Shown here: one piece after another, positions 1 to 64,000 of the stretch | Position numbering within the stretch: position 1 is the first letter of the stretch | Layout of the letters: each line of letters opens with the position of its first letter | Source of the DNA: Candidatus Eiseniibacteriota bacterium | GTDB lineage: Bacteria > Eisenbacteria > RBG-16-71-46 > CAZAMP01 | DNA: 64,000 nt | Direction of reading: 5' to 3' | NCBI GenBank assembly: GCA_965224245.1 | Contig: OZ245046.1 | Location: 2,912,001 to 2,976,000 of the forward strand | Position numbers and translations under genes: made by a program | The notes under the pieces: generated by a model | What the model was told of the DNA's origin: nothing | Database searches by the model: none | What the model saw: only the letters and a program-made list of their open reading frames with translations

Positions 1-1240
1 CACCGAGCGCCGGCACGGGTCCGGCCCCGATCGCGATCACCGCGATGCCGGGCAGCAACATGGCGCCGAGCTGGATGGCCACCGTGAGGTTCTTGGCCCG
101 GAGGACGTCCTCGCCGGTGACGGGCAGGAGGAAATACCTCGCCACCCCGGCCCGATCGAAGCCGAACGCGTTGAACTGCGCCGGCGAGAGCACCAGGACC
201 GCGTATCCGATCGCCAGCCAGACCGCCCACTCGGGCGCTCCCCGGATCGCGTAGTACGCCGCGGCGCCCCAGGCGGCCAGGAGCGACACGTACAAATCGT
301 GATTGCGGAATGCGTACGCGATCTCCTTTCTGACGAGAGCGGCCGTCCGGGGCTGCACCAGCGGAAGCGGGAGCCGCATGCCTCGTCCCGGAGACGCGCG
401 ACCGATCTCGGGCACGACCAGAGACCGGCGTAGCGACCAGCGCGCGAGCGCGGCACACGCGAGCGTGAGCGCGGCGAACGGAAGAACCCCGAGGATCACG
501 TCACCGTCGATCGCGGCCCTCGCTGCCAGGGACGCCGGCGACCACCCCCGGAGCGACAGCAGGAGCCCCTCCCGGCCCGCCGCGTCGATGAGGAGGCGTT
601 CGTGATCCCAGAGTCGAATCACGAACGTGTCCTCGTGATGGACGAGCTTGACGCTGACCACGGCCACATACAGCGCGACGGCGAGCACGGCGCCGAGCAC
701 GCGACCGACCACGTTCGCCCGGCGGCTGGTCACCACGGCCCCCGCGGCCAGCTGGAGCGCGAGCCCGCCCAGCGCCGCCGACGACAGGAAGGCGAGCGCG
801 CCGATCGCGCCCACGATCGGTCGGGGAGCCGACGCGATCGGAACGAGGGCCGTGACCGCCACCAAGGTGAGCGCCCAGTACACGGGATGGAAGAGCCGCG
901 CCACGCCGAGGATCCCGAGGAGGCCACCGTGGGTGATCGGAAACCGTACGAAGCGGCTCGCGGTGACGCCCTCGCCGGCGACGCCGGCGGCCTGGCTGAA
1001 CATCGGCACGAGGAAGAGCCCCGCGGCCGCAACTCCGAGGACCATGGCCACGCCGGCCCTGGCGGGATCGAGGAGGTCGCGGCGGAGGAATCCGATCGCG
1101 ACGGCGTCCACCCCGGCCAGAACGAGGCACGTCATGACCCCCATCACGGCGACGAACACGAGATTGCCCGCTCTCGCCCGTCCCTTGCCCGTCAGCACGC
1201 GCCACTGTGCACGCCAGATGTAGGGCGCAAGCCGCCTCAC
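1..1240 (-). CDS. ABC transporter permease-like membrane protein (partial, runs off window)
   Basis: GTG at 1240 overlaps the ATPase stop (GTGA). Hand translation MRRLAPYIWRAQWRVLTGKGRARAGNLVFVAVMGVMTCLVLA is hydrophobic. Absent from the ORF track because there is no stop in the window. Confidence 0.75.
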   Translation of the reverse strand, partial: MRRLAPYIWRAQWRVLTGKGRARAGNLVFVAVMGVMTCLVLAGVDAVAIGFLRRDLLDPARAGVAMVLGVAAAGLFLVPMFSQAAGVAGEGVTASRFVRFPITHGGLLGILGVARLFHPVYWALTLVAVTALVPIASAPRPIVGAIGALAFLSSAALGGLALQLAAGAVVTSRRANVVGRVLGAVLAVALYVAVVSVKLVHHEDTFVIRLWDHERLLIDAAGREGLLLSLRGWSPASLAARAAIDGDVILGVLPFAALTLACAALARWSLRRSLVVPEIGRASPGRGMRLPLPLVQPRTAALVRKEIAYAFRNHDLYVSLLAAWGAAAYYAIRGAPEWAVWLAIGYAVLVLSPAQFNAFGFDRAGVARYFLLPVTGEDVLRAKNLTVAIQLGAMLLPGIAVIAIGAGPVPALG

Positions 1241-1992
1241 CCGAGCCACGACAGCTCTCCCGACGTGGGCGCGGACCGACCGACGGCCGCCACGAAGGCG
1301 TCCTCCAGCGTGTGGCCCTCGGAGGCCAGCGCGTCGAGCGTCGTGTCGCGGACGACGCGGCCGGCGGAGATGATCGCGACGCGCGTGGCCAGGCGTTCGA
1401 CGATCTCCAGGATGTGCGACGTCAGGAAGATCGTCACCCCGCGCCGGTTCAGGTCCAGCAGCAGGTCGCGGATCCTCCGGCCCGCCACCGGATCGATCCC
1501 CTCGAAGGGCTCGTCCAGAAACAAGACGCGCGGGTTGTGGATCAGCGCCAGCGCGAGGGCCAGCTTCTTCTTCATGCCCGTCGACGCGTCCACGGCATGG
1601 GTGCCGCGATCGTCCCAGAGCTCGAGAAACCGGAGGAGATCCTCGGAGCGGAGCGCCGTCTCCGCGTCGTCGAGATCGGTCGCGCGACCCGCCAGCTCCA
1701 GGTGCTCGATCAGCGAGAGTCGCTCGAAGAGCGCGAGGTCGTCCGGCACGACACCGATGCAACGCTTCACGTCCACGAGCGACGATCCGATCGAGTGCCC
1801 GAGGATCTCGACGTCACCGGCCGTGGGCTCCAGGAGGCCGGTCATCATCCGGACGGTGGTGGTCTTGCCCGCGCCGTTCGGTCCGAGAAAGGCGAAGAAC
1901 GAGCCGGCCGGAACGTCCAGCGACACGTCGTCGACGGCGGTGGTCGCGCCGAAGCGGCGGGTCAGATTCGTGAGCCGGATGGCGATGTCCAA
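1237..1992 (-). CDS. ABC transporter ATP-binding protein
   Basis: Walker A GPNGAGKTT, signature STGMKKK, Walker B LFLDEP, H-loop SH. Confidence 0.95.
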   Translation of the reverse strand: MDIAIRLTNLTRRFGATTAVDDVSLDVPAGSFFAFLGPNGAGKTTTVRMMTGLLEPTAGDVEILGHSIGSSLVDVKRCIGVVPDDLALFERLSLIEHLELAGRATDLDDAETALRSEDLLRFLELWDDRGTHAVDASTGMKKKLALALALIHNPRVLFLDEPFEGIDPVAGRRIRDLLLDLNRRGVTIFLTSHILEIVERLATRVAIISAGRVVRDTTLDALASEGHTLEDAFVAAVGRSAPTSGELSWLG

Positions 1993-2085
1993 CGAGTGCT
2001 CCCATCGGTGGGCGCGCGCGGTCCGGGGTAGGCCACGACGCGACGTGATCGTCGGGAGAGATCGCCCCTCCGGGCGACACGGCGG

Positions 2086-3912
2086 CTACGGGGCACGAAC
2101 GATCTTGATCGAGCGCCGGCCGAGGGGTGTCTCGAGTCGCACGACGTACAGTCCCGGAGGCGGCGCACCGCCGGGGCCGGCCGTCCCGCTCCATCGGACT
2201 CGATGGTGACCGGCGGCTCGATCGCCGCGATCGAGTGTGTGCACGCGGCGACCGCGCACGTCGAAGGCCGCCAGCTCGATCCGACCGGGGACGCCGAGCG
2301 TGTACACGATCTCGACCGGCCCCGGCGCGGGGCTGGCGGTGAGGGCACGCAGTGTCGGCAGCCGCGTCGTCGCGGCGTGCGCGTCCGTCGCGTCGGTGTC
2401 GGCGACGCCGATCGTGCCGTCCCCGGAGACGATCCGGAGCGCGATCGGCGGCCGGCCCGGGAAGTCGTTGCCCAGTCCCGATCGCGACATCGACGGCAAG
2501 CCGTCGGAGACCGTGCTCACGCTCGCGAGATAGTGATTGTCGTCGTTCGCGGTCAGACGCACCCAGTGGCGACCCTCGGGCAGGGCGACCTCGATCTGGA
2601 TCGTGACCCATCGCGACGCGAACCGGAAGAAAGTGTCTCCCGAGGCCAGCGGCGCCGTCTCGTCGGGATAGCTCGTCCCGTCGTCGGGCAGGAGCGTGGC
2701 CGTGAAGCCCTCGGCGCGATACGTCCACGTGACGCCGTCGAGCCGGACCTCGGCCACGTCCCAGCCCCCCGGGGGAACGTCGAACGGCTGGAACACGATC
2801 CACCGCTGGTTCTCGGGGGCGCCGCCGAGCTGCAGCCCGGGGTTCGTGACGTCGAGGCTCTGATCCAGAAGGTAGTCCGGGTCGGTACAGGGATCGGTCT
2901 CGCACTCGTCGGGAATGCCGTTCGCGTTGCAGTCGTCGCTGAATCCCGATTCGACGTCGTCGAGGTCACGGACACCGTTGCCGTTGCAGTCGGCGACGGG
3001 CTGGGGAACGTCCGCGTCCAGCACCAGCGCGCTCGGTGAGAAGCCGACCGGTGCGGTGTAGATCGTGCTCACGCCCGAGCCGTCGAGGGCGCCGCGCATC
3101 ACGACGTCGCGGAGATCGTCGCAGACCACGTAGGTGGACCCCGCGAGATCCAGCGCGATGTCGCCGAGTCCGTTGGATCCGCCATCGTCGGGCGAGAAGT
3201 CGGTCACCACCGTGAAGTCGGAGTCGTCGAGCCCGGCGCGGCACACGACGTCCTCGATCGTGTCGGCGCCGATCCAGTACACGTGGCCGGCGGCCACGTC
3301 CAGTGCGACGGCCCTGGCCGTGCTGACACCGGTGACGACCACGCGCGGGAGGAACGGTGGCCCGTCGAGGTTGACCCGGAGGATCCGATCGTTCGATGCG
3401 AAGTAGACCCACCCGTTGACGACATCGACCGTGGGTCGGCCGATCTTCGACAGGACCGGATCGTAGTCGGGATCCAGATAGACCGTCTCGGGGGTCCCGC
3501 CGCCGGCGGGCGCCCGCTGGATCATGCCGCCGGCCGTGCCGGTCGGGGGTGACGCCGCCCAGTACAGCATGCCGGCCGAGGGATCGAGAGCCAGTCCGCG
3601 CGGGTTCTTCAGTCCCGACACGAGCAGCTCCCGGGCGCTGCCGTCGAGGTTCGCCCGACGGACGAGCCCTGGCGTCGAGCCGTGAGTCCAGTAGACCTTT
3701 CCGGCGTCGGGATCCACCCCGACGCCCACCAGAAGCCAGTCCGATGCCGGAATCTCCTGGCCCGCGTCGAACAGCGGCGCGACCCCCGAGCCGTCGAGCG
3801 CCATGGTCTGCAGCGTGGGCTCCTCGAACTTGTACTCGGTGAACACGATCGCATCCTGGGCGAGGGCGTTCGAGCACGCGAGGACGCAGAGCGTGAGGGC
3901 GGCAAGGCGCAT
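2086..3912 (-). CDS. Secreted YWTD-like beta-propeller protein with DCNxNG repeats and FlgD/Ig-like C-terminal domain
   Basis: Signal peptide MRLAALTLCVLACSNALA; repeats KVYWT/MLYWA/HVYWI; DCNGNG and DCNANG; tail FDVRGRRVHTL...W.G...PPGLYVVRL. Confidence 0.75.
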   Translation of the reverse strand: MRLAALTLCVLACSNALAQDAIVFTEYKFEEPTLQTMALDGSGVAPLFDAGQEIPASDWLLVGVGVDPDAGKVYWTHGSTPGLVRRANLDGSARELLVSGLKNPRGLALDPSAGMLYWAASPPTGTAGGMIQRAPAGGGTPETVYLDPDYDPVLSKIGRPTVDVVNGWVYFASNDRILRVNLDGPPFLPRVVVTGVSTARAVALDVAAGHVYWIGADTIEDVVCRAGLDDSDFTVVTDFSPDDGGSNGLGDIALDLAGSTYVVCDDLRDVVMRGALDGSGVSTIYTAPVGFSPSALVLDADVPQPVADCNGNGVRDLDDVESGFSDDCNANGIPDECETDPCTDPDYLLDQSLDVTNPGLQLGGAPENQRWIVFQPFDVPPGGWDVAEVRLDGVTWTYRAEGFTATLLPDDGTSYPDETAPLASGDTFFRFASRWVTIQIEVALPEGRHWVRLTANDDNHYLASVSTVSDGLPSMSRSGLGNDFPGRPPIALRIVSGDGTIGVADTDATDAHAATTRLPTLRALTASPAPGPVEIVYTLGVPGRIELAAFDVRGRRVHTLDRGDRAAGHHRVRWSGTAGPGGAPPPGLYVVRLETPLGRRSIKIVRAP

Positions 3913-4131
3913 CGTGAGATCTCCCGGTCGTGACGTCGCCGATCGGGGCGGAGCAGCCGGCACCGCTCACGACAGTAGCACAGGACTTGATGTTCGTCCG
4001 CGCCGCGTGCTCGAATGATCGCTCGTGACGGGGCGCGACGGTTGCGATCCCCGACCTCGCGGCGCCCCGCGACGGGTCGCCGCGATCGGGTCGGAGAGCC
4101 GTGATCGGCGTGACACACCGAGGAGGTCCCC

Positions 4132-4779
4132 TTGGAGCTCGACCCGCGGCGGCTCACCGTCGCCGAGCGGTACAAGCTTCTGATCGGTGCGATCGTGCCG
4201 CGCCCGATCGCGTTGGTATCGACGCGCTCGGCGACCGGCGTCGACAACCTCGCGCCGTTCTCGTTCTTCAACGGCGTCGGCTCCGATCCGATGTGCCTCG
4301 TCGTCTGCCCCGGCGGAAACGCGGAAGGCTCGGACAAGGACACGCTTCGCAACCTGCTTCCGCCCGAGGAGCACGGCACCGGCGTGTTCGTGGTGAACGC
4401 GGCCGTGGAAGGCTACGCCCGACAGGTCGCCGCCGCCGGCGAGCCCTTGCCCGAGAGCGAGAGCGAGTTCGAGCTCGTCGGTCTCACGCCGGCGGCGTCG
4501 GTTCGGGTGTCCGCGCCGCGCGTGGCCGAGGCGCCCGTGTCCTTCGAGTGCGAGACGCGACACGTGTATCGCACGTCGCCCGGTCGCCCCGGCGGCGGAA
4601 CGGTCGTGGTCGGAGAGGTCGTGTACGTTCACGTGGACGACACCCTCGTGGACGAGCGGCTTCGACTCGACCCCCAGCGTCTGATGGCCATCGGTCGCAT
4701 GGGGGGACGGGGATACTGTCGCGCCCGCGTCGACTTCCAGCTCTCGCCGGATCGGCGCGCGCTGTCCGAGGAGCTCTGA
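4132..4779 (+). CDS. Flavin reductase-like (DIM6/NTAB family) protein
   Basis: YKLLIGAIVPRPIALVST, NLAPFSFFN, KDTLRN, IGRMGG motifs. Confidence 0.9.
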   Translation: MELDPRRLTVAERYKLLIGAIVPRPIALVSTRSATGVDNLAPFSFFNGVGSDPMCLVVCPGGNAEGSDKDTLRNLLPPEEHGTGVFVVNAAVEGYARQVAAAGEPLPESESEFELVGLTPAASVRVSAPRVAEAPVSFECETRHVYRTSPGRPGGGTVVVGEVVYVHVDDTLVDERLRLDPQRLMAIGRMGGRGYCRARVDFQLSPDRRALSEEL

Positions 4780-4837
4780 GCGAGGTCGCGTCGCGGGACG
4801 GCGCGACCGCGCGACGTGTGGGACGCTCACGACTGGA

Positions 4838-8365
<3,528 letters not shown>

Positions 8366-8412
8366 CGCGGCGCGCGCGGCCCGAGGGCCGTCCCGCCGTC
8401 CCGCCACGGCGG

Positions 8413-10218
8413 TCAGACCGGTAGCGTCAGCACGAAGCAGGCGCCGCTCGGGTGACCGCCCGCCAGCGCGAGATCGCCCCCCAGATGGCGAGCCAGACCG
8501 CGCGCCAGGGCCAGCCCCAGCCCGATGCCGGGCTTGTCGCTCTGTCCGTTGGCTCCCCGGTCGAAGGGCGCGAAGATCGCGCGCGCGCACGAGGGCGACA
8601 CGCCGGGACCGCGATCACACACCGAGAGCCGGAGCGTCCGTCGTCTCTGCTCGACCACGAGACGAACACCTGCCTCGCCCGGCCGTCGCGCGTACTTGCA
8701 CGCGTTGTCCACGAGGTTCATCAGGATCTGGCCGACCGCCTCGACGTCGGTCTCGATGCGCGTGTTCCCGCCCGCGTCGCACTCGACCTCGAGCGCCATT
8801 TCCGCCTCCTCGGCCCGGCGCCGGAGCGGAGCCGCGACCCGGGCCACCAGCGAATCGACGTCGAGGACCTCGGTCCGACGCGGGGACCGGCCCTCCTCCA
8901 GCCGGGCGTACGACAGGACGTTCTCGACCAGGGTCGCCAGCCGACCCGACTCGGTGCGCAGCGTCTCCAGGTACTCCCGTCGCTGATCGGCGTCGGTGAT
9001 CATGTTTCCGGCGAGCATGTCGGTGTAGAGCTGGAAGGTCGTCAACGGGGTGCGGAGCTCGTGCGTCACCGCCGATGCGAACCGACTGCGTCGCTCGCCG
9101 AAGTGGATGCTCGATCGCAGCGTCACCGCCACCGCGATCAATCCGGCGAGCACCCCGAGCCAGGTCGAGGCCAGGATGGTGTGCGATGGGCTGCCGACGG
9201 TCGGTCCGACACCCGACAGGGCCGGCAGCTCCAGGTAGGCCGGGATCGTCGCGAGCATCGATCCGGTATCCCGGCGGTCCCGTGATGCGAGGGGAGCCGG
9301 GGTCAGCGACGCGCCGGTCACCAGGTCCTCGATTCGGGAGAGAAGCGATTCGCGCAGCACGGGCCAGTCGCAGAGAAAGCCCTGGAAGTACTCGCGATCC
9401 TCGACGCGGACCCGCCGGATGAACACGAGCCGCGGGTCGCGAACGCCGCCGTCGCCGAGCCAGATCGGAACCAGCGTGCCCACGCGCACGTCCGCGGGAC
9501 GTCCCGCGTCCAGGAGGCTCGGCGCGGTCGACTGGGACCGTTCGGCCGCCTGCTCGAGCGTCTTCTCGTACGTTCCGCGCCGCGTCGTCCACTCCTGCGC
9601 GTTGCGGAGCATCTGGAACTCGGCCGGTGGCGAGTCGTCGAGAGCGGGGACCTGCGCGTGAACGCGTTCGCCGACCGCGATGCGGGGCTCGGCGGACTCG
9701 GACTCCGCGACGCAGCTCGCCAGATCGGTCCCCGTCAGAACGGCCGCGACCGAGTCGAGCACCGCGCGATTGGCGTCGATCCGGCTCCCGTCGAGGTAGC
9801 CGGCCTCGGCGAGATCGCGCAGGTTGGCCCTCGGGGCCTGGGGCGAGGTGACCTCGCCGTCGGGCGAGACCTGGAAGTGGATCCTGAGGATCTCCGAGCG
9901 GAACGACAGGAGTGGTGACGGCGTCAGCACGTCGCCGGGCTCGATCGCGGCCAGGAGACGCGTGTACGCCCGCCGCGGGGCGAAGAACGGTGCGTAGTCG
10001 AAGTACGGCCGGGCGGCCTCGCGCGCGAGCTCGGGTGCGAGGTCGGAGTCCATGCGCCACAGCGCGAGCCTCAGCGTCTCCTGGCGAACGGCGTCGGCAC
10101 GCGCCGCGGACTCGGCGCGCTCGAGCCGGAGCACGGTCCACGTCGTCCACACCAGCGCCGCCACGACGACGGCCGCGCACGCGGCGTAGATTCCCCACCA
10201 GCGCCGTCGGGTGCTCAT
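8413..10218 (-). CDS. Sensor histidine kinase (HisKA-HATPase)
   Basis: H-box VTHELRTPL, N-box NLVDNACKY, DRGPG, GIGLGL; two TM segments. ATG 10218 overlaps the regulator stop. Confidence 0.92.
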   Translation of the reverse strand: MSTRRRWWGIYAACAAVVVAALVWTTWTVLRLERAESAARADAVRQETLRLALWRMDSDLAPELAREAARPYFDYAPFFAPRRAYTRLLAAIEPGDVLTPSPLLSFRSEILRIHFQVSPDGEVTSPQAPRANLRDLAEAGYLDGSRIDANRAVLDSVAAVLTGTDLASCVAESESAEPRIAVGERVHAQVPALDDSPPAEFQMLRNAQEWTTRRGTYEKTLEQAAERSQSTAPSLLDAGRPADVRVGTLVPIWLGDGGVRDPRLVFIRRVRVEDREYFQGFLCDWPVLRESLLSRIEDLVTGASLTPAPLASRDRRDTGSMLATIPAYLELPALSGVGPTVGSPSHTILASTWLGVLAGLIAVAVTLRSSIHFGERRSRFASAVTHELRTPLTTFQLYTDMLAGNMITDADQRREYLETLRTESGRLATLVENVLSYARLEEGRSPRRTEVLDVDSLVARVAAPLRRRAEEAEMALEVECDAGGNTRIETDVEAVGQILMNLVDNACKYARRPGEAGVRLVVEQRRRTLRLSVCDRGPGVSPSCARAIFAPFDRGANGQSDKPGIGLGLALARGLARHLGGDLALAGGHPSGACFVLTLPV

Positions 10219-10928
10219 GCCGGCTCCGTGGTGACCGCATCGCCGAGGCGATAGCCCTTGCCCCGGACCGTCAGCACGATCGTCGGCCTCGCCGGGTCGT
10301 CCTCGACCTTCTCGCGCAGCCTCGCCACGTGCATGTCGACGGTCCGTGTCTGGATCCCGCTGGGGTTGATGGACCAGACGCGGTGCAGAAGCTCGTCCCG
10401 ATCCACCGTGCGCCCGCCGCTGGCCGCCAGGTAGCGGAGAATGGCCACGTCGCGTTCGGTCAGGGACACCGCTCCCGCGCGCGGACCCGACACGCGCCGG
10501 CGCTCCAGATCGATCCGCCGGTCGCCGGCGACGAGGACGCGAACGTCGGTGGGGCGCTCGGGCGATCGGCGGAGCACGGCCTCCACGCGTGCGATGACCT
10601 CCCTCGCACTGAACGGCTTGACGACGTAGTCGTCCGCGCCCGCGGTGAGTCCGCGGACGCGCTCCTCCTCGGCACCCCGTGCCGTCACCATGATGACGGC
10701 CAGCGTGGGCCGGGCGCGGCGCAGCTCCTCGAGCACCGCGAACCCGTCCTTGCCGGGCAGCATCACGTCCAGGAGAACCAGGTCGACCGGTGACTCGGTC
10801 GCCGCGTCGACGGCACGGTCGCCGTGGGCGCACTCGAGGAGGTCGTACCCGGCGAACCTCAGTGCGTCGACGAGCCCGCGCCGGATCGCGGCGTCGTCCT
10901 CCACCACGAGTATGAGCGGTGTCGCCAT
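10215..10928 (-). CDS. OmpR/PhoB-family response regulator
   Basis: VVEDD, LLDVMLP, ADDYVVKPF, RTVDMHVARLREK, TVRGKGY. Confidence 0.95.
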   Translation of the reverse strand: MATPLILVVEDDAAIRRGLVDALRFAGYDLLECAHGDRAVDAATESPVDLVLLDVMLPGKDGFAVLEELRRARPTLAVIMVTARGAEEERVRGLTAGADDYVVKPFSAREVIARVEAVLRRSPERPTDVRVLVAGDRRIDLERRRVSGPRAGAVSLTERDVAILRYLAASGGRTVDRDELLHRVWSINPSGIQTRTVDMHVARLREKVEDDPARPTIVLTVRGKGYRLGDAVTTEPA

Positions 10929-10957
10929 CGACATCCCCGACTGGCTGTGCCGCCACG

Positions 10958-12139
10958 CTAGCGGGCGGCGGCGGTCTCGGTCTCGAACTCGAACCCCCTG
11001 GACTCGGCCTGAGACCGGACGGCCGCGAGGACCGCGTGGTCGAACGACCGTGACCGGTCCAGGGCCGCCCGCGCCAGCTCGTCGGCCACGAACGCATCGC
11101 GCTTCGCGCCGAGCTCGGCGATCTCGGCCTGGATGTCCTCCCGCGCGCGCTTCCGGTCGGCCACGTACGCGGCCCTCTCCTCAGGCGTCATCTCGCGCAT
11201 GAACTCGGGCAGGACGTCGGCCTCGAGATCCGCCAGCGTCACCTGCCCCGAGCTGCACGCATCCACGAGATCCCAGCTGCACGCGTACAGCGCCGAGGCC
11301 TTCGTCTTCGCCCGACAGGCGGCCGCGGCCGAGTTCAGTCCGGTCGCGTTCGCGTCCTGCGCGCGCTGGTTCTCGAGCCCGGCCGCGCCCGCGTCGCCGA
11401 ATGGCACGTACGTCTCGTTGAGGGCCGCGCTCAGCTGCGTGAGCTCCTCGTCGAACGGCGATTCCACGACCACGGTTCCGTCGTTCTGGTCGATGGTCGC
11501 GAAATGACCGTCGGCCAGGAGCGCCACGTCGCGCCAGCCCGGCGCCTCGGTGTCCGTCGGACGGCCGCAGTAGATCGCGTTCACCAGGATACCCCGCCCG
11601 ATCAGATCCCGACAGACGTCCTCGTACGGCATCTCGGCGTCCTGGTGCGCCGATTCGTTGCCGGCCACGATCGCCAGCCTGAGCGCATCCGGCGACGGCG
11701 TCCAGTCGAGCTGTCCGGCGATGCGCAGGACGCGCCCCACGTACTCGGTGCCACCGTTCGTGGTCAGCGCGAAGAGCCGCTCCGACACGCGATCCAGATC
11801 GTCCGTGAACGGCACGTCGACCGCGACCCATCCGTTCTCGGGCAGATGGCCGTCGTTGCCGAACGTGACCACGGCCACGCGCAGCTCCGGCATGGGATCG
11901 GCGAGCGCGAGGTCGTTCACGATGGCCCAGAGCTTCTGTCTCGCCGCGTCGATGAGGCCGCTCATGCTGCCGCTGGTGTCGAGGCAGATGGCCAGGTCGA
12001 TCTCGCGGCGCTCCACGGACGGAGGCGCGGCGTCCGCGACGGGTGTGCCCGCGATCGGGCCGCCGGCGAGCGCCGCCAGGAGGACGGCGCCCAGCGAGAG
12101 CGCGGTCGTCCGGCCGCGCGGGGTGGAACTTCCAAGCAT
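10958..12139 (-). CDS. Secreted vWA-domain protein
   Basis: RBS GGAGGAG before ATG 12139; signal-like N-terminus; MIDAS DTSGSM. Confidence 0.85.
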   Translation of the reverse strand: MLGSSTPRGRTTALSLGAVLLAALAGGPIAGTPVADAAPPSVERREIDLAICLDTSGSMSGLIDAARQKLWAIVNDLALADPMPELRVAVVTFGNDGHLPENGWVAVDVPFTDDLDRVSERLFALTTNGGTEYVGRVLRIAGQLDWTPSPDALRLAIVAGNESAHQDAEMPYEDVCRDLIGRGILVNAIYCGRPTDTEAPGWRDVALLADGHFATIDQNDGTVVVESPFDEELTQLSAALNETYVPFGDAGAAGLENQRAQDANATGLNSAAAACRAKTKASALYACSWDLVDACSSGQVTLADLEADVLPEFMREMTPEERAAYVADRKRAREDIQAEIAELGAKRDAFVADELARAALDRSRSFDHAVLAAVRSQAESRGFEFETETAAAR

Positions 12140-12183
12140 GTCGTCTCCTCCTCGAAGCGGCGCACGCGGACTCGCGTGCGCGA

Positions 12184-14499
12184 TCAACATCCCTTCGTGA
12201 CCAGCACCGCGAGACCGTCCAGGCTCAGCAGGACCTGGCCCGGCAGCGACAGGACGCCCTGACGTCCCTCGGCTGCGAGTCGGCGGGTCAGCTCGGCGTG
12301 CTCGTCCGATCCGATCGCGATCACCCGGTGGGGCTCGGGCAGAGCTCGAACCAGAGGATCGAGGAGGCGCGAGTCGATCCACCGAGCATTGCTCCGGAAG
12401 AACGTGCGGTCGCCGATCTGCCGCACCGAGGCGAAGTCGACCACATCGAACGTCCCGTCCAGGAACCGGTTCAGGGGGTTCAGAACGGCCTGTCTCTTCC
12501 GGATTCCCTGATTGACGGCCTGGCTCAGCGCGCCGAGCCCCGTGCGCTCGCGCACCGCGCGCCGGTCGAGCTCGCGCTCGCAGCTGGCGGCCAGTGCGTC
12601 CGGATCGCCGAGGACGGTGCCCTCGGTGGCCAGAAACGCGGTGTACTCGGTCAGGATTCCGAACTCGGTGGACAGGCGCACGATCTCGCCCACGATCTCG
12701 CGGCGGCGAGGATCGTCGGCGCGCCCGACGGCGGCGAAGCGGGTACGGTCGTCGTCCGCGCCCGACTGACGAATCTCGTCCACGAGCGTCGCGATCCGTC
12801 GGCTCGCCCAGAGCCTGGGCACGAACGCGTGTCGCGTGGTCGCCCGGTCCGGATCGAGCGTGACCCGCCGCTCGCGGACGTCCCCGCGCCGATCGCCGGT
12901 ATCGCCCGCGAGCACGAACGTGATCGGCGTCCTCCCCCGGTAGCGACCGAGCACGATCAGCTGCTCGTCTTCGAAGAGATCGGGCAGCACGCTCGGCTCG
13001 AGCTGCCGGACACGCGACGACGAGGCCCGTCCCCGGGAGTCGAGCACGTCCAGCGTCGGCCCGGCGAGCAGCGGCCCGTGCAGACGGTGAAACACGCGGG
13101 AGAGCGTCTCGTCCAGCGCGTCGGCGCTCGGAACGTAGGTCGCGGATCCCCGCGTGACCTCGGCGATGCGGTCCAGGAGCGGCGCGTTCACGTCCGCGCC
13201 GACGCCGACGGTGAAGACCCGCCGGCCGTGAGGGTTCGCCGATGCCACCATCTCTCGAATCGACCGCTCCCCGGTGCGGCCGATCGTCGGGAGACCGTCG
13301 GTGAGGAACACCACGATCGGCAACGTCGACGGGGTCGGCGGCTGCCCGAGCGCCTCCAGGAGGGCGTCGTGGATGTTCGTGCCCCCGCTCGGCCGGAGCG
13401 AGCGGAGGTACTCCCGGGCCGCGTTCGCGCTCCGTGCGCGACGCGTGACGGGCTCCGGCGCGAACATGGACACGGACGACGCGTAGTCCACGACGTTGAA
13501 CGCCTCCCCCACCTCGAGCTCGTTCACGAACGCGAGCGCTGCGGCTCGGGCTTGATCCATCGCGTGGCCGGCCATGCTGCCCGACCGGTCGAGAACGATC
13601 GTCACCTCGCGCGCGATGGCCGGTCGGGATCGCTCTGACGAGCGCGCGGCCCCCGCCATCAGGAGGAAGTACCCGCCGGCACCGTCGGGATCGGGGTACG
13701 CGAAGACCGACGCCGCGAGCCCGGCATCGTCGTCGTCGCGATCACGGGCCGAGAGGATCGCCAGCCGAAACGGACCGGGGGCCGGCGCGCCGTCCAGCCG
13801 TACCGCGACGTGGCGGGGCGACACGCGGTCGCGATCCACGTGGTGAGTCGGCGAGTAGACCGCGGCGATCGGATCCTCCGTGCGGACGTCCACGTCGATC
13901 GTCCACGCGGCGTGCGACTCCAGCGACTCGCTCCGCGGCAGCACGTAGTCGATTCGATCCCCGTCCCCGGCCAGGAGATGCTCGTACATGATGCGGACGC
14001 GTCGCGTCCCCGACGGCGCGATCGGGAATACGCTGGAACGGACGAGGTCGTGCCCCGCGAACTCGAGCAGCGCCGGATCCAGGACGCGGGCGACGATGGC
14101 GTCGTAGAGATCTCGCGCGGCGCGATCGCGCATCACGACGGCCGTCGCGTCGTCCGCGTTCCCTTCGAACGCGAACCCACTGACCACGGCGCCACGGGGG
14201 AGCGGGACCAGGAGCGCGGCCTCGTCCAGCCGCGGCCCGGCGTTCTCGACCTCGACGTCGAGCGTGGTTCGAGCGACCCGATCCCGGATGTCGACCCGGA
14301 CCGCGACCGCGCGAACCTCGACGGTGCCGGGTCGCTCCGAGATCGCGAATCCCCGCACCTGCGGAATCACCACGTGCGACGCCCCCCCGAGCGCTCGAAC
14401 GGGGTCGTCGACGACGGCCCCCGCGGAGCCGATCACGTGAACGGCCGCGCCGGCGGCCAGCAGCATCGGACGTGACCCTCGGCGGATTGCCTTCATCAT
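12184..14499 (-). CDS. VIT + vWA domain protein (inter-alpha-trypsin inhibitor-like)
   Basis: VIT-like N-terminus (DPALLEF); MIDAS DRSGSM, GGTNIHDAL, FLTDGLPT, RLWASRRI; RBS GAGGAGGT. Confidence 0.88.
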   Translation of the reverse strand: MMKAIRRGSRPMLLAAGAAVHVIGSAGAVVDDPVRALGGASHVVIPQVRGFAISERPGTVEVRAVAVRVDIRDRVARTTLDVEVENAGPRLDEAALLVPLPRGAVVSGFAFEGNADDATAVVMRDRAARDLYDAIVARVLDPALLEFAGHDLVRSSVFPIAPSGTRRVRIMYEHLLAGDGDRIDYVLPRSESLESHAAWTIDVDVRTEDPIAAVYSPTHHVDRDRVSPRHVAVRLDGAPAPGPFRLAILSARDRDDDDAGLAASVFAYPDPDGAGGYFLLMAGAARSSERSRPAIAREVTIVLDRSGSMAGHAMDQARAAALAFVNELEVGEAFNVVDYASSVSMFAPEPVTRRARSANAAREYLRSLRPSGGTNIHDALLEALGQPPTPSTLPIVVFLTDGLPTIGRTGERSIREMVASANPHGRRVFTVGVGADVNAPLLDRIAEVTRGSATYVPSADALDETLSRVFHRLHGPLLAGPTLDVLDSRGRASSSRVRQLEPSVLPDLFEDEQLIVLGRYRGRTPITFVLAGDTGDRRGDVRERRVTLDPDRATTRHAFVPRLWASRRIATLVDEIRQSGADDDRTRFAAVGRADDPRRREIVGEIVRLSTEFGILTEYTAFLATEGTVLGDPDALAASCERELDRRAVRERTGLGALSQAVNQGIRKRQAVLNPLNRFLDGTFDVVDFASVRQIGDRTFFRSNARWIDSRLLDPLVRALPEPHRVIAIGSDEHAELTRRLAAEGRQGVLSLPGQVLLSLDGLAVLVTKGC

Positions 14500-14545
14500 C
14501 GGACACCTCCTCACCGCCCCGGACCCGTTCGCGAGGCGTCACTCC

Positions 14546-14589
14546 GGTATACGTCGCGCCGGACGCTCACCCGGTAACACCTCTGTAAC
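14546..14589 (-). promoter_or_regulatory. Putative -10 (TATACC) with upstream GTTAC-N6-GTTAC direct repeat (OmpR/PhoB-type box)
   Basis: Plus-strand gtaac at 14574-78 and 14585-89 (11-bp period); ggtata at 14546-51. Confidence 0.5.
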
Positions 14590-14736
14590 GTCGGCGTCCC
14601 GGGTCCCGCGGCGCGCCCGTGGCGCCGGGACGCCCCCCTTTGGTCCTCGGTGGAGCGGGGTCCCCTCGGGAGCGCCACATGGCCTAGAATCCCGGGGTTT
14701 CCGCACGCGACGTCCCATCAGCCTGGAGGTAGTCCG

Positions 14737-16293
14737 ATGCCCCATTCGCGTCGCCGGTACCCGGCCGTCCGCCCCGGTGTGACCGCCGTCCTCGCGCTCG
14801 CTGTCACCTCGGTCGTTCCGGCGACCGCGGCGTGGAACACCGGCGTGGGGGGCAACGCGGCGCGCAGCTCGCTCGGCACGTCGGTGGGGCCGGCCACCCC
14901 CGAGATCCGCTGGGAGGGCAGCCGCCCCGGCATCGTCGCCCAGCAGGGCGTCGCCGACGGCGACCTCGTCGTCGTGAACCGGATCCAGAGCTTCACGATC
15001 CCGACCGGAACCTGGATCGTGGCCCACGAGCTGGCCGACGGCGCCGAGCGATGGGCGGTACAGCTCCCGTTCGACTTCCCTGCCACGTCCTGGCGAAGCC
15101 GCGTCAGCGCGATCCGTGACGGGCAGGTCTACGCCACGCGCTCGGGCAACACGAACGAGGACTATCTCTACGCGCTCTCGCCGGTGGACGGCTCGATCCT
15201 GTGGCGATCGGTGGACCTGATCGACGAGAGCACGACCGAGAGCCTCGCCTTCGCACCGAACGGCGACCTCGTGGCGGGCAACTTCTCGTCGCTGCTCCGG
15301 ATCTCGCGCGTCGACGGCACGACGGTGTGGGAGACGCCGCGCACGTGTCCCACGTCCGGGGGCTGTGAGGCGGCGATCTTCGGCGATCACGTGTACGTCT
15401 GGGAGGCCGGCGGCGCGGGCCCGATGATCACCGCGTTCGATCTGACGACCGGGGCGCGTCTGTACTCGAGCGCCGGGATCGGCGGGGGCTTCATCGAGCA
15501 GATCGGGCCGCTGTGCGGCCCCGACGGAACCGTGTACGCGCCGCGCGCGCAGAACAACCCCGCCACCGACTTCTTCGTCGCGCTCGAGGACACCGGATCG
15601 GGGTTCACCGAGAAGTGGCGGGTGCCGATGGGGTACGCGCCCTTCGCCTCGTTCGGCATCGGACCCGACGGCTCGGTGTACACCTATTCGCGCAGCCTGG
15701 AGATCCTTCGCCTGGACCCGGCGACCGGCGCCGTGCTCGACACGTCGTCGCCGATCCCGAGCGACGGCACGTTCTCGGCGCGCATCGCCATCGACACCAC
15801 GGGCAGCGTGTATCTGACGAACGGCGGCTTCTCGACGGGGGCGCTGTTCGCGTTCACCGCCGATCTGACGCCGCGGTGGTCGGTGGACGTGCCGAGTGTG
15901 AACGTGGGCGGTCCCGTCCTCACCGACGACGGAACGCTGATCGTCTGTGGAATCGGGGACGACGTGCGGGCCTATCGCTCCACCGGAGTCGGCGTCGCGA
16001 CGGCGAGCGGCGAGCCCGGCGCTCTCCGTCTCGCGGCGGCCAGCCCCAATCCGATGCGCACGGGCACCGAGATCGGATTCGAGATCGCGGGCGGCGAGCC
16101 GGCGTCGCTCCGGATCTACGACGCGCGAGGACGTCTCGTCCGGACCCTCCTCGATGGCGCACCGGTGCCCTCTGGACGCGCACGCTGGGATGGGCGTGAC
16201 GACGACGGCCACGCGGTGGCGCCGGGCGTGTACGTGTACGACCTGTCCACGAGCCGGGGACGTGCCTCACGCACGCTCGTTCTCGCCCGCTGA
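14737..16293 (+). CDS. Secreted PQQ-like beta-propeller protein with FlgD/Ig-like C-terminal domain
   Basis: RBS GGAGGT; signal peptide; repeats DG...W; tail PNPMR...IYDARGRLVRTL...WDGRDDDG..VAPGVY. Confidence 0.78.
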   Translation: MPHSRRRYPAVRPGVTAVLALAVTSVVPATAAWNTGVGGNAARSSLGTSVGPATPEIRWEGSRPGIVAQQGVADGDLVVVNRIQSFTIPTGTWIVAHELADGAERWAVQLPFDFPATSWRSRVSAIRDGQVYATRSGNTNEDYLYALSPVDGSILWRSVDLIDESTTESLAFAPNGDLVAGNFSSLLRISRVDGTTVWETPRTCPTSGGCEAAIFGDHVYVWEAGGAGPMITAFDLTTGARLYSSAGIGGGFIEQIGPLCGPDGTVYAPRAQNNPATDFFVALEDTGSGFTEKWRVPMGYAPFASFGIGPDGSVYTYSRSLEILRLDPATGAVLDTSSPIPSDGTFSARIAIDTTGSVYLTNGGFSTGALFAFTADLTPRWSVDVPSVNVGGPVLTDDGTLIVCGIGDDVRAYRSTGVGVATASGEPGALRLAAASPNPMRTGTEIGFEIAGGEPASLRIYDARGRLVRTLLDGAPVPSGRARWDGRDDDGHAVAPGVYVYDLSTSRGRASRTLVLAR

Positions 16294-16312
16294 CGGCCGG
16301 GGCCCCGGGATG

Positions 16313-16377
16313 CGACGAGCCCCCGCGAGGGCGCCTGCCTCGACGGGGCTCGTGTTCCCGGCGGACGGGGGCTCGTC
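16313..16377. terminator. GC-rich hairpin(s) between convergent genes
   Basis: gacgagccccc can pair with ggggctcgt or gggggctcgtc. Confidence 0.45.
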
Positions 16378-16894
16378 AGCGATAGACGCTCTTGATCTTG
16401 GCCCAGGTCGCGGACTCGACGGGGCTCGAGCAGTCCGGGTCGGCTCCGGTACGCGTGAGCGTGGAGACCGTCTCGGTGCAGCTGTCCGGAATCGAGCATC
16501 CGTCGTTGTAGTCGAACGTGAACGTCGACCCGCCCGTGGCCGTGTCGCCGGAGCGAACGGCGTCGATGGTGAGCGTCGTCACGAGGGTCGTGCAGCCCGG
16601 CAGCCCCTCGATGGGCGTCTCGCTCACGCACGTGATGTGGATCTCGGTGTCGGTGACGGTCCCCGAGCACTCCATGCCGTCGCCGTCACCTCCCAGGATC
16701 GACTCGCCCTCGCAGAAGTCGTCGGTGCCCGGCTCGGGCGTCCCGCCGCTCTCACCGCAGACGCGCGTGATCTCCTCGTAGTCCCAGACGCCTTCCCAGG
16801 CCAGCGGGAAGACGAGGTCTCCCGCCGCGCCGACCTGAGCGAGGCCGACCGAGGCGATCGCGGCCAGGCCCGCCGTGCGTAACCAACGTGTCAT
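16376..16894 (-). CDS. Small secreted Cys-containing protein with C-terminal PVESATWAKIKSVYR tail
   Basis: Signal peptide, acidic Cys-rich body, basic amphipathic tail. Confidence 0.75.
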   Translation of the reverse strand: MTRWLRTAGLAAIASVGLAQVGAAGDLVFPLAWEGVWDYEEITRVCGESGGTPEPGTDDFCEGESILGGDGDGMECSGTVTDTEIHITCVSETPIEGLPGCTTLVTTLTIDAVRSGDTATGGSTFTFDYNDGCSIPDSCTETVSTLTRTGADPDCSSPVESATWAKIKSVYR

Positions 16895-17011
16895 TCCAGC
16901 CCCCCGTTCGATTGGGCGGCGCGCGCGCTCGTCGCGCGGCCGCGGTGTGTCCCAATGGAATCAGAATATAGCAAATGCCCGATGGGTTACAAGTCGCTTC
17001 GCCTCGGGTCT

Positions 17012-20000
17012 CTAGGCAGGATCCGGACCGGTCTCGGCTCCCCCGGGATCCGACTCGGTGGCGGCGAGAGCCGTCGCGACGGCATCCGCGAGCGTCAGGC
17101 GGTGCCCCTCGGCGACCTCCCGGGCGAAAGCCGACTCGCCGAGCCGCTCGCGGAGCTTGCTCTCCTCGGCGTCCATCGCTCCGCGCTCGTTGGGGCTGGG
17201 AGGCGTCGCCAGTCGCTCGCGGAGCGCGGCCGCGGCGCCCAAGAGCCTCGCTCCCCGAGCCGCATCGCCGCGCGCGCCGCAGAGCGCCACGATCACCTCG
17301 AGCGACTCGACCAGCCCGGTGCGATCGCGAAGCTCGTGTCGAATGCGGGTGGATCGCCCGAGCAGCCTCGCCGCCTCGTCGATCTCTCCGAGACCGAGCG
17401 CCACCCGAGCGAGCCCCACGAGCGCCAGCGACACGCCGTACCGGTCGCCGACCTCCTCGAGCACCTCGAGGCTCTCCCGGTGAAAGCGCCGCGCTCCCTC
17501 GGGATCGCCCGACCAGTGCGCGACGTTGCCGAGGCTGTTGAGCGACATGCCCACGGCGGTGCGGTCGCCGGTGCCCCGCCGGATCTCGAGGCTTTCCTGG
17601 ACCAGCGCACGCGCCGCCGCGTAGTCCTGTCGGTTCTCCGCCACGAAGCCGAGGTTGTGAAGCGCCGTGGACGCCGCCCCGTCCTCGCCCAGCTCGCGGT
17701 TGATCGCCAGGCTCTCCTCGTAGAACGTCTGCGCGCGCGCGTAGTCGCCGCGGCGCTCGGCCACGTTGCCGAGGTTGTTCAGCGATCCCGCGATGCCGCG
17801 CCGGTGGTCCATCGCGCGTCTCGTCTCCAGCGCCCGGGTGTGGAGCGCCTCGGCACGATCCAGGTCGCCTTGCCAGAACGCCAGGTTGCCCGCGAGATTC
17901 TCGGTCGTCGCGAGGTCGAGCGTCGGCTGGGTGTTCTCGGCCGCGGTCAGCATCGCCTCGCAGCGCTCGCGAATCTCGCGCCACTGGCCCTCGAGGAACC
18001 AGAACCGGGCCAGCGGTCCGAGAAGGGTGACGCCCACCGACGGATCCTCGGTCACGGCCCAGTCGAGCGCGGCCCGGAGGTTCTCGGCGTCCGCGGTCAG
18101 CCGGTCCAGCCACGCGGCCTCGTCCTGACCCTTCAGCGCGGCCGAGGCCTCGGTGGCGATCTCGGCGAAGTGACACGCGTGGCGGCGCCGACGATCGGCG
18201 TCCTCGCCGCGCTCCTGCAGGCGCTCGCGCGCGTACTCGCGCACGGTCTCGAGCATCCGGTACCGGACGAAGCCGCCGCGCGTGCGGGTGCCCGGCTCGA
18301 ACTCGACCAGGGACTTGTCCACGAGATGCGAGTGCAGGTCGACGACGTCCCACTCGTCGATCCCGTCGCCGGCGCACACGGCCTCCGCCGTGCGCAGCGT
18401 CCACCCTCCGACCAGCACGGCCAGGCGGCAGAACAGGACCTGCTCGCGCGCGTCGAGGTGATCGTAGCTCCAGTCGATCAGCGTCCGGAGCGTGCGGTGC
18501 TGAGGGATGACCACCTTGCGCTCCTCGCCCAGCAGCCGGAACCGGTCGTCGAGCCGCGCGGCCACGTCGGTCACGTCCAGCGCGGTCGTGCGGGCGGCGG
18601 CCAGCTCCAGCGCGAGCGGAAGCCCGTCGAGGCGGCGACAGATCTGCGAGATCCAGGGGGCGTTCTCGGTGGTGAGTCGGAAGTCGCGGCGAGCCGCACC
18701 CGCCCGCTCGACGAACAGACGCACCGCGTCGACGCCCGCGAGCTCGTCCAGGGACGTGGCCCCGTTGGACCGCGGGAGCGCCAGCATCGGCAGCCGGTAG
18801 ATGCACTCACCGTCGAGCCCCAGCGGCTCGCGCGACGTGGCCAGGATCCGGACCCGCGTGCACCGGCGCAAGAGCGCGTCGGTCACCTCGGCGACCCCGG
18901 CGGCGACGTGCTCGCAGTTGTCCATCACCAGGAGCATCGCCCGTCCGGCGATCGACTCCACGATCGCCTCGATCACCCGCTGGCCGGGATCGGTCTCGAC
19001 CGCCAGCGCCTTTGCCACCGCTCCGGCGACCAGATCCGGCGCCGTCGAGGAGGCCAGCGGCACGACGGCCGCTCCGTCGGGAAACGACTCGACCATCCGG
19101 TGCGCGACTTCCACCGCCAGACGGGTCTTTCCGCCCCCGCCTACGCCCGTCAGCGTGACGAGCCGGTGCGCCGACAGCGCGTCGACGACGTCGCCGAGCT
19201 CGCGCTCGCGCCCCACGAAGCTCGTGAGCTGCTGGGGCAGATCGTGAACCGGATCGCTGCGGCGATCGCGCCCCGCGGCACGGGCTCTCGCGAACATGCG
19301 GCGAGCGACCTCCTCCTCGATCTCGCGGCGGGCGACCACGATCGAGTCGAGTCGGTGCTCGGGATCCTTCACCAGGCAGCGCGCCAGGAGCACGCGAAGC
19401 TGATCGGAGACGCCGGCCGACAGGACGTCCCAGTCGGGATCGACCTCCAGCGTGGCGGCCATGCGCGCCGGGTGATCGTCACCGGGAAACGCCCGGTGAC
19501 CGCTGAAGCACTCGTAAGCGACGCAGCCGAACGACCAGACGTCGGTGCGAACGTCGACCGGTCGATCGCGGATCTGCTCGGGGCTCATGTAGCCGGGTGT
19601 TCCGACCACGCGCGGCGCGCGCTCGCGCGCATCCTGTCCCGCCAGCGCCTTGGCCAGCCCGAAGTCGAGAATCTTCACCAGACCGTCGGGCGTGAGCATC
19701 ACGTTGGGCGGCTTCAGATCCCGATGGATGACGTCGCTCTTGTGGGCCGCTTCCAGGGCCTTGGCGATCTGGAGGCAGATCGAGAGCGCCCGGTCGACGG
19801 CCGGTGGCTCGCGCTCCAGGGACTCGGCCAGCGTCTCGCCGGGAACCAGCTCCATGGTCAGAAACGACGTGCCGCCCGCTGTCTCGAGCGAGTACACGGT
19901 GGCGATGTTCGCGTGATTGATCGAGGCGAGCAGGCGTGCCTCGCGCTCGAGCCGGGCGAGCGCGGACCGGTTGCGTGACACGGCGCTCGGCAGGGCCTTG

Positions 20001-20242
20001 AGCGCGATCCGGCGCTTGAGCTTGGGATCCTCGGCGATGAACACCCGGCCCATGCCGCCGCGTCCGGCCTCGCCCAGGATCGGATAGGAGCCGATCCGTT
20101 CCGGCAATGCCGATTCCTCGTCGGCCGAGTCCACGTCGAACACACCCGGCAGCGAGCGCGTGCGATCGGGATCGGAGTCCGCGCCGTGGCTCCTCCCGTG
20201 AGCGGGCTCGGATCGCTCGCCGGCCCGCCGTCTCCGTGACAT
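17012..20242 (-). CDS. Ser/Thr protein kinase - STAND/NB-ARC-type ATPase - TPR protein
   Basis: GRGGMG, HRDLKPPN, DFG; SFVGRERE, GVGGGGKT, DNCEH, LDGLPLALELAAAR; TPR repeats SLNNLG; RBS GGGAGGT before ATG 20242. Confidence 0.92.
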   Translation of the reverse strand: MSRRRRAGERSEPAHGRSHGADSDPDRTRSLPGVFDVDSADEESALPERIGSYPILGEAGRGGMGRVFIAEDPKLKRRIALKALPSAVSRNRSALARLEREARLLASINHANIATVYSLETAGGTSFLTMELVPGETLAESLEREPPAVDRALSICLQIAKALEAAHKSDVIHRDLKPPNVMLTPDGLVKILDFGLAKALAGQDARERAPRVVGTPGYMSPEQIRDRPVDVRTDVWSFGCVAYECFSGHRAFPGDDHPARMAATLEVDPDWDVLSAGVSDQLRVLLARCLVKDPEHRLDSIVVARREIEEEVARRMFARARAAGRDRRSDPVHDLPQQLTSFVGRERELGDVVDALSAHRLVTLTGVGGGGKTRLAVEVAHRMVESFPDGAAVVPLASSTAPDLVAGAVAKALAVETDPGQRVIEAIVESIAGRAMLLVMDNCEHVAAGVAEVTDALLRRCTRVRILATSREPLGLDGECIYRLPMLALPRSNGATSLDELAGVDAVRLFVERAGAARRDFRLTTENAPWISQICRRLDGLPLALELAAARTTALDVTDVAARLDDRFRLLGEERKVVIPQHRTLRTLIDWSYDHLDAREQVLFCRLAVLVGGWTLRTAEAVCAGDGIDEWDVVDLHSHLVDKSLVEFEPGTRTRGGFVRYRMLETVREYARERLQERGEDADRRRRHACHFAEIATEASAALKGQDEAAWLDRLTADAENLRAALDWAVTEDPSVGVTLLGPLARFWFLEGQWREIRERCEAMLTAAENTQPTLDLATTENLAGNLAFWQGDLDRAEALHTRALETRRAMDHRRGIAGSLNNLGNVAERRGDYARAQTFYEESLAINRELGEDGAASTALHNLGFVAENRQDYAAARALVQESLEIRRGTGDRTAVGMSLNSLGNVAHWSGDPEGARRFHRESLEVLEEVGDRYGVSLALVGLARVALGLGEIDEAARLLGRSTRIRHELRDRTGLVESLEVIVALCGARGDAARGARLLGAAAALRERLATPPSPNERGAMDAEESKLRERLGESAFAREVAEGHRLTLADAVATALAATESDPGGAETGPDPA

Positions 20243-20437
20243 CCGTACCTCCCGGTCGTCCCCGGGTCGGCTCACCGGGGCCCCGGCGCGCCGGAGGTCC
20301 AACGCCGGTCGAACCTCCCGTGCCCCGAGCTGCATCCATTCTACACGCCACGTCACGTGGATCCAGCCGGTCCCCGACCGGATGCGTTACCGTTACGAGG
20401 CTCATCCATACGACGTCAACACACGACGAGGTGCGAC

Positions 20438-21343
20438 ATGTCCCTTCGACCCATCAAACGCATCAGCCGCGCCCAGCCGGCCGTCGAGGGCGCCGGTGTC
20501 AATCTGTACCGCGCGTTCGGCCTCGGAGATCCCACGGAGACCGATCCGTTCCTGCTGCTCGACGACTTTCGCAACGACCGTCCCGAGGACTACATCGCCG
20601 GGTTCCCGTGGCACCCGCACCGGGGCATCGAGACGATCACGTACGTGCTGAAGGGCAGCGTCCGTCACGGAGACAGCCTGGGGAACAGCGGCGACCTCGG
20701 CGCGGGGGACGTCCAGTGGATGACGGCCGGCCGCGGCATCCTGCATCAGGAGATGCCCACCGGCGACGACGCGGGGCGCATGCACGGATTCCAGCTGTGG
20801 GCGAACCTGCCGTCGTCGCTGAAGATGACCACGCCGCGCTACCAGGACGTCGGGGCGGCCGACATCCCCGAGGTGACCGACGACGACGGCACCCGCGTGC
20901 GCGTCGTGTGCGGTGAGTTCTGGGGCAAGACCGGCCCGGTGGACGGGATCGCGGCCGACCCGCGCTACCTCGACGTGTCGGTGCCTCCGGGAACGCACAA
21001 GCGCCTTCCGGTCGCGACGTCGCGCCACGCGTTCGCGTACGTGTTCGAGGGGTCGGGCTCGTTCCGGGACGCGTCGGGGCCGAAGCCCGTTCTCACGGAG
21101 GTCGACGGCGTCGAGTCGTACAACACGCCGCACGACGCCGACAACCGGTCGCTGGTGCTGTTCGACAACGGCGACGAGGTCGTCGTCCAGGCCGGCCCCG
21201 AGGGAATCCGGTTTCTCCTCGTGTCGGGAAAGCCGCTCGGCGAGCCGGTGGCCTGGCACGGCCCGATCGTCATGAACACCCGGGCCGAGCTGCGTCAGGC
21301 GTTCCAGGATCTTCAGAACGGGACCTTCATCGATCCGCGCTGA
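20438..21343 (+). CDS. Pirin family protein
   Basis: DPFLLLD, HPHRGIETITY, QWMTAGRGILHQE, GPIVMNT. Confidence 0.95.
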   Translation: MSLRPIKRISRAQPAVEGAGVNLYRAFGLGDPTETDPFLLLDDFRNDRPEDYIAGFPWHPHRGIETITYVLKGSVRHGDSLGNSGDLGAGDVQWMTAGRGILHQEMPTGDDAGRMHGFQLWANLPSSLKMTTPRYQDVGAADIPEVTDDDGTRVRVVCGEFWGKTGPVDGIAADPRYLDVSVPPGTHKRLPVATSRHAFAYVFEGSGSFRDASGPKPVLTEVDGVESYNTPHDADNRSLVLFDNGDEVVVQAGPEGIRFLLVSGKPLGEPVAWHGPIVMNTRAELRQAFQDLQNGTFIDPR

Positions 21344-21887
21344 GTCGTCGGTCGCCTGCGTCGAGAATCCAGCGGAGGGGTCTCGCCGTCGCCGCGCCCA
21401 GCATGGCGCCGCCGAGGAACATGCCCACGAGGCCGGCCACGTCCTTGACGGCGCCGCGGCCGGCGTCCCCGACCGCGATGCAGGCGACCGGCAACATCCA
21501 GCCCACGGCCGACGCCGGAATCCACCAGGCGGCGCGCGCCGATACCGGGCGGAGCAGTCGCGACTGCCAGGTCCCGACCACGAGGCCGCCCACGGCGACG
21601 TAGGCCGGTAGCGCGTACGGGGTCGGGGTCCCCAGGAGGCGCAGCACGTCGTGAACGAGGAAGAGCCCTCCCATGCCGGCCGCCGACGCCACCGTCCACG
21701 GCCCCGGTCCGCCGAGCCACGGGGACAGCGCCCGCCCCTGCAGGTAGCCGACGCCGGCGCCGATGCCCACGCCGATGATGAACTGCACGCCGCCCATGAG
21801 CTCCCCCACGGGCGTCAGCGCCAGCATCACCACGAAGCCGAGGAGCCAGCCGAGAGTGGAGGCCCGAAGCCAGCGCAGGGTGGTCAT
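21327..21887 (-). CDS. Hypothetical membrane protein
   Basis: Multiple hydrophobic helices with a Q..L..W repeat pattern. Confidence 0.65.
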   Translation of the reverse strand: MTTLRWLRASTLGWLLGFVVMLALTPVGELMGGVQFIIGVGIGAGVGYLQGRALSPWLGGPGPWTVASAAGMGGLFLVHDVLRLLGTPTPYALPAYVAVGGLVVGTWQSRLLRPVSARAAWWIPASAVGWMLPVACIAVGDAGRGAVKDVAGLVGMFLGGAMLGAATARPLRWILDAGDRRLSADR

Positions 21888-22361
21888 CGGATGCCTCCCC
21901 GGGGCTCCCCGCTCGCCACCTCGTCACCCACCGCGAGCCGGCCGGCTCGTCGGGCCTTCGGGAACGTCGTCATGCGACGCCGTCGATGCGGTGACGTGCT
22001 CGCAGGCCCCCCCTCGCGTGTCGGCTGCGGGCTCCCGAGTGCCGTTCAGGAAGCCCTCGTCCGCTGCGCACATGATCGCGCGTCCGCCCCCACTTGCCAA
22101 GCACGTGCCCCGTCCGACCCCGTGACCACCGGGGTGACCGGCCCGCGAGCCGGCCACCCGGCTCGGGGAAACGGGCTCCTCCCGTCGAGGCCCCGGAACT
22201 CCCGCTCGGCTGTGATTCGCGACCCACCCGCGCGTCACATGTGGTTGGTGGGCGTACGGGCGAGCCCCGCCCTGCCGCGGCGGCACGCGAGTCGAGACCG
22301 GCGGCGATGCTCCGCGCTCGCGCTCGACACCGTCACGCCGACATCAGGAAGGGGATCGACC

Positions 22362-25349
22362 ATGAGTGGCCATCGTCTCATCGGCGTGATCGGCGTCGCC
22401 GTTCCCGCACTCGCCGTCACCATCACGACGCTCGCTCAGGCCTCGTCGCACGAGTGGAGCCGCCGCTTCGGCTCCTCCGGGGTCGATGAGGGCGTCGACA
22501 TCGCCGTGGACGCCACCGGCAACACGGTCGCGTTCGGAGAGTTCCGGGGTACGTTGGTTCTCGGCGGCACCGCTCTGGTGAGTGCCGGGGAGCGCGATCT
22601 CGTCGTGACCAAGCTCGACGCCGACGGCAACTACCTCTGGAGCCGTCGATTCGGAAGCACCGCGAGCGAGCGGGCCGGCGGACTCGCGGTGGACACCGAC
22701 GGCGCGATCTACGTCACGGGCGCATTCCAGAGCGCGGTCGACTTCGGCGGCGGCGCACTGCTCCCGGCCGGGCAAGACGACATCTACCTCGTGAAGCTCG
22801 ACGCCGGCGGTAGTCACGTCTGGAGCCTGAGCTTCGGCGACGCCGGCCGGGACCTCGGCCTCGACGTGGCCATCGACGGCGATGCGTACCTGTACCTGAC
22901 CGGCACGTTCGGGGGCACGCTGGACCTCGGCGGCGGCCCCCTCTCGAGTGCGGGCGGGCTCGACATGTTCGTGGCGAAGTTCAAGACCTCCGGTGCATTC
23001 CAGTGGAGCCACGCGTACGGCGACGGTGGGACCGACGTCGGCGTGGGCGTCGTCGTCGACGGGGCCCACGACGTGATCGCCACCGGCGAGTTCGAGGGGA
23101 CCGTCGACTTCGGCGGGCCTCCCGTCTCGAGCAGTGGGCTCACCGACGTGTGCCTGGTCGAGCTGACCGGCGTGGGCGCCCACGTCTGGAGCCGCGCGGT
23201 CGGTGGAACCAAGACCGACGTGGCGGGCGGCGTGGCCGTGGATCCGTCCGGCTTCGTCGTCGTCACCGGCAGCTTCGAGTCCTCGGCGGACTTCGGCGGA
23301 GGCGCCCTCTCGAGTCACGGCGACACCGACATCTTCCTGGCCCGTTACGACACGAACGGCATCCACGACTGGAGCCAGAGCTTCGGCGGCCCCGACGCCG
23401 ACGTCGGCACGGCGGTCGCCGTCAACCCGGACAAGGAGATCCACGTCACCGGATACGGCGGGGACGGTGTGGACTTCGGTGGCGGCGTGCTCACCACCGC
23501 CGGAGTGACCGACATCTTCCTCGCGAAGTTCGAGAACGGCGGAGCGCATCTGTGGAGCCACGCGTTCGGAGGCGTCACCGAGGAATACGGAACGAGTCTG
23601 GCAGTGGACGCCGCGGGGACCGTCTTCACGACGGGCTCGTTCCGGAGTCGCCCGGCCGACTTCGGGGGCGACCTCATCTACAGTCGGGGCACGCTCGACA
23701 TCTTCCTGGCGTCGTACGACGCGACCGGCGTGCATCGATGGAGCGACGGCGCGGGCAGCCTCGGCTTCGAGTCCGGCAATGACGCGGCCAGCGACGCGGA
23801 TGGAAACGTCTTCGTCACCGGCGTGTTCTGCGGCTCGGTGGGATTCGGCGGCGACGTCCTCATCAGCTCGGGTACACGGGACATCTTCCTCGCCAAGTAC
23901 GACCCTTCCGGCAACCATCTCTGGAGCCAGAGCTTCGCCTCGAGCGTCCCCGCACCGGGGCCCGGAGAGATCCCGGCGGACGAGGCGCGCGGCCTGGCCG
24001 TCGACACCGACGGGAACGTCGTGATCACCGGATGGTTCGAGGGCACCGTCGACTTCGGCGGCGGACCGCGAACCGCGGTCGACGCACGCGACATCTATCT
24101 CGCCGAGTTCGACGGCGCGGGCCATCATCTCTGGAGCCGAAGCTTCGGCGGCCCCCAGGGCGATCGCGGATACGGCGTGGCCGTCGACGGCTCGGGCAAC
24201 GTGTGCCTGATCGGGTCGATCCACAGCGCGGTCGACTTCGGTGGCGGACCCCTGGCCATCACCGGCGCCGTCGACGGGTTCGTCGCCGTCTTCGATCCTT
24301 ACGGCACGCACCTCTGGAGCGGAGCGGCCTCCTCAACGGGACTCTCGGCCGCGCATGCGGTGGCGATGGATGCCGCCGGGAACGTCACGGTCGCAGGGGT
24401 CTTCGAGACCTCGGTGGATCTCGGAGGCGGCGAGATACTCGGCTTCGGCGATCAGGACCTCTTCGTCTCGCACTACACCTCCGACGGCGAGTACGTCTGG
24501 AGTCGCGGCTTCGGATCCGTCGAGCGCGACGAGATCGGCGCGATCGCCGTGGATGCGGCCGGGAACACCATCGTCACCGGCAACTTCCGAGGGGCGGCGG
24601 ACTTTGGAGGCGGGGTCCTCACCAGCGACGGGAGCCGGGACGTCTTCCTGGCCATGTACGATCCGGTCGGCGCGCACCTGTGGAGCCAGCGATTCGGAGA
24701 CGTGGGGTGGGAGAGCGGCCGGAGCCTGGACACCGACGCCGCGGGGCGGATCCTGCTCGCGGGGTCGTTCACTCGAACGATCGACTTCGGCGGCGGTGAG
24801 CTCGGCTCGGTGAGCGGCGACGACATCTTTCTGGCGGAGTTCGACACCCATGGACATCATCTCTGGAGCGAATCGTTCGGTGGGTACGGACAGGACTTCG
24901 TGGAGAGTGCCGTTCTCGTCGACCCGACGACCATCGTGCTGACGGGCCGCTACTACGACTCGGTGGACTTCGGCGGCGGTGCGCTGACGAGCGTGGGGGG
25001 CTCCGACATGTTCCTGGCGCAGCTCGGACACGAGATCGTCGGGATCGATGACGCGGCGATCGGGCACGACCGGATCGTCGGCGCGGCGCATCCGAATCCG
25101 TTCCAGGCACGCACCGCGGTCAGGCTCGATCTCTCTTCCGCGAGGAAGGTGACCGTCACCATCGTCGACGTCTCCGGCCGGCGGGTGTGCACGCTCGCGG
25201 ATCACGTCCTCTCCGCGGGGCGACACGAGATCACGTGGGACGGCCGAGACGGACGCGGGCGCGCGGTCGTTCCGGGAGTCTACGCGGTCCGGGTGCACGA
25301 GGGGTCCACGACGTCGACGCGGAAGGTCGTGCGGATCGATACGCGCTAG
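22362..25349 (+). CDS. Secreted SBBP-type beta-propeller repeat protein with FlgD/Ig-like C-terminal domain
   Basis: Many repeats of AVD..GN...TG.F...DFGGG.L...G..DIFLA.....G.H.WS; tail HPNPF...DVSGRRV..L...WDGRDGRG. Confidence 0.85.
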   Translation: MSGHRLIGVIGVAVPALAVTITTLAQASSHEWSRRFGSSGVDEGVDIAVDATGNTVAFGEFRGTLVLGGTALVSAGERDLVVTKLDADGNYLWSRRFGSTASERAGGLAVDTDGAIYVTGAFQSAVDFGGGALLPAGQDDIYLVKLDAGGSHVWSLSFGDAGRDLGLDVAIDGDAYLYLTGTFGGTLDLGGGPLSSAGGLDMFVAKFKTSGAFQWSHAYGDGGTDVGVGVVVDGAHDVIATGEFEGTVDFGGPPVSSSGLTDVCLVELTGVGAHVWSRAVGGTKTDVAGGVAVDPSGFVVVTGSFESSADFGGGALSSHGDTDIFLARYDTNGIHDWSQSFGGPDADVGTAVAVNPDKEIHVTGYGGDGVDFGGGVLTTAGVTDIFLAKFENGGAHLWSHAFGGVTEEYGTSLAVDAAGTVFTTGSFRSRPADFGGDLIYSRGTLDIFLASYDATGVHRWSDGAGSLGFESGNDAASDADGNVFVTGVFCGSVGFGGDVLISSGTRDIFLAKYDPSGNHLWSQSFASSVPAPGPGEIPADEARGLAVDTDGNVVITGWFEGTVDFGGGPRTAVDARDIYLAEFDGAGHHLWSRSFGGPQGDRGYGVAVDGSGNVCLIGSIHSAVDFGGGPLAITGAVDGFVAVFDPYGTHLWSGAASSTGLSAAHAVAMDAAGNVTVAGVFETSVDLGGGEILGFGDQDLFVSHYTSDGEYVWSRGFGSVERDEIGAIAVDAAGNTIVTGNFRGAADFGGGVLTSDGSRDVFLAMYDPVGAHLWSQRFGDVGWESGRSLDTDAAGRILLAGSFTRTIDFGGGELGSVSGDDIFLAEFDTHGHHLWSESFGGYGQDFVESAVLVDPTTIVLTGRYYDSVDFGGGALTSVGGSDMFLAQLGHEIVGIDDAAIGHDRIVGAAHPNPFQARTAVRLDLSSARKVTVTIVDVSGRRVCTLADHVLSAGRHEITWDGRDGRGRAVVPGVYAVRVHEGSTTSTRKVVRIDTR

Positions 25350-25358
25350 ACCAGGGGC

Positions 25359-26066
25359 TCAGTCCTCGTACTGGTCGTGGCGGCGCAGCCAGTCCATGGT
25401 CCAGGGCAGCTCGTCCTCGTCACGGCCCCTGGGCAGCAGATCCATGTACTGGTACGCGCCGTTGAGCATGTCCAGCCCACGCTCGTACGTGGAGTAGGTG
25501 TGGTACACCGTGTCCGTCTCGTCACGGTAGAACACGCTGACGCCCGGCAGCTCCGCGATCACCTTCCTCGGCCGGTAGTTGTGCTCGGCGCTCCCCGACT
25601 CGACCTGCTCGTCGGTGTACGACACCTGGAAGTCGAAGTTGAAGTCGCTCTCGTGAGACGAGTACCAGGGGAAGGTCCAGCCCATTCGCCGGCGATAGGC
25701 CGCGAGCTTCTCGTATGGGGCACGGGAGACGGCCACCAGCGTTGCGTCGCGGTGCGCGAGATGAATGGGGATGCCCTCGAAGTTGTCCGCCCAGAACGAG
25801 CAGCTGGGGCAGCCCTCGTCCCAGTCGGGGCCGTACATGAAGTGATACACGACGAGCTGGCTTCGATCGGCAAACAGATCGCTCAGCGATCGCCGACCCT
25901 CTGCGCCCTCGAACACGTACGGCTTGGTGACCTTCACCCAGGGCAGGCTCCGTCGCTGTCTGGACAGCTCGTCACGCAGGCGGGTGAGCTCCTTCTCCCT
26001 GGCGAGGAGTGCCTTGCGTGCCTCGATCCACTCCGGCCTCGACACCACGGAACGATCCGACATCAT
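25359..26066 (-). CDS. DUF899 thioredoxin-like protein
   Basis: ARKALLAREKELT, YHFMYGP, GCPSCS, YHTYSTY.RG. Confidence 0.9.
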   Translation of the reverse strand: MMSDRSVVSRPEWIEARKALLAREKELTRLRDELSRQRRSLPWVKVTKPYVFEGAEGRRSLSDLFADRSQLVVYHFMYGPDWDEGCPSCSFWADNFEGIPIHLAHRDATLVAVSRAPYEKLAAYRRRMGWTFPWYSSHESDFNFDFQVSYTDEQVESGSAEHNYRPRKVIAELPGVSVFYRDETDTVYHTYSTYERGLDMLNGAYQYMDLLPRGRDEDELPWTMDWLRRHDQYED

Positions 26067-26138
26067 GCCTCCTCGAATGGGGCCGTCACTCGTGACGCAG
26101 ACTCGAGCCAGACCGCCGGGTCGTCGAGTCGTCGCACA

Positions 26139-26945
26139 CTAGTCGTTCGGGTGCAGAAGCCAGGTCAGAGCGGGCTCGAGCTCGTCTCGCCACGACGCCC
26201 ACCCGTGATCACCCGGGTAGAGATTGTACGTGACGGTCGCTCCGATTGCTCTGAATCTGGCCACCGCCGCCTCGACGCCTTCGATCTGCGAGAGCTCCTG
26301 AAAGAGCCCCGTCGGCGGATGAGAGACGAGGGTGTCGGTCTCCCGGTCACCGACGCTCAGCCAGAGCTTCACGTCGGCGCGCGGAACGCTCACCTCGTTC
26401 GCCAGAAGCCACCAGAACGACCCTGACTGACTCAGGCAGCGCGTGAAGACCGTCGGGTAGCTGAGCGAGACGTGGGCGCTGGCCAGGCCGCTCAGGCTCA
26501 TGCCACAGATCACGTTGTCGGACTCCATGATCATCGGACGCCGCGCTCGGATCCACGGGACGACGTCCCCGGCGATGAACTCGGCGTAGGACGGGTTCCA
26601 GAGGAAGTCCTCGTGGCGGGACGCCATGTCGAGTTGAGACACGAACGCGAACGACGTCGGTGGAATCGTTCCGGTCTCCACGAGACGATCGAGGACGTCG
26701 ACCGTGCCCATCTGCTCGAGGTAGAACTCCGCATCGAGAAAGAGACACAGCCGATGCTTACGCTGCGTCGGCCCGTCGAGTAGCCACACGTCACGCGCGT
26801 AGCGTCCGCGTTCGCTGCGTACGAGCTGCCGTTCGAGTGCCACGATCCAGCTCCCCGGACGACCGGCGGTCCTTTGCAGACAGCCCGTTTCCGTCTTCAC
26901 GGCGGCCGATCCCCGATCAGCGGTAGATCGCGATCTCCCGCTCAT
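26139..26945 (-). CDS. Fes-like esterase (alpha/beta hydrolase); start uncertain
   Basis: Nucleophile GMSLSG, SQSGSFWW, G.H..ASW. Confidence 0.8.
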   Translation of the reverse strand: MSGRSRSTADRGSAAVKTETGCLQRTAGRPGSWIVALERQLVRSERGRYARDVWLLDGPTQRKHRLCLFLDAEFYLEQMGTVDVLDRLVETGTIPPTSFAFVSQLDMASRHEDFLWNPSYAEFIAGDVVPWIRARRPMIMESDNVICGMSLSGLASAHVSLSYPTVFTRCLSQSGSFWWLLANEVSVPRADVKLWLSVGDRETDTLVSHPPTGLFQELSQIEGVEAAVARFRAIGATVTYNLYPGDHGWASWRDELEPALTWLLHPND

Positions 26946-27408
26946 GGCGCTCCCCGTCCGGGTCGCGCTCCGTCTCGACGCCCTCGATCCGCATCACGTA
27001 GCCGAGAGGGAACCCGTGCTCTCGGGCTCCTCTCACCACGTGCTCCTTGTACCAGTGGAACGGCTTCAGTCGCCGGTCGACGTTCGTCGCGTAGTACGTC
27101 GTGGCCGACAGGAGCCGACCCTCGATGCTCGCGACCACCACCTGCCTTTGCGCGTACCCGATGCCCAGCCCCTCCGTCCGATCGAGATCGATCTTCTCGC
27201 CTTCGCCGATCTCGAACACGACTCCGTACACGACGTCCGCGGGGCTCCTCGTCTCCACGATGTCGCACTTGCCGGATCCATCCCGGCCTACCTTGTGGAA
27301 CCGCAGCTCGTGCTCGATCAGGCCCGCCACGGTGACGACGGTCGCGGAAGGCGCCCTCAGACGCATCCTGGCCGTGGACATGTTCGAGCCGTAGGAGAAG
27401 TAGTACAT
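26917..27408 (-). CDS. Gamma-glutamylcyclotransferase family protein
   Basis: YYFSYGSNM, LDRTEG. Confidence 0.88.
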   Translation of the reverse strand: MYYFSYGSNMSTARMRLRAPSATVVTVAGLIEHELRFHKVGRDGSGKCDIVETRSPADVVYGVVFEIGEGEKIDLDRTEGLGIGYAQRQVVVASIEGRLLSATTYYATNVDRRLKPFHWYKEHVVRGAREHGFPLGYVMRIEGVETERDPDGERHEREIAIYR

Positions 27409-27568
27409 GGACTCCCCATGGCGCCGCGTCGGGTGCCGCCGAGCCGACGAACCGTCCTGGACCTCGACGACGGGCAAGCGGTCTCTCCCATGCCATCCAC
27501 GCGCGAGTTCGCGGCGATGCCGGGCATCGTCCCATGCGGATCGATCGCTGGCCCGTCGACGGGCGCCA

Positions 27569-28204
27569 TCAGTGATGGATCGCCTTGATGGCCGCCCAGC
27601 TTCGGCTGGCGACCGGCGTGTTCATCGCACAGGGATTGAACCCCGCCCCCTCCGCACCGAAGTCGATGACGCCGAGATCGTCGGACGACAGGTCGTGAAG
27701 CGCTCCGTCGGCGAACACCGATACCTCGCCCGTGAGGTCGTCGCCGCGGATGCCGAGAGTCCCGGGGCCCTCCATGGTCGCCCGGATGTAGCCCACGAGC
27801 ACCAGCTCGTCGATGCCTCCGGTCTCGAGGGGGGGATCCCACCGGATCGTCTGAAACGACATGCAGCTCGGCTCGAAAGTCAGGGGCCACACGAGCGTCA
27901 CCCCCGAGCGACAGGCTTGCCAGCGGCCGACGTGAAGCGCGGCCGAGCAGTCGAAGCCGAAGCTGACGTCGCTCACGGACTCGACGCCCGTGAGATAGAG
28001 GAACGCCCCCTGGACGACCTCGCGGTAGCCCTCGACGACCACCGAGCCACAGCCCATACCCTGGATGGCGGACCTCTCGCACGGCGGATCGTCGACCTCG
28101 GGAACCCATCGTGCAACGTGGAGGACCAGCTGTGGTCCAGCGAACGCGTGGGCGGCGTACAGTGCCGCACACGAGACCCCGGCCAGGAGCAACCTCGTTC
28201 TCAT
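27569..28204 (-). CDS. Secreted hypothetical protein with C-terminal TPVASRSWAAIKAIHH tail
   Basis: Signal peptide; tail similar to that of 16376-16894. Confidence 0.7.
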   Translation of the reverse strand: MRTRLLLAGVSCAALYAAHAFAGPQLVLHVARWVPEVDDPPCERSAIQGMGCGSVVVEGYREVVQGAFLYLTGVESVSDVSFGFDCSAALHVGRWQACRSGVTLVWPLTFEPSCMSFQTIRWDPPLETGGIDELVLVGYIRATMEGPGTLGIRGDDLTGEVSVFADGALHDLSSDDLGVIDFGAEGAGFNPCAMNTPVASRSWAAIKAIHH

Positions 28205-28321
28205 CGGACTCTCCTCCGATCGACGAAACGGCGGGAGAGGGTCCCGTCTCGGTTGTCCGAACCCCGGCAGCCTCTGATCAGCCTACCCGCCACGCACCGT
28301 CGACCGCAATGGTCGCGGGCC

Positions 28322-28840
28322 TCAGCGCACCCTCGGCAGGGTGGTCTCCCACAGACACCCGTCCGGCTCCCAGTCGATCTCGCGCGCGATCGTGATCAGC
28401 GAATCGGACACCGTGTCCAGCACCCGCGAGCATCCCGGTCGCGACACAACCGAATGGGAGCGCCGGGCCAGCTGCACGGAGAGCTCGACGCCCTCGTAGA
28501 CGGGCCAGGGCGGCGGAGTCCCGAAGCAGCCGATGACGATCTCGAGCGGACACTGCATTCCCACCTTGCTCGGAAGATCGACGTACTCGGTTCCGGTGAT
28601 GCTCCTCACCGCACGTCGCATCTGTGCGGAGCCGATGCGACCACTGAAGCATCCGACGAGGTCATCGAACCGGCGAGCGTCGAGCCTGGCAATGCCATCG
28701 CTCTTGAACTCCAGAGTGAACCGCTGACCGTCACCTCCACGCGTGAGCCGGATGACCTCGCCGGCATCGTTCGGCAGGGCACGTTCCGCGGCGTACGGCA
28801 TCGTGGTTGCGAGCAAGGCTGCGGCGACCAGAGTCATCAT
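28322..28840 (-). CDS. Hypothetical secreted protein
   Basis: Signal-like N-terminus; fills the slot between attC remnants. Confidence 0.55.
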   Translation of the reverse strand: MMTLVAAALLATTMPYAAERALPNDAGEVIRLTRGGDGQRFTLEFKSDGIARLDARRFDDLVGCFSGRIGSAQMRRAVRSITGTEYVDLPSKVGMQCPLEIVIGCFGTPPPWPVYEGVELSVQLARRSHSVVSRPGCSRVLDTVSDSLITIAREIDWEPDGCLWETTLPRVR

Positions 28841-28907
28841 GGTGTGCGTCCAGCGCCCGACGTGGGGCCGACCTGACTCCTGGCTCGTCGTCCGGCGGCC
28901 GCCGTGG

Positions 28908-29714
28908 CTAGGCGGTGGCGGTTCCCGTGACGACGTGGGCCGGTGCGCGGAACACGACCTGTCCGCCGTCGGTCACGTACTCCGCGAGGGCGCCGCTGGC
29001 CTCCTTCAGAATGTCCTGAATCAGCTCCTCGTTCAACAGGACTCCCATGACCGGCAGCCAGCCCCGGAGATCGGCCTCGACCATCGCCTCGACGCTGGGA
29101 AAGCGGGCGGTTCCGTCATGGGTCGCGACGGCCACCGACCCGACACCCGAGTCCTCGAACAGGGCGCCCAGCGCGTCCGTGTCTCCGAGCACGAAAGGCG
29201 CGCGTAGCGCGTCGGCGGCGTCGGTGCCCGCAAGACGCTCCAGCAGCTCCACTTCGATGGGATAGGCCTCCGAGTTCTCCAGGCTGTCCCAGACCGCGAC
29301 GGCCAGCCTCCCGCCCGGCTTGAGGACCCGGATCATCTCTCCGAGGGCCCGTGAGCGATCACCGAAGAACATCAGACCGAACTGGCAGCACACCGCGTCG
29401 AAGGACCGATCGGGATACGGAAGCGCCTCGGCGACACCCTCTCTCCACTCGACGTGCGGCGCCAGCTCCTTCGCGACCGCCAGCATCCCCGGCCCGGGGT
29501 CGATCCCCGCGACCGAGCCGCCGGGGCCGACGCGGCCCGCGGCCTCCCGGGCCAGAACACCGGTGCCACAGGCGACGTCGAGTACCCGATCCCCGACGCC
29601 GACCCTGGCCGCGTCGAGTACGCGAGGGCACCACTGCGCGAACAGTGCCGGCACATGTAGGTTCTCGTAGGCTCGCGCTCCGGCGATTTGCTCGTCGAGA
29701 TTGTCGTCTCGCAT
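28908..29714 (-). CDS. Class I SAM-dependent methyltransferase
   Basis: VLDVACGTG, FDAVCCQFGLMFF, VLKPGG. Confidence 0.92.
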   Translation of the reverse strand: MRDDNLDEQIAGARAYENLHVPALFAQWCPRVLDAARVGVGDRVLDVACGTGVLAREAAGRVGPGGSVAGIDPGPGMLAVAKELAPHVEWREGVAEALPYPDRSFDAVCCQFGLMFFGDRSRALGEMIRVLKPGGRLAVAVWDSLENSEAYPIEVELLERLAGTDAADALRAPFVLGDTDALGALFEDSGVGSVAVATHDGTARFPSVEAMVEADLRGWLPVMGVLLNEELIQDILKEASGALAEYVTDGGQVVFRAPAHVVTGTATA

Positions 29715-29760
29715 GATGCCTCCGTCGTCCGTTCATTGATGCCGGCGCGATCGGCGACCG

Positions 29761-30165
29761 CTATCCGGACTGCCTCGCATAGTTTCGGATCATCATCCCG
29801 GTTGCCGGCTTCATGCCCAGGCCCGAGTAGAACACCTGGAGTTCCGGGTCGCAAAAGAGATCCACCATGTAGAGGGAGGAGAGCCGCCCCAGCATCCGCG
29901 AGACGAGTCCACGCCCGATCCCTCGTCCCTGGTGGTCCGGCAGCACCTCCAGGAATGGAATGTACGCCGCCAGCACGCCATCGGTGATCGCGGTGATGAA
30001 CCCCACGACGCGACCGGACTCGTCGTCGACGGCAACGACCACGTGCGTGCTCTTCCGCAGCAGATGAAGGTGCGTCTCGGGGCTGGGTCTCCGGGGCCAG
30101 CCCTCGAAGAAGCCGATGAGCTGCTCGGCACACACCCCCTCGACGTCATCCCGGTAGCGGATCAT
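29761..30165 (-). CDS. GNAT acetyltransferase
   Basis: LEVLPDHQGRGIG, FY..LG. Confidence 0.9.
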   Translation of the reverse strand: MIRYRDDVEGVCAEQLIGFFEGWPRRPSPETHLHLLRKSTHVVVAVDDESGRVVGFITAITDGVLAAYIPFLEVLPDHQGRGIGRGLVSRMLGRLSSLYMVDLFCDPELQVFYSGLGMKPATGMMIRNYARQSG

Positions 30166-30467
30166 CTCGACTCCTTGCTCTCCGACTCACGGCTTGCTGG
30201 CCACGCCGCAGTACGAGACGAGTCATCGCCGGGGATCGGCAGGGCACCACGGCCCGTGCACCGATGGCCGGCGGCGACCTCTGAGCCAGGGGGTCGAGCC
30301 CAGATTACCGACGACGTAGCGTCCGTGCGGCGAGGCCGGGAGAAGAGGCTCTGCCACCACGCGAGGCGGTCACGACTCCAGAAGAGACCGGACGAGAAGC
30401 CGAGGTAGCCGGGCTCGAGCTCGGAGCGGCAGCGGGGACACGGTCCAACGGTCCGGCCAGCCATGAT
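30162..30467 (-). pseudogene. Small zinc-ribbon-type protein, apparently degenerate at the C-terminus
   Basis: CPRC..LEPGYL...GLFW; the second CxxC is reduced to HRCTGR and the ORF runs on into the next gene. Confidence 0.45.
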
Positions 30468-30569
30468 GCACACCTCCTCCCAGGGGCTTCGTCCCGGGTG
30501 TATCACCCCGCGCTCGCGCCGCCACGTTTGCCACCGATCCCCGCACTCGACTGCAGATGCATCTCGACG

Positions 30570-31532
30570 TCAGCCGCCGAGCGACAGCAAGACCAGGGTC
30601 TGAAGCTCGGCATCCAGAAGCTCCCTGCCGTCATACACCGACGTCAGCCGGGTGATTCGTCCCTGCGCATCCAGCTCCAGCGCGGTGATGCCCGACTTGA
30701 CGCCCATCCTCGGACTCCCGATCCATTCGAACCCGCCACCGGAATCGCTACCCACGACATGCCTCAGCTTCGCGCCTTCTCCGAATGGTGCCTCCGGGAG
30801 CACTCGACTCAGGTATTGCCGGATCTCGGACTGACCCAGCAGCTGAGCGCGAAGGGTCATGTCCTCGTAGACCGCGTCGTAGCTGAACAGACTCGAGGCC
30901 GCCTCGGCATCCGCGGCCGCGAAGGCACGCTGGAGATCGGTGGCGACCGAACGGATCTTCTGTGACGCCCTCGGATCGATGGAGCTCTCTTTGAAGTCGG
31001 TCGGGAACGTCTCCTCCGGCGTTCGCATCTTGCCGTAGAGATCGGCATCGAAGCTTCTGCTGTCCCAGTAGTCGACCCAGCGAACGACCGTGCCGTCCTC
31101 GAAATCGACCGCGCCCAGTATGCGCAGCTCCCCACCGAACAGCTCGGGTGTGTCGGTGAACGCTACGACGGCGCTCCCCGATCCCCCGATGATGCGTGTG
31201 GGATAGGACAGACCCGTCTCGGGCCAGGCCGGCATGTACTGGGCAAAGATGCCCTCGAGGGCATCGAAGCTGTTCAGTGACCAGCCGAGAGTGGCATCGG
31301 TGTAGGTCACCAGGCTCGGAGCGAAGTGCTCCATCGTCCCGTCGACATCATGACGACTCTTCGCGGTGAAGAACGAGGCGAAGAAGGTGCTCACCTCATC
31401 CGATGCGTGGCTCGTATCGACGATCTGAGGGTAGAGGGAATCACCTTCGTCCTGAGTGAGTCCAGCACCCGCTCCGAGAGCCAGACACGTCACGACGAGA
31501 ACGGCGACGAAGCGCCCTTTGGACCGGCTCAT
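30570..31532 (-). CDS. Secreted tandem SnoaL/NTF2-like protein
   Basis: Signal peptide; FF..FF.AKS.HD, RWVDYWD; second repeat FS.DAVYED. Confidence 0.75.
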   Translation of the reverse strand: MSRSKGRFVAVLVVTCLALGAGAGLTQDEGDSLYPQIVDTSHASDEVSTFFASFFTAKSRHDVDGTMEHFAPSLVTYTDATLGWSLNSFDALEGIFAQYMPAWPETGLSYPTRIIGGSGSAVVAFTDTPELFGGELRILGAVDFEDGTVVRWVDYWDSRSFDADLYGKMRTPEETFPTDFKESSIDPRASQKIRSVATDLQRAFAAADAEAASSLFSYDAVYEDMTLRAQLLGQSEIRQYLSRVLPEAPFGEGAKLRHVVGSDSGGGFEWIGSPRMGVKSGITALELDAQGRITRLTSVYDGRELLDAELQTLVLLSLGG

Positions 31533-31759
31533 GGTATTCCTTTCACGTGCGTGGTTGGGAGGTCGAGCGTCCTCGGCCCCCTGGTGTCTTCAGCAGTATG
31601 GCGTATGCCGCTGATCGGTGGCCGACCGAGGGCCGGTCCGCCTGAAGCCGCATCTTAGATGCATCCACGTAACAGCGCACCAGGTACCTTCCGGGTCTGC
31701 GACGCAACCCGTTCGCCGATGACGAGTGCGGCGCTTCCCGTCACGCCGCGATCGCGTTG

Positions 31760-32436
31760 CTAGGCCCCGTGCGTACGCCGTATCGCTTCGACCGGAAACG
31801 GTGGCCCATGGGCGGGATAGATCATGGTGGCGCCGCGATCGACGACGCGCGCCCAGCTCCGTTCCAGCGCCTCCACGTCGTCGCCCAGGATGGCCAGCCG
31901 AGGACCGAGCGTGAGCGGAAGGCGGTTCATCGCGAGATCACCGACGAACGCCTCTCCGGATTCGAGAACCACGGAGATCGACCCCGGCGAGTGTCCGGGA
32001 GTCGGGATCGCGACCCCGGGGATCCCGAAGTCCTCCAGGGACCAGGGATCGTCGCCGAGCCGAAGATCGACCTCCGCCGGCGACAGACGGATCAGCGGAC
32101 GGGCGAGGCGGTGCATCGCCATGAAGACGCGGCCCCATGTCGTCAGTCCGGGCGGGAGCGGTGGGTTTCCCTCCTCGACCCAGCTCGCCTCTCGCTCGTG
32201 CACCGCCAGCGGCGCACCCGTGAGGGAGCGGATCGCGGCGGCCGAGCCCATGTGGTCCCAGTGGGCGTGCGTCAACAACACGAGCCCCACCTCGTCCGGC
32301 CGAACTCCAGCTCGCTCGAGGCCCCGGAGGAAGGCCGGCGCACGGCTGGGCTGCCCCGCGTCGATCGCGACCACGCCCCGAGCTCGCAGCACCCAGCACG
32401 TGTCGAAGCCCAGTGGAATCTCGTGAATCTCCGTCA
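31760..32436 (-). CDS. Metallo-beta-lactamase-fold hydrolase (start approximate)
   Basis: THAHWDHMG, TPGHSPG, GD, PAHG. Confidence 0.9.
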
Positions 32437-32519
32437 CACCCACCTCGTGAGGGCCGGTCCGTCGGTCCACGCACCCCTCTCGATGCCGGAGCTCTGACCG
32501 GCCACACATTCCGGCTCAG

Positions 32520-33068
32520 CTACCGGGACCTTACCTCCAGCGTGAACACGTCGTCTGTCGCCGCGTCGGTCGACGCACCGGTCGACACGGCCCGAACGAA
32601 CCCGCACTTCTCGAGCACGCGACGCGAAGGCGGGTTGTTCGTGGCCACTCCGCCGATGATCCGGGTCACGCCCACGCCGCGGCACCAGTCCACGAACCCC
32701 CGAATCAGCTCGCTGGCCAGGCCGCGTCCCCAGGCCGCCTCGGCCAGCAGGTAGCCGAGACGGAGCACCACTCCGTCCCCCCTCTCCCCGTCCTGAAGCA
32801 AGATGACGAGGCCGACGGCGCGTCGCGAGGACCGCTCGACCACGAGAAGCGTGACGCCCTCCTCGTCGCGTGCCCGGATCCAGTCTCTCGCGCGGGCGAC
32901 CGAGTAGGCACCGTGCCACTCCGGCGGCAGAGCGCGCGTGACCTCCTCGGTGAGGATCGACATGACCGCGTGCTCGAGATCGCCTTCACCCGGGTCATGA
33001 GACGACAGCGAGTGCCACTCCCCGACCATGAGGCGCGGCGTCTCGAACCTGCAAGTCGTGAGATCCAT
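32520..33068 (-). CDS. GNAT acetyltransferase (RimJ/RimL-like)
   Basis: ETPRL, LGY...AWGRGLASE, N.PS.RVLEKCGF. Confidence 0.88.
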   Translation of the reverse strand: MDLTTCRFETPRLMVGEWHSLSSHDPGEGDLEHAVMSILTEEVTRALPPEWHGAYSVARARDWIRARDEEGVTLLVVERSSRRAVGLVILLQDGERGDGVVLRLGYLLAEAAWGRGLASELIRGFVDWCRGVGVTRIIGGVATNNPPSRRVLEKCGFVRAVSTGASTDAATDDVFTLEVRSR

Positions 33069-33117
33069 CCGGGCTCTCCCTGGAAAGACTGGAGCCGATG
33101 CTGACGGCTGCGGCCGG

Positions 33118-33897
33118 TCAGACCGTCTTGCGCGCGACCCGGGACGCCAGATGCAACGAGACACCGAGGAGCACACCCAACGCCGCGGTCACCAGGCTGA
33201 ACGTCCGTGGATCGTAGAACGATCCGTCGATCGGAAACAGCTGCCACGACACGTTGATCATGGCGTGGAACACCGACGCGGCAAAGACGCTGTCGCCGGC
33301 ACGGACATAGAGCCACACCATGATGACTCTGAGGCAGAGCGTACCCAGGGACCACCACGCGATCCACTCGATCGAGCGACCCATCTGGAGGAGAGGGACG
33401 ACGTGGAACGCCACCCACACCGACCCGAGCAGTACGCCCCCCGTCAGGACTCCACGACGCCGAAGCAGCGGCTCCGTGGCGTAGCCCGTCCAGCCCATCT
33501 CTTCTCCGAGTGCCGCCGTGAAGAAGACGGCAAGCAGAGGCACAACGGCAAGCGTCAACGATGGGGGATGAGGGATCGCGGTGCCCATGCTGCGCATGAT
33601 GTAGAAGGAGAGGACGGCAACGGCCGGGTTGAACAGCACGAGGAGGACGTACCACCTCTCGTCCCGGACGTGCCCGGCATCGAACGACCGGCGTAGCAGG
33701 CTCCTGACGGCGGCGACTCGACCCTCTCGGTGGACGAGTATGACGGCGGCGACGGCGGGAGTGAACGCGGCCAGCGCACCGATGGGAAGGCCCGGCAGCA
33801 GCTGGATCTCGAGGAGACTTCCCAGCGCCCAGAGGGGAGCCGACAGGGCAAACGTCAGGACGAAGAAGCCCCTGAGAGTCCTGCGTTCAGAGAGCAA
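33118..33897 (-). CDS. CPBP/CAAX intramembrane protease (start approximate)
   Basis: GEEMGWTGY, W..FH, FHAMIN. Confidence 0.88.
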   Translation of the reverse strand: MLSERRTLRGFFVLTFALSAPLWALGSLLEIQLLPGLPIGALAAFTPAVAAVILVHREGRVAAVRSLLRRSFDAGHVRDERWYVLLVLFNPAVAVLSFYIMRSMGTAIPHPPSLTLAVVPLLAVFFTAALGEEMGWTGYATEPLLRRRGVLTGGVLLGSVWVAFHVVPLLQMGRSIEWIAWWSLGTLCLRVIMVWLYVRAGDSVFAASVFHAMINVSWQLFPIDGSFYDPRTFSLVTAALGVLLGVSLHLASRVARKTV

Positions 33898-33911
33898 GCG
33901 ACCGCCTCGCT

Positions 33912-34010
33912 GTCCGATGCTCGCGCTCACCGGCGTCGGCAGCCGGTGCGCGGAGTACCGGCGCAAGCCACGTGCAAGAGACGTCCGTCGTCCGGTCGAG
34001 CACCTGCTCG
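33912..34010 (-). other. Degenerate attC site
   Basis: gtccgat..gctcaccgg ... ccggtcgagc inverted arms in an intergenic slot. Confidence 0.5.
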
Positions 34011-34022
34011 TGCCCAGCGGTC

Positions 34023-34436
34023 CTACCTGACGGAGTCGACATACTCGACCGGGAACTTCAGGTCCGCGAGGACGTTCCGAAGACGCGTCGCATACTCGGG
34101 GTTCCGCTCATGCGGCTCGGGCGCTCGAACCAGGTTGTAGCACAGTGCGGGAACGGCCTTGCCCTCGAGGGGATGCGCGACCACCGCTTCCGGACGATAG
34201 GCGTCCAGGCCCGGCGCACCATAGAGGTGTTCAAGCTCCGCGTGCGTCAGCGCGATCAGCATTCCGTATGCACGAGCGCCCGGGGACGGCACCAACGTGG
34301 CGCGCTGGCCGATCCGCAGCGCGAAGTCGGCCACATACGCACGACGGAAGTTGGACGGCCTCGTTCCCGCCTGGCGAAGTACCTGAACGTCCATGAACAA
34401 GCCGTAGAAGAAACCGTCGATCCGCCGGGGATCCAT
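34023..34436 (-). CDS. Gamma-glutamylcyclotransferase-like protein
   Basis: FFYGLFMD, LRIGQRATLV. Confidence 0.75.
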   Translation of the reverse strand: MDPRRIDGFFYGLFMDVQVLRQAGTRPSNFRRAYVADFALRIGQRATLVPSPGARAYGMLIALTHAELEHLYGAPGLDAYRPEAVVAHPLEGKAVPALCYNLVRAPEPHERNPEYATRLRNVLADLKFPVEYVDSVR

Positions 34437-34506
34437 GCACTCACCTCCTCCGCTCATGACGGACGACGGCGACCCGCTGCCGGGGACGGAGCCACGCCCT
34501 TCCCGG

Positions 34507-35037
34507 TCAACCGAGGCTGTCGTGCTCGGCGTCGTCCAACTCCTTGCGGTAGCGAACGGCCTCCAGGGGTGCACCAGGCTCGTGTGTCGTCGTGGCGCCA
34601 TCCGCTTCGAAGCCCATGGCCTCGTAGAAGCGTCTCGCCTGTGGGTTGCCGGCAAACACCCATAGGGTCGTCACGCGATATCCGCGTGCCTCGAGCAAGC
34701 GTTCCCCGTACCGGCAGAGGGCGGTGCCGATCCCTTTCCGCCAGTGCTCCGGTGCGAGGTAGATACCCCAGATCTCCCCGGTTGCCTTCCTGTCCACGTC
34801 CGCATCGCGGCATGCGCCGAGTGTGAGGAAGCCGAGGATCTCCCCGTCTCGCTCTGCGAGGTAGGTCTCCTCGGCATTCTCCGCCAGGGATTCGCGGAAG
34901 CGCCGCGCACGCCGCTCGCAGTCCAGGCCGTCCAGGTGAGCATCCGGCACGAGACCTCGGTACGCGGAACGCCACGAGTCGATGTGCAGCCGGGCAATGG
35001 CGTCTGCGTCATCGGCGGTTGCACGACGGATGTTCAT
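34507..35037 (-). CDS. GNAT acetyltransferase
   Basis: IRRAT..DA, IYLAPEHWRKGIG, N.QARRFYE..GF. Confidence 0.92.
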   Translation of the reverse strand: MNIRRATADDADAIARLHIDSWRSAYRGLVPDAHLDGLDCERRARRFRESLAENAEETYLAERDGEILGFLTLGACRDADVDRKATGEIWGIYLAPEHWRKGIGTALCRYGERLLEARGYRVTTLWVFAGNPQARRFYEAMGFEADGATTTHEPGAPLEAVRYRKELDDAEHDSLG

Positions 35038-35068
35038 TCTCGGCTCCCGCGTCGGGTGAGGCGGTCGG

Positions 35069-35635
35069 TCAAGCGGTTCGCCCTCCGGGTGGCCACTCCC
35101 GCGAGAGGAGACCGTAGAGAGCCGAGTCCGAGACCTCCTCGCCCACGATCCAGCGCTCGCGTAGCAGGCCTTCGCGCCGAAAGCCGAGCTTCTCCAGGCT
35201 GCGCGCCGAGCCGACGTTTCTCGGGTCGATGTCGGCTTCCAATCGGTTGAGCGAAAGCTCGACGAACGCGAACGTGATCAGGGAGCTGACGGCTTCGAAC
35301 ATGTAGCCCTTGCGCCAGTGATCGCGGGCAATACCGTAGCCCAGCTCCGCACGACGACACTGCTCGTTGAAGTTGAACAGGGAGCTCGTGCCCACCAGTC
35401 GCGGCTCCTCCCGGAGAAAGACGCCCAGGCGAAGGTGCTCGCCCGCGGCGAGCGCGCGGCGATCGTCTTCGATGAGCGCGACTGCTCGATCCACGGACGT
35501 CCACGGCTCCGAGCTCCAGAACCGCATGAACTCGGGATCGGAGAAGATGCCGAAGAGCGCCTCGGCGTCCGGGATGCACAGCGGTCGAAGACTCAGCCGC
35601 TCGGTGGAAATCGAAACCCCGGAGAACGACCGCAT
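35069..35635 (-). CDS. GNAT acetyltransferase (RimJ/RimL-like)
   Basis: TERLSLRP, AELGY, W.KGY, N..S...LEKLGF.REG.LRE. Confidence 0.92.
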   Translation of the reverse strand: MRSFSGVSISTERLSLRPLCIPDAEALFGIFSDPEFMRFWSSEPWTSVDRAVALIEDDRRALAAGEHLRLGVFLREEPRLVGTSSLFNFNEQCRRAELGYGIARDHWRKGYMFEAVSSLITFAFVELSLNRLEADIDPRNVGSARSLEKLGFRREGLLRERWIVGEEVSDSALYGLLSREWPPGGRTA

Positions 35636-35799
35636 GGCTCCCTGCGCTGTTGGAGATCAGCGGGTATCCCTCAGTCGTGACACACGAACACCTCGACGAG
35701 TGACTCGACCGTACCAGATACCCATCGCAGCCGTCGATGAGGGCGGTGACCGATCCGCTCTGCGCACTCGTCGGCACCTCGACGCCCGGCAGGGAGCGT

Positions 35800-36261
35800 C
35801 TACGCCCCCGCTTCCCGGAAGCGCCCGGGGACGTGCGCCAGGTAGTCCTCCGGGCGTGCGGGGCCGGACATCATCGTCGCGATCCACGCCTGTCGCTCCT
35901 CCCACACCACCTCCAGGTCCCACACACAGACCGACTCGCCGTCGACGGCCGGTCGCCACTCCTCGCCTTCGCGACGCACCCACACCCTGATGGGCAGCTC
36001 GTTCTCGTTACTCCACCACGCGAGGATCAGGTAGTTCTCCGCGCGACCCTGGTGGGCGACGAGAAAGCCGAGACCCGGTCGTCCCCGGTCGGGGTCGGGA
36101 CCTGGCAGGCCGTCCGATGCCATGCCCATGGGCAGCTCGAAGTCCTCGACGTCGAAGGCTGCGCCGCCGTAGACCACGCTGAAGAGCTTGAGAGACCAGC
36201 CTCCGCGGCTCCGGATGCCCCGAAAGCGGGTCTCGCGTGGTGCAAACCTCTGCAGCTCCAT
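35800..36261 (-). CDS. Hypothetical protein
   Basis: RBS GGAGG; GF...HQG...Y..L.WW.NENEL and CVWDL.V...ER.AW pattern. Confidence 0.7.
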   Translation of the reverse strand: MELQRFAPRETRFRGIRSRGGWSLKLFSVVYGGAAFDVEDFELPMGMASDGLPGPDPDRGRPGLGFLVAHQGRAENYLILAWWSNENELPIRVWVRREGEEWRPAVDGESVCVWDLEVVWEERQAWIATMMSGPARPEDYLAHVPGRFREAGA

Positions 36262-36440
36262 GGTCCCTCCGTGGGTGACTCGTCCGATCCATCTTGCTGG
36301 TGATGATGTCGGTGCGATCAGGCCGGGTCCAGCGTTCAGGAGCGGTCCGGAGAACTCCGGTCATGGGAGGTCGAATCCGCCCGAAGAGCCTCGACCGCGC
36401 GCAACGCCACCCGCTGCATGCTCTCGGAGGCGGAGCCAGA

Positions 36441-37442
36441 TCACGTGCCGCCAACGTGGAGCTCGGCCTGATCGGATCCGGACGCGATCGTGAGCTCGAG
36501 GTTCTCTCCGAGCTCGAGACGCAGCTCATGATCGACGGGTCTCGACAGAGAGAACTGAATGGAGGTGATCCCATACCTCGGTTGCTCGGACCTCCGAACG
36601 GCGATCGTGCAGTTGGGCCCCTGGAACTGCTCGACAGCACCACGAATCGTGCGATCAAACCCGGCCGCCATCAGAAGCACCGCCAACGCATCGGCGTCCG
36701 ACAACGAGGCGACCACCTCGATACCGGCGATGTCGTCGAACAGTACGTCGCCTAGCGAGGCATCCGGCTTCAGCATCTCGACCGTCGCCACCATCTGGTG
36801 ACTGCGCGGCGCGAAGCCCGCGGCGTCCCGCTCGACCCCGAGGTAGTCCGCCGGCCGGTCCTGGTGATCCTCCATCAACCACGAGTAGAGCCTCGGCCAG
36901 CCCTCCGCCATCGACACTTCCCAGTACAGCGGTGTGTCGTGATCTTCGCCGGGTATCGCCTCCAGACGTCGAGTGACCGCCTCACCATGTACCTTGTGCA
37001 GGCGTTCATACACCACATCGAGCTCGCCCAGGGTCTGGCTGCTCAAGGCGACGCCGGCGAAGCCGACCTGGACGTCCTTCGGGGCATTCGAGCCCAGCAG
37101 CTCCACGTAGGCATTTCGCCCCATGAGGTAGATGGCGGTGAACGGGCCGCTCTCGATCGTCTGAGTCAGCTCGAGCAGGACGGAGAATTGCTCCCCGAGG
37201 AACTCCGACTCCAGGACCGCCTCGTAGTCCTCCTTCTCCAGAGCAACAAACAGGTGGTTCACCTCGAGCATGGGCCCATCCGCTCTCCCGGCATCATCCG
37301 CGACCGTGACTCCGCCCTCTCGAGGACTCGGGTCCGCGCTACCGATCACGTGCGTGGCGAGTCCGAGCAGCAGCAGTGTCGTGGCACGAACCACGGTGCT
37401 CCGAGTGACGTTCAGGCGGTCGCCTCCCATCGCCGTCTCCAA
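36441..37442 (-). CDS. Secreted hypothetical protein (DUF5829-like); start uncertain
   Basis: Signal-like segment; NH.F..L....Y.A...SEFL, Y..G...Y.EL. Confidence 0.6.
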   Translation of the reverse strand: METAMGGDRLNVTRSTVVRATTLLLLGLATHVIGSADPSPREGGVTVADDAGRADGPMLEVNHLFVALEKEDYEAVLESEFLGEQFSVLLELTQTIESGPFTAIYLMGRNAYVELLGSNAPKDVQVGFAGVALSSQTLGELDVVYERLHKVHGEAVTRRLEAIPGEDHDTPLYWEVSMAEGWPRLYSWLMEDHQDRPADYLGVERDAAGFAPRSHQMVATVEMLKPDASLGDVLFDDIAGIEVVASLSDADALAVLLMAAGFDRTIRGAVEQFQGPNCTIAVRRSEQPRYGITSIQFSLSRPVDHELRLELGENLELTIASGSDQAELHVGGT

Positions 37443-38229
37443 TCCCGCTCTTCATGTTCACCTGCGAGCTGTCTCCAACATCGGACCGCTCACACACCCC
37501 CGGATCGTCCACCCCGAAGACGAAGACCATCTCTCTCGCCTGCCGGTGATCGAAGTCCCGGCGGTCCCAGTCCCCGTAGAGCGACAGATGCCTCAGGCCC
37601 GCCTCTCCGGCGAGACGCGCGACCTCATCGACCTGCCAGAATCGAATGCGGCTTCGCGACGTCAGAGCCTCATCAGGAAACTCGTAGTGCAGGTCGAACA
37701 GCATCAGGCTGCCCTCCATTCCCACGAACTCCCGGGTCTCCCGAACCACTCCCTCTTCTGTCTCGAGGTCGACGCTGTAGTTCCACATCGCGGGCCAGCT
37801 CAACGCTGGATTCCGGGCCTCGAAGACCACCCTACCACCCCGCTGGAGGTGATTCCGAGAGTGCCGAAAGAACGCGAGTACCTGATCGTCCCGCACCAGA
37901 GCCTGGAACGCATTCCCGGTCATGATGATCAGGTCGTACCGGGTGGCACTCTCGTACTCCTCGGCCGAGGATTGCACCCACTCCACCCTGTCCCCGCCAG
38001 GTCGGGCCCGGGCCACGTCGAGCATCTCCCTGGCAGGATCAACGCCCGTGACCCGATTGCCGCAACGGGCAATGGCCGACGCGACCAGACCCGTTCCGCA
38101 TCCCATGTCCAGCACGCGTATGCCTGGCCCTCGTGAAACGTCGAGATAGAACTGTCGGTCTCTCGACCACGGGCAGCTCGTGTCGTAGAGGGCGCAGAGA
38201 CGAGGGGTGACGTAGTGCACGTCCAACAT
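37339..38229 (-). CDS. Class I SAM-dependent methyltransferase (3' end probably read-through)
   Basis: VLDMGCGTG, GVDPA..ML..AR, MTGNAFQ. The ORF runs through an attC remnant (~37440-37490) into the next gene. Confidence 0.85.
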   Translation of the reverse strand: MLDVHYVTPRLCALYDTSCPWSRDRQFYLDVSRGPGIRVLDMGCGTGLVASAIARCGNRVTGVDPAREMLDVARARPGGDRVEWVQSSAEEYESATRYDLIIMTGNAFQALVRDDQVLAFFRHSRNHLQRGGRVVFEARNPALSWPAMWNYSVDLETEEGVVRETREFVGMEGSLMLFDLHYEFPDEALTSRSRIRFWQVDEVARLAGEAGLRHLSLYGDWDRRDFDHRQAREMVFVFGVDDPGVCERSDVGDSSQVNMKSGIGDGDGRRPPERHSEHRGSCHDTAAARTRHARDR

Positions 38230-38347
38230 GTTCCTCGCCCTCTTCTCGCCGGTCGACACGCGATGCGTCGGCTCCCTGCGGCCCGACGACCCCACGCTTC
38301 TGCGTCCAGCGCGAGCTCGTCCGGTGCGAGCGCTGGCTGGCGGCACG

Positions 38348-39151
38348 CTACGCCCCAGCTCGTGCTGCCCAGGCTCTCGCGGTCAATGGTATCGCCCCGT
38401 CCTCGTTCCGGGGCAACGTTGCCGCCAGACGGCTCGCGAGCTCCTCCTGTCTCCGGGCGGAGAGTGAGGACAGATAGCCCGGAGCCGGACCGGGGCCGCC
38501 CACAAATGGGCTCCAGTAGTCATCGAAGTCCTGGAAGCGTGTCGTGACCTCGATCGCCTCGACTCCGATCCGGGAAAAGCCCGCCTCTCGGAATGCGGCT
38601 TCCAGCCCGGAAGGGGAGCAGATCGGGAAGCGCTCACCCTCATCGTACTGACGAGCGGCAGGGTCGAGCTCGACCGCGGCATCCCAGAACCGGCGGAGGA
38701 ACTCCATGCCTCCGGCATAATCCCAGACACACGCGGCTACCACGGCGCGGTCGGCGGCGAGCGACCTCATTGCACGGAGGGCCGCCACCGGCTCCGGAAT
38801 GAAGTTCAAGACGAGAGAGGAGATCACCACGTCGTAGCCATCCGCCCGGGTCGGTAGCTCGTCCGCGCTCGCGGTGAGGAGCTCGACCCGGTGATCGTCG
38901 AGCGCGGCGCGCGTGTGTGCGACGAACTGCTCCGAGGAGTCCGTCGCCACCACGGAAGCGGGGTCCCCGATCTCGAGTATCTTCGACGTCAACGCCCCCG
39001 TGCCGCAGCCGACCTCGAGCCAGTGGCGGCCCCGAGGCACGTCCAGCCAGGTGACGAAGACGCGTGCCAGCTCCCGGCTCCATCGCCCCATGAAGCGCTC
39101 GTATGCGCTCCCGCTCTCCCAGACATCGCGTGGCGAATCGTCACGTACCAT
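38348..39151 (-). CDS. Class I SAM-dependent methyltransferase
   Basis: YERFMGRWS, WLEVGCGTG, SLVLNF. Confidence 0.92.
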   Translation of the reverse strand: MVRDDSPRDVWESGSAYERFMGRWSRELARVFVTWLDVPRGRHWLEVGCGTGALTSKILEIGDPASVVATDSSEQFVAHTRAALDDHRVELLTASADELPTRADGYDVVISSLVLNFIPEPVAALRAMRSLAADRAVVAACVWDYAGGMEFLRRFWDAAVELDPAARQYDEGERFPICSPSGLEAAFREAGFSRIGVEAIEVTTRFQDFDDYWSPFVGGPGPAPGYLSSLSARRQEELASRLAATLPRNEDGAIPLTARAWAARAGA

Positions 39152-39217
39152 TCTCACTCCTGACCTCGTGGTGTGGACTGACGGCAGCGAGCTCAGCTCC
39201 ACCATCCCGGGATCTGC

Positions 39218-39766
39218 TCACTCATCAGCCTTCGGTGCACTGAAGGCCTTGCTGTAGAAGCCCGATGGATCGAAGCAGCACACTCGCTTCTTCCCCGAGG
39301 CGAGCATGTCACATGCGTCATCGATTCTCTCGCTGCGGGTCGTCGCCCGTTTCGCTGACGTGATCCAATGGACCCAATCGACGCGGGCAATGGTCGTCGT
39401 CGCGTCCCAGGTGGCTCGGGCCCCGGGAGCGGAGGCCAGCGCCAGAGCGAGATCATCTGGAACCTCCGGCTCGGGCTCCTCGGTGGCCATGATCTCGAAA
39501 TGGGCGATGTCGCCGATCCTCGCGCCCGATGCCGCGAGCAGCTTCGGCTCGATCCGCAACCAGTGACTCTTCTGGCCATCCGGCTCGAGCAAGACCTCGA
39601 ACGGGTGGCCGTTGAGGGTCCCCGACACCGTCGTGCGGCCGCGCCGCGGCAGTCTCCTGCTTGCATCATCGGGCAAGACGACGAATGCCCACTCGCCACC
39701 GCCTCCCGGCTCCTTCGGGCGAAGCAGTCGCGCGTCGAACCTGGATCTCGTTTCCTGCTTCTTCAT
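39218..39766 (-). CDS. DUF1905 / YdeI-OmpD-associated family protein
   Basis: LPRRGRT.V.GT.NG, VP.DL..AL, W..WITSAK...TR..RI. Confidence 0.85.
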   Translation of the reverse strand: MKKQETRSRFDARLLRPKEPGGGGEWAFVVLPDDASRRLPRRGRTTVSGTLNGHPFEVLLEPDGQKSHWLRIEPKLLAASGARIGDIAHFEIMATEEPEPEVPDDLALALASAPGARATWDATTTIARVDWVHWITSAKRATTRSERIDDACDMLASGKKRVCCFDPSGFYSKAFSAPKADE

Positions 39767-39791
39767 GAGCCCAACGACCTCACCCAGACAT

Positions 39792-39860
39792 GTCCAACGT
39801 CCCCCTTGCTCAGCCGCGGGCGGAGTGGTCGCCCGTCGGCTGGAGCGCCCGCTGCTAGCC
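39792..39860 (-). other. attC site
   Basis: gtccaac...gctcagccgcgggcg[gagtggt]cgcccgtcggctggagc...gctagcc. Confidence 0.8.
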
Positions 39861-40361
39861 GGTTTCCTGGCGACCGGGCGCGTCGCTCCTCCTGGGCTTC
39901 AGCCAGCCTCGCCGTTCCGGATGAAGCGCGAGCCTCGCCGAGTCACCCTCGTAGCCGGCGTTGTCCCCCGTGAACCGGCTCTCGACGACGAAGCCCTCAC
40001 TCTCGTACAGACCGAGGGCCGCGTCGTTGTTGCCGCACGCAAGCGTCCAGGCATCCTCGTCCAGGCGAGCGAGGCAGTGCCTCAGGAGCGCCCGACCCAC
40101 TCCGCGCCTGTAGTAGGCGGGATCGACGTAGAGCCAGGCCAGGTACGGCTCGTCGATGCCCGCGAATCCCAGAATCTCGTCGCCCTGCTGAGCGACGAAC
40201 ATGGTACAGGACTCGACGTACTCGCCCTCAGGATCATCGGCCAGAGGAATGAACGCCCGCACATCGAAGGATCCACGCAGCTCGTCGGGTCGCGAGCGGT
40301 CATGCACGCGGCAAACGGCCGGCCAGTCCTCTGGCCGATAGTCTCGGATGATGAAGTCCAT
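39855..40361 (-). CDS. GNAT acetyltransferase
   Basis: IRDYRPED, LYVDPAYYRRGVG, N..A..LY...GF. Confidence 0.88.
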   Translation of the reverse strand: MDFIIRDYRPEDWPAVCRVHDRSRPDELRGSFDVRAFIPLADDPEGEYVESCTMFVAQQGDEILGFAGIDEPYLAWLYVDPAYYRRGVGRALLRHCLARLDEDAWTLACGNNDAALGLYESEGFVVESRFTGDNAGYEGDSARLALHPERRGWLKPRRSDAPGRQETG

Positions 40362-40696
40362 GGGCACCCTTCCGACTCTCGAGAGACACCTGACCAACGG
40401 ATCCGGGCCTCTGTTGCGCGACCATGATGCCCCCGCGGGGCCGCGAGCTGCAAGGTGAGTGGCTCCGGACCTCACGGCGTACTGCGGCGCCGCAACCTGT
40501 GTCAGGGGGCGCCGTCCCGACGAACCCCTCGCTCGAGAGAACGCCTCGGATGAACCGTGACTTCCCTTCGATGTAGAAAGGACGATCACGAGGAAAACGG
40601 CTCGCCAGCTCCTCCTCGAGCTCGGCGTACGCCGACTACCTCGCCGCGCCTGAGTCCCAGCGGTTCCGTCATGGTACTCGCTCCGGTTGCCGCGCT

Positions 40697-40794
40697 CCCT
40701 GACGTTCCCCGGCTCAGCTGCGGGCGGCGTAGCCGCCCATCGGCCACACGCGCGGTTAGCAGCCCTGCGGGGCGGCAGCAAACGCGTGTCAGAA
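40697..40794 (-). other. Degenerate attC site
   Basis: ccctgac gttccccggctcagctgcgggcggcgtagccgccc ... gttagca / gtcagaa. Confidence 0.55.
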
Positions 40795-40810
40795 TGCGAC
40801 CCACGCCCAG

Positions 40811-41566
40811 TCACCGACCATCGCTCGCGGAACCCGACCGGATGAAGGCGATGATGTCGTCGGCCCTGGTACGCATCTGGTCGATCACGCGAAGGTTGAA
40901 GGTGTGATGCTGAACGATCGCAGGCAGTTCGTCACGAGCGGCACGCCTCGCGGCAAAGGCCCCGGCAATCTCCACCGCGCGATCGGGTTCGAGGGTCAAC
41001 TTGCCGTAGTCTCCTCCGGCGAGCTCCACTGCTTCCAGCTCGTCGATACTCAGCAAGCCTGCCACTGCAGCGTCGAAGCGTTGCTGTGCCATCAGGTCTT
41101 CACCGACCCTGGCGTCGTGTTGCAGGGCCGTGTAGTGCGCGGCCAACCTGCGACGCAACGGCTCGGAACGTATCAGCGCCAACCTCCCTGTACTCTGAAG
41201 CTCGTGGTAGACGAATGCGTTGATCCGGGGAAACGAGCGCCAGCTCACCGTTTCGATGGCCCACGGCACTCGGGCAGGCTGGTCGGAGGCCAGCGCCGGA
41301 TCTACCGCCATGCGCTCGAGGAGGCGAGCGGCCTCGATCCGGTCGCGGGCATACTCCTCTGCATCGTCCATTCGTGTGCGCTCAGCCATCAGGTCCTCTG
41401 CCAGGCGCTCCAGGTACAGATCCTCGAGCCTGAGCTCTTCTCGGTGCTTGGCCCACGCATCGAGCTGAAGTGCCAGCAGGATTCCGACGATCACGACGAC
41501 GAGCTCGATGAGAACACCGAACCAGGAGTAGCCTTTGATCCGCCCGAAGATCCGTCGGATTAGCAT
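40811..41566 (-). CDS. Hypothetical membrane-anchored protein (DUF6090-like)
   Basis: ELVVVIVGILLALQLDAW, YL..L.EDL, Y.EL.STG.L.LI. Confidence 0.75.
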   Translation of the reverse strand: MLIRRIFGRIKGYSWFGVLIELVVVIVGILLALQLDAWAKHREELRLEDLYLERLAEDLMAERTRMDDAEEYARDRIEAARLLERMAVDPALASDQPARVPWAIETVSWRSFPRINAFVYHELQSTGRLALIRSEPLRRRLAAHYTALQHDARVGEDLMAQQRFDAAVAGLLSIDELEAVELAGGDYGKLTLEPDRAVEIAGAFAARRAARDELPAIVQHHTFNLRVIDQMRTRADDIIAFIRSGSASDGR

Positions 41567-41604
41567 GCCTCACTCCTCGCGGTCCCACGCCCGGCTGTGT
41601 CGCG

Positions 41605-41662
41605 TCCCGACAACGAGCATCAACCGGCGCGTGGCGGCGTCAGCTGCATGCGCTCGTCGAGC
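41605..41662 (-). other. Degenerate attC site related to the one at 49655
   Basis: Shares gcatcaac...cgtcagctgcatgc with 49655-49720. Confidence 0.65.
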
Positions 41663-41664
41663 GG

Positions 41665-41781
41665 CGCGCTCGAGCTACCCACCAGCGCCGCTCCCGACCC
41701 GGGATTGTCGATGTCCTGACCCGGCGCGGCTACGTATCCGTCGAGTGAGATGATGAAGCTCTCCACTCGGACCCGTGTCAT
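41665..41781 (-). pseudogene. Truncated dihydrofolate reductase/RibD-C family fragment
   Basis: MTRVRVESFIISLDGYVAAPGQDIDNP matches the family N-terminus, then ends at an attC. Confidence 0.65.
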
Positions 41782-41828
41782 CTTCAGACCTCGATTGTGA
41801 CGGCCGGCGTCGGTCCGCCTCACCTCTG

Positions 41829-42371
41829 CTAGCTGGTTGTCGATCCCAGGATCTCGTCCACGAGCTCTCCCGCCGGCCTCTCCGAGTCCATCCGCATGAT
41901 GGGACATTCCAGGCAGCTCATCCAGCGCTCGTGCAGCTCCAGGCTCCGGATGGGAGGTCGGGCGTCGTCGTAGCTCCGCGCCCAGGCCATGAAGTCGAGG
42001 TGCTGGGGGTGCATGTCCCCTCCAGGTAGAATCCGGGATCCGTAGCGCCGCCTCTCGCGCGCGAGGAGCCTGGCCATTCGTATACCCGGGTCGAGGTACA
42101 GGAACACGGCGAGCGTGAAGCGATCGAGCAGGGGGTCTCCCCAGCTGCAGATGGACCCGGACAGGACCCAGCTCGAGACCCCTTCGATGTCTCGTTCGAT
42201 GAGGGCGACGCGAGCTTCCGGATCACGCTTCGTCGTGAATGGTGGATCGGTGTCGATCCAGTAGTAGTCGTCGGTGTCCAGATGGAGCGCGCCGGTCGCG
42301 GTGGCGAGCCGATGTCCCAGAGTGGATGATCCCACGCCGGACGCACCGAAGACATGGATACGGGATGACAT
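41829..42371 (-). CDS. Adenylate kinase-like P-loop protein
   Basis: IHVFGASGVGSSTL, DTDDYYW, WVLSGS...WGD. Confidence 0.85.
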   Translation of the reverse strand: MSSRIHVFGASGVGSSTLGHRLATATGALHLDTDDYYWIDTDPPFTTKRDPEARVALIERDIEGVSSWVLSGSICSWGDPLLDRFTLAVFLYLDPGIRMARLLARERRRYGSRILPGGDMHPQHLDFMAWARSYDDARPPIRSLELHERWMSCLECPIMRMDSERPAGELVDEILGSTTS

Positions 42372-42412
42372 CTCACAGCCGCCTGGCCGAGTAGCGGTTC
42401 AGCCGTCCGGGG

Positions 42413-42742
42413 TCACGTCTCGAGCAGGGTGTTCAGAAAGTCTTCGGTGCCCGGCGGGCCGGTCACCTCGAGCCAGATCGGGCCCCCGCTGGGCTCCACG
42501 GACAGGACGAACCTGAGGAACCGGCAGCAGTGCCGCTCCGCTTCGATGACCGTCGCGACCCGGCTCAGTAGATCTTCGCTCGCATCGAATCGCCAGCGAA
42601 ACCCACCCGGAACGGGCTCCCTTTCGGTCGCCGCGGCCAGGAGGCCCGGAAGGAGCTGATCACGCCTGGCCGCGAGCTCGCCTGGAGTGAGTGTGCACGC
42701 GATGGGAGGATCCGAGCTCTTCCCGCGACTGTCGCTCATCAA
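42413..42742 (-). CDS. Hypothetical protein (IACTL / E..CC.F motif)
   Basis: PIACTL, ERHCCRFL, GPPGT. Confidence 0.75.
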   Translation of the reverse strand: MMSDSRGKSSDPPIACTLTPGELAARRDQLLPGLLAAATEREPVPGGFRWRFDASEDLLSRVATVIEAERHCCRFLRFVLSVEPSGGPIWLEVTGPPGTEDFLNTLLET

Positions 42743-42863
42743 GAACCTCCAGGTGCGTCAAAACGCGTTGCGCTGCACCCGCGGGCACCTCCGTCGACTG
42801 CAAGCGCCGGGCAGCTCGCATCCTCTGCTGGTACGCCAGCCTTCCAAGCAGCCGGACGAGGAA

Positions 42864-43304
42864 CTACAAAGCGATCCAGCAAAGCAACGCTATCCAGACC
42901 ACCTGCAACGGCAGCCGAAGAGCCAGTGGCGTTGCCGGCCGTCCCCCGAGGGTTCCACTCGTCCGCGCAGCATGAACGTTCGCGGGAAACAGCGCAACCA
43001 GGAGAAGCGCCAGCCCGAAGGCTGACCAGCGCGAAAGAGGCGGTACCAGCAAGCCGAGTCCGCCGACGATCTCAGCGATGCCCGTCAGCGTGACCAGTAG
43101 CGCCGGATCTGGAAGACCCGGGGGCACCATCCGGATGAGATCCGGTCGCATCCGATTGAAGTGCGCGGTCGCGGTGAACATGAACATGACGGACATGCCC
43201 GCACGCGTGGCCGCCAGGAATCCGTGGCATCTACGCCGAGAACGCCGGCTACTCTCGCCGCGGCGATTGCGATGAGCATGACGAAGAACGGAATGATGAC
43301 CCAC
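42864..43304 (-). pseudogene. DoxX-family membrane protein, frameshifted near 43215
   Basis: N-terminal MLIAIAAARVAGVLGVDATDSW and C-terminal AATRAGMSVMFMFTATAHF...FPANV lie in different frames. Confidence 0.7.
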
Positions 43305-43435
43305 CGACCTCTCGCCGGGCTAGCGACCCGCGCTTCGGGTTCGCGGCCTCATCAGCACTCTGCGCAAGACACGCCCCGTGCCACCAACGCATGTCAGTAG
43401 CAAGCGCATGTCAGACGGCGCCCCCCGCTCATGCG

Positions 43436-43987
43436 TCAAGTGGCCCGGTCCATCAGCGGCCGATAGCGCTCCTCGATGACGCGGTGATGGTGGAGCTCGT
43501 GCCCCGCGACATGGAAGGCGAGCCCTCTGGCCGAGGCGGAGTACCCGTTCACCCGACCACGGCGTGTCCACGCGCCCTCGGGCAGGTGCAGCAGCATCGA
43601 GATCGTCGCCGCGCGGACCGCGGCGTACTCGTTCAGAAGACTGGGGACCGTACGGCTCTCGAAGTCCGCCGACGCGACGTAGAGCTTCTCGTCGAAGCCG
43701 GGGAGATCGAGCGTCTCCCCGCGGGCCAGACACAGGATCCGGTACGAGAAGATTCGCTCGTCGTCGATGAGGTGGCCCAGGATCTCCTTGAGCGTCCACT
43801 TCCCGGGGGCGTACGTGGCCCCGCTCTCCACCAGGACCCGCAGGGATTCGAAGAGCTCTCGTGTCCTGGGCTCGAGCTCGACGAGGGCCTCCACCGCATC
43901 GTCGCCCCGGACCGCATCGATGTCCGGCGCCGCGTAGTCCGCGAACTCGCCACTCTCGGCGCGCCCGGTCGGAAGCCGATCCGCCAT
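43436..43987 (-). CDS. DinB family protein
   Basis: YAPGKWTLKEILGHLIDDERIF, GHELHH. Confidence 0.9.
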   Translation of the reverse strand: MADRLPTGRAESGEFADYAAPDIDAVRGDDAVEALVELEPRTRELFESLRVLVESGATYAPGKWTLKEILGHLIDDERIFSYRILCLARGETLDLPGFDEKLYVASADFESRTVPSLLNEYAAVRAATISMLLHLPEGAWTRRGRVNGYSASARGLAFHVAGHELHHHRVIEERYRPLMDRAT

Positions 43988-44074
43988 TGGCCTGACCGCC
44001 TTTCGCTAGCTAGAAGTCCACAGGATCGTGCGATTGCTCATGCCGATCGATCGTCGCCTGACGCATGATCAGCA

Positions 44075-44797
44075 TCATCGGCGGCGCACCGCGCCGTCCG
44101 CCGCACGCTGTCGCTGGACGGCGTCTGGCTTGATGATCTCACAAAAGACGCTGGAGGCATCGACTTCGCAGACGTGGGCTTTCACTTCAACCTTCGCACA
44201 GAGCGTGCGAAACATGTCGGGAGTCATTCGTCCCGCCCGGAAGCCATCCTCGCAGACGATGACACCGTGGGTGGACGCCACGCGATCGACGCGCCCGATG
44301 AGACCCTCCGCCGCCTGGACGTCGAACCAGGCCAGCCGATCCGACCAGAACCTATCCGAGTACGAGGACAACAGCACGAGCCCGCCCGGTCGGGTGACCC
44401 GCAGCGCCTCCTCCAGAAGGCATACCTGATCGACTCCGAATGAGCAGATGCCGTTTTGCAAGCAAAGGACCACGTCGAACGAACCGGCCGGGAACCGCAA
44501 GTCGATGGCGTCCATGCACAGGTACTCGCAACGATCATCGCCCCGGGACAGACGGCGCGCGAGCTCGAGGTTTTGCGGGGCGGTGTCAATGCCGACCACA
44601 CGGTGGGCGACACGCGCAAGCCGCTCCATGATCCGCCCATAGCCACATCCGAGCTCGAGGACCTGGTCCGCTGGTCGAAGGCGCCCGAGAGCGTGGAGAA
44701 TCTCTGCTTCGAGGTACTGACATACTCTCTCGGGGGCGACCTCGTAGCAGCGTCGCAACCGCTCCCCCGACAGCTTTTCCGCGTAGTACCTGCCCAC
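44075..44797 (-). CDS. Class I SAM-dependent methyltransferase
   Basis: VLELGCGYG, SFDVVLC, RVTRPGG. Confidence 0.88.
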   Translation of the reverse strand: MGRYYAEKLSGERLRRCYEVAPERVCQYLEAEILHALGRLRPADQVLELGCGYGRIMERLARVAHRVVGIDTAPQNLELARRLSRGDDRCEYLCMDAIDLRFPAGSFDVVLCLQNGICSFGVDQVCLLEEALRVTRPGGLVLLSSYSDRFWSDRLAWFDVQAAEGLIGRVDRVASTHGVIVCEDGFRAGRMTPDMFRTLCAKVEVKAHVCEVDASSVFCEIIKPDAVQRQRAADGAVRRR

Positions 44798-44818
44798 GCA
44801 GCACGTTTTCCTTCGTCC

Positions 44819-44903
44819 GACCGACGTCCCGAGGTACGGCAGGCCGCGGAGCGAACCGACCGCGGCAACCCGACGTTGCTTGCCGTGACCTATGCCGTAA
44901 GCC
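44819..44903 (-). other. Degenerate attC site
   Basis: ggtacggcagg ... cttgccgtgacc inverted arms, ending gtaagcc. Confidence 0.45.
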
Positions 44904-45143
44904 GGAACCGACGCACGGCGATGATATCACCGTAATCGACCGGACGGACATCCCTGGTCGCCAGCGTCAAGAGGGTCTTTGTACTCCCCGGTGCGGTAAC
45001 AGACTCGACCTCCAGGTGGCCGCATCGCATACCTCGGCGGCAGCGCCGAGATCACCTGATCGGACTCCGAGCTCGCCCCAACACGAGATGTTGCGCCCGC
45101 AACGCTTCCGTAAGCTCCGGCCAGTCACTCGACGTAACCCTCA

Positions 45144-45210
45144 ATCTAACGTTCTGGCATTCACCTGCAGCGCGCGAAGCGCGCTCGTCAGGTGAGACGC
45201 CTTGCTAGGC
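45144..45210 (-). other. attC site
   Basis: atctaac...tcacctgcagcgcgcgaagcgcgctcgtcaggtga...gctaggc. Confidence 0.85.
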
Positions 45211-45224
45211 CGCTGCACCTTTCT

Positions 45225-46022
45225 CTATCCCGGCACCAGCGCCAGGCACGCCCCGACCGGATCCTGGACAGCCGCATACGCGTGCTCTCCATCCGTCCCC
45301 CGTGACGCCTCGATGACCTTGCCCCCTTCCTCTCGTACGCGACGGAGACTCTCGGCGAGGTCGCCAACGGGAAGGTAGATCATCCAGACAGGCGGCAGAT
45401 CCTGGTTCACGCCGCGTGCATGACAGACGCCCGCCGCCGGGTTTCCATCACCACCCAGCATGTTGTAGTCGGCGTAGCGCTCGCTTGCTTCCTCCATCTC
45501 GACATCCTGCACCGACCAGCCAATGACCTGGCGATAGAAGTCACGGGTCGCCGAGGCGTCGGAGACCGTCACGTCGAGCCAGGAGATGCAACCCACACGC
45601 GCCCCGGCGTCGCACGATACGGCACCCTCGGTCGGGGAATGTGCCTCGGCGGAAACGACCGGGATGATCCCGAACGCCGCGCCATTCGGATCGAACAGAG
45701 CCGCCCACTGGCTCTCTCCATCGTCGTCTTTGCCATGCATGAGCTCGCTCCCACCCAGCTCGAGCGCGCGTTCGGCACTCGCTGCGACATCCGCGACCAG
45801 AATGTGCGGCATCCATTGCAGCGGGAGGTCCACATGCTCCGCGGTACGCGCGCCCAGGCCGATGATCGGCATGCCTCGGTTGTTCAGCAGATCTTCGCGC
45901 CAGAGCGGATTGGCGCCCGTGCAGAGTACACGTGAGTAGAAGCGCATCTCACGCTCGTGTTCGGGAACGGCAATGTCGGCGCTGAGGATTCCGCCGACGC
46001 GTGGGACGAAGGGGTCACTCAT
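45225..46022 (-). CDS. Tandem VOC/glyoxalase family protein
   Basis: Two VOC halves: WMPHILVADV..DPNGA and WMIYLPVGDL..DPVGA. Confidence 0.88.
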   Translation of the reverse strand: MSDPFVPRVGGILSADIAVPEHEREMRFYSRVLCTGANPLWREDLLNNRGMPIIGLGARTAEHVDLPLQWMPHILVADVAASAERALELGGSELMHGKDDDGESQWAALFDPNGAAFGIIPVVSAEAHSPTEGAVSCDAGARVGCISWLDVTVSDASATRDFYRQVIGWSVQDVEMEEASERYADYNMLGGDGNPAAGVCHARGVNQDLPPVWMIYLPVGDLAESLRRVREEGGKVIEASRGTDGEHAYAAVQDPVGACLALVPG

Positions 46023-46043
46023 GGGTTTGCATCCTGGTTGACA

Positions 46044-46154
46044 CCGAACCAGCCAAACCGCCCGCTCGTGGACCTCGGGGGAGAACCTGATTGAACGTCC
46101 CATGGGCTCCATCCTCTCGAGGAATCGGCCCTCCGGCAAACCCGGGGCGGTTCA
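46044..46154 (-). mobile_element. IS3-family (IS51-group-like) left-end remnant
   Basis: Minus strand begins TGAACCGCCCCGGGTTTGCCGGAG (IS629/IS6110-like IRL), followed by orfA start MGRSIRFSPEVHERAVWLV. Confidence 0.8.
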
Positions 46155-46158
46155 GACA

Positions 46159-46425
46159 TCAGGCAGCGGACTCCTTGTTGACATCCCAGTTCGGGAACAC
46201 CAGTACCGCGGGGTGACACTTGAGCGCGCGAGCGATGATCTTCGCCCGCTCGACCCCGAGGTTGACCCGATCGTTCTCGATGGCCGAAATCGTCGACTGC
46301 GGAATGCCCGTGAGTTCCGCAAGCGCGTTCTGACTCAGATCCTGCAGCTCACGGATGATCCGAACCGACTCCCCAACGGAGACATCGACTGTCTTCCTCG
46401 CGCGGCGAAGGTCCTTGCCACTCAT
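46159..46425 (-). CDS. HigA-like HTH antitoxin
   Basis: Xre HTH LSQNALAELTGIPQSTISAIEN; downstream of the toxin. Confidence 0.88.
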   Translation of the reverse strand: MSGKDLRRARKTVDVSVGESVRIIRELQDLSQNALAELTGIPQSTISAIENDRVNLGVERAKIIARALKCHPAVLVFPNWDVNKESAA

Positions 46426-46428
46426 TCC

Positions 46429-46710
46429 CTACTTCCTCCGATAGTCGTGAGGGGTGATATCCAGAACGAGGACGAGAACCCGGTCCGCCTCTACCCGGTA
46501 GATGACTCCGTACTGACCTCCAAGGCGAGATGACCGGTGTCCAGCCCACTCTCCCCGAAGCGCCTCGCCATGGAACCCCTTGATGAGGCGAAGGCCCTTG
46601 GGGCCCGACAGACGCACGATGTCCTTCCACTTCTCGTACCGCTCGAGGACCTCGACAGGCAGTCGCGACAGGCGCCGTCCAAGACGCCGATGCTCGAGGA
46701 CCTCCCACAT
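46429..46710 (-). CDS. RelE/HigB-like toxin
   Basis: YEKWKDIV..SGP.GLR.IKGFH.EAL.GEW.GHRSSRL. Confidence 0.85.
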   Translation of the reverse strand: MWEVLEHRRLGRRLSRLPVEVLERYEKWKDIVRLSGPKGLRLIKGFHGEALRGEWAGHRSSRLGGQYGVIYRVEADRVLVLVLDITPHDYRRK

Positions 46711-46716
46711 GACCCA

Positions 46717-46745
46717 AATGTACTATACTCAATATGGTATGTCTA
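46717..46745 (-). promoter_or_regulatory. sigma70 promoter TAGACA-N17-TACATT, 6 nt before ATG, with imperfect palindrome in the spacer
   Basis: Minus strand tagaca taccatattgagtatag tacatt tgggtc ATG. Confidence 0.75.
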
Positions 46746-46763
46746 CCCAGTTGCGTGTGGGCG

Positions 46764-46823
46764 GCCCAACGCTTGGCTTCAGCTGCAACGCGAAGCGTTG
46801 GCGGGTGCAAGCCGTCATTCGGC
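46764..46823 (-). other. attC site
   Basis: gcccaac..ggcttcagctgcaacgcgaagcgttggcgggtgcaagcc..attcggc. Confidence 0.8.
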
Positions 46824-46850
46824 TTCCGCTCGGAGCGGGGTCGCCTGAGA

Positions 46851-47387
46851 CTACCCGGCCAAGTGCGTCGCCTCGAAGCGTCGCCCTGCAAGCACGAGGT
46901 GAGCGCGGCGGTCGGTAGATGGTAGAAGGCCATACGGCTCGAGTAGCGGCTCCAAACCCGGCTCTACGGGAACTTCAAGCGCCTGGACGAGGGGATGCCC
47001 AGTGACCGGGGCAGCCTCGCGGATTTCCAGCAATGTACCGACCCCGGGCCTTGCAAGCCATGCCGTGCGATGCTTCGCAACGCTCTCGAGGCTCCTCGGA
47101 TGGAGGAACCAGCCGCTAACCCGGGCAAGATGCTCCTCGAGGGCCGTGACGTTGACTGCGACATGGTGCAGGCCCGGCCCACGGGAGGCGAGAGCACGCG
47201 CGTACGGCCCCTCGGTTCCAAGGGCCTGCATGAGAAGCAACCGCCCCCCGCTCTCTGGTGCGCCGACGTACGCTTCGCGCGTACCTTCAGCAGGAAACTC
47301 CTCAACGGGTCCGACTGAGAGGCCGAGCGGCTCGAGCCGCGAGAGAACCGTCTGCACGTTCGCAACCAAGAGGGCAACGTGGTCCAT
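46851..47387 (-). CDS. VOC family protein (methylmalonyl-CoA epimerase-like)
   Basis: DHVALLV, RGPGLHHVA, LLEI. Confidence 0.8.
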   Translation of the reverse strand: MDHVALLVANVQTVLSRLEPLGLSVGPVEEFPAEGTREAYVGAPESGGRLLLMQALGTEGPYARALASRGPGLHHVAVNVTALEEHLARVSGWFLHPRSLESVAKHRTAWLARPGVGTLLEIREAAPVTGHPLVQALEVPVEPGLEPLLEPYGLLPSTDRRAHLVLAGRRFEATHLAG

Positions 47388-47467
47388 CGCAGCATGCTCC
47401 TTTCACACCGTCTCAACAGGTTGTCGGCAGCAACATGTGAGAGTCCGGAGGTCTGCTGGGATCTATC

Positions 47468-47575
47468 ACCGAACGGATCTGCCGTTAGGCTGCGGACGCA
47501 ACTCAATCGAGTGCAAGCCGGAACGGCTTGCACTCCTTAGAAACGCGAGCCGTCAGCTTAAACGGCTTGTTAGAC
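47468..47575 (-). other. attC site
   Basis: accgaac..gccgttaggctg..gagtgcaagccggaacggcttgcactc..cagcttaaacggc..gttagac. Confidence 0.85.
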
Positions 47576-47597
47576 GGTCGGCCCAGATTACCGTGTC

Positions 47598-48248
47598 CTA
47601 CCCCCAGCCTGCGTGAAGCCGATCCCGCACGTCGGGGAAGCGAGCAGCGATTGCCGCGAGACCGGTGGTGCATGAGGACACTAGCGTCGGCACGCTGCCC
47701 GAGGCGACGAAGAATGTGACGTTTGCCGCGATCCCTACCATTCCGGCGACACCAGGGGCGATGTCTCGGATGCTGATCTTGTACTGGGCCGCCTGAAGGT
47801 CGCGGAGGACGTGCGAGACGAAATGGTCGTAAGCGGCGCGCACGTTGAGGCCGTTTAGGTCAAGCGCCTCCTTCCAGGCCATCAGGTCGTCGAACTCCTG
47901 CTTGGTGTATCCGAGTTCCCGATAGATCTCCTCCTCGTGCTCCACCTTCGTCAGCGCCAGTCCAGGGGCGCCCGCAATCTGGGCGCCTATGAATGCAAGA
48001 GGGTCCTCGTAGGTGCTGAATGCGACCGAGTCGTCCGCGTGCAAGTAGTCGTGGCGAATGGTGTAGGTTCTTATTGACGCGTCGAGCAGTGCCAACTCCC
48101 GCCCCAACTCTGCTAGCGTACCTTCAAGCGGCTCTACGGCTCCGTGCTCGATCGCATGTCGGAGTTTCCGTATCCTTAGCCGCGCCGCGTCGGACCGTTC
48201 TTTGAGGCGTTCAATCGCCGCATGCGAGTTGTGATTGACGAACGGCAT
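47598..48248 (-). CDS. Hypothetical protein (coiled coil plus C-terminal hydrophobic helices)
   Basis: RBS GGAGGG; ORF fills the cassette between two attC sites. Confidence 0.65.
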   Translation of the reverse strand: MPFVNHNSHAAIERLKERSDAARLRIRKLRHAIEHGAVEPLEGTLAELGRELALLDASIRTYTIRHDYLHADDSVAFSTYEDPLAFIGAQIAGAPGLALTKVEHEEEIYRELGYTKQEFDDLMAWKEALDLNGLNVRAAYDHFVSHVLRDLQAAQYKISIRDIAPGVAGMVGIAANVTFFVASGSVPTLVSSCTTGLAAIAARFPDVRDRLHAGWG

Positions 48249-48292
48249 TTGTCCCTCCCCCCGGCCAATGCCTACCCGCTCGGCGTTCCGCC

Positions 48293-48331
48293 GTCTAGCG
48301 AACGATGAAGCGATGAGCCGCGTCGTTATGT
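48293..48331 (-). other. Internally deleted attC site (39 bp)
   Basis: gtctagc..gcgatgagccgcg..gttatgt; one arm is shared with the 50927 site, the partner arm is missing. Confidence 0.65.
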
Positions 48332-48607
48332 GGGTGGCCGACTCTGTCGCCCTTGCCTCCCGGGCACATCTGGAAGAGCAAGCAGCGCTTCCGGCGCGAG
48401 ATCCGCGCCGTTCGGCCAAACGACCGTCCGTGACCCGGGGTCAATAGCCACCTGTGCAAAGAACTCAGGCTCCCGCACGGCGGCAAACATCGGACCCGTG
48501 AGCAACTCGGTCAGGTCGACGATTCGGCGTACGCCGTTATCGAAAACCACTTCGAGCACCCGCCCGCCACGAGGCGTCGCCTTGACAACATGTGGAATGC
48601 TACTCAT
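48326..48607 (-). CDS. DUF2442 family antitoxin-like protein
   Basis: L.V.FDNG, GPMF, TVVWPNGADLAPE. Confidence 0.88.
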   Translation of the reverse strand: MSSIPHVVKATPRGGRVLEVVFDNGVRRIVDLTELLTGPMFAAVREPEFFAQVAIDPGSRTVVWPNGADLAPEALLALPDVPGRQGRQSRPPT

Positions 48608-48613
48608 CTGCTT

Positions 48614-48874
48614 CTACTCCAGAGGCGCGATCACAGCGAGTAGTTCGCCGTTCTGCGCCCGCTGCCAGTTGGCGGCAAGCTCCGCCTGGTGATGACGTGC
48701 CCACGTACGAACCAGTCGGTGCGCACGGCGTGGCAACCGCCCGGCCACAACGCGTGCTGACACGATCGCCACCTCGGCCTCGTACTGAGCGTAGATCGCG
48801 TGGAAGTGAGGCGGCGCCTGGTCTCGCCAGTACATGTAGATCGCAATGCCATAGAACTCCAAAACCCTCGGCAC
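48614..48874 (-). CDS. DUF4160 family toxin-like protein
   Basis: MP....FYGI.I.MY, PPHFHA.Y, W...HQ.EL..NW. Confidence 0.88.
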   Translation of the reverse strand: MPRVLEFYGIAIYMYWRDQAPPHFHAIYAQYEAEVAIVSARVVAGRLPRRAHRLVRTWARHHQAELAANWQRAQNGELLAVIAPLE

Positions 48875-48946
48875 GGACTCCCCAAGCAGTCTGGGGAGAG
48901 AAAGGCGTCGCGGGGTTCATGGCTTGTCGACCTTTGCTCCTACTCC

Positions 48947-49012
48947 ACATAACGTCTTCTCGTTCACCTGCGGGCCGGGGAGCGGGCCGTCAGGTGCAAC
49001 GGCTCATCATGT
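48947..49012 (-). other. attC site
   Basis: acataac..cgttcacctgcggg..ccgtcaggtgcaacg..atcatgt. Confidence 0.8.
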
Positions 49013-49031
49013 CCGTGCGATACTAGGAGCA

Positions 49032-49238
49032 CTACGAAAGACCGTGGCCACGGGCGGCCACGTGCGGTCTACCAGCCTGTGTAACGCCCCCTGCCATTCC
49101 AAAACGCTCGAAGTAGTAGCGCTCTCCTACGAGGAACGGCTGGTCAGCGAGCCAGAGAGCTGGCGGGTGCTCGTAGGGAGGGGCGTACTCGTACCAGCGC
49201 CGCAGATCGCTGAAGTCCTCGTTATTGAAGAACGACAT
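49032..49238 (-). CDS. Short hypothetical protein (possibly truncated)
   Basis: RBS GAGG; fills the cassette between two attC sites. Confidence 0.5.
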   Translation of the reverse strand: MSFFNNEDFSDLRRWYEYAPPYEHPPALWLADQPFLVGERYYFERFGMAGGVTQAGRPHVAARGHGLS

Positions 49239-49249
49239 GACTGTCCTCA

Positions 49250-49328
49250 GTCTGACGTTGCCTTAACCTGCGGGCGCGACCCTAGCGCAAGCAAGGGCGT
49301 GACCGACAGGTTCGAGGTAGTGTTAGAC
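49250..49328 (-). other. attC site
   Basis: gtctgac..ccttaacctg..caggttcgagg..gttagac. Confidence 0.8.
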
Positions 49329-49340
49329 GACCCCCGCGCT

Positions 49341-49631
49341 TCACGCGCCATCGTAATGATGGACGACGGTGTGCTTGAGAAGGTGTGCTTCATCGGGATC
49401 AATCACTGCCTCCCACCAGCTGGTACCGGCGAAATCCTCAAGTGCTTCCAGATCACGCCACATCGTGATCATGAGAAACTCATTCGGTGACGAAGGGAGG
49501 GGCGTGCCGATCCGCGCCTCAAGCACTCCATGTTGAGCTTGAAGCATGGGGAGTGCCTTGTTGACAAAGAACGCCTCGAACGCTTCTTGCTTGCCATCAT
49601 GCACCGTTGCTCGGAAAACCCGAATGATCAT
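49341..49631 (-). CDS. Antibiotic biosynthesis monooxygenase (ABM) family protein
   Basis: MIIRVFRA.V..GK...FE, F.MIT.W.DL.AL..FAG. Confidence 0.8.
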   Translation of the reverse strand: MIIRVFRATVHDGKQEAFEAFFVNKALPMLQAQHGVLEARIGTPLPSSPNEFLMITMWRDLEALEDFAGTSWWEAVIDPDEAHLLKHTVVHHYDGA

Positions 49632-49654
49632 CCGGTCACATCCTCTTCAAGTTC

Positions 49655-49720
49655 GTCTAGTGCCCAGCGCATCAACTGCGGCCGGCGCAGCCGGCCGTCA
49701 GCTGCATGCCGCCGTTAGGC
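49655..49720 (-). other. attC site
   Basis: gtctagt..gcatcaactgcggccggcgcagccggccgtcagctgcatgc..gttaggc. Confidence 0.82.
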
Positions 49721-49721
49721 G

Positions 49722-49997
49722 CTACGATGCCTTGTCAAGCTCCTCGCGAATGCGCTCGGCGAGGAAGATCTTGAGCAAAGACTGATACGGAACATCCCGC
49801 TTGTTCGCCAGAAGCTTGAGCTCCTCGAGAAGTGATTCTGGCAGCCGGAGGGAGATGGTCTTTGTTGAGGGCTTGAGGCCAGAGAACCGAACACGCTTCC
49901 CCTTCGACCAGTCCACGTAGTCCGTGGAGTCGTTCTCCGACCAGAACTCGCGTTCGCGTTCCTCACTCCGGTGACGCGGTATCTTCTTCTTGGGCAC
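49722..49997 (-). CDS. BrnA/CopG-like antitoxin
   Basis: EREFW...DSTDY.DW, ISLRLPE, ANKRDVPYQSL. Confidence 0.88.
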   Translation of the reverse strand: MPKKKIPRHRSEEREREFWSENDSTDYVDWSKGKRVRFSGLKPSTKTISLRLPESLLEELKLLANKRDVPYQSLLKIFLAERIREELDKAS

Positions 49998-50295
49998 TTT
50001 CGTATGCCTTTCGTTCGCGCCGGCTCATGTCGCGGGCAGAGATGACTCGAATGAGACCATCCCGAAGGGTGAAGACCAGGAACAGCCTGCGCCCTCCGTC
50101 TGTCTGCCCCAGAGCAAGATACCGACGCTCCTGCATGGAGTGCTTGTCGTCTACCACCGTTACCAGGGGCAGGTTGAAGAACGCTTGCTCGCACTCGGCC
50201 CTTGATACTTCGTGGCGATGCCAGTTCTTCTCGGCGTTCCCCTGGCCCCACCGGAACCCGGTACACCGTGCGAGTTCATCCCGTGGCTCGGCCAT
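49963..50295 (-). CDS. BrnT family toxin
   Basis: GF.W..GN..KNW.RH.V, D.KHS..E.R, VFTLR...IRVISARDM...ER. Confidence 0.9.
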   Translation of the reverse strand: MAEPRDELARCTGFRWGQGNAEKNWHRHEVSRAECEQAFFNLPLVTVVDDKHSMQERRYLALGQTDGGRRLFLVFTLRDGLIRVISARDMSRRERKAYESAQEEDTASPE

Positions 50296-50301
50296 GGGTA
50301 A

Positions 50302-50330
50302 AGTATATTGCTAACATATACATATGTCAA
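50302..50330 (-). promoter_or_regulatory. sigma70 promoter TTGACA-N17-TATACT, 6 nt before ATG, overlapping palindrome ACATAT-N2-ATATGT
   Basis: Minus strand ttgaca tatgtatatgttagcaa tatact ttaccc ATG. Confidence 0.85.
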
Positions 50331-50364
50331 TTGCCACGACTCCGCCGAGGGAGCCTTCCTGTGC

Positions 50365-50437
50365 GCCCAACGACTGGAATCCAGCGGCCCGGCCGGGCGC
50401 GAAGCGCGGTCGGGCCCGCTGCAATGACTTGTTAGGC
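50365..50437 (-). other. attC site
   Basis: gcccaac..cagcggcccggccgggcgcgaagcgcggtcgggcccgctg..gttaggc. Confidence 0.85.
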
Positions 50438-50457
50438 GGCGCGTCCCCAGCTTCCAA

Positions 50458-50907
50458 TCAGCTGAGACTCTTGGTTAAACGACGGCGCGAAAGAGGACTG
50501 AAGCCGGATCGTTCGTAGAGCGCCTGTGCTCGAGGCCTGTGCGGCTCCACTTCGAGATGAAGAGCCCGGACACCACATTCGCGGCAGAAAGCCTCCGCCA
50601 CTTCGAGTGCCTGGGACCCGATGCCGAGCGAACGGAAAGGCGCTGAAACATACAGTTCATCGAGGAAGGCGTCGCGGCCACCATACTCGAGGCTGAAACC
50701 AAAGGTCACAGCGAAGTACCCTGCCAAGGTGCCATCCGAGTTGGCGATAACCCAGAGACGTCCAAGGTTGTCGTTGGACTGCAGTTCCTTTAGTGCGGTA
50801 ACGGCAGACTGTGGATCGAAGGAGTAGCGATCGTTCTGATAGTAGCTGGCCTGTAGCTGCGCCACCAACTCGACATCGGCTTCTCTTGCAGGTCGGATGT
50901 GTGGCAT
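50458..50907 (-). CDS. GNAT acetyltransferase
   Basis: FSLEYGG, DELYV...FRSLGIG, LYERSGF. Confidence 0.9.
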   Translation of the reverse strand: MPHIRPAREADVELVAQLQASYYQNDRYSFDPQSAVTALKELQSNDNLGRLWVIANSDGTLAGYFAVTFGFSLEYGGRDAFLDELYVSAPFRSLGIGSQALEVAEAFCRECGVRALHLEVEPHRPRAQALYERSGFSPLSRRRLTKSLS

Positions 50908-50926
50908 GAGGCTCTCGCGGAGTGAC

Positions 50927-50994
50927 GCCTAAACATTCCACGCGATGAGCCGCGGGCGCCGAAGGCGACCGACGGCTCCATTGCGCAGTTAGGC
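50927..50994 (-). other. attC site
   Basis: gcctaaac..cgcgatgagccg..cggctccattgcg..gttaggc. Confidence 0.82.
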
Positions 50995-51001
50995 TGGCGA
51001 G

Positions 51002-51292
51002 TTACGCAGCCGAGTCGAGGTACTCGCGGATGATCCGAGGATGCCTTGCCGCGATGCGCAGAAGCGCAATCGCCGGCCCTTCGGGCAAGCGGCGATCTTG
51101 CTCCCAATTGCGCAGCGTGTGAACGCTGATCCCCATCGCCTCCGCGAACCGCACCTGCGTCAACCCTACGAAACGACGAAGTGCTAGAACATCCGCACCG
51201 GACTCGAACTTGCCAGCCACCAGGCGCTTCCTAACCCGCGCCGGAATGGCTCGCGCCAGCTGTTTTGCACTAAGCTCAGGAATGTCACTCAT
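51002..51292 (-). CDS. HTH (Xre) antitoxin
   Basis: LTQ..FA..MGISV.TLRNWEQ.RR.PEGPA..LL. Confidence 0.9.
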   Translation of the reverse strand: MSDIPELSAKQLARAIPARVRKRLVAGKFESGADVLALRRFVGLTQVRFAEAMGISVHTLRNWEQDRRLPEGPAIALLRIAARHPRIIREYLDSAA

Positions 51293-51578
51293 CTTCGTTT
51301 TCCCAGGAATGCCTCATAATGCTCACGCTCACGTCTGGTCGCAGGCCGAACGCTGATGATTCGCAGAACATCCTCGTCTTCTTCGGTCCACACGACCAGT
51401 ACGACACCTCGGTTCTCGGGCCGAGCGCGATGAACCGCTCCTCATCCTCCGAATGACGCTCGTCGAAGAGTTCCAGATAGTCCACCCCGGACGTGAAGAG
51501 CCGGCTCGCCTCCTCGAAGGAGAGCCCGTGCTTGGTGACGTTGGCGCGGTTCTTCTCCTCATCCCATGTGACTTCCGT
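51289..51578 (-). pseudogene. BrnT-family toxin, frameshifted near 51415
   Basis: EVTWDEEKNRANVTKHGLSFEEA...ERFIALGP continues in another frame as RGVVLVVWTEEDEDVLRIISVRPATRRER..., whose stop overlaps the antitoxin ATG. Confidence 0.8.
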
Positions 51579-51585
51579 GTGCAAC

Positions 51586-51617
51586 AATATACGCCATTGG
51601 CTTACTACGTCAATGGC
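51586..51617 (-). promoter_or_regulatory. sigma70 promoter TTGACG-N16-TATATT with operator GCCATTG-N11-CAATGGC
   Basis: Minus strand gccattgacg tagtaagccaatggcg tatatt. Confidence 0.7.
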
Positions 51618-51632
51618 TTATTTACAGTCTCA

Positions 51633-51731
51633 GCCTAACGTTGCGTTTCAGCAGCGGGCGCCTCTGGCGCGGCCCTGGCTCTGCCAGGGCCGTGACAGAG
51701 GTGATCCGTCCGCTGCAGACGCTTGTTAGGC
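51633..51731 (-). other. attC site
   Basis: gcctaac..gcgtttcagcag..ggccctggctctgccagggcc..ccgctgcagacgc..gttaggc. Confidence 0.88.
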
Positions 51732-51785
51732 GACTCCCCACGACACCTCTGATTCTTGCGGGACGCTGCGTTCGCAACTGCACGT

Positions 51786-52184
51786 CTACCTAGGAATACG
51801 TGGATCTGAGTCCGGAATCCGTCGGATCTTCGCATGCACGATGCAGGTTCCCTCAGGAGATCCGAATTGCTTGGGCCGACCGTCACTCTCGGGTGCCTTG
51901 CACACCTCCAGCGTTTCCCCAGCGAAGCGATAGATGGTCAGTTCACGACCTCGAACCCCGAGCACGTGGTGATCTTCCTGCACGTTCGTGAAGCCGGGTG
52001 GGTCAGTCTGAAAGTCCTTGTGCCTGCCGGCGGCGATTCGCACCCCGTTCCGATACGCCTCAAAACGCCCGTCGGAATGAATGCGCTCGATGGTTCCGCC
52101 CAGGTCCTCGGCCTTGCCGCCACGCACATAGGAGACGAGCTCCCACCAGCCGACGAATTCTGATGGCTGTCCGATTCTTGTCAA
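51786..52184 (-). CDS. Hypothetical protein (lipocalin-like beta-barrel?)
   Basis: F.G.W.LVS...GG, IY...G.TL.VC......RP..F; RBS GAGGAG. Confidence 0.6.
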   Translation of the reverse strand: MTRIGQPSEFVGWWELVSYVRGGKAEDLGGTIERIHSDGRFEAYRNGVRIAAGRHKDFQTDPPGFTNVQEDHHVLGVRGRELTIYRFAGETLEVCKAPESDGRPKQFGSPEGTCIVHAKIRRIPDSDPRIPR

Positions 52185-52207
52185 TGTTCAGCTCCTCAAT
52201 TGTCGCC

Positions 52208-52399
52208 GCCTAACGTATCGAGGCTCACCTGCGAGGCGCGCCTCACACCGACGTGTCGCGAAGCTCTCCTCTCCCGATGCCCGGAGGCATCGTGAATCGA
52301 CGAAGAGGAGAGAGAATCAGAGTACCGCCTCGAGCCGGAGTGCCACCGGAGCACCGAGGCGGGGCGTACGCGCCACAGGGGGCCGAACACATGTTACTG
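52208..52399 (-). other. Long, branched attC-like site at the array head
   Basis: gcctaac..ggctcacctgcgaggcgcg pairs partly with cgcgccacagggggcc..gttactg; two internal hairpins. Confidence 0.55.
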
Positions 52400-52427
52400 G
52401 GCACCGTGCCCAAACCGGCGCTGCCGG

Positions 52428-55109
52428 CTAGGATGGTGCCGACGTCGCCGCGGAGACCCGGAACACCAGCCCTTCTTCATCGCGGTCCAGCCGCACCCGC
52501 GATCCATCCCGGATCTCCCCCGCGATGATCTTCCTACTGATCGGCGTCTCCACCTGCGTCTGGATCACCCGCCGTAGCGGCCGCGCCCCGTACTGCGGGT
52601 CATACCCCCGCTCCGCGAGAAGCTCCCGCGCCTCGGGCGTGATCTCGAGCACGATCCGCCGCTCCGCCAGACGCCGAGCCAGATGGCCGATCTGGATGTC
52701 GACGATCCCGCCGATCTCCGCACGCGCCAGCGTGTGGAACACCACCGTCTCGTCCACGCGGTTCAGAAACTCCGGACGGAAGTGAACCCGCAGCTCGGCC
52801 ATGATCTTCTCGCGCATCGCCTCGTAGTCCTCATCCCCGCGCGAGGAGTGCGCCAGGATCTCGTGACTCCCGATGTTCGAGGTCATGATCAGCACGGTGT
52901 TCCGGAAGTCCACGGTGCGACCCTGCGAGTCAGTGAGGCGACCGTCGTCGAGGATCTGGAGGAACGTGTTGAACACGTCCGGGTGCGCCTTCTCGATCTC
53001 GTCGAACAGCACCACGCTGTACGGGCGCCGCCGCACCGCCTCGGTGAGCTGTCCGCCCTCGTCGTAGCCGACGTACCCGGGTGGCGCACCCACGAGGCGC
53101 GAGACCGTGTGGCGCTCCTGGTACTCGGACATGTCGATGCGAATCAGGTTTCGCTCGTCGTCGAACAGATGCGCGGCCAGCGCCTTGGCCACCTCGGTCT
53201 TCCCCACCCCGGTCGGCCCGAGGAAGATGAACGATCCCACCGGTCGATCGGGATCCTGGATGCCCGCACGCGAGCGCAGCACGGCGTCGGCCACCGCGCG
53301 CACCGCATCGTCCTGACCGACGACGCGCTCGTGGAGGATCGCCTCCAGACCGAGGAGCTTCTCGGCCTCACCCTCCACGAGCTTCGACACCGGGATCTTC
53401 GTCCAGCGCGAGACCACCTCCGCGATGTCGGTGGCGGTCACGACCTCGTGAAGAAGCCGTCCGCGGCCCTCGGCGCCGCCGGTCCCGGCGGCGCCGTCGG
53501 CCCCGGCCTCACCGGACCCATCGCCGTCGGCGGCTCCCGCCTCGGTCTCGTGCTCGGACTCGGCCAGACGCTTCTCCAGCTCGGCCAGGCGCCCGTAGCG
53601 CAGCTCGGCCACCTTGCCGAGATCGTACGCGCGCTCGGCCTGCTCGATCTGGCGGCGCACGTCGTCGATCGCCTTCTTCAGCTCGCCGACCTCGGCCAGC
53701 TTGGCCTTCTCGGCCTTCCAGCGCGCGGTCAGCGTCTCGGCGGTCTCCCGGAGATCGGCCAGCTCGGACTCGAGCGCCTTCAGCCGCTCCTTCGACGCGG
53801 CGTCCTTCTCCTTTCGGAGCGCCTCGCGCTCGATCTCGAGGCGCATCACCTTGCGGCTCACCTCGTCGAGCTCGGTGGGCATCGAGTCGATCTCGGTGCG
53901 AAGCCGCGCCGCCGACTCGTCCACGAGGTCGATCGCCTTGTCGGGCAGGAACCGGTCGGCGATGTACCGGTGGCTCAGCGTGGCCGCGGCCACGAGCGCG
54001 GCGTCGGCGATGCGGACGCCGTGGTGCGCCTCGTAGCGCTCCTTCAGCCCGCGGAGGATCGAGATCGTGTCGGTCACCGAGGGCTCGTCCACCACCACGG
54101 TCTGGAAGCGTCGCTCCAGCGCCGGGTCCTTCTCGATGTGCTTGCGGTACTCGTCGAGCGTGGTCGCGCCGATCGCGTGCAGCTCACCGCGGGCCAGCAT
54201 CGGCTTGAGGAGGTTCGACGCGTCCATCGCGCCCTCGGCGGCGCCGGCGCCGACGACCGTGTGCAGCTCGTCGATGAACAGGATCACGCGACCCTCGGCG
54301 GCCTGGATCTCCTTCAGCACCGCCTTCAGCCGCTCCTCGAACTCACCGCGGAACTTCGCGCCGGCGATCAGCGCGCCCATGTCGAGCGCGGTCAGGCGCT
54401 TGTCCTTCAGCCCCTCGGGCACGTCGCCGTTCACGATGCGGAGCGCCAGCCCCTCGGCGATCGCGGTCTTGCCCACGCCGGGCTCGCCGATCAGCACGGG
54501 GTTGTTCTTCGTGCGCCGCGAAAGGATCTGCATGACCCGGCGGATCTCGTCGTCGCGTCCGATGACCGGGTCCAGCTTGCCGTCCCGCGCCAGCGCGGTC
54601 AGGTCGCGGCCGTACTTCTCGAGCGACTGGTACGTGCTCTCGGGGTTGTCGCTGGTCACGCGCTGGTTGCCCCGCACGCTCGCGAGCGCCCTCAGGAGAG
54701 CGTCGCGAGTGACGCCGGTCTCCGCGAGAATGCGGCCGAGCGGCGTGTTCCGGCCCTCGGCGGTGGCGGCCAGGAGCAGGTGCTCCACGCTGACGTACTC
54801 GTCCTTGAGCGCCTTCGCCTCGTCCTCGGCCTTGGCCAGGAGGCGCAGTGTGCGCTGTCCCATCACGAGATCGCCTGGCGTGCTCGAGAACGTGGGCAGC
54901 GCCTCGACCGCGCGCTCGACCTCCTGGGTGATCGTGTCCACCGGCGCCCCGGTCGCCTCGAGGACGGGGCGGCTGATGCCGCCCTCCGCGGTGATCAGCG
55001 CGAGCATCAGCTGCTCGGGCTCGAGGTGGGTATGGTTGCGTCGAAGCGCAATCGCCTGCGCACTGGACAGCGCTTCGCGCGCGCGCTGGGTGAGTCGGTC
55101 CATGTTCAT
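52428..55109 (-). CDS. clpB: ATP-dependent chaperone ClpB
   Basis: [23 protein letters not shown]-domain coiled coil, [17 protein letters not shown]. Confidence 0.97.
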
Positions 55110-55134
55110 GTCGAACCTCCGTGCCGTGCTCCGA

Positions 55135-56373
55135 TCAGGACCGGGACGGCGCCGAGACGAGCACGATGACTCGCGGCAGGCCGTGTCCCTCGTCCTTGAC
55201 CGGGATGAGACGAACGGAGAGCGGGTCCCCCTCCGGTCCGGACCCATTCGTCCATGTGAACTGGTCGTCTGTCTTCTCGTGCTGCACGCGCTTGAGGAGC
55301 TCGAGGGCGTCGGGCCCGAGCACCTCGTCGATCCGGTGGCCCTCGCAGTCGTCGGACTCGATCCCGAGCTGCGATCGGAACGTCGCGTTCGCCTGCGACA
55401 CGATCGCGGCCGGGTTCACCAGCGCGACGCCGATCTCCCCGTCGCTCGCGGCCAGGAGCGCGTCGACCATCCGTCGCTCCTCGCGCACGCGCTTGGTCTT
55501 GAGGGTGTCGAACACCCGGAGTCGTCCGAGGGTCCGTCCCAGGCCGCCGGCCAGCGCGTCGGCCTCGTGGAGCCCGGTGCGGACGACGGCGACGTTGTAG
55601 TTGCCGTCGGCCGCCTGGTGGAGGATGCGGCCGAGCACCCCGAGCGGCCGGCGGATGCGCCGCGTGGCCCACACCCCGACGGCGATCGCCACGACGAGGG
55701 CCAGCACGAGACCCAGCGCCGTATTCCGGAGCGCACGGAGTGCGGCCTCCCGCCCCGCCATCTCCGCAGCCCGGGTGAACGCACCGGCGCCCAGGCCTGC
55801 AACCTGGTTCAGCGAAGCCACTTCGGACCGAAGCGCCTCGCACCGGCCCGCCGGCAGGTCGCCGCCCGTGACGGCGCCCGCCTCGGGCGCCAGGTAGCGG
55901 AGCGTCCCGATGCGTTGTACCACGTCGGCGAGGTACGGGTTCGCGTCGGCGAGCGCCCGCACCGGGCTGCTCGTCGCCGGCGCGCCCGCCGCGTCGCCGG
56001 GGCCGCTCGTGGCTGGATGCGTGACCAGTCCCAGAAGCGACACGCGCCGCTCGCCGAGCGCGGTGATGATCTCGCCCACGCGCGCGGCGTCGTCGCACGT
56101 CCGGGCCACCGCGGCCAGCTCGAGCCCGAGAGCATGGATGCGGGTCAGGTCGTGCTGGATTCGCTCGGCGCGAGCATGCTCGGCGCTCTCGGGCGAGCGC
56201 GCCAGCTCGCGCAGGTACAGGAGTCCCATCAGCGACGGGAGCGCCGCCACCCCGAACACCACGCCGAGGCTCAGCGCGAGGATGCGCGAGACCGAGGCCA
56301 GCACCCGCTTGCGGGGCGCCGCGGCCGCGGTCGCGGCCGCCGGGTCGTTCTGCTCGTGGCGTCGGCGGGCCAT
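55135..56373 (-). CDS. Two-TM membrane protein with HAMP and PAS-like domains and no kinase
   Basis: Two TM helices; RRPL..L...GNY..E...L (HAMP); ANATF...LG......G (PAS-like); no H-box. Confidence 0.6.
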
Positions 56374-56380
56374 CGCGCGG

Positions 56381-57073
56381 TCAGGACCCGGTGGCGCCGA
56401 GCGCGTCGATCCGCTCGGCCGGGCCCATGACGATGAGCACGTCGCCCTCGGCGAGCGTGTCCTCGGCGCCGGGCAGATCGTTGACGACGTTCTCGGTGAC
56501 GTTGCTGCCGTCCTCGGAGACCGCCGGCTCCACACGCTTGACCCCGATGACGTTCACGCCCAGCTCGCGGCGGAAGCCGACCTCGCCGATCGTCCGGCCC
56601 ACCCAGTCGGGCTGCACGCCGATCTCGACCACCTTGCGCCCCGATCGCAGCGTGATGATCTCGCTGAAGTCGGGCGCCACCAGCCGGTTGGCCACCTGAA
56701 CGCCGATCTCGTCCTCCGGAAACACGACCTCGTTGGCGCCGATCAGGGTCAGGATGCGGGCCTGGATCGGCGTGGTCGCCCGGGCGACGATGCGCGGCAC
56801 GCCGATCTGCCGGAGGATCGCCGTGCCCAGGATCGTCACCAGCTGCTGCTCCCCGATGGCCACGACGGCCGCGTCGACCTCGTCCAGGGCGATCCCGCGC
56901 ATGGCGTCCTCGTCGGTCACGTCGGCGGTCACCGCGAGCGCGACCCGGTCGCGGAGACGCGCCACGACGTCGGTGTCGTGGTCGACCGCGAGCACGTCCT
57001 GACCCCGATCGGCCAGCTCCAGCGCCACCCGACTCCCGAACTGTCCGAGCCCCAGCACCGCGATCTTGCTCAT
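56381..57073 (-). CDS. trkA: TrkA/KtrA potassium uptake NAD-binding subunit
   Basis: [23 protein letters not shown], TrkA-C domain. Confidence 0.92.
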
Positions 57074-57118
57074 CGAGTCGCTCCTCGGCACCGAGCCGGC
57101 CGCCGTCCTCGGCGCGGA

Positions 57119-58882
57119 CTAGCCGACGATCACGTGCCCTTCGGGGTACTGGAAACGAACCGATCGCGCACGCGCGCCGACGGCCAGGACGAGCGTGAGG
57201 GGCCCCACACGACCGAGAAACATCAGTGCGATGATAAGAACGCGTCCGGGGTCGGTCAACGTGCCGGTCACGCCGGTGGAGAGTCCCACGGTGCCGATCG
57301 CGCTGATCGTCTCGAAGAACAGCCCCAGGAACGGCGCCGACTCGGTCCGCGCGAGCACGACCAGCGACACCAGCGCGAGCGCCACCGCCAGGAGCGTCAG
57401 CGCGATCACCTTCTGCACGATCATCCCCGACACGCGTCGACCGAACGCCTCCACCTCGGGGCGCTCGTGGAGGTAGCTCCTCACGGTCAGGACGAGCACG
57501 CCCAGCGTGGTCACCTTCACCCCGCCCCCAGTGGACGCAGGGCCGGCCCCCACGAACATCAGCGCGATCACGACCAGGAGCGCCGCCGGGCCGAGCCGCT
57601 CGGTGGGCAGGGTCTCGAACCCCGCCGTACGCGCCGTCACCGACTGGAACGTGGCGGCGAGCACCTTGGCTCCCGGCGACAGCTCGGCCAGCGCGTGGTC
57701 GAACTCGAGAAAGTACACGACCGCGGCGCCGGCCACGACCAGCACCGCGGACACCGTCAGCGTCAGCCTCGCGTGAAACGACAGCCGCCGCGTCCGCCTC
57801 CCGTGGGCGCGGGCTCGCACGCGTTCCCCGAGCTCGTCGAGAACCGGGAACCCGAGACCGCCCGCGACGATGAGCGCCATCATCACGATCGACACGCCCG
57901 GGTCGCCGGCGAACGCCCGGAGGCTGTCGGAGTAGAGCGAGAACCCCGCGTTGCAGAACGCGGAGATCGCGTGGAACACCGCCGACCACAGCGCCTCCAC
58001 CGGCGGCGCGTATCGCGACAGCACGCCCCACAGGCACACCGCGCCGATGGCCTCGGTCACGAGCGTCCAGACCACCACGTGACGGATCAGTCGCCGCAGC
58101 ACGCCGAGCGACTCGGGCTCCCACACGCCGCTCAGCGCGGCCTCCTCGCGAAAGCCCATGCGCCCCCCGACGAGGATCAGGATGCCGGCCCACAGCGTCA
58201 TGATGCCGAGCCCACCCACTTGGATCAGGACCAGGATCACCGTCTGACCGAGCGGGCTCCAGTGCGTGGCGGTGTCCACGACGATCAGCCCGGTCACGCA
58301 GACCGCGCTCGTGGCGGTGAAGAGCGCGTCGAGCGCGCGCGTCCCGGTGCCCCCGACCGTCATCACCGGGGATGCCAGGAGCGCCCAGCCGAGGAGGATC
58401 AACGCCCCGAACGTGACCACGATCAGGACCGACGGCCGGCGACCCACCGCGTCGGCCGGACGCGAGAACTCGGGCCAGGTGAGCCACGCGCGGGCCGTGG
58501 CCACCGCCTGCGCCACGACGAGCGCGACGTGATGTCCGCGGCCGACCCCCACCAGCGCCAGCACGCCGGCCACCAGGACGAGGTCGACGAATCGCGTTCG
58601 TCGGGAGCCCCGCCGGGCGAGGGCGCCCGCGACCGCGCGCCACGCGAACAGCGCGAGCACCACCGTGATCGCCGCGATCGGGATGGCATCGGGCCAGCCG
58701 TCGAAGCGGTAGTGCCGGACGATCCGGAACCCCGCGGCCGCCGCCCCCACGAGCAAGACCAGCGGGCCGAGACGCGAGGAGGACGGCACGGCGGCTACGT
58801 CTCCGGCCGTGCGTCGACCGGACGCCCCACCAGCCGCACGACGGCGATCACCGCCGCGACGCCGATCCCGATCGACATCCAC
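57119..58882 (-). CDS. trkH: TrkH/KtrB potassium uptake membrane subunit (start uncertain)
   Basis: ATSAVCVTGL, SAFCNAGFS, RTAGF, STGGGVK, SAIGTVGLS, MFLGRVGP. Confidence 0.92.
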   Translation of the reverse strand: MDVDRDRRRGGDRRRAAGGASGRRTAGDVAAVPSSSRLGPLVLLVGAAAAGFRIVRHYRFDGWPDAIPIAAITVVLALFAWRAVAGALARRGSRRTRFVDLVLVAGVLALVGVGRGHHVALVVAQAVATARAWLTWPEFSRPADAVGRRPSVLIVVTFGALILLGWALLASPVMTVGGTGTRALDALFTATSAVCVTGLIVVDTATHWSPLGQTVILVLIQVGGLGIMTLWAGILILVGGRMGFREEAALSGVWEPESLGVLRRLIRHVVVWTLVTEAIGAVCLWGVLSRYAPPVEALWSAVFHAISAFCNAGFSLYSDSLRAFAGDPGVSIVMMALIVAGGLGFPVLDELGERVRARAHGRRTRRLSFHARLTLTVSAVLVVAGAAVVYFLEFDHALAELSPGAKVLAATFQSVTARTAGFETLPTERLGPAALLVVIALMFVGAGPASTGGGVKVTTLGVLVLTVRSYLHERPEVEAFGRRVSGMIVQKVIALTLLAVALALVSLVVLARTESAPFLGLFFETISAIGTVGLSTGVTGTLTDPGRVLIIALMFLGRVGPLTLVLAVGARARSVRFQYPEGHVIVG

Positions 58883-60921
58883 GCCGGGAGCCCGACCGCC
58901 GACGGCAGGTCCCCGACGAGGATCGCGATCGCGGCGGCGGTCAGCGCGTACGGGAGCTGTGTCCGTACGTGATCCATGTGATCGGCTCCGGTGGCGAGCG
59001 ACGAGAGCACCGTCGTATCGGAGATCGGCGAGCAGTGGTCACCGAACACCGACCCGGCGAGCACGCCCGACACCGCGCCGAGGAGAATGTGCTCGGAGCC
59101 GTTCCCGACCTGGTAGCCGAGCGGCACCACGATCGGCACCAGGATCGCCATCGTCCCCCAGCTGGTTCCGGTCGCGAACGACACGAGCGCGCTCATCAGG
59201 AACACCGCGGCCGGGAGCAGCGCCGCCGGAAAGCGATCCCCGAGCGCGCCGACCAGCACGTCGGCGGTGCCCATCGCGCCGCAGACCGCGCCGATGCCCC
59301 AGGCCAGGACGAGGATCACCATCGCGGTCGTCATCGCCCGCACGCCGTCGACCCAGGCCGACATCGCCTGGGCGAGCGAGAGCGCGCGCCGGCCCACGCC
59401 GAGGACGATGGCCACGATCGATCCCCAGGCCCCCGCCCACAGCAGCGCGGTGTACGAGTCACCCTCGCCGAACGCGGCCGAGATCGTGCGGCCGCCCTCG
59501 GGCAGCGCGTTCCACCCCGTCATCGCGATCCCCAGCAGCGTGACCAGGATGACCACGACGATCGGCGCGAGCGCGTTCGACGCGTGTGCGTGCTCGAGCA
59601 CGTGCGGCGGGACCGCTCCCTCCATCGTGTCGGCCATGGGATCGGCGCCCTCGCGCACGACGCCGTGGCCCCGGCGGGCGCGGCGCTCGGCGGTGAGCAT
59701 CGGTCCGAAGTCGCGCCCGGTCAGGATGACCCCGAGGCCCAGGATGAGCGCGAAGATCGGATAGAACCGGTACGGGATCGAGGCCACGAACACGCCGTAC
59801 GCGTCCCGCTCGACACCGATGCCCGAGAGCGCGCCGGCGATGAGCCCCACCTCGAAGCCGATCCAGGTGGAGATGGGCGCGATGCTGGCGACCGGCGCCG
59901 CGGTGCTGTCGACGAGGAACGACAGCTTCTCGCGCGAGACGCGGAGCTTGTCGGTGAGCGCCCGCATCGTGTTGCCCACGATCAGCGTGTTGGCGTAGTC
60001 GTCGAAGAACACGACGAGGCCCATGAACCACGTCCCGAGCTGCCCGCCGGTGGCGGTGCGCACCCGCGCGGCGAGCGCGCGCACCATGGCCTGCCCACCG
60101 CCTCCCCGGGAGACCACGCCGCTCATGCCCCCGAGGATCAGCGCGATGAACGCGATCGTCACGTGGTCGTCGTCGAACATCGCGCCCACCACGTACGTGC
60201 TCAGCGTGCGGCTGAACGCCGTGACCGGCTGGAGCCCGGAGAGGAGCAGCGCCCCGATGAAGATTCCCGACAGGAGCGACACGACGACCTGTCGCGTGAT
60301 CAGCGCCATCCCGATCGCGATCAGCGACGGCAGGAGCGTCAGCCATCCCGGCCACACGCGCACGTCGAGGGTGTAGCGCGCGCCGTCGACCGAGATCGAT
60401 ACGTCTGCAGGATGGCGGGGCGTGTAGGAGACGTTGGTGCTCTCGCCGACGCGCAGCACGACGTTCGTGACCTCTCCGCCCGCCTCGATCGGTACGCGGA
60501 CGGGCAGGCCGCCCACCTCCTCCTCGTCGACCGCGGGGGTGACCGAGATCGTGATCGGTGCGCCGAGGAACGTGACCGGCGGCGTCTCCAGCGTGACCGG
60601 CATCGCGAGCACGCCGATGCGGGTCAGGGGCAGCCCGGGCTCGGGTTCGGCCACGGACTCCATGTCGTCGTCGAGGGTGGCCGGTGGGATGCCCTGGGCG
60701 CGAACGAGGGTGACGCCGCCGATCGCCAGCGTGAGGAGGACCGAGGCCTGGAGCACGACGTCGAGCAGCCACCCGGTGCGGCGCGGCCCACGCGAGCGCG
60801 GCTCTCGGGCCTGGGTGGCTCTCGGACTGATGGCCGACCTCCGGGTGACGCACGTTCGACAAACGACCGGGAGGGAACCGGCGTTCGGCGTTCGGATGCG
60901 GGACACTAGCACCTCGACCAT
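58795..60921 (-). CDS. NhaC-family Na+/H+ antiporter with N-terminal extracytoplasmic extension (start uncertain)
   Basis: FFDDYAN, DSTAAP, GTSWGT, GDHCSPISDTT, HVRTQLPY. Confidence 0.88.
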   Translation of the reverse strand: MVEVLVSRIRTPNAGSLPVVCRTCVTRRSAISPRATQAREPRSRGPRRTGWLLDVVLQASVLLTLAIGGVTLVRAQGIPPATLDDDMESVAEPEPGLPLTRIGVLAMPVTLETPPVTFLGAPITISVTPAVDEEEVGGLPVRVPIEAGGEVTNVVLRVGESTNVSYTPRHPADVSISVDGARYTLDVRVWPGWLTLLPSLIAIGMALITRQVVVSLLSGIFIGALLLSGLQPVTAFSRTLSTYVVGAMFDDDHVTIAFIALILGGMSGVVSRGGGGQAMVRALAARVRTATGGQLGTWFMGLVVFFDDYANTLIVGNTMRALTDKLRVSREKLSFLVDSTAAPVASIAPISTWIGFEVGLIAGALSGIGVERDAYGVFVASIPYRFYPIFALILGLGVILTGRDFGPMLTAERRARRGHGVVREGADPMADTMEGAVPPHVLEHAHASNALAPIVVVILVTLLGIAMTGWNALPEGGRTISAAFGEGDSYTALLWAGAWGSIVAIVLGVGRRALSLAQAMSAWVDGVRAMTTAMVILVLAWGIGAVCGAMGTADVLVGALGDRFPAALLPAAVFLMSALVSFATGTSWGTMAILVPIVVPLGYQVGNGSEHILLGAVSGVLAGSVFGDHCSPISDTTVLSSLATGADHMDHVRTQLPYALTAAAIAILVGDLPSAVGLPAWMSIGIGVAAVIAVVRLVGRPVDARPET

Positions 60922-60986
60922 CCGGGCTCAATCGACGAGACGACGCGGGTCTTTCCGCCGCTGATCACGACTGGTAACGTCGTCGG

Positions 60987-62390
60987 ATGCGAACGCGTCG
61001 TTGTGCTCGTACCGCCGGCGCCGCCACCTCGTGCGCGGTCGTCGCGCTCTCGATCGGTCTCGTGCTCGTGTCCGGATGCGCGCGCTACCGCGCCTCCTCG
61101 CCCGGACTCGTCGCGCTGGATTCCCTGACCCCCGATTCCTCGATCGCCGTCACCGGCGATCCGCCCTTCACGATCTTCGCGCTGGGCGACTGGGGAACCG
61201 GTGACGATCACCAGCGCGCGGTGGCCTCCGCCCTCGCGGCCGAGGTGGCCGAGCTACCGTCGTGGGCTCGCCCGCCGGTCGTGCTCGAGCTGGGCGACAA
61301 CGTCTACGAGCACGGGCTCCCCCGGGGACGCCCCTGGAACGCGCCGGAAACGCGCGCGCTCCTCGACCGCACGTTCGGCGACGTCTACGGCGACGTGCGC
61401 TTTCACGGCGAGCCGGTACGGTTCGGCGTCGTGGCCGGCAACCACGATCACGGGCGCATGTTTCCCGTCCGGGAGAAGGACGACTGGGGCGACGTCGTCC
61501 CACACGAGACGCTGGCCGAGAGCCTGTGGGTCAACTACCGGCACTACCCGCTTCCGCACGCGCGGGTGGGCCTGTCGGACTCGAACGACCGCGCCGAGTT
61601 CGAGGCGCTGTCCGATCCGTCGGTGCGATTGACCGACCTGATGCTGCCCGAGCGGATCGACGTCGGGGACGATCGCGTGTGCGTGATCGCGCTGGACACG
61701 CAGCTGATCCTGAACCTCTACGAGCAGGCGGGGCCGCCCCGGCGCGAGGTCCCCGCGGCCGAGCGGCACTGGGCCGAGCTGGCGCGTCTCCTCGACGAGC
61801 GGTGGCGAGGCGACCCCGGGAGCCGGGCGGCATGGACGATCGTGATCGGCCACCATCCGGTTCGCACGTACGGCTGGCACGGCGGCCTCTCCGGCCCCAA
61901 GCAGTGGCTCTGGAGCGGTGCGCGCGACTCCTTGCCGTGGTACCTGCGCGTGCTGCCGCCGGTGCTGTGGGCCGTGGTCACGAACGTGTACGACGTGTGC
62001 GTGGACGATCTCCAGGACCTGGATCACGGGGCCAATCGCGCGTTCCGAGAGCGGCTCCACCGGATCCTGGTCGAGCACGACGTGGACGTGTACGCGTCGG
62101 GGCACGATCACAACCTCCAGCTCGTGCACCTCGGGACGCCCGACGACCGCGTCGAGGACGGACGTCTCCTGCAGATCGTCTCGGGCTCGGCGTCCAAGCT
62201 GGAGCCGATCGCCCGGGGTGGCGACGAGCTCCTGTTCTCGAGCTCGTCGTTCGGATACGTCCGGCTGGACGTCTCGCGGGCCGCGCTGGGGATCACCGTC
62301 GTGGGGGTCGACACCGGGACGTTCCGGGATCGCGGCTCGGTGCACGGGACCACGCTCGCGTCGTATCGACTCCAGCGCACGCCGTCCTAG
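60987..62390 (+). CDS. Metallophosphoesterase (calcineurin-like), probable lipoprotein
   Basis: GDWG, GDNVY, GNHD, GHHP, SGHDH; lipobox VSGC. Confidence 0.88.
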   Translation: MRTRRCARTAGAATSCAVVALSIGLVLVSGCARYRASSPGLVALDSLTPDSSIAVTGDPPFTIFALGDWGTGDDHQRAVASALAAEVAELPSWARPPVVLELGDNVYEHGLPRGRPWNAPETRALLDRTFGDVYGDVRFHGEPVRFGVVAGNHDHGRMFPVREKDDWGDVVPHETLAESLWVNYRHYPLPHARVGLSDSNDRAEFEALSDPSVRLTDLMLPERIDVGDDRVCVIALDTQLILNLYEQAGPPRREVPAAERHWAELARLLDERWRGDPGSRAAWTIVIGHHPVRTYGWHGGLSGPKQWLWSGARDSLPWYLRVLPPVLWAVVTNVYDVCVDDLQDLDHGANRAFRERLHRILVEHDVDVYASGHDHNLQLVHLGTPDDRVEDGRLLQIVSGSASKLEPIARGGDELLFSSSSFGYVRLDVSRAALGITVVGVDTGTFRDRGSVHGTTLASYRLQRTPS

Positions 62391-62396
62391 CGGTTC

Positions 62397-62428
62397 CGCG
62401 GGCGATCCCGCGGGCGATCCCGCGGGCG
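62397..62428 (+). repeat. 12-bp tandem repeat (ccgcgggcgatc) x~2.7 between convergent genes
   Basis: ccgcgggcgatc ccgcgggcgatc ccgcgggc. Confidence 0.75.
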
Positions 62429-62430
62429 CA

Positions 62431-63789
62431 TCAGGGCAACCGGGCCGCCCGCTTGCCCACGCGGCGCCGGAAGATGTCCTCGACTCGCCGCTTCTGACGC
62501 GCGCGTACCGGTCCGATCACCGCCAGGTAGCGATTGGCGGGACGGAACACGTCGGCCACCACGCGCTCGAGGTCGCCCATGTCGACCGCGAGGTAGCGCT
62601 CGGCCTCGCGGCGCGGGTCGGGCAGCTCGGCCGGCGAGTCCAGGGCCTCCACGCGGCCGAACCAGTCACAGATCTCCAGCGGGTTGTCCAGGAGGAAGTC
62701 GGCCGTCGCGCGCGACACGCAGCGCGCGCGCTCGAGCTCCTCCCCGGTGACCCCGGACTCCCGGATCTCGTCCAGCGTGTCGAACAGTGCGATCAGCGTG
62801 GGCTCGGTGTTCTGCTCGCCGCAGTACGTGGAGATCGTGATCGCGCCGACGTCACGGAACGTCTCGACGTCGGCCCGGACGTCGTACACGAGGCCACGCT
62901 CCTCGCGCACGCGCTGAAACAGCCGGCTCGCCGCGCCGCCGCCGAGGACGCCGGCCAGCACGGCCGACGCCGGATAGTCGGCGTGTCCCAGCGCGTACGA
63001 GCGCATGGCGACGCACAGGTCGACCTGGGTGCCGTCGAAGTAGCGCACGATGGACGCGGGGCGATCGTCGCGCGGATCGATCGGGCGGTACTCGCCGACG
63101 CGCGGGCCCGTCAGCCCGGCGAACACCTCGGCCACCCGCTCGACGGCCGCCTCGGTCTCGAGATCCCCGACCACGACCACCACGGTGTTGCCGGCGGTGT
63201 AGTAGTGCTCGTAGAAGTCGAGCACGCGCGCCCGATCGAACGACGAGAGGTTCCGGAACAGGACCCCCATGTCGACCTGCGCCAGCTCGTCGCCCCACAG
63301 GAGCTGGTAGGCCAGCTCGTGCAGGTTCACGTTGTCACCACGGGAGTCGGTGTACTGCCCCATCTCCTCGACGAGGATCGCGCGCTCGATCTCGACCTGC
63401 TCGTCGGTGAACGTGGGCTCCAGCAGGAGCTCGCCCAGGAGCCCGATACCGTCTCGCCAGTGGTCGCGATGCACGTCCACGATGTAGTCGGTCAGCTCCT
63501 GATGGACGCCGGCGTCCACGTAGCCGCCGAGCCGCTCCACCGCCCGCGAGAGGTCGATGGAGTCGGCATGGCGGCTGGATCCCCGAAACAGAAGATGCTC
63601 GAGGAAGTGGGCGAGCCCGAGCTCGGCCCGGGTCTCGTAGCGCGACCCGATCCGGAGGAACGCACCCAGGGCCACCGAGTGCACGTGCGGCCGGCGCACG
63701 ACGATCACGGTGAGCCCGGAGTCGAGCACGCGCCGGGTGACCTGGATCGCGCTCGCGTTCGGGTCGGGCCCGCCGGTGTCGACCGTCAT
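62431..63789 (-). CDS. M16 (pitrilysin) family zinc peptidase
   Basis: GSRYE, HFLEHLLF, SRLFQRVREERGLVY. Confidence 0.93.
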   Translation of the reverse strand: MTVDTGGPDPNASAIQVTRRVLDSGLTVIVVRRPHVHSVALGAFLRIGSRYETRAELGLAHFLEHLLFRGSSRHADSIDLSRAVERLGGYVDAGVHQELTDYIVDVHRDHWRDGIGLLGELLLEPTFTDEQVEIERAILVEEMGQYTDSRGDNVNLHELAYQLLWGDELAQVDMGVLFRNLSSFDRARVLDFYEHYYTAGNTVVVVVGDLETEAAVERVAEVFAGLTGPRVGEYRPIDPRDDRPASIVRYFDGTQVDLCVAMRSYALGHADYPASAVLAGVLGGGAASRLFQRVREERGLVYDVRADVETFRDVGAITISTYCGEQNTEPTLIALFDTLDEIRESGVTGEELERARCVSRATADFLLDNPLEICDWFGRVEALDSPAELPDPRREAERYLAVDMGDLERVVADVFRPANRYLAVIGPVRARQKRRVEDIFRRRVGKRAARLP

Positions 63790-64000
63790 CCCGTCGCGGT
63801 CGGCGCCGGCGACAGGATCGCCGTGACCGAGCGTTTCAGATCGAGCGTCTCCGCCGCCGCGGCCACGACCTGCTCCACGGTGACCGCCCGGATCCGGTCC
63901 GGATAGGCCAGGACGTTCGCATGTCCGAGCCCCAGCGCGTCGGCCCGGGCGAACGCGGCGGCCTGACTGCCGCTGCGCTGGAGACCGATCAGGTGCGCGC
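63786..64000 (-). CDS. M16 family peptidase, C-terminal end (partial)
   Basis: Hand translation ...YPDRIRAVTVEQVVAAAAETL...; stop overlaps the next ATG. Confidence 0.7.
   Translation of the reverse strand, partial: AHLIGLQRSGSQAAAFARADALGLGHANVLAYPDRIRAVTVEQVVAAAAETLDLKRSVTAILSPAPTATG

Follow-up and report, generated by a model that had tools for sequence, protein, structure and literature searches.

An integrase-less integron cassette array with attC sites that decay away from clpB in a Candidatus Eiseniibacteriota genome

The window analysed here, a 64,000-nucleotide stretch of contig OZ245046.1 from a Candidatus Eiseniibacteriota bacterium (genome G000), contains 43 co-oriented minus-strand ORFs from 25359 to 52184, lying between clpB and a convergent gene (Table 1); a first-pass annotation had described about 40 small genes, all on the minus strand. 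The few plus-strand ORFs returned by a crude caller overlap minus-strand ORFs with Pfam matches. The attC matches lie on one strand and no integron integrase was found in the assembly, as the first-pass annotation had claimed, and the stretch is an integron remnant without integrase, i.e. a CALIN, an already known kind of element. Along the array, captured genes grade from recognisable mobile cassettes into ordinary-looking chromosomal genes. The BrnT gene of cassette 2 is frameshifted and has lost its start (its Pfam BrnT_toxin match covers only positions 1-50 of 77; the translations were compared with the intact copy in L016), and the RelE/YafQ-like toxin and XRE-HTH antitoxin have 64% and 83% homologues in the array of genome G021. 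No attC was found between the ORFs of 47598-48874, where the spacer from 48326 to 48245 scores like controls. The insertion-sequence fragment is a putative IS3-family element, as read from an N-terminal peptide. Upstream of the GNAT gene at 39855-40352, 341 nt (40353-40693) hold no convincing ORF.

Table 1. Features of the array and its flanks, from clpB leftward. R2 and R3, covariance model scores in bits (t, R2 training site; n, non-training). Tail part 1, 34507-39766; tail part 2, 28908-33966.
Feature	Position	Strand	R2	R3	Basis and remarks
clpB, 939 aa	52428-55247	-			Host flank directly upstream of array, co-oriented; Pfam AAA_2, ClpB_D2-small, Clp_N
Orphan attC 3' half	52206-52234	-			L'-R' ending GTTAGGC, before first cassette; 3'-half HMM 11.8 bits, E 0.023, non-training
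Cassette 1 ORF, 132 aa	51786-52184	-			0 Pfam families; GC3 0.66
attC 1	51630-51734	-	37.7 n	52.7	Cores GCCTAAC/GTTAGGC intact
Cassette 2: BrnT toxin (51285-51587), HTH antitoxin (51002-51292)	51002-51587	-			Pfam, translations
attC 2	50925-50997	-	64.1 t	51.2	Cores present, 1-nt insertion in R'
Cassette 3: GNAT acetyltransferase	50458-50907	-			Pfam Acetyltransf_1, E 4e-18
attC 3	50362-50440	-	53.2 t	49.3	Cores GCCTAAC/GTTGGGC intact
Cassette 4: BrnT (49963-50295), CopG-type antitoxin (49722-49997)	49722-50295	-			Pfam E 2.6e-22, 9.1e-32
attC 4	49652-49723	-	74.4 t	55.1	R'' intact, R' mutated
Cassette 5: ABM monooxygenase-like	49341-49631	-			Pfam ABM, E 4.9e-10
attC 5	49247-49331	-	47.5 t		R' GTT->GTC
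Cassette 6 ORF, 68 aa	49032-49238	-			No Pfam family
attC 6	48944-49015	-	71.5 t	51.5	R'' ACATGAT, AAC lost
Cassette 7 or fused cassettes: DUF4160 (48614-48874), DUF2442 (48326-48607), 215-aa ORF (47598-48245)	47598-48874	-			Pfam
attC 7	47465-47578	-	26.5 n	35.4	GTCTAAC/GTTCGGT, AAC and GTT kept
Cassette 8: glyoxalase-like	46851-47387	-			Pfam Glyoxalase_4
attC 8	46761-46826	-	56.2 t	45.2	R'' ends AAT
RelE/YafQ-like toxin (46429-46710), XRE-HTH antitoxin (46159-46425)	46159-46710	-			Pfam
Insertion-sequence fragment within array	46044-46157				blastn 92% to C1:6081546-6081659, about 78% to 7 more copies
Two-domain glyoxalase/VOC protein	45225-46022	-			Pfam Glyoxalase_6, Glyoxalase
attC 9	45141-45213	-	68.7 t	46.2	R'' AAC->AGC
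Unit between two attC sites	44888-45140	-			No listed minus-strand ORF of at least 60 aa; frame run against Pfam had 2 stops
attC 10	44816-44887	-	28.8 n	24.5	AGC/GTC cores
SAM methyltransferase cassette	44075-44797	-			Pfam Methyltransf_25, E 2.5e-21
attC 11	44053-44122	-	26.9 n		AGC/GTC; overlaps methyltransferase ORF 3' end
DinB	43436-43987	-			Pfam
Spacer, eroded attC-like	43305-43435	-			Top 1.4% of 437 controls
DoxX	42864-43304	-			Pfam
Spacer, eroded attC-like	42743-42863	-			Top 0.5% of 437 controls
109-aa ORF	42413-42742	-			
AAA_18 kinase-like	41829-42371	-			Pfam
53-aa ORF	41620-41781	-			
attC 12, weak	41605-41665	-	19.3 n	27.0	R3 match at 41602-41665
251-aa ORF	40811-41566	-			No Pfam family
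attC 13	40694-40764	-	62.8 t	36.4	R' GTT->GTC
GNAT acetyltransferase	39855-40352	-			Pfam
attC 14, last CM-detectable	39789-39863	-	63.8 t	38.5	R'' AAC->AGC
YdeI/DUF1905	39218-39766	-			Pfam; part 1
Methyltransferase	38348-39205	-			Pfam; part 1
Methyltransferase, stop lost	37339-38229	-			Pfam; part 1
DUF5829	36441-37409	-			Pfam; part 1
153-aa ORF	35800-36261	-			Part 1
GNAT	35069-35635	-			Pfam; part 1
GNAT	34507-35037	-			Pfam; part 1
Spacer with R' remnant GTCATGA (34454-34460) of preceding decayed attC	34454-34506	-			Alignments
AIG2/GGACT-like gene	34023-34433	-			Pfam GGACT; cassette family spread across phyla
Eroded attC of AIG2/GGACT-like cassette	33909-34020	-	14.3 (33909-33965)		Alignments
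CAAX protease-like, start uncertain	33118-33966	-			Pfam; part 2
GNAT	32520-33176	-			Pfam; part 2
MBL-fold	31760-32509	-			Pfam; part 2
SnoaL	30570-31532	-			Pfam; part 2
114-aa ORF	30162-30506	-			Part 2
GNAT	29761-30165	-			Pfam; part 2
Methyltransferase	28908-29714	-			Pfam; part 2
Eroded attC of methyltransferase 28908-29714	28841-28913	-			Alignable to homologues' intact attC; score above all 437 control spacers
Leftmost five co-oriented ORFs: 172 aa, 211 aa, AIG2_2, esterase, DUF899	25359-28840	-			Pfam
Convergent SBBP/FlgD-Ig protein, 1232 aa (left flank)	21651-25349	+			Pfam

The attC sites were detected with two covariance models: R2, built in this analysis, for which nine of the 14 array matches were training sites, and R3, trained only on 148 attC sites from relatives and partially independent of R2, as these sites were gathered using R2. 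R2 placed 14 sites at 39.8-51.7 kb, all on one strand (best match outside the array, 15.1 bits at 8002-8061); R3 recovered 12 of them, attC 5 and attC 11 not being reported; and neither model gave a match above noise left of 39.7 kb. All ten positions previously listed as near-canonical sites coincided with 3' ends of R2 matches (51630, 50925, 50362, 49652, 49247, 48944, 47465, 46761, 45141 and 39789; 26.5-74.4 bits), although the label was generous, with both the AAC and GTT cores kept in only four of the 14 sites. Nine of 14 sites listed as eroded were supported. Those at 44819 (28.8 bits), 44020 (about 44053; 26.9 bits) and 41605 (19.3 bits) matched R2, and 40697 is in fact a good attC (62.8 bits); set against 437 control spacers, the spacers of 42757, 38281 and 31588 ranked within the top 0.5-2.1%, and the remnants at 33912 and 28855 can be aligned with attC sites that are intact in cassette homologues. 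The other five (40392, 39176, 37465, 36330 and 35655) had weak or no support. Among 20 non-training spacers, six fell in roughly the top 2% of the 437 controls (MWU p 0.011). By models and spacer scoring no site was recognisable left of 28.8 kb, in keeping with the near-absence reported left of 28 kb.

Every measure was polar with respect to clpB, the quality of the attC sites, the state of their cores, spacer GC and ORF GC3 each shifting monotonically from that end. The R3 score dropped away from the clpB end (rho 0.75 versus position, p 0.005, n 12), and both cores were intact in 4/7 proximal versus 0/7 distal sites (Fisher p 0.035), the changes being mostly AAC->AGC and GTT->GTC. The sequence had looked more AT-rich on the right and host-like on the left, and GC content was indeed 0.594 at 49-51 kb and 0.66-0.68 at 25-35 kb, with flanks at 0.70-0.73. 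ORF GC3 rose from about 0.65 to 0.89 away from clpB (rho -0.762 versus position, p 2.8e-9, 43 ORFs), a trend present within each half of the array (p 0.02 and 0.0012), and spacers became richer in GC in the same direction (rho -0.63, p 1.4e-4). GC1 stayed flat along the array at a cassette-like 0.68, compared with about 0.74 for small genes of the host (p 0.001). In a 3.2-Mb sample, 13-gene blocks with GC1 of at most 0.675 accounted for 0.9%. Host baselines were obtained with a crude custom ORF caller.

The best reading of this polarity is a time-ordering, in which position along the array would reflect residence time. The earlier proposal of a time-ordered record was borne out for the polarity of attC sites and GC3, the equation of position with age and the fixation of the genes being more tentative. 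Substitutions were polarised in two tail genes (34023-34433 and 28908-29714). Their GC3 is 0.78 and 0.84, versus about 0.65 (8 loci) and 0.59-0.70 (4 loci) in attC-bearing homologues, with GC1 and GC2 equal; however, G000-specific AT->GC changes and their opposites numbered 10:10 and 14:11, without an absolute excess, and were more GC-ward than in the homologue lineages only relatively, third positions becoming saturated when more outgroups were used. The gradient could instead reflect source, distal cassettes of a dead array having come from GC-richer genomes (possibly the host lineage) and proximal ones from a lower-GC pool, with stochastic attC decay. Where homologues sit in lower-GC contexts, GC->AT changes are in excess (e.g., 4:17 and 14:31), so that, together with the missing AT->GC excess in G000, the cassette ancestor may have been GC-rich; furthermore, GC3 reaches 0.86 in one homologue (L074) and 0.81-0.84 in two methyltransferase homologues. 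GC1 co-varies with GC3 between genomes, yet it is unchanged along the array (rho 0.09; within-array GC1~GC3 slope -0.08 ± 0.11). Non-coding spacers and attC sites also grow GC-richer, down to the core changes, and attC score, core integrity and GC3 share one ordering, which was seen in 0/7 active arrays of relatives. We therefore consider a difference of source unlikely.

The search for an integrase left none over the cut-off of 265 bits: the best TIGR02249 match reached 68 bits in the assembly, where, at 97.4% completeness and with 27 contigs, an intI may have gone unassembled. A tblastn search with a relative's IntI found nothing near this array or a second CALIN at E<=10, nor an intI pseudogene within reach. 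IntI was above the cut-off in 21 of 41 class genomes searched, a set that includes G000. Wherever attC adjoined intI in relatives (3 loci and 7 arrays), intI was located upstream and pointed the same way as the array, which, with the orientation of the attC sites, places the attI-proximal end at the right, clpB end. The clpB orthologue in relative G001 is 73% identical and its right flank is syntenic, but synteny between G000 and G001 is broken downstream of clpB. This break, the lack of an intI pseudogene within reach, and the finding that, in the five relatives examined, the clpB orthologue is on another contig than the intI match or about 0.6 Mb away from it would also suit an array that never had its own integrase here, being built, or landing as a block, through IntI in trans (attG-type secondary-site insertion or rearrangement). 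In the CALIN figures of Cury et al. (PMC4889954), 95% of CALINs have no nearby intI pseudogene, and the origins proposed there include secondary-site insertion and rearrangement. However, what stands at the junction is not plain genomic sequence but the attC-like L'-R' half-site, for which no R''/L'' partner could be found and the whole-site model gave 8.5 bits. This fits truncation inside an attC, and attC insertion in trans would not be expected to be polar, yet this array is. We regard an origin in trans as improbable.

The genes of the attC-less tail are, to judge from their homologues, cassette-derived at least down to 28.8 kb. Over 257 aa, the methyltransferase at 38348-39205 shares 51% identity with an ORF that lies between two attC sites in the array of G007. 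The spacer to its left (38230-38347) ranks within the top 1.4% of controls, and spacers 31533-31759 and 30507-30569 within the top 2.1%. The AIG2/GGACT-like gene has 431 related loci, of which the best 80 were examined (up to 87% aa identity); an attC lies at most 100 nt downstream in eight of these 80, and 7 nt downstream in G155. Its homology to cassette homologues begins exactly at the upstream R' remnant and extends into the arms of its own attC. This site has the same L'' (17 nt) and L' (10 nt) as that of the 87% homologue, with mutated R'' and R' cores and a longer centre. Ten metagenome contigs hold 58-76% homologues of the methyltransferase at 28908-29714, with an attC at most 50 nt downstream in 4/14 loci scanned; in the eroded site of this gene, R'' (GCCTAGC) contains the stop codon, parts of the arms survive and R' has disappeared. 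Third positions differ more (0.32) than first and second positions (0.07 and 0.10), indicating past purifying selection on the genes. Neither of the two left-hand genes tested is a syntenic core gene, DUF5829 occurring in 0/205 other genomes of the class and DUF899 in 41/205, patchily and at no more than 60% identity. For the leftmost five ORFs (GC1 0.62-0.67, GC3 0.81-0.89) the support for a cassette origin is compositional only. It is very unlikely that the CALIN stops at about 39.8 kb, or by 28.8 kb at most, and that the left part is an unrelated island of small accessory genes that happen to be co-oriented. This reading would account for the missing model matches left of 39.7 kb, for left-tail spacers that fold no better than controls (median z 0.24 vs -0.09), and, in 25359-28840, for the lack of cassette homologues (no close relative of the esterase in the metagenome scan, no attC above noise at 9 loci of DUF899 homologues), but it is contradicted for 28.8-39.8 kb by the three genes with homologues in attC-bounded cassettes, two of them with alignable attC remnants and cassette boundaries. 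The cassette-like low GC1 of the five leftmost genes and the rarity of same-strand runs of at least 20 genes (one among 805 runs in the 3.2-Mb sample) also speak against it.

The stretch is thus probably a sedentary chromosomal integron remnant that lost its integrase, with cassettes added at the clpB end and older ones decayed distally. While IntI was active, cassettes (ORF plus attC) would have been inserted at the clpB-proximal end; those with a mutated attC could no longer be excised, and would have stayed and been displaced outward by newer insertions. From clpB, a first zone would hold young cassettes whose AAC/GTT cores are intact and whose composition (GC3 about 0.65) is that of the cassette pool, a second those whose attC sites still fold but have dead cores, and a third, the 11-14 kb tail, cassettes with attC nearly erased and with spacers and synonymous sites drifted toward the 71% GC host, their genes persisting as intact, selected ORFs. 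Later removal of intI and attI, together with a portion of the first attC, may have left the orphan 3' half-site beside clpB. This conveyor-belt mechanism is our inference, as is the point in the sequence of events at which the integrase was lost.

The BrnT/BrnA cassette is common to this array and the second CALIN (cassette 2 versus C1:4433875-4434526, 96.9% identity over 652 nt, homology beginning at the R' site), which counts for past integrase activity. Both cores are kept in 3/4 model sites of the second CALIN, suggesting little decay since integrase loss and therefore an older date for the distal decay here. Among the seven intI-linked arrays of relatives, attC score declines somewhat with distance in two (first 20 kb), and the three whose end falls within this span break off abruptly at host-like genes. 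GC3 rises with distance in none of the seven (rho -0.57 to +0.02; first 20 kb of each), whereas in this array it rises away from the proximal end.

The window corresponds to G000:C1:2912001-2976000 of a 6.9-Mb genome with a GC content of about 71%. Our own ORF calling, combined with Pfam searches, placed 43 ORFs between clpB and the SBBP/FlgD-Ig gene (25359-52184), every one on the minus strand, and the GC content was 0.59-0.68 within this array versus 0.70-0.73 beyond it. The cargo comprised eight GNAT acetyltransferases, four SAM methyltransferases, two glyoxalase-fold proteins and three toxin-antitoxin pairs, together with DinB, DoxX, ABM, SnoaL, MBL-fold and DUF4160+DUF2442 proteins and two AIG2-like proteins, which are families of kinds typical of environmental cassettes. 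BrnT_toxin and CopG_antitoxin genes were adjacent at 49722-50295 and form a type II toxin-antitoxin cassette. In a second pair (51002-51587), a BrnT gene with a truncated Pfam match was likewise adjacent to an HTH antitoxin gene; compared with the intact copy in a second attC cluster of the same genome, this BrnT (51285-51587) had lost its start codon and was frameshifted after about 50 codons, and the antitoxin gene was intact. Between a toxin-antitoxin cassette and a glyoxalase gene, the array contained a 114-nt insertion-sequence fragment (46044-46157; 92% identity to one genomic copy and about 78% to seven others). The methyltransferase ORF starting at 38229 had no stop where the domain of its homologues ends (37339-37480), and extended about 45 codons over a former spacer into the signal-peptide region of the DUF5829 gene.

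Positions and strands of the genes flanking the array, the half-site at its proximal end and the second attC cluster
Feature	Position	Strand	Remarks
clpB	52428-55247	minus	right flank of array
SBBP/FlgD-Ig gene, 1232 aa	21651-25349	plus, convergent	left flank of array
Orphan attC 3' half (L'-R', ending GTTAGGC)	52206-52234		proximal end, no 5' partner; half-site HMM 11.8 bits, E 0.023
Second integrase-less attC cluster	G000:C1:4432380-4436083 (L016 ~8380-12083)	plus	4 covariance-model sites and a short GCCTAAC...GTTAGAA element at start

The attC sites were located with covariance models. The first model (R1) was seeded with four in-register window sites and a hand-written structure, chosen since MAFFT alignments of eight and six sequences misaligned the 3' arms; R2 was a rebuild of R1 on its nine best window matches and was run with filters off. 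R2 reported 14 minus-strand attC sites (E<0.01) between 39789 and 51734, nine of which were training sites. The five non-training sites scored 19.3-37.7 bits, and the best R2 match outside the array scored 15.1 bits. A third model (R3), trained on 148 sites from the arrays of relatives and thus giving scores without window sites in training, recovered 12 of the 14 and, elsewhere in G000, reported only the second cluster (150 of about 15,000 first-look candidates were scored). In an integron, each cassette ORF is followed by an attC, an imperfect R''-L''...L'-R' palindrome with RYYYAAC and GTTRRRY cores, and all attC sites share a strand; the 14 sites conform to this type, although both cores were intact in only four. 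All ten positions that a first-pass annotation had listed as near-canonical attC sites were among the 14, and the covariance-model search it had proposed returned scores that trended with position. A strict RYYYAAC...GTTRRRY regular expression found only two sites in the window, and Rfam at gathering thresholds gave no match there.

The first-pass annotation had also called the array integrase-less, and the searches agreed. In the whole G000 assembly, the best match to the integron integrase model NCBIfam TIGR02249 reached 68.1 bits against a cut-off of 265 bits, and tblastn with the IntI of a relative found nothing near the window array or the second cluster, even at E<=10. Because the G000 matches skip model positions of about 182-236, the IntI-specific segment, they look like XerC/D-type recombinases. 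The lineage is nevertheless rich in integrons: among the 41 class genomes searched, which include G000, IntI scored over the cut-off in 21, and the window-derived attC model had matches at E<=1e-7 in 70 of the 151 class genomes scanned (a tally including one unpublished genome, G083). At G000:C1:4123123-4123314, a 73-aa open frame resembled tyrosine recombinases in their C-terminal catalytic part alone (54.8 bits; TIGR02249 positions 233-294); this recombinase fragment lies 310 kb from the second cluster.

With its attC sites on one strand and no integrase, the array is therefore a CALIN, i.e. a degenerate sedentary integron, in the sense used in the main text of Cury et al. 2016 (PMC4889954). 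A CALIN comprises at least two attC sites, with neighbors within 4 kb and no intI nearby; the array has 14, with a largest gap of 2.4 kb (44053 to 41665). No tyrosine recombinase with the extra domain specific to IntI (265 bits or more for TIGR02249), as a complete integron would have, was present. Sedentary chromosomal integrons are defined in the same paper by more than 19 attC sites or by presence in all genomes of a species, and the 14 covariance-model sites fall below that number; two homology-supported remnants and four spacers in the top ~2% of controls come in addition, and eroded sites of this sort would not count. CALINs as such are well known and common.

Relatives that carry an integrase indicated which end of the array is proximal. 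At ten loci (L012-L014 and L038-L044, from G005, G007, G012, G017, G021, G027, G032 and G034), intI lay upstream of a large array and in the same direction as the cassettes. In L012, L013 and L014, same-strand attC sites followed the intI 3' end, and the 15-20 kb downstream of intI held 6-25 attC sites in each of seven relatives' arrays. No array was found on the other side of intI in these relatives, and those stretches served as non-array controls. In class 1 and Vibrio integrons intI is divergent from the cassettes, unlike the co-oriented intI of this class. From the attC orientation and the upstream, co-oriented intI of the relatives, the clpB end is the proximal one. The orphan 3' half-site at this end suggests that intI and attI were removed by a deletion or rearrangement that cut through an attC. 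A complete integron has attI and the Pc promoter beside intI; the attI sequence is not conserved between integron classes, and the feature seen at the proximal end here was the orphan half-site. No intI was found beside clpB in the five relatives examined.

G000 is the sole member of its genus among the listed genomes, and the only same-family genome, G001, has no array downstream of clpB. The right flank was syntenic in G001 up to clpB; beyond that point G001 diverged and lacked both attC sites and the array genes, and a DNA search of 25359-42000 against G001 gave one trivial 50-nt match (a search run with no positive control for sensitivity). The G000 counterparts of the G001 genes downstream of clpB are dispersed (contig C11 and 0.63, 4.77 and 5.0 Mb of C1), so that the insertion point is not reconstructable. 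GC skew was negative over almost the whole window (1-64000), with the cumulative skew falling to -2.17, and the minus-strand array genes may therefore be co-directional with replication.

The quality of the attC sites decreased away from clpB. The R3 score correlated with coordinate (rho 0.75, p 0.005, n=12), and did so when the two unreported sites were set to 18 bits (rho 0.60, p 0.023). Both the AAC and GTT cores were present only at 51630, 50925, 50362 and 47465 (4 of 14 sites), that is, in four of the seven proximal sites versus none of the seven distal ones (Fisher p 0.035); the commonest core changes were AAC->AGC and GTT->GTC. These data give figures to the polarity of attC quality that had been noticed by eye, and the same was true of the impression that the right end is more AT-rich. 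ORF GC3 was about 0.60-0.79 close to clpB and reached 0.81-0.89 at the opposite end (slope -0.0061 per kb; rho -0.762, p 2.8e-9). Taken separately, the attC-positive ORFs (n=23; rho -0.63, p 0.0012) and the attC-negative ORFs (n=20; rho -0.52, p 0.02), each about half of the array, showed the same trend. The GC content of the spacers also climbed distally (rho -0.63, p 1.4e-4). GC1 was flat along the array (rho 0.09) and was 0.68 versus about 0.74 in size-matched host genes (p 0.001). In a 3.2-Mb sample of the genome, only 0.9% of 13-gene blocks had a GC1 as low as that of the left third of the array, whereas 18% had a GC3 as low (host-block baselines came from our own crude ORF caller). In the attC-less part left of about 39.7 kb, hereafter the tail, synonymous sites thus resemble those of the host and first codon positions those of cassettes. 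Folding z-scores of spacers were non-discriminating in this GC-rich DNA, in which even attC-bearing spacers had a median z of only -0.78, and those of the left-tail spacers gave no signal.

Homologues elsewhere point to a cassette origin of the tail. By tblastn, 13 of the 43 array proteins had matches in 501 kb of relatives' arrays; in a smaller comparison within the same genomes, six of the 43 matched in 135 kb of arrays versus one in 140 kb of non-array DNA. The product of 38348-39205 was 51% identical over 257 aa to that of a G007 ORF located between two attC sites. At least 431 loci of the species-representative collection were related to the AIG2/GGACT-like gene at 34023-34433. The best 80 of these (L066-L145; 51-87% aa identity) carried labels including Acidobacteriota, Thermoanaerobaculia, Gammaproteobacteria, Gemmatimonadales, Rokubacteria, Planctomycetota and others; among the same best 80, an R2-type attC lay within 100 nt downstream at eight loci and at least one same-strand attC was present at 14. 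In one homologue (G155), the attC begins 7 nt past the gene. The gene looks to be an integron cassette that has spread very widely.

In the alignment of 34023-34433 with its 87% homologue, the R' of the upstream attC, of which G000 retains the remnant GTCATGA (34454-34460), was the exact starting point of homology. Downstream, the homology extended beyond the stop codon and included the attC arms, with identical stretches of 17 nt in L'' and 10 nt in L'. Both cores of this downstream remnant were mutated and its center was longer than that of the homologue. The eroded site that the first-pass annotation had marked at 33912 can therefore be aligned to an intact attC, although R2 gave it only 14.3 bits. 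Homologues of the methyltransferase at 28908-29714 (58-76% identity) were found in ten metagenome contigs, and four of the 14 loci scanned had an attC within 50 nt downstream; the G000 spacer aligned to these attC sites, with R'' now GCCTAGC with a stop codon and R' lost. When compared with 437 control spacers from between co-directional genes, six of the 20 spacers outside the training set ranked in the top ~2% (MWU p 0.011), four of these six being left of 39.7 kb, and sense scores exceeded antisense scores (p 0.049).

Left-hand genes that were syntenic core genes of relatives would have contradicted the first-pass reading. The two tail genes checked were not core: DUF5829 was found in none of 205 other class genomes, and DUF899 was patchy (41 of 205, at no more than 60% identity). 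The cassette-borne homologues outside G000 prove that genes 5-11 kb past the last detectable attC used to be cassettes, and the tail consists of former cassettes at least down to 28.8 kb. For the five ORFs at 25359-28840, it is their composition that is consistent with a cassette origin; the esterase among them had no close relative in the metagenome scan. No attC above noise was found near DUF899 homologues at nine loci.

The arrays linked to intI in seven relatives (G005, G007, G012, G021, G027, G032 and G034) had cassettes with a GC3 of 0.65-0.73 and a GC1 of 0.62-0.69, and this GC3 was 0.08-0.18 lower than that of genes across intI. None of the seven showed a rise of GC3 with distance (rho -0.57 to +0.02), and the relation of R2 attC score to distance was mixed (-0.53 to +0.54). 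The three arrays that ended in view stopped abruptly at mixed-strand genes with a GC3 of about 0.9. Among the arrays examined, the long ameliorated tail is thus peculiar to the window locus.

Array position probably reflects the residence time of the cassettes. Every measure runs in the same direction, GC3 and the non-coding spacers shift beside a flat GC1, and the comparator arrays have no such trend. In addition, the tail copies in G000 were richer in GC3 (0.78 for 34023-34433 and 0.84 for 28908-29714) than their attC-bearing homologues (about 0.65 at eight loci and 0.59-0.70 at four loci, respectively), and GC1 and GC2 were the same. The G000 tail genes differed from these homologues mainly at third positions (0.32, versus 0.07 and 0.10 at the others), and as they are also intact, they have been under selection. 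That the gradient instead mirrors the source composition of the cassettes is rather unlikely, considering the flat GC1 beside moving GC3 and spacer GC and the trendless comparators. This alternative draws on the G000-specific substitutions, which were balanced in the two tail genes (AT->GC to GC->AT, 10:10 and 14:11); the G000-specific changes were GC-ward only relative to the lineages of the homologues, and third positions were saturated with more outgroups.

The second cluster bears on the timing of decay under the residence-time reading. Its cargo was mostly toxin-antitoxin cassettes, two of them reversed, and three of its four covariance-model sites kept both cores. A BrnT/BrnA cassette common to the window and this cluster was 96.9% identical over 652 nt; the homology began at the upstream R' and ended inside the R'' that belongs to the attC of this cassette, an attC that the second-cluster copy lacks. 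Given the retained cores and the shared cassette, the integrase must, as far as these sequences tell, have been active until fairly recently, and the decay at the distal end must then be older than its loss.

A sequence of events can be proposed in which cassettes would be inserted at attI only. A cassette flanked by dead attC sites could no longer be excised, and such cassettes would pile up, shifted distally by later insertions, as excisable ones among them were lost or recycled to the front. Unselected cassettes would decay, as may have happened to the ORF-poor unit at 44888-45140, the frameshifted BrnT and the stop-less methyltransferase that reads into the next gene, whereas selected cassettes would persist while their sites eroded and their synonymous sites drifted to host composition. 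Loss of intI would then freeze the whole array. We give even chances to the resulting picture of a stratified record, a conveyor belt on which cassettes turn permanent by losing attC cores, being pushed distally, having their sites erased and their synonymous sites ameliorated, and surviving only if selected. Integrons are known as gene-capture devices, but the fate of cassettes after capture is poorly documented, and this one locus, with intact, core-dead, eroded and erased attC in order, offers a concrete case for studying cassette fixation. Tools defined by attC stop where the sites fade and truncate old arrays. The locus also suggests that integrons have contributed more to chromosomes than attC-based censuses count. 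Should the picture hold generally, ordinary small accessory genes beside decayed arrays (GNATs, methyltransferases and the like) would include a measurable share of ex-cassettes missed by such tools, and position in a decayed array could be used as a relative clock of cassette fixation.

Large sedentary integrons, such as the Vibrio cholerae superintegron, are long co-oriented arrays with interspersed toxin-antitoxin cassettes and near-identical attC repeats. The present array resembles the superintegron in being long and co-oriented, in its toxin-antitoxin cassettes (BrnT/BrnA twice and RelE-like/XRE) and in its many GNAT, glyoxalase and DinB-type genes, but differs in having no integrase, heterogeneous attC sites and intact cores in only 4 of 14. 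With the CALINs described in the main text of PMC4889954, it shares two or more one-strand attC sites, the absence of intI both from the vicinity and from the genome, cargo other than resistance genes and an insertion-sequence fragment inside. [quoted passage not shown] The term "GC content" is absent from the main text of PMC4889954, and no positional gradient is mentioned in the portion of it covered. In the portion covered of a preprint on inactivated integrons and CALINs of Xanthomonas (10.1101/2025.06.18.660453), the integrase of an ancestral chromosomal integron platform is likewise lost or inactivated in some lineages and fixed cassette sets lie by a housekeeping gene; the lineage is another one, the anchor is ilvD rather than clpB, and it is the sharing of cassettes by strains, and no gradient inside an array, from which fixation is deduced (neither "GC content" nor "decay" nor "degenerat" occurs there). 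In the literature searched (titles and openings of abstracts, with supplements and subscription journals outside the scope), we did not find a description of a within-array positional gradient of GC or attC, although the CALIN itself is a known kind of element. The intI-linked arrays of the relatives differ from the window array in possessing IntI, in attC sites that run through all the sequence viewed or end abruptly, and in a GC3 that rises in none of the seven. They share with it the same attC type, the same cassette composition and some of the cassettes themselves, including a BrnA that is 85% identical in G005.
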